Below are positions 1 through 64,000 of a stretch of DNA of 64,000 nucleotides, piece by piece (positions within the stretch are counted from its first letter, which is position 1; every line of letters begins with the position of its first letter). A program made the translations under genes and the position numbers. This DNA comes from Antedon mediterranea (lineage: Eukaryota; Animalia; Echinodermata). The stretch is from contig NC_092677.1 in NCBI RefSeq assembly GCF_964355755.1, positions 26,337,175 to 26,401,174 on the forward strand. The letters run 5' to 3'. A model generated the notes under the pieces. The model worked only from the letters and a program-made list of their open reading frames with translations. It made no database searches and had not been told where the DNA came from.

Positions 1-1139
1 ATTATGTACATTAAAAAAAAATATCTTAAAGTGTTTTTTTTAAATCAAATTTATCTTAGCTTAAAATTCGAGGTATATACTATGTTTACAATAATTTATT
101 AAAATCAAACAATTAAACAAAATTTACATTTAATTGTATGATTGTTATTATAAACATTGATACGGAATAAAAACATCAATCAGGATTGAACACCGTTTTG
201 CGTATTGTCTTCCTAAATAGTAATATTAAAAATAAATTTAGACCCTAATAATTTAACTAAAAATAATAGATACAGCCAGGCCTGTCTTTGGGATCGGTAT
301 AAACAGGGCAAAGTTTGTGATTAAAAAGTTCAAATGCATATTCCACCCACCCTTATGTCTTATAATGTAAAATTATTCTTACCACCGTTCTAATATTGCG
401 TCATGTTTTTGTGTTTACCGCCCCAGATATAGGACTCTAAAACCACACCGTACCCAATTAGTTGATGATGTTACACATATTTAAAATACAGTAATAACTA
501 AAACTATATTAATCTCTTTTCATTTTTAGGAACATGAATAAAGATCCAGAATCCTGGTCTTCACGCCGATCAGGTAATATGCCGGTATTGCTTTTGGACA
601 CAGAAATGGCCTACATTAAAGTTTAGCAAACAATTCTAACTACAAAGAAAGCAAAATTAGATGAGGCTCTAGTTACTCTCCTCTCCACTTTTTACCTTCT
701 GGATTTCGATTATCCAAAATGAAAAGAAGTACTGTAGGCCTTACTATCCTTTAACAGTTAGTGATTTGTGATGAAAACACACCTGTACACTTGACAAAGG
801 CTGTTGAATCATCATTAGTATACATTAATAAATTTAAAGACACCTAATAGTTTAAAGCCCAGGTGCGGGAGAAGAATTTTACGAAATTTGTATTTTACCA
901 TTTTAATGTTTTTAAGTTTTCTTTTGATGGCATTTTATTATTAATAAAAACAAGTTTGTTTTAAAGAAGTTGTATATATTATTGTACCTAATGTCATGTA
1001 AATTGTAGTTCTTAATGAAAATAACAGTATTGTTAATATTATGTTTTATAACATTCTTGAATTTATTTGTTTAAGTAAAATATTACTTAAAATGAGTATT
1101 CATTTATCGTTCTTAAAATAAATTTTTAATGATTTATAT

Positions 1140-2818
1140 TTTATAGAATTCTTGTTTCAAGCAATTTTTTTCCCAATATAAGTAAGAATTTACGAATTTT
1201 AATTTGATAGAATTCTTGTTTCAAGCAATACTTTTCTTAAAATAAGTAAACATTTACTGGTTTTTATTTGATAGACTTCTTGTTTACTTATTTTAAAAAA
1301 AGTTTTGCTTGAAACAAGAATTCTACAAATAAAAATCGGAATAATATTACTTATTTTAAGAAATATATTGCTTGAAACAAGAAAACTAAAAATATAAATC
1401 GGAATATTCTTACTTATTTTAAGAAAAATATTGCTTAAAACAAGAATTCTAAAAAATACAAACCGGAATATTCTTACTTATTTTAAGAAAAATATTGCTT
1501 GAAACAAGAATTCTACAAATAAAAATCGGAATATTCTTACTTATTTTAAGAAATATATTGCTTGAAACAAGAATTCAAAAAATACAAATCGGAATATTCT
1601 TACTTATTTTAAGAAAAATATTGCTTGAAACAAGAATTCAAAAAATACAAATCGGAATATTCTTACTTATTTTAAGAAAAATATTGCTTGAAACAAGAAT
1701 TCAAAAAATACAAATCGGAATATTCTTACTTATTTTAAGAAATATATTGCTTGAAACAAGAATATTAAAATTAAAAATCGGAATATTCTTACTTATTTTA
1801 AGAAAAATATTGCTTAAAACAAGAATTCTAAAAAATACAAATCGGAATATTCTTACTTATTTTAAGAAAAATATTGCTTGAAACAAGAATTCTACAAATA
1901 AAAATCGGAATATTCTTACTTATTTTAAGAAATATTTTGCTTGAAACAAGAATTCAAAAAATACAAATCGGAATATTCTTACTTATTTTAAGAAAAAAAT
2001 TGCTTGAAACAAGAATTCAAAAAATACAAATCGGAATATTCTTACTTATTTTAAGAAAAATATTGCTTGAAACAAGAATTAAAAAAATACAAATCGGAAT
2101 ATTCTTACTTATTTTAAGAAAAATATTGCTTGAAACAAGAATTCAAAAAATAAAAATCGGAATATTCTTACTTATTTTAAGAAATATCTTGCTTGAAACA
2201 AGAATTCAAAAAAATACAAATCGGAATATTCTTACTTATTTTAAGAAATATATTGCTTGAAACAAGAATTCTATAAAATACAAATCGGAATATTCTTACT
2301 TATTTTAAGAAATATCTTGCTTGAAACAAGAATTCAAAAAAATACAAATCGGAATATTCTTACTTATTTTAAGAAATATATTGCTTGAAACAAGAATTCT
2401 ATAAAATACAAATCGGAATATTCTTACTTATTTTAAGAAATATATTGCTTGAAACAAGAATTCAAAAAAATACAAATCGGAATATTCTTACTTATTTTAA
2501 GAAAAATATTGCTTGAAACAAGAATTCTATTTTAAAAAATCGATAAATTGTTACTTATTTTAAGGCAGATACTGCTTAAAACAAGAATGAAAAAAGCAAT
2601 TAAATTCTTGGTAAGAATATTGTTCTTAAAGTATTATTTCTTGGTAAGAATAATTTTCTTGATAAGAATTTGTGTGATTCTTGTTAAGAATTTTACGATT
2701 CTTGGTAAGCCAAAAAGTATTGAAATACGGACAAGTCAAAATTTACTTGTTTCAAGAAATATTTTGCTTGAAACAAGTTTTTTTTTTCTTAAAACAAGAA
2801 TCAGAATTTTGCTGTGTA
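1140..2818. repeat. ~63-bp tandem satellite (about 19 units, ~1300-2530) with inverted partial units at ~1140-1285, probably the interior of a non-autonomous DNA transposon ending ...TTTTGCTGTG/TA
   Basis: Unit AATATATTGCTTGAAACAAGAATTCAAAAAATACAAATCGGAATATTCTTACTTATTTTAAGA repeated, which gives the 21-aa periodic pseudo-ORFs. The reverse-complement AGAATTCTTGTTTCAAGCAA occurs at 1146 and 1209. Confidence 0.9.
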
Positions 2819-2916
2819 TATAATTAATATTGAGCAAACAAAACAATATTGATAAAATGGCAAGACTATTTTAAGTGGGTTGCCCAGAATCGTAGCAAGG
2901 ATCTGAACGAATTCGA

Positions 2917-3055
2917 TCAAACTCGGCCCTAAACCGTCTCGGCCAAAGTCAAGTCGGCCCCTAGTCAAGACGGTCCCAAGTCAAGTCGGCCCCACGTCCA
3001 CTCGGCCTCAAGTCAACTCGGCCTCACGTCAACTCGGCCTCACGTCAACTCGGCT
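2917..3055. repeat. Short 16-17 bp tandem repeats (GTCAACTCGGCCTCAC), like the subterminal repeats of a MITE end
   Basis: About 8 degenerate units are visible. Confidence 0.7.
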
Positions 3056-4933
3056 AAGGATAACATAGCGTTCAATGCGAAATACTTCCGGTAAGGGAAC
3101 AAATTCTAGCAATTATAATCAATACAATTTACTTATTATTATCAATTAATAATTTTAAAAAGTAAGACAAAAAATGTGAGGCTGATGCTATAAACATATT
3201 GAGCAAAACGTTGAATTATTTTGAAATAAATGCTAAATAAGTCAGTAAAACCACAATTTTCTAAATTTATTTTCATTTATCCACTATAAACTGTATAAGA
3301 GTGTTGCTTAAACACCACTTCAGAAAAAATGTGATCAAAATTTGCAGAAAGAATGATTTAAAAACTGTTATTTCAAAGTTCGGAACGTTCGTAATTACTA
3401 CGGAAATTCGACCCAATATTACGTACGTAGGAAAATGAGATAAATGGGGTACTACGGTTATACTTCAATATGGAAATCCCCGGCAAAATGCAATACTTAT
3501 GGACACATCATCGACCCAAATGAAGGAGTTTCCAGGAACACAGTTTGTGGTGGCCTTTCGTACCTTTTTTTTGTTCAATTCATTCTGATTTAGCATGATC
3601 AGAAACATATCTAAAAAAATAATTATAAAAAATACGGTGGTAAATTGTGCGCAGTATTGTTGACTTATTTGTTGGTTAATTTTACGCTGAAGTCTGTAAA
3701 TATACATATAGGCTCTTCCAACCCTGGACTTCTATAACGTTAATGGTTAATTCAATTATAATAAATTATGATGAAATGGGTCTAAATTTTTATTTAGTGG
3801 CAGAAAAAACATTTAGGCCTAGTATGAAATTAAGGGTGTTGCCCGGGAAACTGGGGCAACATCCCTGCGCCCGCCCCTGCTTTTTTATGTTATATACGTG
3901 TCCCGTAGTCACGCTCAAATCATGAAATGTCCCGCTTTTAAATAAAAAAAGTAGATATAGGCCTAATATTTTTTAAAATAAATAAATAAAATGTTCAAAA
4001 AACTGAACTTTATAGCATCAAGAGAATTTATTCTCTACACAGCATTTATTAAACATTTTCACAATTAATAATTGTGCTATCAGGCACGATATGCCTCTTG
4101 TTTTGCATTTGTTTGTTGTTTGAAATACATACTGGCAATGCTTATACCTGCATTGCACAAAAAAAATTAATGTGTTTATTTGAAATTGGATAAAGAGTTC
4201 AAATAATTCTATATTTATCCCCTGCTCAGCAGCTGTGTTCTCTTCGTGAAATTTCTATAAATAAATCGATTTCTAAAATTTAGTATTACGGTAAACAGAA
4301 AGTCGCTGTTTATATCTCATCACTTAGCAACTACGGTGCACTTTACTTTGTATTATAAATTTATAAAAGGGAAATTTATATATTTAACAAGAAATTGTCA
4401 ATAGTTTTTAGATAATATCGAATAATAGACTTACAATGGGTGCATAACGCGGATTAGCTACAAACCGTGAGAAACACATTATTGATAATTCAATTGAATT
4501 GAAGCATTATACTCTTCTTTCGTTAGATATTGTAATGCCGGCGCCATACATGAAGGTTTATCACAACTATAAATGTTTCTTTCAAATACAAATATATCAC
4601 ATGGTTGAATCATAAAAATGGGATTTTATGTGTATTTTGTTTTATCAGACTGGAACGTATCTTATTATTATCTATATATATGGTTAATTCTGACATAGAA
4701 CTAATTTCTTGGTTCACTGTGAGTCCACGGGATCACCTTATAACTTCCTGGTTTCAACCAAGTTGGCCGTTAGGTGGCGATAGCTATTTTATTTATTTTT
4801 TGTTTATTTTTTGACCGCACGTGTGAAGGTGCAATAGCAAAATAAAAATTATACTGCAAATTAATAAAGATCAAATTTAATATGCGTCATAAAGCATCGG
4901 AGTATATTGTGTCAAATTGTACAATTATATAAA

Positions 4934-4970
4934 CTAGATGGTACGCTCGCTTCGCTCGCGTACCATCTAG
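4934..4970. mobile_element. Hairpin bounded by CTAG, possibly a Helitron/Helentron-like non-autonomous element terminus
   Basis: CTAGATGGTACGC-loop-GCGTACCATCTAG, preceded by an A-rich run. Confidence 0.4.
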
Positions 4971-7549
4971 GTCGTGCCCACAGATGGTTCTCGAATACAT
5001 AGTAATTTCAGCGTAAAAAACTGGCGATTTCAAATGTACGTACCACATGACTATAAAACATTGTCGTTTACAGAAACAAATAAATAGACACAATAATTTT
5101 ATGTAGTCAACCAAAATTAGCACCCTGGGAATTACTTCCGAAAGAGAAAACTTGTCACAAAATGAGTCCAAATTTTTGATTTGGACTAAGCAAACCCAAT
5201 TTGTGTTTTGTATCTAACATTAGGGTTGAGGGTTGGGGATGAGGATAGTTACAAAGAGGAACAATTTTTTAATATATTCTTTATATTAAATTATTCTTTA
5301 TTTTTCTTTATTATCCACTCAGTAACGAAATATTTTTTTTATAGGCCTATAAATAATATACCACTAAATAGAGTAAAACATTTCCGATTTAATAACTTTG
5401 TTAAAATTGTCACTGTCATAGTCGATTGAAGTAGTAAAGTACATGTAACGATACACCACCAAGACGTTTATATTTTTTGTAATTATTAATTAATACAAAC
5501 GTTGAGAAGCAACTGTCAGTAATAAAGTATTATATTATTATGTGTTTAGGCCTATAATCTAATAGTAGGGGCTACCCACACTCACAGTAATAAAGTGTAT
5601 TAGTATATTTGTCTATATTATATAACAGTACCAACAATAAGAAATTTGCGATTCAAATGGCGATCAAAAGTGGTTAATACCTATTCACAGTATTGTATAG
5701 CATTACAATACTATTTATGTTTATTCTCCAAGGGCCCATAAATTTACCTACTTGTGTTAAACCATGGAGGTATGCAAGCATGCTTAAACCAAATAATTTG
5801 GAATGTTCTATTCATCGCAAATCAATACATTTGTATAAACGTATATTAAATCTATCAAAATAGCATTTTTTAAAGAAAATCGGCCTGTCTTCAACATTAT
5901 GATGCTGTACTCGAGCTTTTCAACCGGTTTTCAGCCATTAAAAACAATTATCGTAGGAGGAGATAGGAAAATGCGAATCATCCTCGTATTATCGAACACA
6001 ATTTAATTAGTAAACAGGGTTACATCAGGTGGTTAAAATCAGTACCGAAAGTACGAACCAACTTTATACCCAACGAGTAAACATTCTAGAAATAACGCGC
6101 GATTTACCGAATTTTGCCCTTACGTAAATTTATATATAGATTACATAGGATTGAGAACTGATCTTTTGTTTAAAATCGAGTGAAACCCCGATAGCAGAGT
6201 TATTGAGTAATCTACCTGGTATGAATAACTGTGGGCTATCCAGTTAGGACCCGAGATACTTCTGCCCATACTTCTAACGTCTTCGATCCTTCTTAGGCCG
6301 ACGGCCCATTCTGTCGTGGAAGTTAGTTTCAAAAGATGTTTAAACTAATTAATGTATCAATTATACCAGTTAGGATGGTAGGCCTATTTATTTGAATAAA
6401 CGCAGAACACCTTCCCAATAAAACATCACATCAGAATAATAATTCGCATTCTATTAGAAGATGTTATTAATTTTACCATATTAATAAAACTATCCCTCGA
6501 ATAAACACCTCCCGCAAATAAACTCCGCCTCCCCACCTCCGCCCCAAAAGGGCCCTACCGAACATAATAAACACTATACTTTAAAATGTTATTAATCATC
6601 TAAGACACTGTGAAACAGAGTAAATTTAGTTTTATGAATATCAATCATTTCAATAATGGTAACCGACAGAAAACGTCCAAACCAGAACGTCCTTCTAAAA
6701 CCTCTTTACCCGAGTCATTATCATTCCGAGATAACCATTGTCTACACTACACTAGTATTTCATCAATTCATTTTGTGAACCTAATAAGTTAGGCCCATAA
6801 CTAGACTATGTCCCGCTTCTCAACAACAAGCGGTTAAATGTCTGGAAATGGTATTCTCGCATGTAAAATTCATGATAAAAATGACAAATCTAGTTCGCTG
6901 GAAATGACACTCCATAGCGCGCTAGAAACAACAATATGATCGTAGTCTAACGACTGACATTGAAACAATAGGAAACATTGTTTGCGTTCAGATGAAGGTA
7001 CTTCCAGTACAATAATTATAACCAATAAATGCTCATTAATTAGTATTAATAATAATAATTGAAAAAGTGACAACAAAAAATATGAAGCTCATGCTATTAT
7101 GAAATGTTGAACAAAACTTTGTTTGTATTATATTTAAATTTTGAAACATAAAACAACAACATCAAAAACGGTTAACAATAAAATACAGATAGAAATATAT
7201 ATATATATATAAACATGCCATAAACATTTTCAATTTAAAATGTATATTAATATTAATATTAAAACAGGCTGTTCAAGAAGTGAACACATAATCATCCTCT
7301 TAAAATAACCTTAAAAATATCAATATGATTGCTATTTAGATTATTAAATGTATATGGTAGTCTATGAAAAATTCCCCTTTTAGTACAGTCGACACGGCTA
7401 AAAGGAATATGCAATAAATGTCTATTTCGTGTACGACCAGGGATATTTAAACTAAATAGTGAAATTAATGAACAGTCATATTTAGAATTTAAAATATTAT
7501 ATAAAAAAACCATATCAGATATCGTTCGACGATTACTGACAGAATCAAT

Positions 7550-10500
7550 GGAAAAGGCAAAATTAACACAGTTGATGGTGCAAGAGACCCTAACTGTTTT
7601 GAAAAAAATTCTATTAAGGTCTTATATTCTAATGTTGACTCGTTTTTAAGTAAAAAGAATGAGATGGAGATTTTGATTTCAATTAATAAACCAAGTATAA
7701 TTATGTTGACTGAGATATTCCCAAAGAATCCAAGTAAGAAGAATTTAATACAGGAGATTGATTTAAAATTGGATGGATATCAAGTATTTTTTTCCACAAA
7801 TTTTGACGGTAGAGGTGTTGCCATTTATTTAAAAGAAGATTTATGTGGATATGTGACAGAATCATCCAGTGGAGATATTGGAGATATTATTTATGTGAAA
7901 CTTTCATTGAAAAACAATGATTCCTTACTTTTAGTTTGTGCGTATAGGAGCCCTAGTAATAGTCAGGAGCAGAACGTTTTATTTTTGGATAAATTGAGTA
8001 ATATATGCTGCATTAACTTTTCACATTTACTAATAACTGGTGATTTTAATTTTGGTAGCATTGATTGGATTAATCAAGCATCAGGATACTCTGATAGTCA
8101 TGATGGAACAAATTTTATGAACTGGGTTCAGGATCATTTTTACTTTCAACATGTAACACAAGCAACTAGATTTAGAGATGGACAGAATCCTAGTCTTTTA
8201 GACTTGGTTTTTACAAATGAAGAGGACATGATCGATGACATTTGTTACAGTGCACCACTCGGTAAAAGCGATCACGCAGTATTAACATTTAAATTTGATT
8301 GTTACATTGAGTCGCAAGACAATATCTTGTTAAAACCAAATTATCATTACGGTGATTATGTTCAAATAAATGAAGAACTAAAAAAGATTGATTGGGAGGG
8401 GAAATTTGAAAATGGTGGAACAGAAGAGTGTTGGAATTTGTTTAGTGAAATTATTGCAGAAACTAGTGGACGGCACATTCCCAAGGCAAAAAAGGGGGAC
8501 AACAGTAAGGTCAAAGAGCCTCTTTGGATAAACAAGGGTATGAAGAAAATGATAAAGCTTAAAAGAAAAGCATGGTTTAGGTATAACCATTGTCCAAGCA
8601 GATCTAATAAAGCAAAATTTAAAGATGCTAGAAATAAAGTAACATCCATGAAAAGGAAGGCCATTTGGAACTTTGAAAAAATGATTGCTTCAGAAATAAA
8701 ACAGAAACCCAAATCATTCTGGCGATATGTAAACTCCAAAACCAAGGTTAAAGCGAGACTACCATCCCTGAAAGATGAGAACAATGTGGCACACAGTGAT
8801 GATCAGTCCAAGACTGAGATACTTAATACTTTTTTCTCTACAGTTTTTGTAAGGGAAGATATTGATAACGTACCAGAGTTTCAAAGAAGAGTTTTTGATA
8901 CAGTTTGTTCTGAAGTTGAAATATCACCCCAAATCGTTGAAAAATATTTAAAGAAGTTAAATGTGACTAAGAGCCCAGGACCTGATGGTATTCACCCTAT
9001 GATTTTAAGAGAGTGCAGAGCTTATATTTCTGAGCCGCTAAGTAAAATTTTTTCTAATTCATTGAAAGAAGGTATTGTTCCTCGGAATTGGAAAGAAGCT
9101 CATATTGTACCTATTTTTAAAAAAGGAAGCAGGGTGGAAGTAAATAATTATCGGCCTGTTAGCTTGACTGCTGTTTGTTGTAAAGTTATGGAAAGTATTA
9201 TTAGAGATTCTTTAATTAAGCATTTTGTCAACAATAACTTATTATCGGAACATCAACATGGCTTTAGGTCCGGTAGATCCACAACAACTCAACTATTAGA
9301 GATAGTAGAACATTGGTCTAAGCTTTTAGATGATGGGCGTGATATTGATGTGGCATATTTGGACTTCCAAAAGGCCTTCGATTCTGTACCTCATATGAGA
9401 CTGTTAAGGAAGGTTGAAGCTTATGGTATCTCCGGTAACGTCTATAATTGGATTCAAGACTTCTTAAAAGGTAGAAGACAACGAGTAATGTTAAATGGGA
9501 CTCTGTCGAAATGGTCGGATGTGATAAGTGGTGTTCCGCAAGGAAGTGTGCTTGGTCCGATTTTATTCTTACTCTTTATCAATGACTTGCCTGAAGTTGC
9601 AGTATCAGAAGTTAAGATGTTCGCTGATGATACTAAAGTTTATGATTATGGGGAATCCAAAGAAAAATTGCAGATCTCACTTGATAATATGTTTAATTGG
9701 TCGACCAGATGGCAACTACCTTTCAATGCCAACAAGTGCAAGATGTTGTATATAGGGAAAACAAATGAGAAGAATGAGTATTTTGTAAATGTACAAGATA
9801 AAGTTAAAATTGAAGAGACTGCTATAGAAAAGGATCTCGGAGTATACTTTGATCATAAATTGAACTTTGATTATCATATAAATTGCTGTGTTGCTAAGGC
9901 AAATAAAATAGTGGGTCTCATCAAAAGGACTTTTTGTTACAATGATAAGGATATGTTTCTTAGTCTATACAAATCTTTAGTCCGCCCTATCTTGGAATTT
10001 AACTGTTGTGTCTGGGCACCTCATCAAATTGGACTGATTAAGAAAATCGAGTCGGTTCAACGAAGAGCTACCAAATCATTGTCAGAAATTAAACATTTGG
10101 CATATCCGTATAGATTGAAGTTTTTGGGTTTACCTACACTGGAGTACAGACGATTAAGAGCGGATATGATCCAAATCTTCAGAATTATAAATGGTCTTGA
10201 CGCTATTGAATGCAGAAAGTTTTTTACATTTGTTGATTGTCATGGAACTAGAGGTCATGAATACAAGCTATATAAAAACAAGTTTAGGCTTAATTCCAGG
10301 AAGTTTTCCTTCAGTTGTAGAGTTGTGGACTCATGGAATAACTTGCCATCTAATGTTGTAAAAGCTCCAAATTTAAATCTGTTCAAGTCACTCCTCAATG
10401 GTCATTGGAAGTCCCTTGACTGCAAGTTTACCTTTTCATATTTATAATCACTTTGGAGCATTATGTGTACCCGGAGCCCGGAGTCATACGAAGACAAGAA

Positions 10501-10565
10501 GGGTCATATAAGCTATATTTAGCTTTCTAACCGACCCATAACATCAAGCAAGTATCAAGCAAGTA
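7550..10565 (+). mobile_element. 5'-truncated CR1-group non-LTR retrotransposon with intact ORF2 and short 3' tail repeat (ATCAAGCAAGT)x2
   Basis: Uninterrupted APE+RT ORF followed by a ~110-bp 3' UTR ending in a short tandem repeat. It interrupts the antisense LINE. Confidence 0.92.
7664..10447 (+). CDS. LINE ORF2: AP endonuclease plus reverse transcriptase (927 aa; the frame stays open upstream to the insertion junction, including IKVLYSNVDS)
   Basis: APE motifs LTE, GDFN, LLDLVFT and GKSDH. RT motifs NYRPVSLT, QHGFR, DFQKAFDSV, GVPQGSVLGP and FADD. C-terminal IESVQRRATK and TRGH. Confidence 0.95.
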   Translation: MEILISINKPSIIMLTEIFPKNPSKKNLIQEIDLKLDGYQVFFSTNFDGRGVAIYLKEDLCGYVTESSSGDIGDIIYVKLSLKNNDSLLLVCAYRSPSNSQEQNVLFLDKLSNICCINFSHLLITGDFNFGSIDWINQASGYSDSHDGTNFMNWVQDHFYFQHVTQATRFRDGQNPSLLDLVFTNEEDMIDDICYSAPLGKSDHAVLTFKFDCYIESQDNILLKPNYHYGDYVQINEELKKIDWEGKFENGGTEECWNLFSEIIAETSGRHIPKAKKGDNSKVKEPLWINKGMKKMIKLKRKAWFRYNHCPSRSNKAKFKDARNKVTSMKRKAIWNFEKMIASEIKQKPKSFWRYVNSKTKVKARLPSLKDENNVAHSDDQSKTEILNTFFSTVFVREDIDNVPEFQRRVFDTVCSEVEISPQIVEKYLKKLNVTKSPGPDGIHPMILRECRAYISEPLSKIFSNSLKEGIVPRNWKEAHIVPIFKKGSRVEVNNYRPVSLTAVCCKVMESIIRDSLIKHFVNNNLLSEHQHGFRSGRSTTTQLLEIVEHWSKLLDDGRDIDVAYLDFQKAFDSVPHMRLLRKVEAYGISGNVYNWIQDFLKGRRQRVMLNGTLSKWSDVISGVPQGSVLGPILFLLFINDLPEVAVSEVKMFADDTKVYDYGESKEKLQISLDNMFNWSTRWQLPFNANKCKMLYIGKTNEKNEYFVNVQDKVKIEETAIEKDLGVYFDHKLNFDYHINCCVAKANKIVGLIKRTFCYNDKDMFLSLYKSLVRPILEFNCCVWAPHQIGLIKKIESVQRRATKSLSEIKHLAYPYRLKFLGLPTLEYRRLRADMIQIFRIINGLDAIECRKFFTFVDCHGTRGHEYKLYKNKFRLNSRKFSFSCRVVDSWNNLPSNVVKAPNLNLFKSLLNGHWKSLDCKFTFSYL

Positions 10566-11222
10566 TAAGACAGGAATCGAACAAACTTCGAACAGTGTCG
10601 ATTCGACGGGCCTGACATGGAGAAATTGAATTGAAAATTACGGAACAATATTCAAGGTGAGGACGTATAATAGATTTGTATAAAGATAAAAGTGGCCTGC
10701 CGTCTTTCCTAAACCTAAAATTTCTCCATATCAAGCCCATCATTCTATTAACTTTTGACAACACATGATTAATATGTGAACAAAAATTTAATTTACTGTC
10801 AATAAAAATACCTAAATCTTTCTGTACATAAACCATCTCAAGATCATGTCCATTCAAATTATAATTGAAGAGCACAGGCCTTTTTTTAAGTGTTATAGAT
10901 AAATATTTTGCATTTATTAGCATTAAGTTTTAGCCCCCACTTCTCCGTCCATTTCACGAGACCATCCAGATCCTCCTGAAGTGAAAAAGCATCATGTGGA
11001 GTGGTAATCACTTTAAACAATTTCAGATCATCAGCAAATAAAAGAAACTCGGAATGATTAAATTTTAAAGGGAGATCGTTGATAAATAAATTAAACAGAA
11101 GCGGGCCCAGGATCGAACCTTGCGGAACGCCCGATAACACAGGGAGCCGATCAGATGTCTCTCCCCCAATGACAACACGCTGTTGTCTATTAGTTAAATA
11201 ACTTTTAAACCAACTTATCATG

Positions 11223-11223
<1 letters not shown>

Positions 11224-11297
<74 letters not shown>

Positions 11298-11365
11298 TTA
11301 TAATAACAACAACAACAACAATAACAACAACAACAACAACAATAACCAACCACCAATAACAATAA
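11224..11365. repeat. (AAT)n/(AAC)n microsatellite
   Basis: Direct observation. Confidence 0.97.
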
Positions 11366-12765
11366 CAGCATTAGCAGTCCTAAAAAGAGCATAATAGCGG
11401 CGTTAAAGATGTATTGTCCCCCAAAACATGAAAAATGAAGATTAATTAAATCAGACTTTGAATAGGTTATTTTGTAGTTTTAATAAAGTGAATCACTTCC
11501 GTAGAAAAAAAGGGAAACAATTATGTTTTCACTTATAAAATAACATGATAAATGGTTAAATTCAACCAAAAATCCATTGGCTGGCAGCCAATTTGACCAT
11601 TTTTTTGCTTTGAATTCCAGTTTTTTCAGGTAAATAATTTTTTTTTCGATTCAATTTTTGGTCAAAGTCAATAACTATTATGTGACATTAAAATGGCATA
11701 TTCAACAAAAAAAAATTGTCAAAAATTATTTTTTTTAATACATTTTTAAAGCTTGAGCAAAACAAAAGATGTGCTAAAAAGGGGGAAGGTTATTTAAAGA
11801 GCTCATTATATGCTTAAATGTGCAAAATTAGCTAAAGATATACATGTTATATTCTGCTTATTTATGTTTTTTATGCTTTAAACAATCCTTTTTTTTGCAA
11901 ATTGATGTTTTACTTGGACCAATTCTTTGTTCGTTAGATGGTTTATTTATTTAAATAAATCAGCTGCAACAGACTTAAGTTTACTGGCACTGAATTCATA
12001 TTCCTTTGGTTCCTATGACAAAATACAATAAGGATAAGAGCGTAGGCCTATATTATGTCAAGAAACACATGTTTTTCTTTTTACCGAACAACATTAAGAA
12101 AATAAACCTAACAAACATTTAAACTAAAAAGATTTATTTCAATAAACAGCCAAAAAAAACCATGACAATTGTTGTGTGGTCTAGCTACATTAAGGGATAG
12201 TAAAAATGAAATAAACAATAATTACCTTTTGCATCGATTTCTGAGCCATTGTAGTAGAGCGTGAGATTATATAAATTGGGTGAAACCTACTACGTACCAA
12301 TCAATCTATTTAATAGATTATTTATCGGTTATATGCGGACGTCGTCCAGAAAGTCCACTCAGTTTGTCGAATGACGTTACTTCACTCCCCACTTGTTCAT
12401 TTCATTTCAATTCAATTTATTTTCCACATACTTAAGCTATTAAGTAACCTTAAAAAATAATAATTACAATAAACGTAAAACCAGTGAATAAATAAGTAAG
12501 AAAATAAATATATAAATAAATAAAATAAATAAATAAAATAAATAAATATGGCAGTATACAAAAAAAAAATAATCCATATTTCATTTTATATTGTATGATA
12601 TATAATAAATAGTAAATAAGCAGAGTGGTATTTACTCACCTTATATCGAGATCAGAGACGGTTTAAACGCACGCTTAAAGCTATTTACAGATGTTTTATC
12701 TAAGTTTAAATTGGAAATAAATTGCCATAATTTGGGGTCAGCATAAAAAATGGAATGTAGTCACA

Positions 12766-14460
12766 TTATTCTATATATTCATCAAATAAACATTTTTTAA
12801 CCTGATTTATAAACGATTTCCGATAAATAATACTACGAATTTCAACTGAAATGTTATTCCATAAATTGGCTCCTTCAAAACTAATCCTAAACTTCCCTAA
12901 AGAAATACGAGCTTGAGGTAACATTAAATTAAAATCATTATTAAATTTTGTACTATGAGAGTGTCCAATAGATGAATAATAATCTGTTAGCGTATGAGGA
13001 GTTCGCTTAGAAAATATATCTAAAATAAATTTGAGAACATGTAATCTATGTAGTTTATAAACATCTATTATTTTTAGTTCATAAAACAAAGGAGAAGAGT
13101 GTGCCCTAAAACTTGAAAATGTAGGCTAATACATCTAACGATCATTTTTTGTACGATTAAAACAGGATTTAAGTAAGATTCAAATGTACTAGCCCAAACT
13201 TCAATGCCATAAGTTATGATTGGATAAATAAATGATTTATAAAGCATGATTAGAGTTTTTCTAGGAACAAAATGTCTCAACCTAAATGACAAACCAGCCT
13301 TTTTCTTAATTTTTGCGTTACTATCATAAATGTGAAACTTCCATGAAAGAAACTTATCAAATTTAATACCTACAAAATTAATACAAGTACTTTCTTTAAT
13401 TATTTTGTGTAATTTGTTTATTTTTAGACTGAAAAATCATATAGTTAGTTTTATCAAGCTTAATTTTTAATTTGTTTGCCTTGCACCAATCTATGACTTT
13501 CTGGAATTGAGTGTTAATAAGATTGTGAGCAAATGAATGAAATAAAACATACAAAAATTAAAAAAAATTAGAATTTGGAAGATCATTGATATATATTAAA
13601 AACAGAATAGGGCCAACAACCGAGCCTTGAGGTACACCACAAGTGATAGGTAATTTTTCAGAGGTAAAACGATTTGATGAAACAAATTGTTTTCGGTTGT
13701 TGAGATAATCAGAAATCTAATACCATAATGAAATAATTTCGAACGTAAAATGTTATGATCAATCGTATCAAAGGCTTTACGAAAATCAATAAATATACCA
13801 ATTGAAGAAATTCCCTTATCAATATCACATTGAAGACTGTTAACTAAATTAATAAGTGACAACTTAGTGCTATATTTTTTTCTAAAGCCATATTGATGAT
13901 TGTAAAATAAATTAAATGTTTTAAAGTAATTTACTAAACGTGTATTATATAGTTTTTCAAGAACCTTGCTTAATACTGGAAGAATGGAGATGGGCCTATA
14001 ATTTCCAAGATTGTCCTTTGCACCTTTTTTGAATAATGGAATACGGTAACTTTAGCAATTTTAAATGCTGAAGGAAATTTACAAATGTTAAGTGAAAGAT
14101 TAAAAATATATGTTAAGGGAATGGATATAAAAGGAGCAGCCATAGAAATTAACTTTGATGGAATTGTCTGAACCAGTAGCCTTTTTCGAATCTAAAGATG
14201 AAATTATTTTAAAAAATTCATCATGAGTTGTTGGTTCAAGAAAAAACGAGTTTAAACGAGGTTGACCTAAAAACGAAGAATAACTAGAAGATGTGCTATT
14301 AACATTCTTCGCTAAATTAGGGCCAATGTTGGTAAAATATTTATTAAATTTGTCAACAATTGACAATTTATTGGTATAATTATGCGTCCATACAGATATA
14401 TTTATGGGTAAGTTATTAGTGTTATGCTTATGTCCTAATAATGTATTGATTGTTTGCCAT
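12766..14460 (-). mobile_element. Degenerate CR1/L2-group LINE ORF2 fragment with frameshifts and internal deletions
   Basis: FNKYFTNIGPNLA, NYRPISILP, GIFIDFRKAFDTIDH, CGVPQGS, LYKSFIYPIITYGIEVW and GANLWN across several frames. Confidence 0.88.
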
Positions 14461-15231
14461 GTTTTAAAGGAGTATGTGTAGCGCGAATTAATGGAAACCA
14501 GGATTTACAAAATCTAAATGAATCTATTTTTTGCCAAAATACTGTTTAGAAGTTTACGGATAATCAAGCAGCCCGAGTAAAGACAAGACTGACCCTACAT
14601 CCGTGTGGACAATAATCCTATAATTATACATTTTTTTGTTTTAAGCTTGATATTTACATATAATCGTTTCTATTTTGTTTTTGCTTAGCACGAAAAGAAA
14701 ATCCCGGATGAAGCTTGTACTGGTTTTGCCAATTTTGTCAAAGAATTTAATATATATATAATAATTTAATTATTAATATTAGTATTTCTATATAATAGTA
14801 TCGTACGTCGCCGCCATTGTCGTCATATTATTATTACGTACTAGCGCATTTCAACCCTCTAAATAAAAGTAAAGTTAGTACAATTGATTGTATATTCCGA
14901 ACACAATTTTATATTTAAATTTTGAAATTTATACATTGGCTATTAGATCAGCGCTATTTGAACCTAATTTTAACGGAAGTGCCAATAAAAATCTCCGCTC
15001 GATCCTGAAACCCGACAGTGGACCTTGCCCTTCCTCCTAAATTAGGAGTAATACTGTTGTCGAATTATTACGGTATACGTTTCAAATTGATTTAAGTTAG
15101 GTGCTCCTCAATTAGCATTGATACCATAGTTTTAGTAAAATGTTATGCCTTTATTTATTTATTATTATGTTTGGCTTAATTGATCTCACAATTGAAATAA
15201 CTAACACATTTACGTTCATTTTAAAACATAG

Positions 15232-15594
15232 GTTTATTGTGGGACTGAAATCACTGTTGGTGACATAGCCGCTTTACACGGCAAAGAAGGCCTAGAAGCA
15301 GGATTTCTTGATAAGGCTAAGGAAATGGTTTCGACAAGACCACAGTGGATTTTCAAAAATGCAGAAATTGCTATTGCATCAAATCCATCATACGTACTAT
15401 ACGCTGGCGACAGGTCTAATAAATTTGGAATTTACTGTACTGAAGGAATCTACAAATGGTCTACACGGAATAGAAGTTTGCGGTTATGGCTGGATGACCA
15501 TATATGGACACCGGTGGTGGAAAATTACATAGCGCGTGTGATAACCTATATTACCGGCAGCAATATTATGGCCGCTATTGGATGGTGGTGGTGA
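15232..15594 (+). CDS. Family A copy A1 terminal exon: one divergent A-domain plus Trp-rich tail (VYCGTEITVGDI...IMAAIGWWW*). Upstream exon not located
   Basis: Acceptor ...AAACATAG|GTT at 15231. The frame is open to the stop at 15594 and is clearly paralogous to the exon at 40133-40507. Confidence 0.8.
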   Translation, partial: VYCGTEITVGDIAALHGKEGLEAGFLDKAKEMVSTRPQWIFKNAEIAIASNPSYVLYAGDRSNKFGIYCTEGIYKWSTRNRSLRLWLDDHIWTPVVENYIARVITYITGSNIMAAIGWWW

Positions 15595-17324
15595 TTAAAG
15601 AACCAAGGTCATTTCATGGTGATGCAGAATGGGTCATTATTTTAAGCTCTGTCTACACTTATGTGATGTGCCACTACCATTCATATCAATACCATATATG
15701 GACACATCACACTTTTTTTCACATAACGATTGATAGTGTAGACAAGGCTTTCGATTATTCCAAACTTCTATAGAATTTATTCGTAGATAGGTATTCGTTT
15801 TAACGATAATAGGCAGCCGTACAGGCTATACAAAACGAATATAGGTTTTAACATAATTATTTATCATCTTTAAAAAAAAAACATGCAATGTATTTATAAT
15901 TTTGGGATACATGTACATGATATATTGAAAACAATTGTCTAAAAAGTGCAAAGTTAATTTAACAAAAATTAGGATAAATAGCAAGTTGAAAGTTTTTGCC
16001 TAGGTCTAAAATACTTCTAGTCTAGTAGTAGTAGACCAAGGCCTAGCTATCCGGGTACAAAATGATCTGTGAAAGAATACACAATACGTCAATGCAAGTG
16101 TTGGTGTCTCTGTATCTAACTCTTTAGTTCCACAGACTCAACCTTAGCTGCTTTTACTTTTTGTGCGAATAAGGCCTTAATTAAAAAAAAAATGTCATGT
16201 TGGCGTTTTAAGCATCGCATCGCCGATGAACAATTTTGAACACATGCTAAGAATATGGAAAGAAACGATTAACACTACCGTCAAACAAAATATAACACTA
16301 TAGTAATTATAAAGCCTACATAAATCATCTTATAAATGTTTATTATAATTAGAGATGGCATCCCAACTATATATGTAAAAGAAGCTATCAACAGTTAAAA
16401 CTGCAATGATAATAATCATACTTCTGTACTTGTCTTAGGACATTTAAATTTAACCAACTGTGTATTATTATTATTGTTATTGTTATTATTCGTATAGGTT
16501 AAAATAATAAATGTACAATATATTATGTATTATGTTAAATAATTATGTATATCTACCTCTACCTATAGCGTCCATGCTCTCTTCATTTTTCACTTTAATT
16601 CGAAAATATGGAAATGAAATATGCTGTATTAATTTTGTTATAGTCATTGTTATTTAAAATGTTTATAAAATTGAAAAGCAATTAGATTATAGTTTTAGCA
16701 CCGTTTCAAACCCAGATAAAATGATAAACCATTAATAATTTCTATGGTAATATTGGAATAACATTAGCTGTACAGTTGAATAAACACAATATAGACGACT
16801 TGCATTGTAATGTGCTTCATTTAGAATGTAAAGTAAAGTACACAAACAACATACGGTAATTGTGATAGATTTGTTAATTATGTGTATCCAATATGTGATA
16901 TTTCCTGAAAGTCTTTATTTGCAATACTAAAATGCAACGTTGCAACATCCATTATAATGATTTCTGAATAAATTATGCAGTAAGGTGATACATTTATAAC
17001 AATCGCTCCACCATTCTTTTAAATAAAAACACGTTATCAATGTGAAGCAATGAACAAAATGACACAATGAATTGGTTTCTAAAGATTTTTCTTGACTTGA
17101 TGCTATGGTGAAAGAGCAAGGTCCGTTAGACAAATTATTAGGTCTAATCAACAACTATTTATAATTATTACAATTACTGACGTTTTAACATCTGTTTTCA
17201 AGGAATGTGGTTAATGACTCGTGTATTTCTTAGTTTACTAAATGTTTAAAGGATTATAAAAATGGACCTCAGAATTATAGTAAACATAATGCAACGATTT
17301 ATGTATATTTTGTATTGGGCCGGT

Positions 17325-20300
17325 TCAAGATATTATACATCTAGATGTATATCTTTCATGTATATGGAACTCTCCTTTCGAGTCAACATAACCTGTAACT
17401 TCTTTCAGGTGCTCCTTTTCTGATGAATGAAATGTGAAACGAAGAATCACTCTGATCATAGAGAGAAAGCTTGTAGTCAGGCAGCATTTGTATTTTACTT
17501 CATATATTTAGCCAAGTTTGATTTTTCACTTTTAAGTGATCAAGGACATCACAACGAACAACTTCCAACTTGTTGTCCAAATTCTAAACGCGTTTTTCAT
17601 TCGCTGGGGGCGCTTTTTCAAAATGGCCACTTATGCTATCAAATACTTATATCTCGGCAACCACTAATCGTAGAGACTTGGTTTTAATCTTAAAATGTTT
17701 GTAAGGTACATATTTCTATTTACTCTAATGGAATATTTTGACCAGAAATGACTGAAAATGCCATTTCTGACCGTTTGACCTTTGACCTTCTATCATCATA
17801 TCTCGGTAACTAATGGTCACACAGACTTGAAATTTGTTTCAAATTGTTCGCAGTATGCCTTTTTATATTTACTGTAATTAAATGTTTTGTTTTAAAGCAA
17901 ACAGAAATGCCATATCTGACCTCTTGCCCTAATGCATGTAATATCCACAACTGAGAGACTATAGATTTGTCTAGTATTGTTTATAACTTGTACCGGTACT
18001 TGTGGTTTTGTTGATAATATACCTTGTTCCAAAATCAATATTTCAAATCACCAATGGAACTGTTATAATAAATAAATACATACCATAAATATTGAATATA
18101 GTCAGATTACCCTCTCCAGTCAATAAAGTTCATCGATATCGTCTACTAGCTCTACATTCCAGTCCTTTGTATTCTCACATCCATCACCACACTCACATGC
18201 ATCAGTACAGAGCAAGTTGTTTTTCTTACAACTACAGCGATTTGTTGAACATGAACCACTGCAGGTACATCGACGAATTTCTAGAAGAGCTTCTGGTGCT
18301 GGTGGATTGTTGCAAAATACCGGCTTCAAGTGACCATCTTCTAGTTGCCAGGAGTAGTCAGTTGCTGGTGGAATAGATGGAGTTGGCTTGCATGATGAAT
18401 TCCATACAATAGACATGATGTATGCTCTTTCCACGTGTGGTCTAAGAGTTGCCATGGTTGGAGGTAATTGTTGTCCTTCCTTGCCTTTCTGTGCAAATAA
18501 CATCCATCTCAAGTCTGTGACATATTCTGCCTTGATCTTAGAAGTACTGTATAATATGCAAACATATCTTTCCATTTGCCTGAAAATCCAATTTGGTATT
18601 TCAGAGGTCAGTCCATATACAGCAAATGCATCTAGTATTTCATCGTCACATTTCATAAGTGCTTTGAAATGGGCAGACACTCCTTTTCCAGCAAATGTAC
18701 CTGTGTTATCTGTACCTTTAAATGCGTACCATCCAATCACTGTTGCTGATATTTGTTTTCAAAGTCGGTAATAGCATTGCCATATAGGTATTTTTTCCCC
18801 TCTTTTCCTACAAAATGTGGTCATTGGAGGAAGTAGAGGATAGCTTCCTGTTAAAAGGATAAAGACATCAGTATCTACAGAAAGTATGTCAACATTGGCA
18901 CTTGGGTCTTTGTTCATACAATCAAAGGCATACAATAAGACCAGTTGGTCCCCTTCTTCCAATGTGTGTTGTCCGTGTGTCATCTCTGGCATCATGATAA
19001 CTTCTGAGAGATTGCAGTTTGCCATCATGGACGTGTGATGTGTTACTAGGACCTTCTTCGTGTTGTTCTTGAAGTGATTAGGTATCTTCTCTGACAGATA
19101 AGTTCAGCTTTTGTCTCTTTGTGCGATAAAAATGTCTTAATGTTCTTAATCTCAGTGTTGTCATTGACATGGTAGTGAATGGTAGTTGTTTTCTGTTTTC
19201 TCTTATCTCGTGTAGATTCTTTTAAAGATCCTGATAGATATTGATCAAATAAAAGACGAACTTCATCATATGGTTTGCTCATACCAAACAAATTCAGATG
19301 CAAAGTCAGAAGCATTGAACTTATCAGACACCTTCTTTACCATATTGACGACACACATTCCATCAAAAATTAGGATTGATGCTGCTTTTTATCATCTTTC
19401 TGTACAGGCCTGCTGACATTATCTGGTAGAGGGAGTTCTGTTATTGACTGCAATACCATTCTTCCATCTGGATGGAAATTTGATGGTGGAGTGCTATTGA
19501 ACTCATAGTTGTTGCCTATGACATCCTTTAGAGCGAACTCTGGCCTGCTCTTCGCCACAACTAACAATCTAGACAGCATCTTTCTCTCTTGCTTAATTGA
19601 AACTAGTTGACCTTTAATTTGGTTTTCACCACTGCTCCTACATCCTTTAAATAAGAGAAGTTGTTTTTCTTTTGAGGGTCCCAAAAAACGGTTTTTTCAA
19701 TCATTCGTGAAGTCACAAATTTATCCAATGCTTCTTTTCCTAATTGGTCTCGCTTTTCAATCGTTTGACTAACATCATCGGAGGTTACCATGCCAGGCAC
19801 TGAGTTGGCTTGTCACTGAGTTCCACGGGGATCTCACCAGGCTAGCATTGTTTGCTAGGTGTTAGCGACAAGGCCTAGGCTGGAACTATAGTGTATAACT
19901 ATTTAACTAAGGCCTCTCTGTACAACATTTATATCAGCATAGGTACATTATTATACAAGTAAATGTATATGTACTAATAATAAGTAGGATTTCCCAGCAA
20001 ACACGGTTTAAATCGGTTTAAAAAACACTTATCATTTAAACTCATGAAATCTAATCTGCTTGAACTTTCAGCCAATCACAGGCTAGGATTATGTATGGAG
20101 ATAATGAGTGGCTTTTATTTATTTTAAAACTTTAATTTCCAAGCTTAAGTGAATGTTTTAAAGCATCAATAATTGAAAAATCAATAATGTGTTACAAATA
20201 TGGATGTTCTGAGCAATCTGTCGAAAAATGTTATCTGTAACCAACATGTTGTGGATATCACACAGGTTATGGTCAAAGGTCAGATATGGTTTTTCCGGCC

Positions 20301-21375
20301 ATCTTGAAACAAACCTTTCCATTAAAGCAAATAGAAACATATATTTTCTGAAAAATTTGGGATAAATATCAACTCTTTCTGACCAGTAGTTATTGAGATA
20401 TGATAAGATCAGGTCAAAGGTCAAATTGTCAGAAATAGTATTTCCGCTCATTTTAGGGCAAAATGTTCCATTATAGTGAATAGAATTATGTACCTTACGA
20501 ACATTTTAAGACTAAAACCAAGTCTCTACGATTAGTGGTTGCCGAGATATAAGTACTTGATAGCATAGACGGCCATTTTGAAAAAGCGCCCCCAGCGAAT
20601 GAAAAACGCGTTTAGAATTTGGACAACAAGTTGGAAGTTGTTTCTTGTGATGTCCTTGATCACTAAAAAGTGAAAAATCAAACTTGGCTAAATATATGAA
20701 GTAAAGTTAATATAGTGACAAATGCTGCCTGACTATTGGTGTCAGTGTAACTTGTTACTTTATCAGTCTCTAACTTTGTCATGAACGCTTGTAGTAGTCT
20801 TCGTAGTCCAGCCTGTTCTTTCGTTTGTTCAGCGCCCTCATTTCCACAAAGTTTGAGTATGATATTTGCAAGTGTACGTTTGTTTATTTCATCGACGCAA
20901 AACTGAAAGATTACAATAATAATTAAACTGATGAAAACAATTAGTAGTAGTTATGAATCATTTCAATGACTGTGACGTCACAGAAAGTCTTAGCCACATG
21001 CATCTATAATATTCATCTCGGATTGATTAAATCCAGAAAATAAAATGTTCGTTGATAAAATAATTGTCACGGAGTAATATAAAATTACTTTATATCTCAC
21101 TTTTGATTAATATAGACCTTTTCCAAAAGTTTTAAGTATAAAATTAAGGAACAAGAAATCGACTGATTAGTCTATTTAAGTTTATTTCAAAATAAACACT
21201 CTTTAAACTCCTGGCTGCTCTCCAGTGAAAAGAATTATCAAGACGTACAAATGATATTTATTTTATTTATTCACATAATATACCTACCATGACTTCTTCG
21301 CGGTGTTTATCATTCAGGTGAACCATTACAGCAAACTTCTTCGCACAGCTGCTATTAAATGTAAATTGTCCCCCA
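17325..21375 (-). pseudogene. Family B copy B1, disrupted: last exon (20902-20736 plus 17473-17325) split by an Academ insertion and frameshifted, exon 3 truncated (21288-~21375)
   Basis: Near-identical to B3 (43967-44730), including the intron, and ends ...HERYTSRCIIS*. There is one extra nucleotide near 17435 relative to B3. Confidence 0.88.
17474..20735 (-). mobile_element. Academ (AcademX-type) DNA transposon, internally deleted
   Basis: Termini 5'-TAGTCAGGCAGCATTTG...CAAATGCTGCCTGACTA-3', with inverted repeats of several hundred bp and a 3-bp TSD TTG (17471-3, 20736-8). Coding remnant 18120-19800 has XPG/PIN-like motifs (EEGDQ, DTDVFILL, AFKGTDNT..FAGKG) and a C-terminal Cys8 finger (CTCSGSCSTNRCSCKKNNLLCTDACEC). 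Confidence 0.88.
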
Positions 21376-23325
21376 TAATAATTTATCGTGCTTATAAACT
21401 AAGTCTCATTTGAGAGAGTTGAAAGAGTCGTGAGTTACAACCCTGGCATTAGGTCAGGATTGAACCACGGAATTTGGCACGTTAACCACCAAGCTACAGC
21501 TCCACTACATTATGCCAATCCACAGTAGGGCACTGCAGTTTGAGAGATTAATATGGTAAAAATCAATTTTGAAACTGTTGCTTTTTTTGTCAATATCATT
21601 TTTTCATTAAATTCAAAACCATAAAATTACTAACTATTCAACTATTGTTGTAAAGTTCAATTTCCTAATCAAATGAATTGATAATAAACATAAAATGATA
21701 CTTTATATCTGATGACGCATATGCGTCTTTTGTAGTGTGCCATTTGAAACATATTTATATTTAATATTTATTAACTCCTAACAAAAAAACATTCATAATC
21801 CAATAATGAAAGGGAGGTTAATGCTTGCAGAAAGCATAATAAATGGCTATAATGTTTTATGGTCGCTAACTAATGTGGTATACCCATTTTATTACTGTTA
21901 TTCGATATCATGAATATTGACAACTTCTTTTTTAAAGTATTCTTTTGAAATTCTAACAATTGTAATTTCTTTAAACCCATAAAAGTCGGTAGTTGCCAAA
22001 TAGCCTACTAATTGCAACAGCGAATTTCAGTTCACACATTTTAAAAATTGATATTCCTTTATAAATATTTCCTGACAGTCTTTATTTACAATGCTAAAAT
22101 ATAACGTTACAAAATCTATTAAATTATTTCTGAATGGATTATGCAAGAAGGAGAAAAACAAAATAAAAAAAACATTGACGCTTTATGCATCTTTTGTATT
22201 ACAACAAAATCAGTGACTAAATGAATTTTAAATCAATCCACTACAAAATACAATAAGGAAAATACACACAGAATGGAGGAAAAAACTGTTGACGTTATCT
22301 GAAAACCAATTAAAGACTGATTATAATTATATGAGAAAATCTACACTTGGGTCAACTGTTTTTCTTTCAATTGAGGAGAACGAATATGTTTAGAGGGTTT
22401 TCAAAAAGTGTTTTTTTTTTCCTTCAACTAAAAGACCCTGTTCCTTCCAATTGCCTATTGTATTTGCCTAGTAGGGACACTTTCTCTTTGTGTAAACATA
22501 GATGAACAAGACTTTAGATCTACAATGCAAAAGATAAAGACAATAGGTAGAGTAAGACATTATTATTATATTGTAATACAATATTAGACGTGACTAGTTT
22601 GGTTACTCTTCAATGGTGAAGATTTTCCCCGCGAAGGTTGCATCAGTACTACTATTATAATGATTACTTTGTGTTAAGTTTATTGTTTTCGTACGCCAGA
22701 GTACCACTGTAATTTTTCGAATAAAGTTTATAAATATTATAGCCATAACTTAATAGGCCTACATAAAAGCTTAATGTGGTTGAATAAATTGTTGCAAAAA
22801 ATAGCCTGAGTTAATACAGGTATAGTGATTGTGTCCAACGTTGACAATCCCTAATACGATGATAAAGTGCTGTAAGCACTAAAAAGTGGAATTAAAACAA
22901 TGTTTCATTAAATGATTTAGAAATAAAAAATGGTATCAAAGTATTCTTTTCGATACTTAACTATGAAATTAAAATGCATTTACATACTTTGATTTCGAAT
23001 TAGGAAATTTAAAGTAAACAAAGTACTGTATGTACTGTAAAGTAATGCTAATTAAATACTGGACGTTATGTAAATTGAACAGGCTACATAATAGTGCACC
23101 ACAATCGCCAATGTAAAATTGATTTGATTTATCTGTACCGATAAGATGGTGAAATTAGATAGTATCTCTCTTATCTAATTGGTACCGATTTATTTAGCAC
23201 CTTTCGGGGTCCCTCCGGTTTAGACGCAGCAGGGGTACCCGGCAGACTCTCATTTTCATTGACTTCAAGTGACCCCCAACACACTTAAATAGTCAGATAT
23301 TGGTACCTAGCTCATCTAACTAAAT

Positions 23326-23583
23326 GTACATGAAATTGATTGTGGAACCGAGGTTACACTTGGAGATGTTGATAGTTTAGAAATAAACGATGATGATAAC
23401 TATTTGATAGATGGTACTAGAAAACTGATCTGCAAGACACCAACGTGGGTTCTTAAAGATGCAGACATTGAAATAGCATCTGATCCACCATACTCATTGT
23501 GTGCAGGGAACAGAGATAATAAATTTAAAGTGTAAAGAGGGGAAGATGGGTGAATTAAGATAATAAAGAAGGCGATACCGAAG
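23326..23583 (+). pseudogene. Family A copy A2: orphan domain exon (counterpart of domain 3) with two in-frame stops
   Basis: Reads VHEIDCGTEVTLGDV...YSLCAGNRDNKFKV*RGEDG*IKIIKKAIPK|GTACGT. The acceptor is lost by fusion to sequence homologous to 32140-32314. Confidence 0.9.
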
Positions 23584-23909
23584 GTACGTAAATCAGGTGT
23601 TTTATTTATTTTTTTAGCAGGTTTATGTTTTTATAGCAGGGTAGCATGTAAACTAAAAACGTCTATCGTCTATTAACTGTAAAGGTATGAAAATGAATGG
23701 TTCAATAATACACTGTTTTTTTAATCAAGACACCTTCCCTGCGTTTTTTAGATCTAATTTAAGATCACAAACTATATTTAATGTAAAAATAATACTATAT
23801 GGTTCTATTGCGATAACTTTTTTCGTCTTTAAATGGTTAAAAATGTGAAAAATAAGTCGATTCTAATATTTATAGCGGCCCCGCTATAAATGCTAAAATG
23901 CATTTCGCG

Positions 23910-25359
23910 CGGATTGATATTTCTGTTTTTCTTCTGTAATTCACCCAAACAACGATCGTACCTTTTCTGCCGACAGTGTTTTGTTTTCATTTGCGTTCAA
24001 TGCGTAGTCAGTACTGTAATATGTTGTTTAAAAAAGAGGTTAAAAAAAGACGCTAAAGCCTGATTAGCACACGCCTAAACCCGCGCCTCCTGGCGCCACG
24101 AAAGTGGCAATCGAGTTGCGTAGCACCGACAGGGCTGAGGACTTTAAAGGGGATTTAGAAAGGGTTTCTCCATCTCGAACGTAAGACAATTTAGAAAAAA
24201 AAGTGCTTACAAACTGTTATAGTGCAATCTTAATTGCAAGATACTGTTTCCATCACATTATTACAAATGTTACACAATGTATATTTAGAAAACTCCTCCC
24301 TACGAATCTTTTTCGACGAACTTTGATCAAAACGAACTGACCCCGCAGTAGATGCACGTGCGTGGTACTATGTTGTGTCAACCTAAGATATACATTCTAC
24401 AGCCGGGTGAATGACTCAATGTAAAGAGTAGTTTCAGTGATCGCCGTGTCCATTTCAAAATGGCCGCCATTTTGGACAATTTTTCTTTTCTGTTTATGGC
24501 ATTAAAAGATGTTATCGAGATAGACATTTAATCATAAGTAACAATAAATGTTCAACTAATATTTCACATCATTTGTGTAACAGAACAAGTTTAACGTTAG
24601 AAAATGTCGACGCAATATAGTCATTTGTCTCAGGTTGCATCGACAAATGCTAAACCCAATGATCCGGTAATTTCTATTGTCATATTGGAATAACATGAGT
24701 TGAAATAAACATAATATCTAGAAGACTTGCATTGTAAATGTTATGCTTCATTTAGAATAGAAAGTACACACACACAATACGTGCGATGGTTGATTTCTTT
24801 ATAATGTGTATTCAATATCGGACATTGTTAATAATACAGACAGATATTTGTAAAGAATCGCTCACAACCTAGTAACGGTTCATTACTATTATTATTTCAA
24901 TATAGACACATAACTTCACGATTTAGGAATGATACGTAATTTATAGTAATTATTTAATTTGATCATGTTATAAAACCGACTTCGGCTAAAATCTTGCGGT
25001 GGAGCTGATACCGATATGAACAAAAAAATAAATAAATAAAATGGTACCTACTTGTTTATTAATTCTATAACTGGGTCGTGGAGCAAAAGTACTGATGATT
25101 TTCTAAGCAATTTTTTATTCTAGGGCACCGGAGGTATAGTAGAGCGATTGATTACAGTTTTGTTAATAACAAATAAGTTTGATTTTGATGATGATATGAT
25201 GGTAACAGGTAAGTTTACAGATACGTTGATATGAAGTTTGCGGTACACCACCACGACGTTTATTTTTAGAACTATATTATTATACGTGGTGTGCCGCAAA
25301 CTTTATAACAACATATGAATTGGTTTCTAAACATTTTCTTGACTTCATGCTATGGTGAA
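23910..25359 (+). repeat. Segmental duplicate of ~42330-43749 (intergenic region 3' of the A/B genes)
   Basis: Long near-identical stretches, e.g. GACGCTAAAGCCTGATTAGCACACGCC at 24049 and 42436, running to GCTATGGTGAAA. Confidence 0.9.
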
Positions 25360-26042
25360 ACAAATTTAATGGGTCACGAAATGTACGTTAATGTTATTAT
25401 TTATTTAAATAGATATCCTACTAAGTAGTAGTACACAAAGTACTGTATTATTAATTATTAATTTCATCAACTTCAAAATGCACTATGGTGAAAATAAACA
25501 TTTAATATCAGGGGCGGTCGCATGAATATTTTAATGGGGTTGCCTAAAGAGTAGGCCCACAGAGCGGTAGACAGTAGTATTTGAGCCACAGTCCCCATGG
25601 TAATACACGAACAATAGAAATGTCTACATTCAACTGCAAACACAATGTAAAAAAATATCCAAAAAATATGTGTGAATGATTAAGCTAATGGGACGAAGTT
25701 GAAAACTAGATACAATATTTAGGTTGCCACCAGCGACAGACCTCATATCCGACGCACATATTTTACTCACTGTTTCAACAAACGCAAAGATTGTAACATT
25801 TAAACACTTAGCTTAGTATAATTGAACAAAAAGTCTAATTATTACAAATGGATCAAATATATCATACACATTTATCTCTGATTGGATATGATCATACATC
25901 ATGATACTACTTGACTGTCATTCAGTCAAGATATAAAAAATGGTTTTAGAACACAATTTTTGATTTCATCGCCGTAGGTTTTCATAGTGTAGTCAACAAG
26001 TTGTCACAGTGTCTTCAAACACACCTAAATCACATCTAAACA

Positions 26043-26202
26043 CAGCCAACCTGGTGTATACTGTATCCCATGTGAATGTGGAAAGGTATACATTGTGGAA
26101 ACTGGACGCGACCTTCAAACCAGGCTCAAAGAACATCAAGGCCATGCCAGAAGAGGAGAGCAAGACAAATCATCAATAGTTATGCATTCTCACAAACACG
26201 GG
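26043..26202 (+). mobile_element. Penelope-like element GIY-YIG endonuclease fragment (duplicate at ~49653-49810)
   Basis: Translates as PGVYCIPCECGKVYIVETGRDLQTRLKEHQ...KSSIVMHSHKHG. Confidence 0.85.
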
Positions 26203-26430
26203 GAAAGCTAAAATTAGCTGAAAAATAGGGTGGAATTACAGGGTTACCATATCTTGAAAACTAATAAGGGCGCTGCTTCAAACTAGTAAAGCTAATCCTA
26301 GCAACAACTAACATGTCGCTGCCAGATGGTGTTGATAACTAATCGAAACGTCGCACACGTACGTACTACTTTTGGTTTCACATAAAGGTATTGTATACAT
26401 ATATATCCTTTAATTATATTTCGAAAATTT

Positions 26431-29293
26431 TCAGAAAATTGTACATTGAATAGAGGGTTTCTTTTCAGGTATGTGAAATTCTCCCTTCGAGTCAACATAA
26501 CCTGTAACTTCTTTCGGGTTGTCTTTGTTTCCAGCTAATATATAAAATGCTGAATCACTCTGACCATAAAGAGACAGCTTGACGTCAGTGAAACTGGTTA
26601 CTTTATCAGCCTCCAACTTGGTCATGAACGCTTGTAGTAGTCTTCGTAGTCCAGCCTGTTCTTTTGTTTGTTCAGCGCCCTCATTTCCACAAAGTTTGAG
26701 TATGATATTTGCCAGTGTACGTTTGTTTATCTCATCCACTAGAAACTGTAAAAATTATGTAAATGTTTACTGATACAATGAATACCTCACTAAGCAGTAC
26801 ATTTTTAAGTTGAGAAATTCTGTATAATCATTATCCAGACTATTTGGAATGTACCCTATCTAGGGTTACCAGTATATGAAATGGTCATTTTACAAGTTCA
26901 ACGGGTAAATTAATTGGTTTATATTGTGTTGGTTTTCACTTTGTACCAGTGGCACTAGTAATGCCAACACTGTTCTAAGTGGGTGCTAAGTTACTATGCT
27001 TCCCAGTCAAAATAGACTGCTACTGCCAGAAGGGTGTAACAATAATATATACGAAAGACCTACCAATACTTCTTCATTCTTTTGAACCATTATAGTGATC
27101 TTGACACGATTGCTTTTGAATGTAACTTGTTCTCCATTTAACCCACAAAATATTAGCTTTATATCTGAAAACCCCTTTTGTCGAAACGAACTTGTGAACT
27201 TTTTCCAGTATGATAGAAGATTTGTCCATTCTTCAGAAGGACTGTCACATGGGTCAACCAACGCATCAAAAACACGAGACATACATGTGTGACTTTCTTC
27301 GTCGGCGAAAGTGGAACAATTTGGAAGATCTACAATCAACTATAAAAACATAATTTATGTCAAATGTATGTAAGAAAGAGGACGTATAAATGTTTTGGAA
27401 ACAATTAGGGCAGATCAATAAAAAGTAACATTAGTTATTCTGGTTAACTAAAACAAATAAAAATTAATGGGCCTAAAAACAATTATTATCTTATTATAAA
27501 CAAAAATGATTTTATTACATTAGTTGTTACTCTTTCTTTGCATGGTATCTTTACCATCAGCGTGTACTCGGCAACAGTTGCTTCACAGAAACTGGTACTC
27601 CATCGAATCGTACCAACGCTCGTCTGTACATTTTTTGTTTCCAGAAAATCTGCGCATTTGTTTGCAAATTGACGTTTTGTTTGGATTGTTTTGTCGTTCT
27701 TTCGATAGTTTATTTGTTTAAATAAACTACTATGAACATTTTTAAGTTGTCTTATACTGAATTCACTCTCGTTGGATTTCTGTAGAAAAGACATAATGAA
27801 GTGTTTACCTAGTACTCGACTACTGTAATCCTGAACATGTTCTAAACCATAAACTTAATTTTTATTCAAACCTCGTCTCTGGCGCACATCACGCTTAGAT
27901 CACACCGGTGTAGGCCTATTATTTTCTGATCTAACAGTGCAAATTGTGTTCGGTGGCAGATGGGAGAATCACTACCAAAAAGGGACAAATTGCCTTCGAA
28001 CTTTTCTAGACCAGAAATCGATCATGGTAGGAACCGTTTTCAAGATAAGTTATTACTATAGCAGGGTATATATTACCAACAACATTTTGCTACTTTGAAA
28101 GAAAAAAGAACTACATTTTGAATTTTCTTTTAGAACATGCATATCAACACACAGATAAAAAATGTTTGCCATGAAGCAATGAAGTTTAAACAAAACCGAA
28201 AAACCCCACAAAATAAACGGTAAACAAGCCAATTTGACTATGTTTTGCTTTATATTACAGTTTGTTAGGTAGGCCTAAATATCTACTTTTTTGTATCAAA
28301 GTGAGTAATAACTATTATATGACATTAAAATGGCATATTTAACAAAATATTTGAAACAACATTTTTTTAGGACAATATCTTTAAACAAAACCCAACATTA
28401 TGGCCTATAAACTAATAAATAGGCTATGACTGTATCGTTTATTGTATTCGTTGATGTCAACTGTTATAAGTAAATGAAAACAAGTCAGTGAATCAGTTTA
28501 TTCAACGTCTATATTTTTTTAATGATATTTCTCTTCTGGATGAATAAAAAAAATGAAATTAAATGATTATTATTAAAGATTACTACAATTTTATAATAAT
28601 AATGAATTTAAAGCGTCCGTTAATACTATTTAAATGCCTATACCATTATCAGATAATCTTCCACCTTATAAGCTGAAGTATTAATTCAACTGTGGACCTT
28701 GCTCTTTCACCGTGTTAAGAAAACAACATCAGAGCTGGCGACGCAATAATGATTAATGAATCAATGGTGGCAATCACATTGGACTTTAATCCAAATATAG
28801 TAGGCCACACTGTCCATACAAAAATGTTTACAATTAATTGAGTAAATTTGTAACGCAGGCCTATTATCTCATAACTGTATATTTTTGCCGTTGTGACAAT
28901 ACAGTTTTATCGTATCGTATTGTATATTATTTTTAATTTATTTTGCAGGGTACAATATATCTTTAATTAATAATCTTCTGTAATTATAGAAACTGAACAG
29001 CATATGTAACCTAAACCTTTGTCAGTTGGCCTAGATTGGCATACGACTGGGCAAAAAAAACACCCGTTATGATAACGATTCTTACTGAAATCTAAGTATT
29101 CAAACATTCTACCATCAACCATACATAACAATACCTTTCTTTATGATATTAATAATGTAACCTACAATTAAAAACAAAAATATTGATATCGATATAAACT
29201 GATAACAATTAAATAGCGTAAACAATTTACCGTCTTGTCAGCAACTAATTCGGTCTTGTGTCCAAAAAAACGCTGTTTAAGATTACTTGCCAT
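26431..29293 (-). CDS. Family B copy B2, ~304 aa, CaaX (CTIF). Exons 29293-29231, 27779-27519, 27339-27064, 26745-26431
   Basis: All introns are GT..AG and phase 0 (exons of 63, 261, 276 and 315 nt). Reads MASNLKQRFFGHKTELVADKT|KSNESEF...TTN|LIVDLP...EEVL|FLVDEIN...SIQCTIF*. The structure is conserved in B3 and B4. Confidence 0.82.
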
Positions 29294-29464
29294 GATCACA
29301 GAGTAGCTGACCTGGAGTGAAGCTTAGGCCTACTTGCTGCGAAAAAATAACCAGTTATTATGTGAATAAATTAACCCCAATTTCTTGGCAGCAGAAACAC
29401 GAAAAATTGTCTGTAACCCGGTAAATAACAGCCTGAAAATAACGGTTAAACCACCTAATTGATT

Positions 29465-30135
29465 CGGTGAGAACGCCATTTAACCGACCGGAAATTTTGT
29501 CTAATGGGCATTTGGACGACAGGACATTTCGCCGACAGACAATGGCCGACAGAAAATTATCCGACAGGACAAAATGCAAATTTCGCACCTTACTCGGTTC
29601 ATTCTTTATTTCGTACAGTATCACTACACTCATGTTTACAATAACCATGTGTCTATGATGATTTTAATATACCGTAGTTGCGAATGCTCTCTAAATTTTA
29701 CCATAAAAATTAAAACAATTTATTGACACTTTTTAAAATATTGTTTCCTGCCCTCAAACTTATTTTATTTTGGTAACAACCATTATTGAAACCAATTAAT
29801 TTAGCGATTTTGTCATGGTGGGCATAAGAATATGTTGGGTTTTTCATTTCGAATTGCTTTTATACTCTATTATATTTTTTTTAAAAAACACGCCAACCAC
29901 CAGGTGTTCTTCATAAGAACTTATAGCACGTAAAATATTTATAAAACAAAATACGAAATGAATGCCTATTACAAACCTCAAACTATGTTAAATTCACCGT
30001 ACTACTGAACTGCACGTCTCGTTTTCATGTCATACGGATTGTGTCGGCTGTCGGCAAAATGTCCTGTCGGTCAAATGATTGTCGGCCAAATCTTCTGTCG
30101 GTGAAATGTCTTGTCGGCAAAATGTCCTGTGTATT
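29465..30135. mobile_element. MITE-like element with inverted arrays of ~15-bp repeats (CCGACAGGACATTT.. / ..AAATGTCCTGTCGG). Duplicate at ~52785-53455
   Basis: Direct repeats at 29485-29575 and their reverse complement at 30040-30130. Confidence 0.75.
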
Positions 30136-30657
30136 ACGTGTATTAGTAGAGTTGTTCTTGGTATATCCAGATATATATGGTTCGTCTAACAATCCCCAAA
30201 AGGATGCCTACAAATCGGAAAAATATTTAATGGCGCCATTTAGGCAACGCCCGTTATGTCGTATCGAGAGATCTTCTGATTTATTGGTTCCGGATTGGTT
30301 ATTTTTAATCACATGACTAATATTCAACGTTTTCTTGACGCACACATCACCGAAATCAATGTACCAAAGAACTCTATATTATACCAAGCAACAACTCTGC
30401 TAATACAAGTAAGTAACTTGGCGTAGACTGTCATACATTTAACAAGTTTTTCTAGTCTTATATGATATGTTTTGATTTGTAAACACTTTTAAATACATTC
30501 GACTAGCGTAGGATAAAGGCCCATAATAGGCCCTATTTAATAGGCCACCAGGCAGAGAAGTACCTTTGCGATATTTTCGGCCAGAGACGTTTCGTAGGTA
30601 CGGTCGGGTATGTGTTTTTTGCAATGTCATATACATTCGTGTGTCTTAATAAACAAA

Positions 30658-31765
30658 CTAGATTTGAACTCGTCACTACGGACGAGTTAGGTTATCCGCA
30701 GCGCAAATGCCACTGCACGTCATACGTTAGAATATTGCGCAAAGAAAAACGATTATGCCATTGAAACAATTTCAGTGTGCTCTCTATTTTGTTTCACGTC
30801 TAAGTATATACAGTACTATATACTGTATACGTACTACAGACAGTGCAGAATAGGTGAAAATAAGTGACCAAAGTTATTGACGCTTTTGCACATGATGACG
30901 TCTAAAATGGTGAATCATGCGAAACCTAGACAATATAAAAAAATGGAGGGCAATGGAATACGGATAAGTGGAGATGCGCTCTATTAAATGTGACGAGCTA
31001 TGATGAAAGAGACAAAAATCCTATATTTTATATTCGAGTGGCCATACGATGACGTCACAATGTCCAGTTAGCCATATTGATGCATGATTCGATATTTACA
31101 GCTCATCTACTTTCAGAATATGTAATTTAAAAAAAGTTCACCACATAGTTTATAATCTATGACTGTTTAAAGAAAGGCATAATTTTCACAAATTGTTGAA
31201 CTTTTTCATAAAAAACGCACGGAAATTGTTCAATTCTACGTGCTCGTATGACGTGATTTTAAGTCGAAATTGTTTGAAAGTTGGTAAAATTACTAGAAAA
31301 GGCTGAAAAAACAAAAATCACGCAAAAATATATGTTTTTTCGCTACATGCGCACGCGCGCGTAAACAATTGGAATGCTCAAAATTTTCGAAATGCTCAAA
31401 ATGACATGAAACGCGTATGAAATTGATTAGAAGTTGATTTTTCGCATTCTGAAATTTTAAACGCGCGTGCGCGCGTAATTTTCGTTAACATTTTTAATCC
31501 ATAAAAAGTTTCCCCTTTATATGACTTGAATTTTCACCAAGTGTCAATACAAAATGACTTTTGGTTTTCAATCTATGATCAATCATTGAAATTCATAAAA
31601 TCGCGCGTAACTTACGCTGCGCAACTCGAACGGGACCGAAAACCTTATTACGTCATCTTCAGATAGAGGTCAATCTTATGACAAAGTTATACATCTTATG
31701 TTGTCCAGAATTAGAGATATGCGTGCAACAAAATTCGTGGAAAGAAAGAAGAATATAGAAAAAAA
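30658..31765 (-). mobile_element. Non-autonomous Helitron/Helentron-like element (duplicate from 53977)
   Basis: On the minus strand, the hairpin AACTCGTC-6nt-GACGAGTT (30667-30688) lies just before a terminal CTAG followed by TTT. The other end is T-rich, and that boundary is approximate. Confidence 0.55.
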
Positions 31766-32342
31766 AATATTACGTACAGTTAGTCTGTAATAGGTCATTT
31801 AGTATTGCTTACAATGTGCTAAATCATATTACATTGGTTGCTGGTGGTATCTACAATATCTAAGCTGGGCTAGTTGGGGGAAGGGGGGTCTCTAGTCAAA
31901 CTATAGGGTGTCTGGCACTTGCGGTGCAGCAGACAATTAGTCTGTTGTTATCCATTTAGTATTGTATGAACACAACTTGTTCATTTGGCATTAATTTTGA
32001 GTGCATCTATGCTAACCCCTTTTTAGGCCCTCCCTGGGGGGGGGGGGGGGTCTGGCGTGCCCTTTGCAGCAGAGAAAAAGTCTGTCGTTTGTGATACTGG
32101 TATAAGGATGTCAATGGGCATCCCATGGTGGTAAAATTAGGTGGTATCTCTCTCATCTAACCGGGGTCGATTTTTTAGCACGTTTCGGGGTCCCCCCGGT
32201 CTAGACGCAGCAGGCCTGGGGGTACCCGGCAGACTCCCATTTTTATTGACTTAAAGTGACCTCCAACACACTTAAATAGTCAGATATTGGTACCTAGCTC
32301 ATCTAACCAAATGTCTCTGGGCTGCCTGTCTATATATTCTCA

Positions 32343-32387
32343 CTCCTGAGGACGATCAAAGCGCAGCATATTGATCGAAGCGTCGAG
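32343..32387 (+). ncRNA. Degenerate Penelope-type hammerhead ribozyme (duplicate at 55662-55706)
   Basis: CTC-CTGAGGA-C-GATCAA..TTGATC-GAAG-CG-TC-GAG. The core GAAA has become GAAG. Confidence 0.55.
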
Positions 32388-32585
32388 AAACTCAACAGTT
32401 CTTTTCAGAAATAACATACGTGGTGTACCGCAAACTTATATTAACACTACCTATATGCTTCTCTCCTCCTAAGCTTGATCGAATGTTCTGAGTTCGGAAA
32501 TTGAGAATACGATTTTCTACGTTTGGTTATAAATGAAACCGTATGGTTGGTTGATGTTCTGCATTTAATATAACCTAAACTCAAC

Positions 32586-35500
32586 ATGCCAAAGGTAAAC
32601 TTAATATCATAATTATTTTATCTAACATTGTCATTGTCAAGCTTATTACAGGCCATGTTAACTTCGTTTATTTTCTAAAATCAATGAAAATTTCATCTAC
32701 TTTAAATTGTATATTATAATTACATATTTAAAATATAAATCCAATATTCTTAATAAAAGTTAATGTGGATTTCGAAAACATTATTAAAAAACAACATCTA
32801 CTGTTCTAGAACATAATATAACAAATTATTTTTAAAAAGTATATTTATATATATATATATTTATATAAATCCAAAGGCAAATTACTGAAAAAAATGACAA
32901 TGCTGTGGGTATCAGTGGCTGGATCTCAATGGAGATACAAAAATAAAAAGCGAAAAGCTAAATCAAAACGATAAAGTAAAGTAAACAGCCAGAAAAGTTA
33001 GCAGAGCTTTCGGGCAACACTAGCCCTTCATCAGTGCAAGTGAAGGAATTTGGATAACGTCATAGTATAAAGCTGGCAAGTGCTGCCTGGGTGGACAGGA
33101 ATAAAAGAAATATAACAAAGGGAGCCAGGGTGGAGTCTGAATAAGAGTAGAAAACAAAGAAGATATATTTATATATATATATATTTATATATTTAATTTG
33201 AAACGATAAAGATGAGGAAATCTGTGAGAATGAGAAAAAGTCGCCCCAACCGAGACTCGAACTCGGACCGCCTGCTTGATATGCAGATGTCCTAACCATT
33301 AGACCACTGGGGCTTTCATGGTATTGTTCGAACTCGATTGGTTAACGACTCTTTAACATTCTCGGCGTGGTACGGCGGAACAGCACTAGTCCTCAGTTGT
33401 ACGCACGCGCAACAGAGATCAAATTGATACGCCCTCATCTTTCAGCGGTTTAGAATTAGTGTTCTTTGCCTATTGTGTTTATATATTTATATATTTATAT
33501 ATATTTATATATATTTATTGACTTATATTCAAAGCCTTTTGGATGTCATTAACCATACAATTTAATAAATAAACTGAATGCTTATGGAATAACAGGTACT
33601 CTTTAAATTAGGCTTTTGACCATCTTGACAGAAAACAAAATATCCCTTTGCAGACTTAACTCAAAGCCTCTAAGCATTGGGTTATTATTTCTAATTTATA
33701 TTTATTACGCCGACTACAACTACATTATTTCTCTTCAATCCTATATTAATACTCTATTTTAATAATTTTATTATTAAAAAAATAAGGAATTAAAAAAAAA
33801 ACTTTATTTCAAATAAATTACTTGCAAACATTAAAAAAACAAATAGAAAAAAAAACTGAAAATGATGATCATAAATTATTATTTATTTTTTTAAGAAAAT
33901 TGTAGTAACGAAAACGATATAAGCCTATTGTCCCACTGAAAATATTTTCAAACATTTTCTGTTGAATATGCCATTATGCATATTTGAAAATAAAAATTAT
34001 TTCCTGACAAAATTTTAATAAAACTTAATAATTAAAAATTTTAATTAAAAAGCAAAAAAATTACCTAAACAATGGTTTTTGGTTAACATTAACCGTTTCT
34101 TTTGCCTTTTTATAAGTAGGCCTAGAGTAATTATTTTTTTGGTTTTTATTTCCTACATAATTTTATAATTTGATTAAAACTGCAAAATAATAACCAACAT
34201 TTTTATCAAGAAAACTATCACAATCTTATAGGAATTATCAACAAAATGAAACATTCCTACAAAATGTCACTTATAACATATTTACAATATGGCAATATCA
34301 TATGGGCTGCTGACTATCCATATCCAAGCTTAATAATTTTACAAAAAGAACACTTACCATTTTAAAGAAAGAGGAAAAGTGTTAATAGCGACTATTGTCA
34401 ACACGTAATACGGCTATTTACATTCGACTATAGTTGTTTTTTCATTGCTTAGCCTTAATTATTTATGTTCAATTATTATTACATGATTATTAGGCTAGTG
34501 TAATACAATCCATAATTGATGTTTATATTACATTGTGTTAACACAGATTGATTGTGGGAGTGAGATTACGCTTGACGATGTTCACATGTTAAAATCTAAA
34601 ATAAATGATACAGATTTTCTTAATGCTACTAACATACTGATTTGCGAGACACCACAGTGGGTTCTTAGAAATGCAGAGATTCATATAGCTTTTGATCCAC
34701 CATACTCATTGTGCGCAGGGAACATGGATAATAAATTGTCATTGTATAGATGTAAAGATGGATCAATTAAGACAAACAGCACAGGAAACAAGGTAATCAG
34801 GGGTTTTGTTTTAATTACAACTTTAAAGTGTACAAGATAAAATCATACAGTAGGCCTCCTTTACTTATACCATAACGATGCACATTGTTTAATGTAGGTA
34901 GTTGACTGTGGAAGTAAGATTACACTTCCACATCTTCAAAGTTTAACATCTGCTACACATATTGAGGATAAAGATTTGTTTGCTGCTACCAGAAGACTGA
35001 TCTGCGAGACACCAACGTCGGTTCTTAAGAATGCAAAAATTGAAATACCGACTGATGATTCAACATACTCACTGTATGCAGGGAAGAAGACTCATGAATT
35101 TGTAGTGTTTAGAGAAGAAGATGGGTCAATTAAAACTAAAAAGAAGGCAATAAACAAAGTAATAAGATGTTTGGCTTTATTTACCGGAATGACATATAAT
35201 CTTACTATTGGTGGTCACGACTTAAAGTTGTCCGCAACTTATTTTGACCTCCATCTGCACATTTTTGATGTTTTTATGTTTTATTGTAATTTTTAAGTTA
35301 TGTTTCTATCTTTTTTGCAATTTGTAATTTTTATCTTTTATTTTAAAATGTGTGGATAAACCAATAAAGCAAACAAACAAACTATTTTATTATACTACAA
35401 TAACCGATGTACGGTACTTAAAGAGTATTGTTTTAACACAGGTACAGGAAATTCATTGTGGAACCGAGATTACACTTGGAGATGTTCAAAGTTTATACTT

Positions 35501-38500
35501 GGAAACAAATGATACTAATGAGGGTTTTATTCGAGTTACACAAAAACTGGTCTTCAAAGCACCAGCGTGGATTCGTAAAGATGCAAACATTGAACTAGCA
35601 TCTGATCCACCATACTCATTGTATGCAGGGAACAAGGCTCATACATTTAAAGTGTATAGAGGGGAAGATGGGTCAATTAAGATAATGAAGAAGGCGATAC
35701 CGAAGGTACGTAATCAGGTCTTTTGCTATATATATTTATATATTTATTGCCTTTCCGCTGAAAAGTCTGCCGATATTTCCGCTTGGGCTGCTCCGTAAAT
35801 CTCTTTTACCAGTTTCTTCCAGTCTGATCTTTCATTGGCTAGTTCTTTAAGTTGTTTCATGTCTTTCTTAGTTTTCAATTGTCCGGGATACTTAATGTCT
35901 GTGTTATGCTTATAAAGGATGAGTAGGGCGTTGCTGAGAGTTATTGGTAGGGTGGGTCTCGGTCTTCCTCGAAATTTTATATTGGTAGTGTTGCTGAAAT
36001 AATAGCTTATTGCTGTGTCGGCTGGTGTACATGGGTCTTGTCTAAGTATGTGACCCAATAGTCTCCATCTTGCGTCGACTATTTCTAATGAAATCGGTTT
36101 TGTTCCTGTCCTTCTGTATAAATTTATGTTCGATATCCTGTCTGGGAACCTGATACCTATGATTTTACGAGTCCCCATGTTTCAGAGTTGTAGAGTAATA
36201 TACTTTTAACAAGTGAGTTGTACAGCTTGATACGTATTTTTAATTTGATTTTTCGAAGCCACATCGAGTTTAGTTTGGTCATTGCTACACGCGCTAGTTG
36301 TGTTCTTCTAATTATGTCTTGTCTGTCCCCAAGGAGCGATCCTACTTTTTTTCGTGTTTCTCCATTGTTCTTGTATGTCCTCTTTTTCTCGTCTTACAAT
36401 AGTGTGTTCTGTTTTTTCTTTATTTACATTTAAGTTGAAAGTTGATAGATGGCGTTCAAATTCGTTTACATTATGCTTGCTGTTTAGATTCTACATCATC
36501 AGCATATGATATCTCTTGATGTATTTCTGGATAATTGTTCTGATTCCTCGTAGCGCAGACTCAAGGTAAACAGTGAATAAGACCGGGCTTAAGCTATCTC
36601 CTTGAGGGGTGCCGATGTTGGTTTGGAATATTGGCTGTTCTTTTGCCCCTTTTATTTTTAGATTTAGTCCGGTTTCACTCAGCAGAAATCTAACGATCCT
36701 AAGTTCATCTTCGTCTATAATTGAGTATGTCGAGGAGTTTGTTTCTATCCACGGTGTCAAACGCGCTTGACATATCTATACCGGTTATGTAAATATTTAT
36801 TTTGTTCTTTTTGTGCTTTAGCTATAAGCCATCTATGTGTAAAAACAATATTACTTGTGCTTCTGCCTTTGCGAAACCCACTTTGGCTTTGTGGTAAGAA
36901 TGCGTCTACTTTCGATGTAATTCTATCCAGTGTTATAAGCGATAGGCACTTGCGTATGGTGTTAAGTAGAATAACAGGTTGTAAATTCTTAGTTGGACCC
37001 TTTTCCTTACCCGGTTTTGGTAGTGCTATGAGTGTTCCTTTATTAATATCCACGAATTCATGTTTTGTAAATATTTGATTTAAAATGTCTGAAATCATTG
37101 GAGCTAGAACAGCGGAACCGTATTTTAGTAGTTCTCCTGGGATACCATCCTCACCTGCTGCTCGACTGTTGTTTAGGCGTTTAAGATTCTTGGTTACTTC
37201 CTCTTCACTGATTTCACTATGGGAGTCCCGATGGGAGTGGATTTTATATTGGTAGGAAATGGGTTCCGAGTATACACAAAGTATGGAAATGTTCCGAAAG
37301 AATATCGGTATTACAACTAACCACGAAAGAAAGTTAATAACTTTGATCAACGTTTTTGCGCCGAATACATACATAGCAAACACGAAACCAGACGAAATAA
37401 ACAAACTATATACCGACCTAGAAGGCCTTCTCAAGCGATACGGTAACAAAACATTACTTATTTTGCGGTGATTTTAATTCTTCGGTAGGAAAAAAACGGG
37501 ATGACGAGAGGTGTATGGGATCATTTTCTATGAAAAACATAGATTTCTGTGAAAAACACAATTTATTCATAAATAAAAGCGCGTTTCAGCATTCAGCACA
37601 CGTCATATAACTACATGGTCCCAACAGAGAAGAAACTCCAAAGGAGAACTGATCAAACTGTACACTCAAATAGACTATAATGTTATATGTAAAAGTAGAT
37701 ACAAGACTCTCCTAAAGAACGCTAGGTCATACAACGGAACACTTTTAGATAGTGATCACAGAATAGTAATCACAATATTCAACTTAAAATGGCATCGCGT
37801 CAACAAACAAAACACTAACAAAAACATTAACTTATTTGCATGTGAAAAGCTAGTGACAAGCGAAGAAACTAGAAATTTATACGTAGAAAAACTGAAAGAA
37901 TGCATAGATGTTGTTGTGAAACCGGATCAGCCAGCCGTTACATGGCAGAAATTGAAAAGCGTCGTGAAGGCAGCTGCAAAACATACAATAGGACCAAAAC
38001 AAAAGGTCGGCTACAACAAAAGGACATACGACGACACTTGAACTCAACGCCTATCAACGCACCAAAAAGAACTTAGACAACAAAAAGCTAACTGCAAGTC
38101 GGAAATCGAACGTACATCATTAGTCTAGTGGGCTCCAGACGTTGTTTTTTCTTAATATTAGTAAAAATATAAATATTTTTGCACATATGGCGTTTCATAC
38201 GTGTATTACTTGAGTTTGGATACTCCGCCTGGGGAAACACGCACAAGTCACGTGGTTTGACACCAAGAATTCGTGGTGCATACGATTATCCGGTTGACTA
38301 GTTTCAGCTGCATGCGATTGGCTACTCACTCGTACACCGTTTTAATATTCATGTTTCAGAATTTCAAAGACTCAACAACTAAGAAGGTACGCATGCGCTA
38401 TGTTACGTTTAGAAAATGTGTACTTGGGAACATTAATGAAAGTTTCTGAAGGCTAGAAATGATTTTATATTACCGTATGCCTAGTAGTAGTCTGGTAAAC

Positions 38501-40507
38501 ATTTGATGGGATTTTTCCCATGAAAACTCGTCTTGCTTCTCCGCAAATCAAACATTGAATGGATCATTTAATATTACGCGGAGATAATTTGATTTAATTC
38601 CCACCCAGACCCTGTTCTGTGTAGTGGTGTAGCCCTGTCTGCCTGCCGGTGGTGGTATGTAGGCCTACCTTATTGGCGCGCGTTTTATTTGGCAGGTCAT
38701 ACGTGCGAATTGAGTAGGACCTACGAAGGAGGCCTAGGCTAAGGACTAAACAATTAATAGACAAAACAACTTGGCAACACGATTTCATATTTCAACAGTC
38801 TCGATCGTACATTCAGCACTGTACGTACTCGATCTTTTTCATTTGAAACAAAATGATTATTGGTTGATTCGAAATCCATATTTACATACCATATAGCCAA
38901 ATACGGTATGATAACCTACGTCATTTATCGGATGTTTGCGGTCTGCAAATCGATTTCTATACGTGTTTCACAAGTCTGTATTTTCAGACAAAAATCGGAG
39001 TCGAAATATAAACAAATAAATAAAAATAAAAAACAATACAGACTTGGGGCAAGCTTAGTACATCATTAAAGCAAAAAAGAAACAAAATCATGCATGATAT
39101 TAAAAAAAAAAGTAATTGAAACATGCAACAAAGAACTTGATCAGAAAAGTTTGGATATCGACAAAGCGATAAGGGGCGCCCAAATGTTTAAAGCAGTGAA
39201 AGATCTTAATAGAAAACCATTCGAAAATCCAAAAGTGTTTGATGCTAACAAAAAGTTTATTGCCTCACCAAATGGAATAGCGAAAGTAATTGGCAATCAC
39301 TTCGAAAACAAATTTTACGACGGAAGCAAACGAAATATAGATTCATTTTAGGGAAATCCTAGGCCATTAAATAAAGAAATCAGTGAAGAGGAAGTAACCA
39401 AGTGTCTTTTGCTATATTTGACTTTAAAGTATTGGAATTTATAACATAGATTTAAATTTGTATCCGTGTTTGTCGACAGGACCACAATGTAAAACAGGTA
39501 TATTTCTACTTGATTGTGTATAATCCTGTATAAATATGTTGTTAAATAAAAAATAAATAATTAAAAAACATAAAACACACATTATTTGTATATACTATAC
39601 TAACATAATGACACAAATTGTTTTAATTCAGAAAGTTAACTGTGGAAGTGAGATTACACTTAAAGATGTTCAAGATTTACAATTTGAAACAAATGACGAT
39701 GATAAAGATTTCTTAGATGCTGCTAAAAGACTGGTCTGCGAGACACCAGCGGGGGTTCTTAAAGATGCAGAAATTGAAATACCGACTTATTATTCAACAT
39801 ACTCCCTGTATGCAGGAAACAAGACTAATAAATTTGTAGTGTTTAGAGAAGAAGATGGGTCAATTAAGATTAACAAGAGAACAGGAAAAAAGGTAATCAG
39901 GTATTTTGTTTTATAGCATGGCAGAATGTTAACTAAAATGTCCATCGTCATCAACTGTGAATGAATATGGTTTAATAATACATTGTTTGTTTTAATCAAT
40001 TAAATTAAATGAATTGATATTGTTGTTTCACCATCCTATCGATAAAATATAAAAATATGAAGTATATATAATATCACAACTTGTATACTACCATAATCGA
40101 GTACATAAACAGTAATTATGATTTTAAAACAGGGGCCGGTCAAGATTGATTGTGGAAGTGTGATTACACTTAAGGATGTTCAACAATTAAACGCTAAAAT
40201 AAATGACGATGAGAAAGATTTCGTTGATGCTACAAAAAGACTGATTTGCGAGACAGAAAATTGGGTTCTGAGAGATGCGGAAATTGAAATAACGACTAAG
40301 GATCATAGTATATACAAATTGTATGCAGGGAACAAGACTAATAGGTTTGCAGTGTTTAGAGACGAAAATGGGTCAATTAAGACCTCACAAAAGGAACGGA
40401 GTTGGTGGAAGTTGATTTATGACGGGTGTCGTTGGGTTAGAGATAAGATCACCCCGCTTGCACAGCTGCTTAGTGATACTACTAGATTAGCTATCCAGTG
40501 GTGGTAG
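32586..40507 (+). CDS. Family A copy A3, ~471 aa, five tandem A-domains plus WW tail. Exons 32586-32594 (MPK), 34547-34792, 34898-35158, 35442-35705, 39632-39892, 40133-40507
   Basis: Each exon is bounded by AG/GT and phase 0, with lengths 9, 246, 261, 264, 261 and 375. No stops. The CAAC-ATG-CCA-AAG start context is conserved at 47016 and 55905. Confidence 0.85.
33001..33037 (-). ncRNA. Minimal type I hammerhead ribozyme of a Penelope-like element end (duplicate at 56320-56356, damaged copy at ~45012)
   Basis: Minus strand reads GCA-CTGATGA-A-GGGC-TAGTGTT-GCCC-GAAA-GC-TC-TGC: intact core, stem II, palindromic stem III and stem I GCA/TGC. Confidence 0.75.
33242..33313 (-). tRNA. tRNA-Asp(ATC)-like gene or tRNA-derived repeat head
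   Basis: Acceptor stem GCCCCAG/TTGGGGC, D-arm GTC..GAC, anticodon arm TCTGC-ATATCAA-GCAGG, T-arm CCGAG-TTCGAGT-CTCGG, discriminator G, then a TTTT run. Flanked by TA-rich microsatellites. Confidence 0.7.
33516..34360 (+). mobile_element. Highly decayed LINE RT remnant in intron 1 of A3 (duplicate at ~57790-58630)
   Basis: Residual DL.KAF.VINH..INKLNAYGITG and YGNIIWAA motifs. Confidence 0.55.
35718..39417 (-). mobile_element. RTE-clade LINE with 5' inversion and 14-bp TSD, in intron 4 of A3 (duplicate at 59989-63727)
   Basis: TSD GTCTTTTGCTATAT at 35718-31 and 39404-17. RT and C-terminus lie on the minus strand at 35744-37215 (QSGFRKGRST, GTPQGDSLSP, RWRLLGHILR, RGRPR). APE and linker lie on the plus strand at 37220-39402 (VFAPN, GDFN, SDHR). 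Confidence 0.9.
38121..39057. mobile_element. Non-autonomous DNA element nested in the RTE, with 9-bp TSD GTACATCAT, AcademH-like (duplicate at 62413-63364)
   Basis: The TSD flanks both ends, and removing the element restores the RTE frame (KSEIERTSLKQKRNKIMH). It starts TAGTCTAG..CCAGAC, and the ends are only weakly inverted. Confidence 0.65.
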
Positions 40508-41965
40508 ATAAGTATTTGAGCCACATATTTAAATCCGCGCCTGGCTACAAAAGCGGTTTTGTGGTTTTAAGAAGTAATTCCCAGTGGTTTTCCTTGTCTT
40601 TGCGAGTTTTGTCGCCTACATATTCTTTTTTTAGTTTTTAAATCGCCCATGATAATAATGACCTCTTTTTCTTTTTTTTTTAAACTAATGAGTTTTATTT
40701 TTATTATAATCTAAAATGTTTATGAAATTGAAAAAAAACCACCATTCTAAACCCCCATTGTTGAATTCTATAGTCATTAGAATAACATGAGATGTACAGT
40801 TGAAATACACTATAATTTATCAATGGCATGTTATACTTTATTAGAATGGAAAGTAGAGATATATATATACACAAAATATTTCAACTTTCAAAAAGTGATA
40901 GATTTGTTATGTATTCAATACCGTACATTGTCCGTGATATAATAGATATATGTTAGGTCGTTCTTCACAACATTGTTAGATTATAGAGTCACCAATCACA
41001 AGTAAAAATTGTTATAAATTCCATGTAATTATGTAGTAAGTATTACGGTTTAATAGCTTTACGTTCAATCGATAGTTTTCGTAAACGTACATTAATTTGT
41101 TCTTTTTATGGTATAATATTGTTTATTCTATAAGTTTATTCTTCTTGGACACGTGACACGACACGTTACGTGACACGAGTATTGTAAGTCTTATTAGTAT
41201 GTTGCTGTTTGTTACATATTTAGAAATTAGCCCTACAATAAGCTTAATGTGGTTGAATAAATTGTTGCAAAAAAATAGCCTATTACTTCTACTAAATTAA
41301 TTGTGTATACACTGAGTTCCATACGTAGCACATAGGAAAAACAGGCCATAGAAGGGATGAAAAGCGAAACAGTTGGAATCTATGCAATAGCATCAGCTTT
41401 TTTGTTATCCACTTTGAAGAAGCCTATTCATTTGTTGTTTATATTTGATTTCTCATCATTCAGTTAATAATTGTATTACTGCGTTGAGTCTGTGCAGCAG
41501 ACATTCCAAAATAAATTGGGGAGGGGAACAATAACCCTAAAGTCCACCACTTAGAATGGTTAGACACAACAAACCCTGTTGCCTCCTATTAATAATACAA
41601 GGCCTCGTCAAAGGTTCAGGGGTTGGAGCTAGGGGTAGAAAGATTCACTGATAAACGTGCACTAATGATCTGAGGATATTTGTACGAATTTAATTCAAAT
41701 TTGTTTTAGACTAATTCGCGTAAAAAACAAAATAGGAAGATTTAGAAATGATACGATCTTTATGATAATTAATTCAGTCTTGTGAATTATTGCGACAACC
41801 AACTTCGGCTAAAATTTTGCGGTGAGTCGATACCGGTATAATTAACATAATAACATAGTGTGCCACCTTTTTCGTTAATTTGTACAAGGGTCCGGTCGTG
41901 GAGCAAAAGTAATAGGGACTTTACAAAACTGCTATAATATACAAATAATAATGAATGTTTATGAG

Positions 41966-42087
41966 TGTAATGGTACAAAATAAAGGCATGAGATGAATGA
42001 TGAAAGGTTACATATCAACGAGGCGACAGCCGAGTTGATATTTAACCTTTCATCATTCACTAAATGCCATTATTTGTACCATTACAC
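41966..42087. repeat. Imperfect palindrome (hairpin MITE core)
   Basis: GTGTAATGGTACAAA..GATGAAAGGTT..ATATCAAC / GTTGATAT..AACCTTTCATC..TTTGTACCATTACAC. Confidence 0.75.
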
Positions 42088-43966
42088 GAATATACAACAT
42101 TCATTATTTATATAACATCTAAATAGATTCCTGTCATTTGAATAAAATAAAAGGTAGGCTAGCAGCCAAGGCCTACATTGATTAAAAAAGTAACATTTGG
42201 TTACAGGACCCCGTGACACAACCGTAGGATTAACGAGAGGGGGTTTCCAACATTCATGGTAAATGACACCCACCTCCCACTATAATCTAGTTGTCCCCGG
42301 AAATGACACTCGTCATGTATCGCAGCAATCAGCAAAACGATTGTACCTTCGGACCTGCGGACATTGTTTTGTTTTGATTTGCGTTCAATGCGTAGTCAGT
42401 ACAGTTATATATTGTTTAAAAAAGGTTTAAAAAAAGACGCTAAAGCCTGATTAGCACACGCCTAAACCCGCGCCTCCTGGCGCTACGAAAGTGGCAATCG
42501 AGTTGCGTAGCACCGACGACAGGGTTGAGTTTGAAGAGGGTTTAGAAAGGGTTTCTCCATCCCGAACGTAAGACAATATTGAAAAAAAAACACGAAGTGC
42601 TTACAAACTGTTATAGTACAATCTTAATTGCAAGATATTGTTTTCATCACATTATTACAAATGTTACACAATTTATATTTAGAAAACTCCTCTCTACGGA
42701 TCTTTTTCGACGAACTTTGATCAGAACGCTCGAAATGAACATCTGACCCCGCAGTAGATGCACGTGCGGAAAACGTACGTGGTACTATGTTGTATCAACC
42801 TGAGATATACACTCTACAGTCGGGTGAATAACTCAATGTGATCGCCGTGTCTATAACACATTTCACAATGGCCGCCATTATGGACAATTTTCTTTTATGT
42901 TTATGGCATTAAAAGATGTTATCGAGATAGAAATTCAATCATAAGTAACAATAAATGTTCAACTAATATTTCACATCATTTGTGTAACAGAACAAGTTTA
43001 ACGTTAGAAAATGTCGACCCAATATAGTAATTTGTCTCAGGTTGCACCGACAAATGCTAAACCCAATGATCCGGTAATTTCTATTGTCATATTGGAATAA
43101 CATGAGTTGAAATAAACATAATATCTAGAAGACTTGCATTGTAAATGTTATGCTTCATTTAGAATAGAAAGTACACACACACAATACGTGCGATGGTTGA
43201 TTTCTTTATAATGTGTATTCAATATCGGACATTGTTATGTAAAGAATCGCTCACAACCTAGTAACGGTTCATTACTATTATTATTTCAATATAGACACAT
43301 AACTACACGATTTAGGAATGATACGTAATTTATAGTAATTATTTAATTTGATCATGTTATAAAACCGATTTCGGCTAAAATCTTGCGGTGGAGCTGATAC
43401 CGATATGAACAAAAAAGTAAATAAATAAAATGGTACCTACTTGTTTATTAATTCTATAACTGGGTCGTAGAGCAAAAGTACTGATGATTTTCTAAGCATT
43501 TTTTTATTCTAGGGCACCGGAGGTATAGTAGAGCGATTGATTACAGTTTTGTTAATAACAAATAAGTTTGATTTTGATGATGATATGATGGTAACAGGTA
43601 AGTTTACAGATACGTTGATATGAAGTTTGCGGTACACCACCACGACGTTTATTTTTAGAACTATATTATTATACGTGGTGTGTCGCAAACTTTATAACAA
43701 CATATGAATTGGTTTCTAAACATTTTCTTGACTTCATGCTATGGTGAAAGAGCAAGGTCCGTTAGACAAATTATTAGGTCTAATCAACAATTATTCATAA
43801 TTATTACAATTACTGACATTTTAACAGCTGTTTTCAAGGAATGTAGTTAATGACTCGTGTATTTCTTAGTTAAATAAACACTGAAAGGATTATAAACATG
43901 GATCTCAGAATTATAGTGACGCAGAACATAATTCAACAGTTAATGTATCTTTTGTATTGGGCCGGT

Positions 43967-46421
43967 TTAAGATATTATACATCTAGATGTATATCTTTCA
44001 TGTATATGGAACTCTCCCTTCGAGTCCACATAACCTGTAACCTCTTTCTCCTGATCTGTTTCTCCAGATGAAATGTGAAATGAAGAATTACCCTGACCGT
44101 AAAGAGATAGTTTTACGTTCTTGTAACTGGTTGCTTTATCAGTCTCTAACTTGGTCATGAACGCTTGTAGTAGTCTTCGTAGTCCAGTCTGTTCTTTCGT
44201 TTGTTGAGCGCCCTCATTTCCACAAAGTTTGAGTATGATATTTGCAAGTGTACGTTTGTTTATTTCATCGACTATAAACTGATAAAAACAATTAGTAGTA
44301 GTTATGAATCATTTCAATGACTGTGACGTCACAGAAAGTCTTAGCCACATGCATCTATAATATTCATCTCGGATTGATATTACTTTTTTAAATCCAGAAA
44401 ATTAAATGTTCGTTGATAAAATAATTGTCACGGAGTAATATAAAATTACTTTATGTCTCACTTTTGATTAATATAGACTTTTTCCAAAAGTCTTAAGTTT
44501 AAAATTAAGGAACAAGAAATCGACTGATTAGTCTACTTAAGTTTATTTCAAAATAAACACTCTTTAAACGCCTGGCTGCTCTCCAGTGAAAAGAATTATC
44601 AAAACGTACAAATGATATTTATTTTATTTATTCACATAATATACCTACCATGACTTCTTCGCGGTGTTTATCATTCAGGTGAACCATTACAGCAAACTTC
44701 TTCGCACAGCTGCTATTAAATGTAACTTGTTCTCCATTCAAGCCACAAAATATTAGCTTTATGTTAGAAAAACCTTTTTCTCGAAACGAACTTGTGAAAT
44801 CTTTCCAGTAGGATAGATGATTGGTCCAATCTTGAACTGGTAGGTTTAATGTCTCAAAGTCGATTTCAGTAGGCCTGTCACGTAGGTCAACAGAAGATAA
44901 GTCTTCAAAAACACGAGACATACATCTGTGACTTTCTTCGTTGGCAAGACAAGAACAATCTGGAAGGTCCACAATCAACTATAAAATACAATGTATATCA
45001 ATTCAGAGAAACACTGATGAAGGGTTAGTGCAATTTTTCGTTCTGGCTGTTTCACTTTATCGTTTTGGTTTAGCTTTTTGCATATTTTATTTGTATCTCC
45101 ATTGAGGTTCAAACACATTTTTTCAGTAATATGTCTTTTGAATTTAATTCAGAGAAAAACATTTTAATATGTCATATGAAAAATGATCAATGTGATTAAA
45201 GTTAACTTTTAGTAGGCTTTGTATTCAACCTAACTATTATCAATGTCATGAAAAATAGTAGGCCTAGTAATGTACTTATTAAATAATAAGTTCTTATAAG
45301 CCTTTTATATCGGTAAAATATAAGATTTGACAACCTCTTGAGAATGATATTATGTTCTCGAGAAATATATTTCCTCGAACAAAATATCATTCCCTCGGGG
45401 ATGTCAAAACTTATATTTACCCTCTAAGCAGTCAATATCTGTATAATAATGTACTGTATAAGAAGTATATTACATTGGTATTTACTATCCATGTGTTTAT
45501 CGTCACCTCCAACGTGTACTCGGCAACAGTAGCTTCACAACAACGGGGAGGCCTACTCCATTGAATGGTACCAACGCTCGTCTTTCCATGACTTTTTGTT
45601 GCAAGAAAATCTGCGCATGCGTTTGCAAATTGACGTTGTGTTTGTATGGCTTCATTATTCGTTTGAACGTTTGTTTGTTGAAATATATCATCTACAACAG
45701 ATTTCAGTTTCTTGATACTGAATTCATTTTTTTGCTGGGAGAAAAGATGAATCGAATTTCATTACGCCTGAATGAACATTCTATATACATTTTTACATAC
45801 ATCTTTACATACATTGATAAAAACTCATACGTTATAGTGTAGAAACTAACACAAATTAGTATGTATTATACATACATTAATGAAACAGAATGTCGCAGTT
45901 TATAGTGAATTTATAGTAGATACCGTATATGCCCAGCATTTTATTCAGTCTCTGGAAAAAACCGCTGACAAAAATATATAGCCATTATTATTATTGGGCC
46001 ACCGGTACGTAAATTATGTTTTTTACCGAAGACCGGTTTTACCGAAGAAATATGATTATTTTTATAGACTAAATACTTTATTATTGTTGAAATAAACATC
46101 CTACTACTTAAATCTCAATCTACCTATAAGCTCCATAAATATCTAACAGTATAGCCTAATAAACAATTCATTTAAAAATGCTCATCTACCGATTTGAAAC
46201 AGGAACCACACTAGCTATATATATCACACTGAATGAGTACTGTATTGATATTACCAGTACATGGACGTGACACATGGGCCGTTCGGACAGATTACCGGCT
46301 AAGTTCCGGCCGTTCCTATCCACTAAAGTTAGCCTAATGAAAGTGAGTAAATTATGAATAGGCCTACCATTGATTCGGTGTCTCCCGTGGAAATCCACCA
46401 CTGACAAACATTTGCTGCCAT
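43967..46421 (-). CDS. Family B copy B3, ~318 aa, CaaX (CIIS). Exons 46421-46368, 45734-45474, 44978-44649, 44278-43967
   Basis: Phase-0 GT/AG introns at the same positions as in B2. Reads MAANVCQWWISTGDTESM|QKNEFSIKKL...QFANACADFL...CEATVAEYTL...|LIVDLPDC...|FIVDEINKRT...RCIIS*, with no stops. Confidence 0.8.
45300..45445. mobile_element. Palindromic MITE, partial copy. Fuller copy at ~57595-57785
   Basis: AAATATAAGATTTGACA..GAATGATATT / AATATCATTCCCTCGGGGATGTCAAA..CTTATATTTA at both loci. Confidence 0.75.
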
Positions 46422-47015
46422 CATCTAGGCCTAGCCAGCTGCTGAACTTACATACAAGAGATACAGTATACAGTATAATCAGAAAGAGTTGACCTGTTGA
46501 ATGAAGTTATGTGCACCACCAACAATAGGTTGACGTCACTTCATTTACATTTAAAGATTGGAAATTCCAATAAGAATATTTTAGAAAAGCAAACAGTCGG
46601 TTTCCAAGCATTTGGTTGGTAAGTATGGTTAATACCCTTGAAATATTTTAGGTTTACTTACCACCACTAAAATTTTACCGTATAAATATAAATCCTAGCT
46701 ACTAGCTGCAGAATTTCGTAGTAAAAAAGGTGTCTTTGATGACAACAATTTAATATAACAAAACCTGGAATTACCAAGCCGACGATCGAGAGAGCTTCGT
46801 ACTGCTGGAACGATTGGTGTGTAGGCCAAATTACGTGTGCGTGGTTTGTTTCCGACCATCAGAATGGAAGGTGTTTCGTTGCAAAGTGAAACATGGTAGG
46901 CCTTAAAAGTTTTAAGTTTGGTGGAAATTAAAAAGAAAAGCTACTTCTTATTTTTGGTTTAGGTGAAGCCGCATATTTGGTTGGTGTTCTACATTCTCTA
47001 TAACATAAACTCAAC
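46422..47015. promoter_or_regulatory. Candidate bidirectional promoter between B3 and A4
   Basis: 594 bp separate the divergent ATGs. Motifs: TGACGTCA (CRE) at 46531, TTGGAAATTCCAA (kB-like) at 46558, GGAATTACC at ~46767, AAAGTGAAAC (IRF-like) at 46883. Confidence 0.5.
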
Positions 47016-47580
47016 ATGCCAAAGGAGGTACGGGTAAACATATTTTTGTAGTAAAATTATTGTCCACTATATATTATAATGTTTCGCACTCGGTATTCAT
47101 AACAACTAAAGTACGTAACAATGCTTTTAAAAAGGTTTAAGTTACCAGGGCATTAGGTACACCGGCAGGTTATTTAAGAAAAAAAGATAACAGTGATTGT
47201 TTTTTTAAATTTGAAGTGAACAAATAAAGTATTCATCATTCCAAATCCAAGGGAATATATAAAGGATATAATCGTATTAACAAAAATACCATTTAATGTA
47301 TTCAAATATTGTTTTTACACAGGTTGATATTGATTGTGGAAATGAGATTACCCTTGGAGATGTACAGAGTTTAATCTATAAAATAGATGAAAATTTAGTT
47401 GATGGTACCAAGAGACTGGTTTGCAAGACAGAAAAGTGGGTTCTTAAAGATGCAAAAATAATTATAGCATCTGAGCCACTATACTCATTGTTTGCAGGGG
47501 ACAAGGCTAATGTATTCACAGTGTATAAAGAAAAAGACGGGTCAATTAAGACTGGAAAAAAAAGGCGCATGGTTGGTTGA
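47016..47580 (+). CDS. Family A copy A4, single domain. Exons 47016-47027 (MPKE) and 47323-47580. The tail is frameshifted at an A8 run (possible pseudogene or sequencing error)
   Basis: GT/AG phase 0. Reads VDIDCGNEITLGDV...YSLFAGDK...DGSIKTGKK. The shifted frame continues AHGWLKWFYDACVWV, homologous to A3 ERSWWKLIYDGCRWV. Confidence 0.7.
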
Positions 47581-47824
47581 AATGGTTCTATGATGCATGT
47601 GTCTGGGTTTCGATTAGAGACATACTGAGCATCATACTTTTGTTTTCGTCTAGTAAGAAAGCTATCAAAAATTAATAAAAATAATAATAGAACAAACATC
47701 AACATATTTAATAATAAATCAATCATGGTTGTTATTATCGAAATAGGTTATACTTTTTTTCAAAATGTCATGCTGAGATAGATAAAAATAGTTTAAAAAA
47801 TCAATGTTCAGGCCTACAATCAAT

Positions 47825-48660
47825 ATAACACAGGAAAATAATAATAGGCCTACATTACAAATTTACTCAATTATTTGTAAATATCATATCTTCACCATTT
47901 TTTGTATGGACAGTGTGGCTTGCTATATTTGGATTAAAGTACAATTTGATTACACTAGTTATTAGTTATAATGTATCACCATTGATTCATTAATCATTAT
48001 TGCGTCGCAAGCTCTGATGTTGTTTTCTTAACATGGTGAAAGAGCAAGGTCCACAGCTGAACTAATACTTCAGCTTATAAGGTGGAATATTATCTGATAA
48101 CTGTATAGGCCTTTACATAGCCTTTTTTAAACCATTTATAACCACCATTTTAGACATTTGCATTGTTTTAGATTGTTTATAACATTTTTCCTTCGTTTTA
48201 ATTGTGAGTCCCAAGTTTTAACTTTCTGTATTGTAAGTTGATTATGACCGAATAAATGAATGAATGAATGAATGAATGAATGAATAGTATTAGCGGACGC
48301 TTTAAATGTATATTATATAAAAATGTAGTAACCTTAATAATAATCATTTAATTTCATTAATTAATTTTGTATTCATTCAAAAGAGAAATATCATTTTTTT
48401 AAATATAAACGTTGATCAAACTGATTCACTGACTTGTTTTCATTTACTTATGACAGTTGACATCAACGAATACAATAAACGATACATTCATATTTATTAG
48501 TTTATAGGCCACAATGTTGGGTTTTTATAAAGATATGTTGTACTCCTAAACAAATTTTGTTTCAAATTTTTTTAATATGCCATTTTAATGTCACGTAATA
48601 GTTATTCACTTTGACCGAAAACTGGATAAAAAAAAAATTTACCTAAAAAAATGTAATTTA
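47825..48660 (-). repeat. Inverted copy of the sequence in B intron 1 (28290-28865 and 51630-52175)
   Basis: For example TTACAAATTTACTCAATT, TGTATGGACAGTG and GGTGAAAGAGCAAGGTCCACAG are reverse complements of segments at 28690-28855. Confidence 0.8.
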
Positions 48661-50045
48661 AAACAAAAAATGCTGTCTGTCAGATTACTCAAACTCAAAT
48701 GTTACAGTAGGTGGAGGTATGCAACCTATTGTTTTGGTACCGAAACAAATTTAATGGGTCACGAAATGTACGTTAATGTTATTATTTATTTAAATAGATA
48801 TCCTACTAAGTAGTAGTACACAAAGTACTGTATTATATTTTTCTGCTCAAAAAAAAAAATCAGTAATTTTTGTAAATTTTAGTTTTTCACATATTGTTTC
48901 TAATATACAGAAAAATGTAGAATATTAACGGAAAACAATATAATTAAAGAAAGAACATATGAAGACAGATATTACTGATTTATTTGTAATGTATTTAATT
49001 ATGATATGAAAGAATAGAGGTGGTGGTTCACGCCACAAAAGAGAAAAAAAAGTACTGTATTATTAATTATTAATTTCATCAACTTCAAAATGCACTATGG
49101 TGAAAATAAACATTTAATATCAGGGGCGGTCGCATGAATATTTTAATGGGGTTGCCTAAAGAGTAGGCCTACAGAGCGGTAGACAGTAGTATTTGAGCCA
49201 CAGTCCCCATGGTAATACACGAACAATAGAAATGTCTACATTCAACTGCAAACACAATGTAACAAACCAAAAAATATGTGTGAATGATTAAGCTAACGGG
49301 ACGAAGTTGAAAACTAGATACAATATTTAGGTTGCCACCAGCGACAGACCTCATATCCGACGCACATATTTTACTCACTGTTTCAACAAACGCAAAGATT
49401 GTAACATTTAAACACTTAGCTTAGTATAATTGAACAAAAAGTCTAATTATTACAAATGGATCAAATATATCATACACATTTATCTCTGATTGGATATGAT
49501 CATATATCATGATACTACTTGACTGTCATTCAGTCAAGATATAAAAAATGGTTTTAGAACACAATTTTTGATTTCATCGCTGTAGGTTTTCACAGTGTAG
49601 TCAACAAGTTGTCACAGTGTCTTCAAACACACCTAAATCACATCTAAACACAGCCAACCTGGTGTATACTGTATCCCATGTGAATGTGGAAAGGTATACA
49701 TTGTGGAAACTGGACGCGACCTTCAAACCAGGCTCAAAGAACATCAAGGCCATGCCAGAAGAGGAGAGCAAGACAAATCATCAATAGTTATGCATTCTCA
49801 CAAACACGGGGAAAGCTAAAATTAGCTTAAATGCGCATTTTAGGGTGGAATTACAGGGTTACCATATCTTGAAAACTAATAGGGGCGCTGCTTCAAACTA
49901 GTAAAGCTAATCCTAGCAACAACTAACATGTCGCTGCCAGATGGTGTTGATAACAAATCGAAACGTCGCACACGCACGTACTACTTTTGGTTTCACGTAA
50001 AGGTATTGTATACATATATATCCTTTAATTATATTTCGAAAATTT

Positions 50046-52612
50046 TCAGAAAATTGTACATTGAATAGAGGGTTCTTTTTCAGGTATGTGAAATTCTCCC
50101 TTCGAGTCAACATAACCTGTAACTTCTTTCGGGTTGTCTTTGTTTCCAGCTAATATATAAAATGCTGAATCACTCTGACCATAAAGAGACAGCTTGACGT
50201 CAGTGAAACTGGTTACTTTATCAGCCTCCAACTTGGTCATGAACGCTTGTAGTAGTCTTCGTAGTCCAGCCTGTTCTTTCGTTTGTTCAGCGCCCTCATT
50301 TCCACAAAGTTTGAGTATGATATTTGCCAGTGTACGTTTGTTTATCTCATCCACTAGAAACTGTAAAAATTATGTAAATGTTTACTGATACAATGAATAC
50401 CTCACTAAGCAGTACATTTTTAAGTTGAGAAATTCTGTATAATCATTATCCAGACTATTTGGAATGTACCCTATCTAGGGTTACCAGTATATGAAATGGT
50501 CATTTTACAAGTTCAACGGGTAAATTAATTGGTTTATATTGTGTTGGTTTTCACTTTGTACCAGTGGCACTAGTAATGCCAACACTGTTCTAAGTGGGTG
50601 CTAAGTTACTATGCTTCCCAGTCAAAATAGACTGCTACTGCCAGAAGGGTGTAACAATAATATATACGAAAGACCTACCAATACTTCTTCATTCTTTTGA
50701 ACCATTATAGTGATCTTGACACGATTCCTTTTGAATGTAACTTGTTCTCCATTTAACCCACAAAATATTAGCTTTATATCTGAAAACCCTTTTTGTCGAA
50801 ATGAACTTGTGAACTTTTTCCAGTATGATAGAAGATTTGTCCATTCTTCAGAAGGACTGTCACGTGGGTCAACCAACGCATCAAAAACACGAGACATACA
50901 TGTGTGACTTTCTTCGTCGGCGAAAGTGGAACAATTTGGAAGATCTACAATCAACTATAAAAACATAATTTATGTCAAATGTATGTAAGAAAGAGGACGT
51001 ATAAAGATTTTGGAAACAATTAGGGCAGATCAATAAAAAGTAACATTAGTTATTCTGGTTAACTAAAACAAATAAAAATTAATGGGCCTAAAAACAATTA
51101 TTATCTTAATATAAACAAAAATGATTTTATTACATTAGTTGTTACTCTTTCTTTGCATGGTATCTTTACCATCAGCGTGTACTCGGCAACAGTTGCTTCA
51201 CAGAAATTGGTACTCCATCGAATCGTACCAACGCTCGTCTGTACATTTTTTGTTTCCAGAAAATCTGCGCATTTGTTTGCAAATTGACGTTTTGTTTGGA
51301 TTGTTTTGTCGTTCTTTCGATAGTTTATTTGTTTAAATAAACTACTATGAACATTTTTAAGTTGTCTTATACTGTATTCACTCTCGTTGGATTTCTGTAG
51401 AAAAGACATAATGAAGTGTTTACCTAATAGTACTCGACTACTGTAATCCTGAATATGTTTTAATCCTTAAACTTAATTTTTATTGAAAACCTCGTCTCTG
51501 GCACACATCACGCTTAGATCACACCGGTGTATTATTTTCTGATCTAACAACAGTGCAAATTTTGTCAGGTGGCAGATGGGAGAATCACTACCAAAAAGGG
51601 ACAAATTGCCTTCAAACTTTTTGAGACCAGAAATATGACATTTAAATGGTATATTTAACACAAAATTTGAAACAAAATTTTTTTGAAACAATATCTTTAA
51701 CAAAAACAACAACATTATGGCCTATAAACTAATAAATATGAATGTATCGTTTATTGTATTCGTTGATGTCATCTGTTATAAGTAAATGAAAACAAGTCAG
51801 TGAATCAGTTTGATCAACGTTTATATTTTTTAAAATGATATTTCTCTTTTAGATGAATAAAAAATGAATTAATGAAATTAAATGATTATTATTAAAGATT
51901 ACTACATTTTCATATAATATACATTTAAAGCGTCCGCTAATACTATGTAAAGGCCTATACAATTATCAGATAATATTCCACATTATAAGCTGAAGTACTA
52001 GTTCAACTGTGGACCTTGCTCTTTCACTATGTTAAGAAAACAACATCAGAGATTGCGACGCACATAATGATTAATGAATCAATGGGGGTAATCACATTGT
52101 ACTTTAATCCAAATATAGTAGGCCACTGTCCATACAAAAATGTTTACAATTAATTGAGTAAATTTGTAACGCAGGCCTATTATCTCATAACTGTATATTT
52201 TTGCCGTTGTGACAATAAAGTTTTATCGTATCGTATTGTATATTATTTTTAATTTATTTTGCAGGGTACAATATATCTTTAATTAATAATCTTCTGTAAT
52301 TATAGAAACTGAACAGCATATGTTATGTAACCTAAACCTTTGTCAGTTGGCCTAGATTGGCATACGACTGGGCAAAAAAAACCCGTTGTGACAACGATTC
52401 TTACTGAAATCTAATTATTCAAACATTTTATCATCAACCATACATAACAATACCTTTCTTTATGATATTAATAATGTAACCTACAATTAAAAACAAAAAT
52501 ATTGATATCGATATAAACTGATAACAATTAAATAGCGTAAACGATTTACCGTCTTGTCAGCAACTAATTCGGTCGTGTGTCCAAAAAAACGCTGTTTAAG
52601 ATTACTTGCCAT
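50046..52612 (-). CDS. Family B copy B4, ~304 aa, CaaX (CTIF). Exons 52612-52550, 51394-51134, 50954-50679, 50360-50046
   Basis: Duplicate of B2 with intact splice sites and frame. Confidence 0.82.
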
Positions 52613-55600
52613 GATCACAGAGTAGCTAACCTGGATTGAAGCTTAGGCCTACTTGCTGCGAAAAAATAACCAGTTATTATGTGAATAAATTAACCCCAAT
52701 TTCTTGGCAGCAGAAACACGAAAAATTGTCTGTAACCCGGTAAATAACAGCCTGAAAATAACGGTTAAACCACCTGATTGATTCGGTGAGAACGCCATTT
52801 AACCGACCGGAAATTTGGTCTACTGGACATTTGGACGACAGGACATTTCGCCGACAGACAATGGCCGACAGAAAATTATCCGACAGGACAAAATGCAAAT
52901 TTCGCACCTTACTCGGTTCATTCTTTATTTCGTACAGTATCACTACACTCATGTTTACAATAACCATGTGTCTATGATGATTTTAATATACCGTAGTTGC
53001 GAATGCTCTCTAAATTTTACCATAAAAATTAAAACAATTTATTGACACTTTTTAAAATATTGTTTCCTGCCCTCAAACTTATTTTATTTTGGTAACAACC
53101 ATTATTGAAACCAATTAATTTAGCGATTTTGTCATGGTGGGCATAAGAATATGTTGAGTTTTTCATTTCGAATTGCTTTTATACTCTATTATATTTTTTT
53201 AAAAAAACACGCCAACCACCAGGTGTTCTTCATAAGAACTTATAGCACGTAAAATATTTATAAAACAAAATACGAAATGAATGCCTATTAAAAACCTCAA
53301 ACTATGTTAAATTCACCGTACTACTGAACTGCACGTCTCGTTTTCATGTCATACGGATTGTGTCGGCTGTCGGCAAAATGTCCTGTCGGTCAAATGATTG
53401 TCGGCCAAATCTTCTGTCGGTGAAATGTCTTGTCGGCAAAATTTCCTGTGTATTACGTGTATTAGTAGAGTTGTTCTTGGTATATCCAGATATATATGGT
53501 TCGTCTAACAATCCCCAAAAGGATGCCTACAAATCTGAAAAATATTTAATGGCGCCATTTAGGCAACGCCCGTTATGTCGTATCGAGAGATCTTCTGATT
53601 TATTGGTTCCTGATTGGTTATTTTTAATCACATGACTAATATTCAACGTTTTCTTGACGCACACATCACCGAAATCAATGTACCAAAGAACTCTATATTA
53701 TACCAAGCAACAACTCTGCTAATACAAGTAAGTAACTTGGCGTAGACTGTCATACATTTAACAAGTTTTTCTAGTCTTATATGATATGTTTTGATTTGTA
53801 AACACTTTTAAATACATTCGACTAGCGTAGGATAAAGGCCCATAATAGGCCCTATTTAATAGGCCACCAGGCAGAGAAGTACCTTTGCGATATTTTCGGC
53901 CAGAGACGTTTCGTAGGTACGGTCGGGTATGTGTTTTTTGCAATGTCATATACATTCGTGTGTCTTAATAAACAAACTAGATTTGAACTCGTCACTACGG
54001 ACGAGTTAGGTTATCCGCAGCGCAAATGCCACTGCACGTCATACGTTAGAATATTGCGCAAAGAAAAACGATTATGCCATTGAAACAATTTCAGTGTGCT
54101 CTCTATTTTGTTTCACGTCTAAGTATATACAGTACTATATACTGTATACGTACTACAGACAGTGCAGAATAAATGAAAATAAGTGACCAAAGTTATTGAC
54201 GCTTTTGCACATGATGACGTCTAAAATGGTGAATCATGCGAAACCTAGACAATATAAAAAAATGGAGGGCAATGGAATACGGATAAGTGGAGATGCGCTC
54301 TATTAAATGTGACGAGCTATGATGAAAGAGACAAAAATCCTATATTTTATATTCGAGTGGCCATACGATGACGTCACAATGTCCAGTTAGCCATATTGAT
54401 GCATGATTCGATATTTACAGCTCATCTACTTTCAGAATATGTAATTTAAAAAAAGTTCACCACATAGTTTATAATCTATGACTGTTTAAAGAAAGGCATA
54501 ATTTTCACAAATTGTTGAACTTTTTCATAAAAAACGCACGGAAATTGTTCAATTCTACGTGCTCGTATGACGTGATTTTAAGTCGAAATTGTTTGAAAGT
54601 TGGTAAAATTACTAGAAAAGGCTGAAAAAACAAAAATCACGCAAAAATATATGTTTTTTCGCTACATGCGCACGCGCGCGTAAACAATTGGAATGCTCAA
54701 AATTTTCGAAATGCTCAAAATGACATGAAACGCGTATGAAATTGATTAGAAGTTGATTTTTCGCATTCTGAAATTTTAAACGCGCGTGCGCGCGTAATTT
54801 TCGTTAACATTTTTAATCCATAAAAAGTTTCCCCTTTATATGACTTAAATTTTTACCAAGTGTCAATACAAAATGACTTTTGGTTTTCAATCTATGATCA
54901 ATCATTGAAATTCATAAAATCGCGCGTAACTTACGCTGCGCAACTCGAACGGGACCGAAAACCTTATTACGTCATCTTCAGATAGAGGTCAATCTTATGA
55001 CAAAGTTATACATCTTATGTTGTCCAGAATTAGAGATATGCGTGCAACAAAATTCGTGGAAAGAAAGAAGAATATAGAAAAAAAAAATATTACGTACAGA
55101 TAGTCTGTAATAGGTCATTTAGTATTGCTTACAATGTGCTAAATCATATTACATTGGTTGCTGGTGGTATCTACAATATCTAAGCTGGGCTAGTTGGGGG
55201 AAGGGGGGTCTCTAGTCAAACTATAGGGTGTCTGGCACTTGCGGTGCAGCAGACAATTAGTCTGTTGTTATCCATTTAGTATTGTATGAACACAACTTGT
55301 TCATTTGGCATTAATTTTGAGTGCATCTATGCTAACCCCTTTTTAGGCCCTCCCTGGGGGGGGGGGGGGTCTGGCGTGCCCTTTGCAGCAGAGAAAAAGT
55401 CTGTCGTTTGTGATACTGGTATAAGGATGTCAATGGGCATCCCATGGTGGTAAAATTAGGTGGTATCTCTCTCATCTAACCGGGGTCGATTTTTTAGCAC
55501 GTTTCGGGGTCCCCCCGGTCTAGACGCAGCAGGCCTGGGGGTACCCGGCAGACTCGCATTTTTATTGACTTAAAGTGACCTCCAACACACTTAAATAGTC

Positions 55601-55904
55601 AGATATTGGTACCTAGCTCATCTAACCAAATGTCTCTGGGCTGCCTGTCTATATATTCTCACTCCTGAGGACGATCAAAGCGCAGCATATTGATCGAAGC
55701 GTCGAGAAACTCAACAGTTCTTTTCAGAAATAACATACGTGGTGTACCGCAAACTTATATTAACACTACCTATATGCTTCTCTCCTCCTAAGCTTGATCG
55801 AATGTTCTGAGTTCGGAAATTGAGAATACGATTTTCTACGTTTGGTTATAAATGAAACCGTATGGTTGGTTGATGTTCTGCATTTAATATAACCTAAACT
55901 CAAC

Positions 55905-58900
55905 ATGCCAAAGGTAAACTTAATATCATAATTATTTTATCTAACATTGTTATTGTCAAGCTTATTACAGGCCATGTTAACTTCGTTTATTTTCTAAAAT
56001 CAATGAAAATTTCATCTACTTTAAATTGTATATTATAATTACATATTTAAAATATAAATCCAATATTCTTAATAAAAGTTAATGTGGATTTCGAAAACAT
56101 TATTAAAAAACAACATCTACTGTTCTAGAACATAATATAACAAATTATTTTTAAAAAGTATATTTATATATATATATATTTATATAAATCCAAAGGCAAA
56201 TTACTGAAAAAAATGACAATGCTGTGGGTATCAGTGGCTGGATCTCAATGGAGATACAAAAATAAAAAGCGAAAAGCTAAATCAAAACGATAAAGTAAAG
56301 TAAACAGCCAGAAAAGTTAGCAGAGCTTTCGGGCAACACTAGCCCTTCATCAGTGCAAGTGAAGGAATTGGGATAACGTCATAGTATAAAGCTGGCAAGT
56401 GCTGCCTGGGTGGACAGGAATAAAAGAAATATAACAAAGGGAGCCAGGGTGGAGTCTGAATAAGAGTAGAAAACAAAGAAGATATATTTATATATATATA
56501 TATATTTATATATTTAATTTGAAACGATAAAGATGAGGAAATCTGTGAGAATGAGAAAAAGTCGCCCCAACCGAGACTCGAACTCGGTCCGCCTGCTTGA
56601 TATGCAGATGTCCTAACCATTAGACCACTGGGGCTTTCATGGTATTGTTCGAACTCGATTGGTTAACGACTCTTTAACATTCTCGGCGTGGTACGGCGGA
56701 ACAGCACTAGTCCTCAGTTGTACGCACGCGCAACAGAGATCAAATTGATACGCCCTCATCTTTCAGCGGTTTAGAATTAGTGTTCTTTGCCTATTGTGTT
56801 TATATATTTATATATTTATATATATTTATATATATTACATAGCCTATGTAAATACGCGAACGTGATTGGTTGAAACTGCATCACATGACTACCGCTGCGA
56901 GGATCGTAAATCGTATATATCCTCGAGAACGATGATATTGACTGTGTAATTTTCGCGTAATAATCGTGTCCCCTGTCATTAATCATATAAATTCTCGAGT
57001 ACGATGATATTGACTGTGTAATTTTCGTGTGCAACACTCGAGTTTGCCGATAAATAAACAAAAGTCATCTACTCGATCTTGAACTCGGGTGGAATTGTCA
57101 CTCCATCGCAAGACAACGTTTCATCCGCTGGGCCACGGAATTTGCTTGAAGAAATTAATCTTCTAAACTATTTAAGCTATGCATACATAGCGCCCTCATT
57201 TGTTATAAGTCCACCCTAAATGTGATGAAACACCGTTTGTGATTGGTCAATACTCACGGTAGTAACCTAGTAACTAGTACGCGCTGAACATCCGGTGATT
57301 CGGCTCCTCGAAGATCGAGAGAAGACGAATTGTTTATTCGGCCTACCTGATTATAATATTATTATTAATAGGCTTATTGATGGAAATTCTTCTGTTAATT
57401 TAAACGACCTAGGCCTAAGTGAATATTTTATTGCCAAGGAATCATCAATTAGTAATTATCTGTATATTATTCTTCGCAAGGTAAGGTGTCTAGGCAGGCT
57501 TGTTTTAAATACAATACAAATACTATAGGAGGCCTAGCCTAGGCCTAGCCTAGCTTCACCCAACCCAGCAGACTTGTTCTTGGCTATATAATATAACAGA
57601 TATTGCCTTTTATATCGGTTAAATATAAGATTTGACATCCCCTCGGGAATGATATTAAGTTCTCGGGGAATATATATTTCCCTCAGCTGGCGCTTCGGGA
57701 AATATATATTCCCTCGAACTTAATATCATTCCCTCGGGGATGTCAAATCTTATATTTAACCTCTAAGCAGTCAATATCTGTATAATATTTATTGACTTAT
57801 ATTCAAAGCCTTTTCGATGTCATTAACCATACAATTTAATAAATAAACTGAATGCTTATGGAATAACAGGTACTCTTTAAATTAGGCTTTTGACCATCTT
57901 GACAGAAAACAAAATATCCCTTTGCAGACTTAACTCAAAGCCTCTAAGCATTGGGTTATTATTTCTAATTTATATTTATTACGCCGACTACAACTACATT
58001 ATTTCTCTTCAATCCTATATTAATACTCTATTTTAATACTTTTATTATTAAAAAAATAAGGAATTAAAAAAAAACTTTATTTCAAATAAATTACTTGCAA
58101 ACATTAAAAAAACAAATAGAAAAAAAAACTGAAAATGATGATCATAAATTATTATTTATATTTTTAAGAAATTGTAGTAACGAAAACGATATAAGCCTAT
58201 TGTCCCACTAAAAATATTTTCAAACATTTTCTGTTGAATATGCCATTATGCATATTTGAAAATAAAATTTATTTCCTGACAAAATTTTAATAAAACTTAA
58301 TAATTAAAAATTTTAATTAAAAAGCAAAAAAATTACCTAAACAATGGTTTTTGGTTAACATTAACCGTTTCTTTTGCCTTTTTATAAGTAGGCCTAGAGT
58401 AATTATTTTTTGGGTTTTTATTTCCTACAGAATTTTATAATTTGATTAAAACTGCAAAATAATAACCAACATTATTTATCAAGAAAACTATTATAATCTT
58501 ATAGGAATTATCAACAAAATGAAACATTCCTACACAATGTCACTTATAACATATTTACAATATGGCAATATCATGGGCTGCTGACTATCCATATCCAAGC
58601 TTAATAATTTTACAAAAAGAACACTTACCATTTTAAAGAAAGAGGAAAAGTGTTAATAGCGACTATTGTCAACACGTAATACGGCTATTTACGTTCGACT
58701 ATAGTTGTTTTTTCATTGCTTAGCCTTAATTATTTATGTTCAATTATTATTACATGATTATTAGGCTAGTGTAATACAATCCATAATTGATGTTTATATT
58801 ACATTGTGTTAACACAGATTGATTGTGGGAGTGAGATTACGCTTGACGATGTTCACAAGTTAAAATCTAAAATAAATGATACAGATTTTCTTAATGCTAC

Positions 58901-61900
58901 TAACATACTTATTTGCGAGACACCACAGTGGGTTCTTAGAAATGCAGAGATTCATATAGCTTTTGATCCACCATACTCATTGTGCGCAGGGAACATGGAT
59001 AATAAATTGTCATTGTATAGATGTAAAGATGGATCAATTAAGACAAACAGCACAGGAAACAAGGTAATCAGGGGTTTTGTTTTAATTACAACTTTAAAGT
59101 GTACAAGATAAAATCATACAGTAGGCCTCCTTTACTTATACCATAACGATGCACAATGTTTAATGTAGGCAGTTGACTGTGGAAGTGAGATTACACTTCA
59201 ACATCTTCAAAGTTTAAAATCCGCTACACATATTGAGGATAAAGATTTGTTTGCTGCTACCAGAAGACTGATCTGCGAGACACCAACGTCGGTTCTTAAG
59301 AATGCAAAAATTGAAATACCGACTGATGATTCAACATACTCACTGTATGCAGGGAAGAAGACTCATGAATTTGTAGTGTTTAGAGAAGAAGATGGGTCAA
59401 TTAAAACTAAAAAGAAGGCAATAAACAAAGTAATAAGATGTTTGGCTTTATTTACCGGAATGACATATAATCTTACTATTGGTGGTCACGACTTAAAGTT
59501 GTCCGCAACTTATTTTGACCTCCATCTGCACATTTTTGATGTTTTTATGTTTTATTGTAATTTTTAAGTTATGTTTCTATCTTTTTTGCAATTTGTAATT
59601 TTTATCTTTTATTTTAAAATGTGTGGATAAACCAATAAAACAAACAAACAAACTATTTTATTATACTACAATAACCGATGTACGGTACTTAAAGAGTATT
59701 GTTTTAACACAGGTACAGGAAATTCATTGTGGAACCGAGATTACACTTGGAGATGTTCAAAGTTTATACTTGGAAACAAATGATACTAATGAGGGTTTTA
59801 TTCGAGTTACACAAAAACTGGTCTTCAAAGCACCAGCGTGGATTCGTAAAGATGCAAACATTGAACTAGCATCTGATCCACCATACTCATTGTATGCAGG
59901 GAACAAGGCTCATACATTTAAAGTGTATAGAGGGGAAGATGGGTCAATTAAGATAATGAAGAAGGCGATACCGAAGGTACGTAATCAGGTCTTTTGCTAT
60001 ATATATTTATATATTTATTGCCTTTCCGCTGAAAAGTCTGCCGATATTTCCGCTTGGGCTGCTCCGTAAATCTCTTTTACCAGTTTCTTCCAGTCTGATC
60101 TTTCATTGGCTAGTTCTTTAAGTTGTTTCATGTCTTTCTTAGTTTTCAATTGTCCGGGATACTTAATGTCTGTGTTATGCTTATAAAGGATGAGTAGGGC
60201 GTTGCTGAGAGTTATTGGTAGGGTGGGTCTCGGTCTTCCTCGAAATTTTATATTGGTAGTGTTGCTGAAATAATAGCTTATTGCTGTGTCGGCTGGTGTA
60301 CATGGGTCTTGTCTAAGTATGTGACCCAATAGTCTCCATCTTGCGTCGACTATTTCTAATGAAATCGGTTTTGTTCCTGTCCTTCTGTATAAATTTATGT
60401 TCGATATCCTGTCTGGGAACCTGATACCTATGATTTTACGAGTCCCCATGTTTCAGAGTTGTAGAGTAATATACTTTTAACAAGTGAGTTGTACAGCTTG
60501 ATACGTATTTTTAATTTGATTTTTCGAAGCCACATCGAGTTTAGTTTGGTCATTGCTACACGCGCTAGTTGTGTTCTTCTAATTATGTCTTGTCTGTCCC
60601 CAAGGAGCGATCCTACTTTTTTCGTGTTTCTCCATTGTTCTTGTATGTCCTCTTTTTCTCGTCTTACAATAGTGTGTTCTGTTTTTTCTTTATTTACATT
60701 TAAGTTGAAAGTTGATAGATGGCGTTCAAATTCGTTTACATTATGCTTGCTGTTTAGACTCTACATCATCAGCATATGATATCTCTTGATGTATTTCTGG
60801 ATAATTGTTCTGATTCCTCGTAGCGCAGACTCAAGGTAAACAGTGAATAAGACCGGGCTTAAGCTATCTCCTTGAGGGGTGCCGATGTTGGTTTGGAATA
60901 TTGGCTGTTCTTTTGCCCCTTTTATTTTTAGATTTAGTCCGGTTTCACTCAGCAGAAATCTAACGATCCTAAGTTCATCTTCGTCTATAATTGAGTATGT
61001 CGAGGAGTTTGTTTCTATCCACGGTGTCAAACGCGCTTGACATATCTATACCGGTTATGTAAATATTTATTTTGTTCTTTTTGTGCTTTAGCTATAAGCC
61101 ATCTATGTGTAAAAACAATATTACTTGTGCTTCTGCCTTTGCGAAACCCACTTTGGCTTTGTGGTAAGAATGCGTCTACTTTCGATGTAATTCTATCCAG
61201 TGTTATAAGCGATAGGCACTTGCGTATGGTGTTAAGTAGAATAACAGGTCGTAAATTCTTAGTTGGACCCTTTTCCTTACCCGGTTTTGGTAGTGCTATG
61301 AGTGTTCCTTTATTAATATCCACGAATTCATGTTTTGTAAATATTTGATTTAAAATGTCTGAAATCATTGGAGCTAGAACAGCGGAACCGTATTTTAGTA
61401 GTTCTCCTGGGATACCATCCTCACCTGCTGCTCGACTGTTGTTTAGGCGTTTAAGATTCTTGGTTACTTCCTCTTCACTGATTTCACTATGTGAGTCCCG
61501 ATGGGAGTGGATTTTATATTGGTAGGAAATGGGTTCCGAGTATACACAAAGTATGGAAATGTTCCGAAAGAATATCGGTATTACAACTAACCACGAAAGA
61601 AAGTTAATAACTTTGATCAACGTTTATGCGCCGAATACATACATAGCAAACACGAAACCAGACGAAATAAACAAACTATATACCGACCTAGAAGGCCTTC
61701 TCAAGCGATACGGTAACAAAACATTACTTATTTTGCGGTGATTTTAATTCTTCGGTAGGAAAAAAACGGGATGACGAGAGGTGTATGGGATCATTTTCTA
61801 GAGGAAAACGAAACAAAAATGGACAAACACTCATAGATTTCTGTGAAAAACACAATTTATTCATAAATAAAAGCGCGTTTCAGCATTCAGCACGTCATAT

Positions 61901-64000
61901 AACTACATGGTCCCAACAGAGAAGAAATTCCAAAGGAGAACTGATCAAACTGTACACTCAAATAGACTATAATGTTATATGTAAAAGTAGATACAAGACT
62001 CTCCTAAAGAACGCTAGGTCATACAACGGAACACTTTTAGATAGTGATCACAGAATAGTAATCACAATATTCAACTTAAAATGGCATCGCGTCAACAAAC
62101 AAAACACTAACAAAAACATTAACTTATTTGCATGTGAAAAGCTAGTGACAAGCGAAGAAACTAGGAATTTATACGTAGAAAAACTGAAAGAATGCATAGA
62201 TGTTGTTGTGAAACCGGATCAGCCAGCCGTTACATGGCAGAAATTGAAAAGCGTCGTGAAGGCAGCTGCAAAACATACAATAGGACCAAAACAAAAGGTC
62301 GGCTACAACAAAAGGACATACGACGACACTTGAACTCAACGCCTATCAACGCACCAAAAAGAACTTAGACAACAAAAAGCTAACTGCAAGTCGGAAATCG
62401 AACGTACATCATTAGTCTAGTGGGCTCCAGACGTTGTTTTTTCTTAATATTAGTAAAAATATAAATATTTTTGCACATATGGCGTTTCATACGTGTATTA
62501 CTTGAGTTTGGATACTCCGCCTGGGGAAACACGCACAAGTCACGTGGTTTGACACCAAGAATTCGTGGTGCATACGATTATCCGGTTGACTAGTTTCAGC
62601 TGCATGCGATTGGCTACTCACTCGTACACCGTTTTAATATTCATGTTTCAGAATTTCAAAGACTCAACAACTAAGAAGGTACGCATGCGCTATGTTACGT
62701 TTAGAAAATGTGTACTTGGGAACATTAATGAAAGTTTCTGAAGGCTAGAAATGATTTTATATTACCGTATGCCTAGTAGTAGTCTGGTAAACATTTGATG
62801 GGATTTTTCCCATGAAAACTCGTCTTGCTTCTCCGCAAATCAAACATTGAATGGATCATTTAATATTACGCGGAGATAATTTGATTTAATTCCCACCCAG
62901 ACCCTGTCCTGTTCTGTGTAGTGGTGTAGCCCTGTCTGCCTGCCGGTGGTGGTATGTAGGCCTACCTTATTGGCGCGCGTTTTATTTGGCAGGTCATACG
63001 TGCGAATTGAGTAGGACCTACGAAGGAGGCCTAGGCTAAGGACTAAACAATTAATAAACAAAACAACTTGGCAACACGATTTCATATTTCAACAGTCTCG
63101 ATCGTACATTCAGCACTGTACGTACTCGATCTTTTTCATTTTGAAACAAAATGATTATTGGTTGATTCGAAATCCATATTTACATACCGTCCGCCCCATA
63201 TAGCCAAATACGGTATGATAACCTACGTCATTTATCGGATGTTTGCGGTCTGCAAATCGATTTCTATACGTGTTTCACAAGTCTGTATTTTCAGACAAAA
63301 ATCGCAGTCGAAATAAAAACAAATAAATAAAAATAAAAAACAATACAGACTTGGGGCAAGCTTAGTACATCATTAAAGCAAAAAAGAAACAAAATCATGC
63401 ATGATATTAAAAAAAAAAGTAATTGAAACACGCAACAACAAAGAACTTGATCAGAAAAGTTTGGATATCGACAAAGCGATAAGGGGCGCCCAAATGTTTA
63501 AAGCAGTGAAAGATCTTAATAGAAAACCATTCGAAAATCCAAAAGTGTTTGATGCTAACAAAAAGTTTATTGCCTCACCAAATGGAATAGCGAAAGTAAT
63601 TGGCAATCACTTCGAAAACAAATTTTACGACGGAAGCAAACGAAATATAGATTCATTTTAGGGAAATCCTAGGCCATTAAATAAAGAAATCAGTGAAGAG
63701 GAAGTAACCAAGTGTCTTTTGCTATATTTGACTTTAAAGTATTGGAATTTATAACATAGATTTAAATTTGTATCCGTGTTTGTCGACAGGACCACAATGT
63801 AAAACAGGTATATTTCTACTTGATTGTGTATAATCCTGTATAAATATGTTGTTAAATAAAAAATAAATAAATAAAAAACATAAAACACACATTATTTGTA
63901 TATACTATACTAACATAATGACGCAAATTGTTTTAATTCAGAAAGTTAATTGTGGAAGTGAGATTACACTTAAAGATGTTCAAGATTTACAATTTGAAAC
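55905..64000 (+). CDS. Family A copy A5 (duplicate of A3, runs off the window). Exons 55905-55913, 58818-59063, 59169-59429, 59713-59976, 63942->
   Basis: Same splice signals and frames as A3. Confidence 0.83.
56563..56634 (-). tRNA. Duplicate tRNA-Asp(ATC)-like sequence
   Basis: Same cloverleaf as 33242-33313, with one variable-loop change. Confidence 0.65.

What the first reader, a model, noticed from the sequence alone, without database searches (positions are those of the whole stretch)
15232..64000. Tandem array of head-to-head gene pairs from two unannotated families (A: repeat-domain/WW tail; B: CaaX) - candidate two-component system
Seen: strict alternation A1(+) B1(-) A2(+) B2(-) A3(+) B3(-) A4(+) B4(-) A5(+). 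Every B is divergently paired with the next A (B1/A2, B2/A3, B3/A4, B4/A5), and the pair is the duplicated unit. In the B1/A2 pair both partners are dead, while B2/A3 and, as far as visible, B4/A5 are both intact. I recognise neither protein. Established analogies: head-to-head sensor/executor NLR pairs in plants, antagonistic pals paralog pairs in C. elegans, and linked toxin-antidote pairs. Inference: a co-regulated, functionally coupled module (effector/inhibitor or sensor/executor), probably in host defence, evolving by birth and death.
Basis: partly seen in the sequence, partly recalled or inferred. Interest (0 to 1): 0.9.

Follow-up and report, generated by a model that had tools for sequence, protein, structure and literature searches.

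The report
Paired genes sharing an undescribed domain
In feather stars, two distantly related genes built from the same undescribed protein domain sit back to back in repeated pairs, and they likely work together at cell membranes as a fast-changing part and a steadier partner, possibly in immune defence.

The parts
11890..12249 (-). B0: broken B remnant (candidate first exon 12249-12226, then part of domain exon 1 with a stop; rest not found)
   Evidence: tblastn, HMM scan, model
15232..15594 (+). A1: open terminal exon, one A domain plus amphipathic tail ending AAIGWWW; first exon not found
17328..21377 (-). B1: B3-like pseudogene; last exon split by a transposon, exons 1-2 and part of 3 not found
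17474..20740 (.). DNA transposon remnant with terminal inverted repeats (83% over 488 bp) inside the last exon of B1
23326..23603 (+). A2: single A-domain exon with two in-frame stops, no good acceptor, closest to A3 repeat 3
26431..29293 (-). B2: intact, exons 29293-29231, 27779-27519, 27339-27064, 26745-26431; 304 aa; three domain-sized units; ends CTIF
32586..40507 (+). A3: intact, micro-exon MPK 32586-32594 and five phase-0 domain exons 34547-34792, 34898-35158, 35442-35705, 39632-39892, 40133-40507; 471 aa; tail ends AIQWW
35732..39417 (.). Degraded LINE insertion in A3 intron 4 with a 14-bp target-site duplication
43967..46424 (-). B3: intact, exons 46424-46368, 45734-45474, 44978-44649, 44278-43967; 319 aa; ends CIIS
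46425..47015 (.). Short stretch between the B3 and A4 start codons, candidate shared promoter (inferred)
   Evidence: ATG-to-ATG 592 bp
47016..47580 (+). A4: micro-exon MPKE 47016-47027 and one domain exon 47323-47580; 89 aa; the tail-like sequence continues in another frame after an A8 run
50046..52612 (-). B4: intact near-copy of B2 (304 aa, CTIF)
55905..64000 (+). A5: near-copy of A3, open as far as the window reaches (micro-exon, three domain exons, start of the fourth)
49049..64000 (.). Segmental copy of 25437-39690 (97.7-98.6% identity), carrying B4/A5

Best explanation
A and B are divergently paired genes, likely deep paralogues built from one undescribed ~85-aa alpha/beta domain, whose products would be co-expressed from a shared promoter and would act together on the inner face of a membrane as a variable part (A) and a conserved partner (B), most likely in cell-intrinsic immunity. 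Shown: gene order and orientation, exon structure (one domain per phase-0 exon), CaaX ends of B, tails of A, linkage at scaffold level in a second feather star, fast evolution and repeat-number change in A. Predicted: the fold (two helices, four strands), the amphipathic tail helix, homology of B to A. Inferred: B is prenylated and A is anchored by its tail; the two meet through their shared domain; A, which changes fast, is the part that meets a variable ligand such as a pathogen protein and whose tail or fused CARD gives the output; B restrains or relays it. Recombination in the array makes and destroys copies.
For: Homology: hhalign of a 42-domain A profile against B unit 3 gives probability 82.2, E 1e-5, score 30.4 over 81 columns; 40 column shuffles reach at most 18.9, the reversed unit 9.3; 30 unrelated protein windows reach at most 17.2, and 5 of 5 single B unit-3 sequences score 22.1-27.1; in a six-frame scan of the window the A profile's only hits outside A exons are the last exons of B2, B3, B4 (3 hits, weak); predicted secondary structure repeats helix-helix-strands three times in B as in A. 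Linkage: Anneissia B LOC117113139 (XP_033112280) and A LOC117113140 (XP_033112281) share a 1,206,221-bp scaffold; B LOC117111706 and A LOC117111682 share a 1,624,706-bp scaffold; A-bearing scaffolds are 0.6% of a 590-Mb assembly, so 2 of 2 by chance is about 4e-5 (size from PMC9367165, passage), though B is only 45-48% identical between the genera. CaaX is kept in 6 of 6 intact B proteins. Rates: 10 of 10 pairs of A3 repeats have dN/dS 0.68-1.51 against 0.45 for B2/B3 at similar dS, yet all five frames are open, which neutral point mutation gave in 148, 28 and 3 of 5000 runs at three branch lengths. The two Anneissia B are 77% identical while their linked A are 25%. Domain number is 1-5 here and 3-10 in acorn worms; P0015 of Branchiostoma is CARD + two domains + the same kind of tail. 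Contigs of public runs join across a B intron and an A intron at the predicted places, for relatives of these genes.
Against: No experiment or model shows contact, co-expression, membrane location or a defence role. The A-B homology signal is firm for B unit 3 only (unit 2 probability 4-6, unit 1 none) and comes from the non-crinoid members; the crinoid-only profile gives probability 0.7. The B model is poor (pLDDT 42). The orientation and distance of the Anneissia pairs could not be read; one pair is 24 LOC numbers apart. 3 of 5 Anneissia A genes (P0002, P0003, P0006) are on scaffolds where no B was found (a word-based search). Trees do not show one-to-one co-duplication: the Anneissia B are sisters (100/100), their linked A are not. 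Losses are not always joint (B3 intact with A4 tailless; A1 exon open beside dead B0). dN/dS near 1 also fits relaxed constraint on redundant repeats; the estimates rest on about 80 codons a pair without a transition correction. CARD fusion is 1 of 15 true relatives. The spliced contigs differ from the window's copies by about 3-18%, so they show paralogues or another species.
Confidence: 0.42

Rival explanations
1. An old inverted duplication put two paralogues on one bidirectional promoter; they stay linked because the promoter is shared, and the proteins act separately.
For: A and B are likely paralogues; short intergenic stretch at B3/A4; losses not joint; A genes without a B on the scaffold; incongruent trees. 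One of five pairs is a recent copy.
Against: Both carry membrane-directed C-termini of different kinds, kept across genera; the rate asymmetry between A and B suggests distinct roles.
Confidence: 0.28
2. The domain is a remote relative of REDD1/RTP801_C and the genes are stress- or growth-signalling adaptors at membranes (mTORC1- or NF-kB-type regulation), not pathogen-facing receptors.
Confidence: 0.15
3. A selfish toxin-antidote element: A is a membrane-damaging toxin, B its antidote.
For: Tight linkage; cationic amphipathic tail in many A proteins; B1/A2 both dead; B3 alive with A4 disabled is allowed by this logic.
Against: A1's exon is open beside dead B0; A genes without nearby B in Anneissia; B stays conserved while linked A diverge to 25%, unlike lock-and-key co-evolution; the A domain is old (crinoids, acorn worms, amphioxus).
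Confidence: 0.07
4. Part of the array is an assembly artefact: B4/A5 is the second haplotype of B2/A3. This changes the count of pairs, not the pairing.
For: 97.7-98.6% identity with indel differences, a level that alleles could reach (allele-level divergence in echinoderms is recalled).
Against: The window has no N gap; different B3/A4 sequence lies between the copies; B0-B3 pairs and the Anneissia linkage do not depend on it.
Confidence: 0.08

Closest known systems
Plant paired NLRs (RRS1/RPS4, RGA4/RGA5, Pik-1/Pik-2)
   Same: Head-to-head paralogues with a few hundred to a few thousand bases between them (PMC9528088, passages); here 592-3293 bp between start codons; one partner more variable.
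   Different: No NB-ARC/NACHT, LRR, TIR or CC domain; small proteins with membrane-directed tails; co-dependence untested.
C. elegans pals-22/pals-25 antagonistic paralogues
   Same: Linked, very diverged paralogues (19.4% identity, PMC6347328, passages) of a lineage-expanded family of unknown biochemistry; the PALS proteins bind each other and sit on mitochondria (PMC12937023, listing only).
   Different: pals-22/25 are in one operon on one strand and species-specific; A/B are divergent, kept in two crinoid genera, and no pals signature was detected.
REDD1/DDIT4 (RTP801_C domain)
   Different: No sequence-level match; REDD1 has one domain after a dispensable N-terminus, no tandem repeats, CaaX or amphipathic tail.
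CARD adaptors with a C-terminal membrane anchor (MAVS type; recalled)
   Same: Branchiostoma P0015 has an N-terminal CARD and a hydrophobic C-terminal tail.
   Different: The crinoid A and B have no CARD; the middle domain is unrelated as far as tested.

Membership tests
Paired NLRs | NB-ARC/NACHT and LRR domains | tested here: not met
   No such Pfam match in window exons or full-length relatives
Paired NLRs | Head-to-head genes with short shared intergenic region | tested here: met
   5 of 5 B/A neighbours divergent; start codons 592 and 3293 bp apart where both are known
Paired NLRs | [quoted passage not shown] | not testable with these tools
   needs genetics
pals pairs | ALS2CR12 signature | tested here: inconclusive
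   No Pfam match of any kind above cut-off; whether the library holds this signature was not checked
pals pairs | Co-transcribed in an operon, same strand | tested here: not met
   A and B are on opposite strands; pals operon
REDD1/RTP801_C | Fold: two antiparallel helices and four strands | tested here: inconclusive
REDD1/RTP801_C | Sequence match to the family profile | tested here: not met
   0 of 19 members list it at E up to 10 (HMMER filters drop weak matches); profile finds no PDB sequence
CaaX-prenylated proteins | C-terminal Cys-a-a-X | tested here: met
   CTIF (B2, B4), CIIS (B3, P0039, P0040, P0041):
CaaX-prenylated proteins | Prenylation and membrane binding | not testable with these tools
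   needs labelling or mass spectrometry
Toxin-antidote elements | Toxin never intact without its antidote | tested here: inconclusive
   B1/A2 both dead and B3/A4 fit; open A1 exon beside dead B0 and A genes without a found B do not, but A1's expression and trans-acting B are unknown
Toxin-antidote elements | Toxicity of one partner, rescue by the other | not testable with these tools
   needs expression tests

The most novel reading that the evidence does not exclude
An undescribed deuterostome immune domain superfamily, a remote REDD1-fold relative, forms NLR-free head-to-head pairs in feather stars: a repeat-expanding, positively selected sensor/executor with a membrane-active tail, held in check by a prenylated paralogue, and wired to CARD signalling in amphioxus.
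Probability: 0.25. Interest if true: 0.85.

Novelty: new variant of a known kind. Interest (0 to 1): 0.62.

Why it matters
Paired immune genes on a shared promoter are well known in plants and known from one nematode family. A case in deuterostomes, built from a domain that Pfam does not hold and that recurs in crinoids, acorn worms and amphioxus, would add a new building block to invertebrate innate immunity. If the REDD1 likeness holds, it would also give a long-isolated human fold a family of relatives. Small proteins with clear ends make the claims cheap to test.

Tried and rejected
Complex prediction of the Anneissia pair P0041 + P0007 was not available (queue full; nothing folded), so binding is open. 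Pfam on 14 window stretches, 36 search hits, 14 relatives and 19 alignment members gave no family for the domain. Foldseek against PDB and viral models: no match at E <= 0.001. The fold search with the B model (pLDDT 42) was uninformative and did not list REDD1 among 50 rows. ESM Atlas: no usable feature hit for P0011 or P0015 135-377; structural rows all TM < 0.5. PDB sequence searches: nothing credible. No relative in phage records or metagenome contigs. 21 of 36 hits were dropped by inspection: 20 match short stretches of Ig/FN3/cadherin-type repeat proteins, one (P0013) is low-complexity. The first A-vs-B profile comparison with window sequences only was not significant (probability 2.8). 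No listed holder of 26400-36000 is on record as RNA, and A3's exons 2-4 are not continuously covered by the four runs laid: no evidence either way on A3's own expression. A strict scan found no first exon for A1, A2 or B1; it also missed B3's likely first exon, so it is not sensitive. Hydrophobic moments of the tails (0.38-0.67 in 13 of 16) are best-window values without a control. No whole genome was held, so flanking copies and the duplication junction could not be read. Literature: none of six accession terms is in the library's full text; 'RTP801_C' is in one paper (listing only); the primary REDD1 structure paper is not held. The scan's earlier findings held nothing.

Full report
Setting. 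The window is AT-rich animal DNA (GC 24-38%) with many LINE and transposon remnants. A stored protein that matches the A5 model for its first 231 of 233 residues is labelled 'uncharacterized protein' of the feather star Antedon mediterranea, and a further B paralogue (P0039) is on a contig of the same length. No whole genome was held.

The observation. Translated searches place A-type exons on + at 15232, 23326, 34547-40507, 47323 and 58818-64000, and B-type exons on - at 11890, 17328-21377, 26431-27779, 43967-45734 and 50046-51394. So five B/A neighbours are divergent, one more than reported (B0/A1). Exon models have GT-AG ends and phase 0 throughout: A3 is 471 aa (micro-exon MPK plus five domain exons), B2 and B4 are 304 aa, B3 is 319 aa. 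The A micro-exon and its upstream 70 bases recur before A3, A4 and A5. The B first exons were chosen from sequence and from likeness to relatives, and remain predicted. Start codons are 592 bp apart for B3/A4 and 3293 bp for B2/A3 and B4/A5. B1 is cut by an element with inverted ends; A2 has two stops; B0 has a stop and is truncated; A4 leaves frame at an A8 run, where a tail-like sequence continues in another frame, which is a real frameshift or a homopolymer error.

How independent are the pairs? 25437-39690 recurs at 49049-64000 with 97.7-98.6% identity, so B4/A5 repeats B2/A3. B1 resembles B3 (88-92%), but A2 groups with A3 repeat 3 (96/93 in the tree), so recombination has also mixed partners. 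That leaves four partly independent pairs.

Splicing. Contigs of public runs join across the B intron (X10 record 14: 44649-44978 next to 43997-44273) and across the A intron between 35158 and 35442 (joints in X8, X10, X5, X6). They differ from the window by about 3-18%, so they confirm the exon structure for paralogues or a related species. The runs are not on record as RNA; the skipped introns suggest it.

Family B. Three relatives were found, all ending in CIIS. B is three exon-sized units. Unit 3 matches the A profile (probability 82, E 1e-5) well above shuffled, reversed and unrelated controls; unit 2 weakly, unit 1 not. The signal comes from non-crinoid members (probability 59 against 0.7), and B unit 3 falls outside the crinoid A clade (99/97) on a long branch. 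A and B are therefore likely old paralogues, not two unrelated families.

Linkage elsewhere. In Anneissia both B genes share a scaffold with an A gene; LOC117113139/LOC117113140 have consecutive gene and protein numbers. Chance for 2 of 2 is about 4e-5 by scaffold length (with the 590-Mb size from PMC9367165, passage). Orientation could not be read. Three other A genes sit on two scaffolds with no B found.

Rates. B2 against B3 gives dN/dS 0.45 (0.33 in the last exon). Pairs of A3 repeats give 0.68-1.51 at similar dS, with all frames open, which neutral drift rarely allows. A1 against the rest gives 0.39-0.57. In Anneissia the two B are 77% identical and their linked A 25%. A is the variable partner. 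This fits a pathogen-facing role but also relaxed constraint.

Mechanism. Best reading (0.42): a shared promoter co-expresses a prenylated, conserved B and a tail-anchored, variable A, which meet at a membrane through their common domain, with A sensing or acting and B restraining or relaying. Every step after the anatomy is inferred. Passive promoter sharing (0.28), REDD1-like stress signalling (0.15), toxin-antidote (0.07) and partial haplotype duplication (0.08) remain.

Comparison. It is arranged like paired NLRs (PMC9528088, passages) but has no NLR domain. It resembles pals-22/25 in linking diverged paralogues, but those share an operon (PMC6347328, passages). It is not filed under REDD1. 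Six accession terms found no paper in the held library; subscription journals and supplements were not searched.

Verdict. Real, richer than reported in one way (one new domain superfamily, linkage in a second genus, CARD fusion), weaker in another (one pair is a recent copy, losses are not joint, function untested). Interest 0.62.

Noticed in passing
window 7505-10447 (+): An uninterrupted 980-codon LINE frame with endonuclease and reverse-transcriptase domains, a young insertion next to the truncated B0.
   Followed up: partly
window 17474-20740: DNA transposon remnant with ~480-bp inverted ends and a broken frame ending in a cysteine-rich (CXC-like, Pfam TCR E 0.28) stretch; family not determined.
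   Followed up: partly
window 35732-39417 and its copy near 60000-63700: LINE pieces in both orientations inside an A intron with a 14-bp target-site duplication; the stored model P0001 ends just before it, so it may disturb splicing of A3/A5.
   Followed up: partly
window 23951-25360: 91% copy of B3's downstream flank (42336-43749) without a B gene body: likely the scar of a deleted B3-type copy.
   Followed up: no
window 1199-2823: Tandem repeat of about 63 bp that gives spurious repetitive frames.
   Followed up: no
window 33060-33420 and 56339-56700: Very high-copy element with a tRNA-like head (SINE-like by recall), very deeply covered in all runs laid.
   Followed up: no
P0024, P0046, P0047 (Ptychodera, one 50,616,078-bp contig): Arrays of 6-10 A domains in several genes on one chromosome: a separate expansion in acorn worms; no CaaX partner was seen in the searches.
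   Followed up: partly
P0015 (Branchiostoma floridae): CARD + two A domains + amphipathic tail ending FAIGWL, the same tail type as A1; a direct handle on function.
   Followed up: partly

What the first reader, a model, noticed from the sequence alone, without database searches (positions are those of the whole stretch)
26431..27779. Family B appears to be built from highly diverged copies of the A domain
Seen by eye: B last exon DEINKRTLANI...EQAGLRRLLQAFMTK...SFTDVKLSL...FYILAGNKDN...VDSKGEFHI aligns with A1 TEITVGDIAAL...LEAGFLDKAKEMVST...IFKNAEIAI...YVLYAGDRSN and with A3 YSLYAGNKTN...EEDGSIKI. B exon 3 has GFSDIKLIFCG, similar to SFTDVKLSLYG. B exon 2 has SEFSIRQL...QFANKCADFLET, similar to SEITLKDV...DFLDAAKRLVCET. 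B also shares the gene architecture: a short start exon, then phase-0 exons of ~87-110 codons. Inference: A and B arose by an ancient inverted duplication and could interact homotypically through this domain.
Basis: inference. Interest (0 to 1): 0.75.

Follow-up and report, generated by a model that had tools for sequence, protein, structure and literature searches.

The report
Head-to-head gene pair, one new domain
In feather stars, two gene families that sit head to head and are copied together share an undescribed protein domain (shown for B's last exon, likely for its other two), and they likely work as a defence or cell-death pair at a membrane, a function that is still untested.

Summary
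Largely confirmed and extended. The window is from a feather star (Antedon). B's last exon is homologous to the A domain: HHalign probability 94.7%, E 6e-8 with a 43-domain profile, and a hemichordate protein is significant against both profiles at database scale. Exon 3 is probably a copy (P 0.003). Exon 2 is not significant by sequence, but AlphaFold predicts the same two-helix, four-strand order in all three exons. No TM-score could be computed. Added here: A and B lie head to head in 5 of 5 copies in the window, and two Anneissia A/B pairs carry consecutive locus numbers. B is spliced, under purifying selection, and ends in a CaaX-like motif (8 of 8). A evolves fast, has a Trp-rich tail and is fused to a CARD in amphioxus. 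The domain has no Pfam family or clear PDB fold. The A/B split probably predates crinoids, so 'inverted duplication' cannot be shown; binding is untested. Best reading: a linked innate-immune or cell-death pair (0.4).

The parts
26431..26745 (-). B1 exon 4: third and best conserved repeat, homologous to the A domain; ends in a CaaX-like motif (CTIF)
   Evidence: 63% identical to two Anneissia proteins
27064..27339 (-). B1 exon 3: probable second copy of the domain
   Evidence: HHalign vs A E 0.0029, vs exon 4 E 0.00037; predicted two helices + four strands
27519..27779 (-). B1 exon 2: possible first copy of the domain
   Evidence: sequence not significant; same predicted element order at pLDDT about 90 in the Anneissia homologue
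29231..29293 (-). unconfirmed candidate start exon of B1
   Evidence: ATG..GT phase 0; no match to homologues' N-termini
32586..32594 (+). A3 start exon (MPK)
   Evidence: same start as named record P0001
34547..40507 (+). A3: five phase-0 domain exons (34547-34792, 34898-35158, 35442-35705, 39632-39892, 40133-40507), the last with the Trp-rich tail; partner of B1
43967..46424 (-). B2: start exon 46424-46368, exons 45734-45474, 44978-44649, 44278-43967; ends CIIS
47016..47675 (+). A4: start exon 47016-47027, domain exon from 47323; tail out of frame after a run of A; ATG 592 bp from the ATG of B2
11890..12249 (-). B0 pseudogene: start exon and decayed exon 2
15232..15594 (+). A1: single domain plus Trp-rich tail; partner of B0; start exon not found
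17328..21376 (-). B' pseudogene: end of exon 3 and exon 4, split by a DNA transposon
23326..23586 (+). A2 pseudogene exon (two stops); partner of B'
50046..51394 (-). B1': 98% copy of B1 in the recent duplication
58818..64000 (+). A5: 98% copy of A3, cut by the window end

Best explanation
B's last exon is a diverged copy of the A domain and its other two exons are likely further copies; A and B lie head to head and are duplicated as one unit, and they likely act together as an innate-immune or cell-death pair in which a predicted lipid-anchored B would bind and hold or recruit A at a membrane. Shown: homology of exon 4, the head-to-head repeat unit, splicing and purifying selection of the B family, a cysteine four residues from the end of every B, fast evolution of A. 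Inferred: prenylation of B, membrane binding of A's Trp-rich tail, shared promoter, direct A-B binding, and a defence role. In the committed model B is the conserved membrane-bound regulator and A is the variable sensor or effector, whose domain number (1 to 5 here) and surface change quickly.
For: Homology. Bridge protein P0006 scores E 1e-11 with the crinoid B4 profile and E 5e-5 with the A profile (Z = 5.8e9) over the same residues; the B4 profile scores 23 of 43 A domains at P<0.001 against 0 of 43 reversed. Same predicted element order. Pairing: 5 of 5 B-like loci on minus face an A-like locus on plus; B2-A4 ATGs 592 bp apart. Anneissia LOC117111682/683 and LOC117113139/140 are A/B with consecutive numbers and equal contig lengths, and the 682/683 pair branches first in the A, B3 and B4 groups. 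B: dN/dS 0.44 (0.30-0.64); intron-free contigs of paralogues in run X5; Cys at -4 in 4 of 4 window ends and 4 of 4 database genes; the hemichordate relative starts with a myristoylation-like MGxxxS (motif recalled). A: dN/dS 0.64-1.51 in 15 pairs with open frames, site class of about 11% at omega about 4 (p 0.004 and 0.001); CARD fusion in amphioxus; frequent gene birth and death in the window.
Against: Only one CARD fusion among 15 A-type proteins kept. Pairing is not universal: 2 of 3 Anneissia B genes and 2 of 5 Anneissia A genes found have a numbered neighbour of the other type, their orientation is unknown, and the two Glandiceps relatives lie on different contigs. B1'/A5 is a 98% copy and not independent. 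Only 2 of 13 A tails are more amphipathic than shuffles at the 5% level, and the tail is modelled at pLDDT below 50. The site test is my own code on 7 paralogous domains and 77 codons; gene conversion can inflate it, and relaxed selection also gives dN/dS near 1. Exon 2 is not significant by sequence. The strands of the B4 repeat are modelled at only pLDDT 53-57.
Confidence: 0.4

Rival explanations
1. Co-regulated paralogues without direct binding: A and B share a domain and a bidirectional promoter, are carried together by segmental duplication, and each binds some third partner on its own.
For: Short ATG distance (592 bp) is enough to keep the genes linked; the domain also occurs in unpaired arrays of up to 10 detected repeats in hemichordates; unpaired A and B genes exist in Anneissia.
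Against: Opposite selection regimes, complementary membrane signals and matching branching of the pairs fit a division of labour better.
Confidence: 0.3
2. Toxin-antidote or self-recognition module: A harms the cell or embryo through its Trp-rich tail unless its linked cognate B neutralises it, so that the cassette spreads or marks self.
For: Strict pairing and high turnover; in 2 of 5 cassettes B is a pseudogene, and in one of them A is a pseudogene too.
Against: A1 keeps an open exon beside a dead B0, although other B copies could cover it; the CARD fusion points to host signalling; no toxin family or fold matched.
Confidence: 0.15
3. Remote REDD1/RTP801-like stress regulators acting at membranes.
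For: REDD1 (3lq9) is the top VIA match of the A model: Z 4.4, rmsd 3.2 A, 75 residues, next best 2.8. [quoted passage not shown]
Against: Z 4.4 is under the level that the tool calls common; 5% identity; no RTP801 family hit for 17 + 10 proteins at E up to 10 and 5; 3lq9 not found by profile and not among the 50 rows for the B model.
Confidence: 0.08
4. The A-B resemblance is chance similarity of small alpha/beta domains.
For: With window sequences alone HHalign is not significant; exon 2 stays non-significant; the A profile did not return B proteins at E up to 0.001.
Against: Database-scale transitive bridge and reciprocal profile scores; HHalign 94.7%.
Confidence: 0.03

Closest known systems
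Head-to-head paired plant NLRs (CHS3/CSA1, Pik-1/Pik-2 type)
   Same: Two related genes kept head to head that function together (abstract starts in listing: 10.1101/2022.05.10.491418, PMC8631799); one partner variable.
   Different: No NB-ARC/NACHT, LRR or TIR here; both partners are arrays of one 85-residue unannotated domain; animal; joint function untested.
Prenylated cell-intrinsic immune proteins (OAS1 p46; GBP1 and ZAP-L recalled)
   Same: C-terminal CaaX box that targets the protein to membranes (PMC9041830, passage).
   Different: No enzyme or GTPase domain; prenylation of B is predicted from the motif only.
Linked toxin-antidote pairs (Wolbachia CidA/CidB, listing only; peel-1/zeel-1 recalled)
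   Same: Tight linkage, co-duplication, turnover.
   Different: Both partners are homologous to each other; no toxicity shown; the domain is also fused to a host CARD.
REDD1/DDIT4 (RTP801_C)
   Same: Best but weak fold match to the A model (Z 4.4).
   Different: No sequence support; single-domain mTOR regulator; no arrays, CaaX or pairing known to me (recalled).

Membership tests
A-domain family (defined here) | B exon 4 significant against the A profile | tested here: met
   HHalign 94.7%, E 6e-8; bridge and reciprocal scores
A-domain family (defined here) | B exon 3 significant against the A profile | tested here: inconclusive
   E 0.003-0.004, 0 of 14 and 0 of 25 shuffles, but probability only 3-11%
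A-domain family (defined here) | B exon 2 significant against the A profile | tested here: inconclusive
   E 0.05-0.33; reversed controls as high; same predicted element order
A-domain family (defined here) | TM-score above 0.5 between A and B repeats | not testable with these tools
Paired NLRs | NB-ARC/NACHT and LRR domains | tested here: not met
   no such Pfam hit in the crinoid A and B proteins or exons; the proteins are fully accounted for by the repeats
Paired NLRs | head-to-head gene pair | tested here: met
   5 of 5 in the window
Paired NLRs | joint function and physical complex | not tested
   needs experiment
CaaX-prenylated proteins | terminal Cys-aliphatic-aliphatic-X | tested here: met
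   CTIF x2, CIIS x5, CIIL x1; CTIF has Thr at the first 'a'; motif rule recalled
CaaX-prenylated proteins | prenylation in cells | not testable with these tools
   needs labelling or Cys mutant
Toxin-antidote element | toxicity of one partner rescued by the linked partner | not testable with these tools
   needs expression tests
REDD1 / RTP801_C | profile or fold match | tested here: inconclusive
   Z 4.4, rmsd 3.2, 75 aligned; no sequence hit

The most novel reading that the evidence does not exclude
An undescribed animal paired immune or cell-death system made of one new domain: a prenylated three-repeat B guards or activates a fast-evolving A whose Trp-rich tail acts on membranes, the cognate pair being inherited as one head-to-head cassette, and the same domain being wired to CARD signalling in amphioxus.
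Probability: 0.3. Interest if true: 0.85.

Novelty: new variant of a known kind. Interest (0 to 1): 0.6.

Why it matters
It defines a protein domain with no Pfam family and no clear solved fold in these searches, found in crinoids, hemichordates and amphioxus. It also shows that crinoids keep two lineages of it as a head-to-head unit with opposite evolutionary rates. Such pairs are a known design in plant immunity. An animal case built from unrelated parts would add a module to invertebrate innate immunity, and the small natural pairs make binding, prenylation and toxicity easy to test.

Tried and rejected
No whole genome is held, so the family could not be counted outside the window. Pfam: nothing above a curated cut-off for the domain in single-domain or crinoid proteins; a summed Rdx hit on the many-repeat P0036 (E 5e-6) was not taken as real. 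PDB by sequence: nothing under E 0.1. Foldseek PDB and viral: no match at E up to 0.001. VIA: best Z 4.4 for A and 5.6 for B, no shared strong hit; the B rows cover mainly residues 22-111. ESM Atlas: no feature hit, TM under 0.45; a RelE/BrnT-like hint came from a model of pLDDT 0.37 and was dropped. Of the 44 hits, 29 were dropped as long repeat proteins, most matching only about 25-40 profile positions (7 checked: six adhesin-like, one insect low-complexity protein). No RNA holder of B1 itself was listed; X5 left three bins without cover, two of them holding A3 exons, at 90% likeness, which shows nothing. No ISRE, NF-kB or GAS match lies between the B2 and A4 start codons; the NF-kB-like match near A3 lies in a repeat. 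The start exons of A1 and B1 were not established. Earlier scan findings: none relevant. Literature: six locus names gave 0 papers; keyword searches listed nothing on this family; closed journals and supplements were not searched.

Full report
Setting. The window is AT-rich animal DNA with LINEs and short exons. The nearest named proteins are from the feather star Antedon mediterranea: P0001 matches the A5 exons almost letter for letter and P0002 is 79% identical to B1 exon 4. No whole genome is held.

Anatomy. B1 lies on the minus strand with three phase-0 exons of 87, 92 and 104 codons and canonical splice sites. A genes lie on the plus strand; each exon of 80-88 codons is one domain, and the last adds a Trp-rich tail. 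A3 has a 3-codon start exon and five domain exons; A1 and A4 have one each. The window holds five B-like and five A-like loci in strict alternation, 5' end to 5' end: B0 (pseudogene)/A1, B' (pseudogene)/A2 (pseudogene), B1/A3, B2/A4, B1'/A5. The last pair is a 98% copy of the third and is not independent. In the least interrupted unit the start codons of B2 and A4 are 592 bp apart.

Homology test. With window sequences only, HHalign was not significant for any exon. A profile search of 1.84 billion representatives gave 44 hits. I kept P0001 and 14 others and dropped 29 repeat proteins. The named ones are from Anneissia japonica, Ptychodera flava, Glandiceps talaboti and Branchiostoma floridae; four have no name. 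They gave a 43-domain profile that holds no B sequence. Against it, B exon 4 (6 sequences) scores probability 94.7%, E 6.3e-8, with reversed and block-shuffled controls far lower (global mode 88.9%, 0 of 25). All 6 exon-4 sequences were reached by none of 200 shuffles each. The Glandiceps protein P0006, found with the B profile and used in neither profile, scores E 1.1e-11 with B4 and 5.4e-5 with A at database scale over the same residues; the B4 profile scores 23 of 43 A domains at P<0.001 against 0 of 43 reversed. Exon 3 aligns over its full length in register (E 0.003; against exon 4 E 0.0004), better than all shuffles but at low probability. My odds: exon 4 about 0.97, exon 3 about 0.85, exon 2 about 0.65.

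Structure. AlphaFold2 models the A1 domain at pLDDT 88-96 as two helices, a short helix and four strands; its tail is below 50. The Anneissia B protein P0004, folded from B sequences only, gives three successive units of two helices and four strands (mean pLDDT 72.9, pTM 0.73; unit 1 about 90, the strands of unit 3 only 53-57). This is the same order of elements, not a superposition. Fold searches found no clear relative; REDD1 at Z 4.4, rmsd 3.2 A over 75 residues is a weak lead. Pfam names no family for the domain.

Age and pairing. In a tree of 50 domains (6 P0036 repeats and all exon-2 rows left out; 94 columns, many open forks) crinoid A domains form one group (98/92) within a group that holds the amphioxus domains (94/90); B3, B4 and P0006 form another (80/73, weak). 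So B is not a recent offshoot of crinoid A, and how the head-to-head layout arose cannot be read. In Anneissia, LOC117111682 (A) and 683 (B), and LOC117113139 (B) and 140 (A), have consecutive locus numbers, neighbouring protein accessions and equal contig lengths. That implies adjacency but gives no orientation. The 682/683 pair branches first in the A, B3 and B4 groups, as expected if the unit was duplicated whole before the two genera split; with so few pairs this could be chance. One Anneissia B and three A genes found have no numbered partner among the proteins returned.

Function clues. B: dN/dS 0.44 (0.30-0.64) between B1 and B2, lowest in exon 4 (0.33). In run X5 (RNA is the tool's guess; another sample) contigs cover only exon bins and join the exon 4 acceptor to exon 3 with about 30 letters between, so paralogues of B are spliced at this junction; they differ from B1 by 9-44 letters a piece and are not B1 itself. 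All 8 B ends seen have a cysteine four residues from the stop while the preceding residues vary, which fits a CaaX prenylation signal (rule recalled; OAS1 p46 as an example in PMC9041830, one passage read). The hemichordate relative has instead a myristoylation-like start. A: dN/dS 0.64-1.51 over 15 pairs, all intervals including 1, yet five frames stay open where neutral drift would leave them open in 2-40 of 2000 runs. My own site models favour about 11% of sites at omega near 4 (p 0.004, 0.001), with the caveats of small size and gene conversion. Nine of 13 tails have three or more Trp, but only 2 of 13 are more amphipathic than shuffles. One amphioxus protein is CARD + two A domains + the same tail.

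Reading. The evidence shows a linked pair of homologous families with opposite rates and complementary, predicted membrane signals. I infer a conserved membrane-bound regulator (B) and a variable sensor or effector (A) in innate defence or cell death (0.4). Rivals: co-regulated paralogues without binding (0.3), a toxin-antidote or self-recognition module (0.15), REDD1-like regulators (0.08), chance (0.03). It works, if so, like paired plant NLRs (listing and abstract starts only) but is not a member of that family. Binding is untested.

Verdict. Observation confirmed; interpretation partly supported. An undescribed domain and a conserved head-to-head pair; no paper found under six locus names or five keyword searches. 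Interest 0.6.

Noticed in passing
window 17472-20735: DNA transposon with about 460-bp inverted ends (85% alike) starting TAG and an apparent 3-bp target duplication, inserted in exon 4 of B'. Its decayed ORFs hold a Cys-rich finger and an XPG-like motif, which recalls Academ elements (recalled; no Pfam hit; no paper found).
   Followed up: partly
window 25437-39690 and 49049-64000: A 98% identical duplication of at least 14 kb holding B1 and A3; a recent tandem copy or an unpurged allele, not resolved.
   Followed up: partly
window 7505-10447 (+): Open 980-codon LINE ORF with endonuclease and reverse transcriptase.
   Followed up: partly
window 35744-39350: Decayed LINE pieces in both orientations inside the long intron of A3.
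   Followed up: no
window 1133-2595: 63-bp satellite of about 21 copies, with a short inverted block at 1133-1285.
   Followed up: no
window 47555-47565: The tail of A4 is out of frame after a run of eight A; a real lesion or a sequencing error, not resolved.
   Followed up: partly
P0001 against window 59713-59976: The named Antedon record matches A5 but stops inside the third domain, where the window's frame is open.
   Followed up: no
P0036, P0020, P0022, P0034: Hemichordate proteins made of 4-10 detected tandem copies of the domain, all annotated as uncharacterized.
   Followed up: partly

Follow-up and report, generated by a model that had tools for sequence, protein, structure and literature searches.

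A new domain family, encoded one domain per exon and with signs of positive selection, in tandem genes of the feather star Antedon mediterranea

Domain Exons and Gene Models at the Locus

The window, a 64,000-nucleotide stretch of AT-rich eukaryotic DNA from Antedon mediterranea, carries one domain 11 times in full on its plus strand, with a further copy cut by the window end, as found by tblastn with the five exon frames of gene A3 across the whole 64 kb. Copy number differs between genes, as an earlier reading made from the sequence only had proposed (one domain in A4, five in A3, one in A1); to these we add A5, with three domains and part of another, and a pseudo-exon. The features are as follows.

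15232..15594, plus strand: A1, a diverged terminal-type exon, domain and Trp-ending tail
23326..23583, plus strand: pseudo-exon with two in-frame stops, most similar to exon 3
32586..32594, plus strand: A3 start codons MPK (ATG-CCA-AAG), followed by a phase-0 GT donor; the RefSeq protein P0001 shares this start and junction
34547..34792, plus strand: A3 domain exon 1, 82 codons, phase 0-0
34898..35158, plus strand: A3 domain exon 2, 87 codons, phase 0-0
35442..35705, plus strand: A3 domain exon 3, 88 codons, phase 0-0
35706..39631, plus strand: A3 intron 4, 3926 nt, with LINE-like fragments; exon 3-4 join predicted from splice signals
39632..39892, plus strand: A3 domain exon 4, 87 codons, phase 0-0
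40133..40507, plus strand: A3 terminal exon, 124 codons and stop; domain 5 (residues 1-87) and Trp-rich helical tail (88-124)
47016..47027, plus strand: A4 start codons MPKE, phase-0 donor
47323..47675, plus strand: A4 single domain and tail, the tail continuing in another frame to 47675
55905..64000, plus strand: A5, a 98% duplicate of A3; start 55905-55913, exons 58818-59063, 59169-59429 and 59713-59976
from 63942, plus strand: A5 fourth exon, cut by the window end

The five A3 domain exons lie where the sequence-only reading had placed them, in phase 0 with canonical AG acceptors and GT donors, and they contain the shared motifs that it had described (xxCGSEITLxDV, LxCETPxxVLKDAxIEI, YSLYAGNK, and FxVxRxEDGSIK). 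The A3 coding lengths total 471 aa, and the five introns are all GT-AG and phase 0; the exon-2 donor lacks the usual G preceding GT. The symmetric phase-0 structure claimed for the exons holds for the four internal ones but not for the fifth, a terminal exon with an additional 37-residue tail. Intron 4 contains an RVT_1 match (E 0.0004), which is below the curated cut-off. The start micro-exon had also been predicted, and its three codons and GT donor are in place, but because polypyrimidine-AG (acceptor-like) sites lie upstream of the start codons of both A3 and A4, it is likely to be the coding 3' end of a longer exon bearing the 5' UTR. The Antedon mediterranea RefSeq protein XP_071959563.1 (P0001) is identical to the A5 start and exons 1 and 2, with zero mismatches, so that an independent annotation uses the same three junctions. 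This model matches A5 exon 3 except for that exon's last two residues and stops inside domain 3; the exon 3-4 and exon 4-5 joins are therefore predicted from splice signals.

Turnover of the Locus and Origin of the Array

The locus is turning over, with a duplicate, a pseudo-exon, and a frameshifted gene. The 98% duplication that relates A3 and A5 spans ∼11 kb. The pseudo-exon has lost its acceptor at a deletion junction, and A3-like sequence lies upstream of it; a start exon for A1 was looked for in the window and not found. In this assembly, A4 is frameshifted at an A run near 47555 and meets a stop at 47578-47580, before the tail. Contigs from four of four sequencing runs, all of one sample, lack two of the A and gain 12 bases in frame, and on these contigs the A4 tail, read by hand, is in frame. 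Runs X1, X2, and X4 behave as DNA, with contigs unspliced across exon borders, and no run recorded as RNA and containing the stretch was listed. Run X5, tentatively taken as RNA, gave no coverage of the domain exons, an uninformative result. The contig depth of A3 is not double that of A4, which is only a weak hint since depth does not measure copy number. One X1 contig shows another locus, in which two domain exons stand ∼376 bases apart.

The proposal that a phase-0 module was multiplied by exon duplication is borne out by the introns. Paralogous exons share the intron sequence adjoining both acceptors and donors, as would be expected had the exons been duplicated together with their flanks, and the domain borders coincide with introns of equal phase. 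The duplication of class 0-0 symmetric-exon modules is a rule of exon shuffling, and the array follows it in having one domain per exon, equal phases, and a copy number that varies between paralogues; it differs in the module, which alone is new, whereas the genetic mechanism, exon duplication, is ordinary. The six close exons are 43-65% identical in pairwise comparison, and synonymous distances among the A3 exons and A4 are 0.16-0.47. In a 45-row tree of domains, one group unites the 15 crinoid domains (94/92, just below the star mark) and another the 24 hemichordate domains (90/92), with half of the inner branches unresolved. All five relatives from the crinoid Anneissia japonica have one domain and a tail, so the arrays probably grew independently in Antedon and in acorn worms.

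Relatives and Family Status

A profile built from the window exons was searched against 1.84 billion proteins at E≤0.001 and gave 33 matches, 15 of which contain the whole domain. The remaining 18 were rejected as repeat proteins summing short stretches, mostly Ig- or cadherin-like adhesins; E-values alone cannot separate true from false matches, because one false match reached 2e-9. With a refined profile the rejected proteins reach at most 4.4 bits, a control that is partly circular because that profile was built with the 15 whole-domain relatives. Independent checks are the full-length coverage in the first search and an hhalign comparison of the window-only profile with the Branchiostoma floridae protein P0013 (94%, E 9e-8). 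The homologues fall in three deuterostome groups. Besides the five Anneissia proteins, they include proteins of 3, 6, and 10 domains from the hemichordate Ptychodera flava, one of 5 domains from Glandiceps talaboti, and, in amphioxus, P0013, in which an N-terminal CARD (E 2e-15) is followed by two domains and a tail. The residues most conserved across the 45 domains are Gly66 (44), Cys7 (42), Ala49 (39), and Asn70 (35).

The domain had been called novel, a claim that a confident match to a known domain would remove, and profile searches of Pfam, proteins, and PDB gave no such match. No curated Pfam family scored above its cut-off on the domain as such. The other rows that passed a cut-off on true relatives come from short matches to unrelated families, summed along the long arrays. 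PDB sequence searches with the domain returned nothing. Word-index protein searches found none among 3439 candidates with the window-only alignment, none among 7996 longer proteins, and three among 1500 candidates, all already known; these searches are weak because known relatives were also missed. ESM Atlas gave two weak feature matches (0.76-0.77) and, with the amphioxus part, no usable feature match, only sub-threshold structure rows from a poor model. Locus scans showed no relatives in the metagenome contigs or prokaryote genomes scanned. No description of the domain family was found in a literature search whose scope excluded supplements and subscription papers; supplements may list these proteins. 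The domain is a real new family, unclassified in the libraries searched, within a known kind of system. It is not confined to the locus, and REDD1 is a plausible structural relative (see below).

C-Terminal Tail

Every intact gene carries a Trp-rich tail of ∼35 residues on its terminal exon, a feature common to most single-domain relatives and to the amphioxus protein. The best 18-residue segment of the A3 tail has a hydrophobic moment of 0.60, and the tail has a net charge of +3. Four of 16 tails beat shuffled sequences at p<0.05 and three of 16 come near transmembrane hydropathy, counts that are not independent because the tails are related; the hydropathy maximum is 0.34 in A3 and 1.7 in A4 and two Anneissia proteins. 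Tail-anchored membrane proteins combine a single C-terminal hydrophobic helix with the lack of a signal peptide; no N-terminal hydrophobic stretch or signal peptide is present in the window proteins. Judged from its sequence, the tail likely associates with a membrane.

Selection on the Exons

The exons are under selection, and their frames have not been kept by chance. Internal indels are all multiples of 3 in each of the seven exons aligned as DNA. Not one of 2000 neutral simulations on the six-exon tree kept all six exons stop-free (on average, 5.5 of six were stopped); the pseudo-exon, a seventh close copy with two stops, was left out of this count. Median pairwise omega is 0.88 (15 pairs), and overall omega is 0.84. 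We fitted codon models, with our own code, to 76 codons from six exons. M2a was preferred over M1a (p 0.0037) and M8 over M8a (p 0.0008), and 24% of the sites fell in a class with omega 2.8. The result is robust to F1x4 frequencies, to removal of gap-adjacent columns, and to the use of the A3 exons alone (p 0.001-0.005); adding the distant A1 weakens the test to p 0.068. The observed statistic was reached in none of 40 null replicates. A PHI-type test found no recombination among the exons (p 0.11-0.80); the nearest neighbors of exons differ between exon halves, and given these differences gene conversion among exons is possible. This site-wise analysis, in which a class with omega>1 fits better than neutrality, favors the suggestion that the genes encode variable recognition proteins. 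Ten sites have a posterior >0.8, namely, 14, 18, 20, and 21 in helix 1, 31, 42-43 after helix 2, and 71, 73, and 77 in one strand; from their spacing, we infer that the fast sites are surface positions.

Predicted Fold and Likeness to REDD1

A first structural model (7 sequences, pLDDT 56) gave nonspecific fold matches only and was set aside. In the good model, the order of elements is strand-helix-helix-short helix-four strands. Foldseek with this model returned nothing at E≤0.001 in PDB or BFVD; the top structural match is the C-terminal domain of REDD1/DDIT4/RTP801 (PDB 3LQ9), over 81-82 of ∼87 residues at 15-16% identity. Weak OTU rows also appear, at E 0.5. A cystatin-like reading was also considered; the structural matches include no cystatin, which does not exclude one.

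REDD1 is described as having antiparallel helices followed by four strands (PMC5906527), a sheet of psi-loop topology, and a functional patch made of EPCG 138-141 and the lysine-rich strand end 218-225; the topology is called unique and the direct mechanism disputed (PMC4183088). Our model likewise places two antiparallel helices before four strands in a two-layer alpha/beta sandwich. The two helices and beta-meander proposed earlier are therefore right as to the helices and the strands that follow, but a REDD1-like sheet would be a psi-loop and not a plain meander. In exon 4, helix 2 closes with a short motif similar to that of REDD1. A basic end of the last strand may be a further likeness: several exons are lysine-rich near the REDD1 218-220 end, a stretch that is also the exon-end linker. 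The structural alignment ends at model residue 90 and chain residue 222. There are also differences. The domain spans ∼85 residues versus ∼135, and its N-terminal Cys is conserved. It occurs in up to 10 repeats, is joined to either a CARD or a Trp-rich tail, and is diversifying, whereas REDD1 is one conserved domain. There is no sequence-profile match: Pfam RTP801_C is absent at E≤10 for seven window exons and 18 relatives (HMMER filters drop most matches above 0.1), and 3LQ9 is absent from the PDB sequence matches. A conserved EPCG after helix 2 was not found; a similar P-x-G occurs in exon 4 only, and positions 42-43 vary and belong to the fast class. On the strength of the model, REDD1 is a plausible structural relative, and the link of the domain to the REDD1 fold is testable.

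Proposed Mechanism and Comparable Systems

The explanation that we consider best, and to which we give about even odds, is that the locus encodes proteins of one to five domains, multiplied by phase-0 exon duplication and under positive selection, which are likely cytosolic and membrane-tethered and likely act as variable binding adaptors or decoys in innate immunity, with a predicted fold resembling REDD1. It takes up the observed exon structure, copy number, birth and death of copies, homologues, and CARD fusion, together with the computed selection and fold, and supposes binding. Each domain would bind a partner with the surfaces on which the fast sites are found: the exposed side of helix 1, the turn that follows helix 2, and one side of the sheet. 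More exons would provide more binding specificities ahead of a single tail, each copy could drift to a new binding surface under conflict-type selection, and the tail would tether the cytosolic protein to a membrane. In amphioxus, the CARD may relay binding to death-fold signaling; the CARD-less crinoid proteins would be sensors or decoys for a CARD-type pathway. A bolder claim, which we regard as possible but put forward only tentatively, is that a second family with the REDD1 fold has stayed hidden, an immune module of invertebrate deuterostomes that occurs in exon-multiplied membrane-tethered arrays, is wired to a CARD in amphioxus, and is positively selected at the surface that REDD1 keeps invariant.

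MAVS is an adaptor with a CARD, a linker, and a membrane anchor. The amphioxus relative resembles it in its N-terminal CARD and hydrophobic C-terminal end but has folded repeats between the CARD and the tail, and the tails of the family mostly have no clear transmembrane helix. The crinoid genes also differ in having no CARD; none was found in the window exons scanned, and P0013 is the only protein in which one was found. Unlike Dscam-like splice-diversified receptors, with their secreted or surface Ig-type ectodomains, the window proteins have no signal peptide and no Ig match. In the RRM fold, helices are interleaved between strands. TRADD-N, described as RRM-like, and death-fold adaptors have expanded in a lineage-specific manner in sessile marine invertebrates, and these expansions share with the present family the host groups (echinoderms, hemichordates, and cephalochordates), a small alpha/beta module, variable architectures, and fusion to a death-fold domain (PMC8195603). 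Here, however, two adjacent helices precede four strands, and no TRADD-N match was found among the window exons and relatives. Novel combinations of immune domains are reported for amphioxus (PMC2575513). The available text of PMC8195603 and of PMC2575513 does not mention the feather-star domain.

Alternative Explanations

The proteins might instead be diverged REDD1-like stress regulators that damp growth or NF-κB signaling and not recognition modules; REDD1 itself inhibits mTORC1 through TSC1/2. REDD1 is the only clear structural neighbor, the end of helix 2 in exon 4 has four of nine identities with REDD1 133-141 (PMC4183088), and the last strand ends in lysines in several exons; in REDD1, K219/K220 bind IκB-α (PMC9588012). 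We nevertheless think this unlikely: the apparent EPCG equivalents rank with the fastest sites and show no conservation over the 45 domains, RTP801_C is not matched, and tandem arrays, pseudogenes, and omega>1 are unlike a conserved regulator. The tail might also be the active part, a membrane-damaging or death-inducing helix that the repeated domains restrain until a pathogen factor or protease frees it. One Trp-rich tail per gene on a terminal exon, the moment and charge of the A3 tail, and the amphioxus CARD fusion would fit. The tail is only ∼35 residues long, however, and varies in charge; several relatives (P0006, P0024) lack it or have a polar one, the RefSeq model does not include it, and no pore-forming fold is among the matches, which makes this rather improbable.

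Combinatorial isoforms made by in-frame skipping of symmetric exons had been suggested by the sequence-only reading, and the four phase 0-0 internal exons, the unusual exon-2 donor, and the early end of the RefSeq model, which hints at alternative joins, speak for them. Four skippable exons yield at most 16 forms, though, and no internal domain is skipped in any of the five database isoforms of the 10-domain acorn-worm protein, whose differences amount to 1-4 residues or a truncated N terminus. Exon duplication by itself accounts for the symmetric phases, because a copied exon has to have them to stay in frame. Diversity here lies at the level of sequence and copy number, and skipping as its source is distinctly improbable. 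A further possibility, that the duplicates are redundant and evolve under relaxed constraint without having gained a function, would agree with the overall and median omega values, the broken copies, and the chance that A5 is an assembly haplotype; it is very improbable when frames and splice sites are kept at these synonymous distances, core residues are conserved as far as amphioxus, and M2a beats M1a. Positive selection and tandem turnover are also typical of reproductive and anti-transposon genes and would suit a rapidly evolving protein of the germ line or of intragenomic conflict that plays no part in immunity. We find this hard to credit, with no signal peptide for a gamete surface, no nucleic-acid-binding match, and CARD as the sole recognizable partner domain.

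Significance

The domain family is missing from Pfam and present in crinoids, hemichordates, and amphioxus. Its arrays and pseudogenes, omega>1, and the fusion to a CARD are marks of the kind left by an immune arms race. If the arms-race reading is true, the domain is a new module for the innate-immune toolkit of invertebrates. If the likeness to REDD1 reflects homology, these proteins would give a structurally isolated human stress protein its first natural relatives, and the turn after helix 2 and the last strand would be a candidate ancestral binding surface.

A Possible Duplication of the Five-Domain Gene

About 11 kb is repeated within the window (28317-39690 versus 51633-64000, 98.2-98.6% identity), and the pair, which includes part of the five-domain gene A3 and its near-duplicate A5, may reflect either genuine tandem duplication or a haplotype that the assembly failed to collapse. 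Across the aligned segment 33499-39690, the two copies differ by 39 substitutions, eight of which lie within 830 exon bases; five of these eight alter an amino acid. The first intron is longer in A5 than in A3 by some 940 bases, and in both genes this intron holds a tRNA-Asp-like gene.

33242-33313, minus strand, tRNA-Asp-like gene, anticodon ATC, A3 first intron
56563-56634, minus strand, tRNA-Asp-like gene, anticodon ATC, A5 first intron

Contig depth over this sequence is very high, and the two genes are probably copies of a tRNA-derived repeat.

The last two residues of the RefSeq model of A5 (XP_071959563.1) are not a continuation of A5 exon 3 (window 59890 onward). A GT within exon 3 spliced to a later acceptor would explain them, and candidate sites for such a join are found in intron 4, which separates A3 domain exons 3 and 4, as well as at the equivalent position within A3 exons 4 and 5.

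Repeats and Putative Mobile Elements Elsewhere in the Window

1284-2595, tandem array, unit of ∼63 bases, roughly 20 copies with 88-94% similarity to one another
7505-10447, plus strand, LINE-like, 980 codons in one unbroken frame
18120-18758, minus strand, frame of 212 codons, Cys-rich at one end

Judged by its motifs, the 980-codon frame looks like a LINE endonuclease plus reverse transcriptase. The 212-codon frame lies within an element that has inverted copies of one sequence at its two ends (17474-17951 versus 20248-20735) and looks like a fragment of a DNA transposon.

The Domain in Relatives

Three relatives that carry the domain (P0014, P0027, and P0028) have Phe-Gln just N-terminal of it. 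Because reading through a phase-0 acceptor of the polypyrimidine-CAG type would yield this dipeptide, these protein sequences hint that the phase-0 intron upstream of the domain is old. In the 10-domain Ptychodera relative (P0026), the domain tree places two subtypes in alternation along the array, which suggests that a unit of two domains was duplicated.
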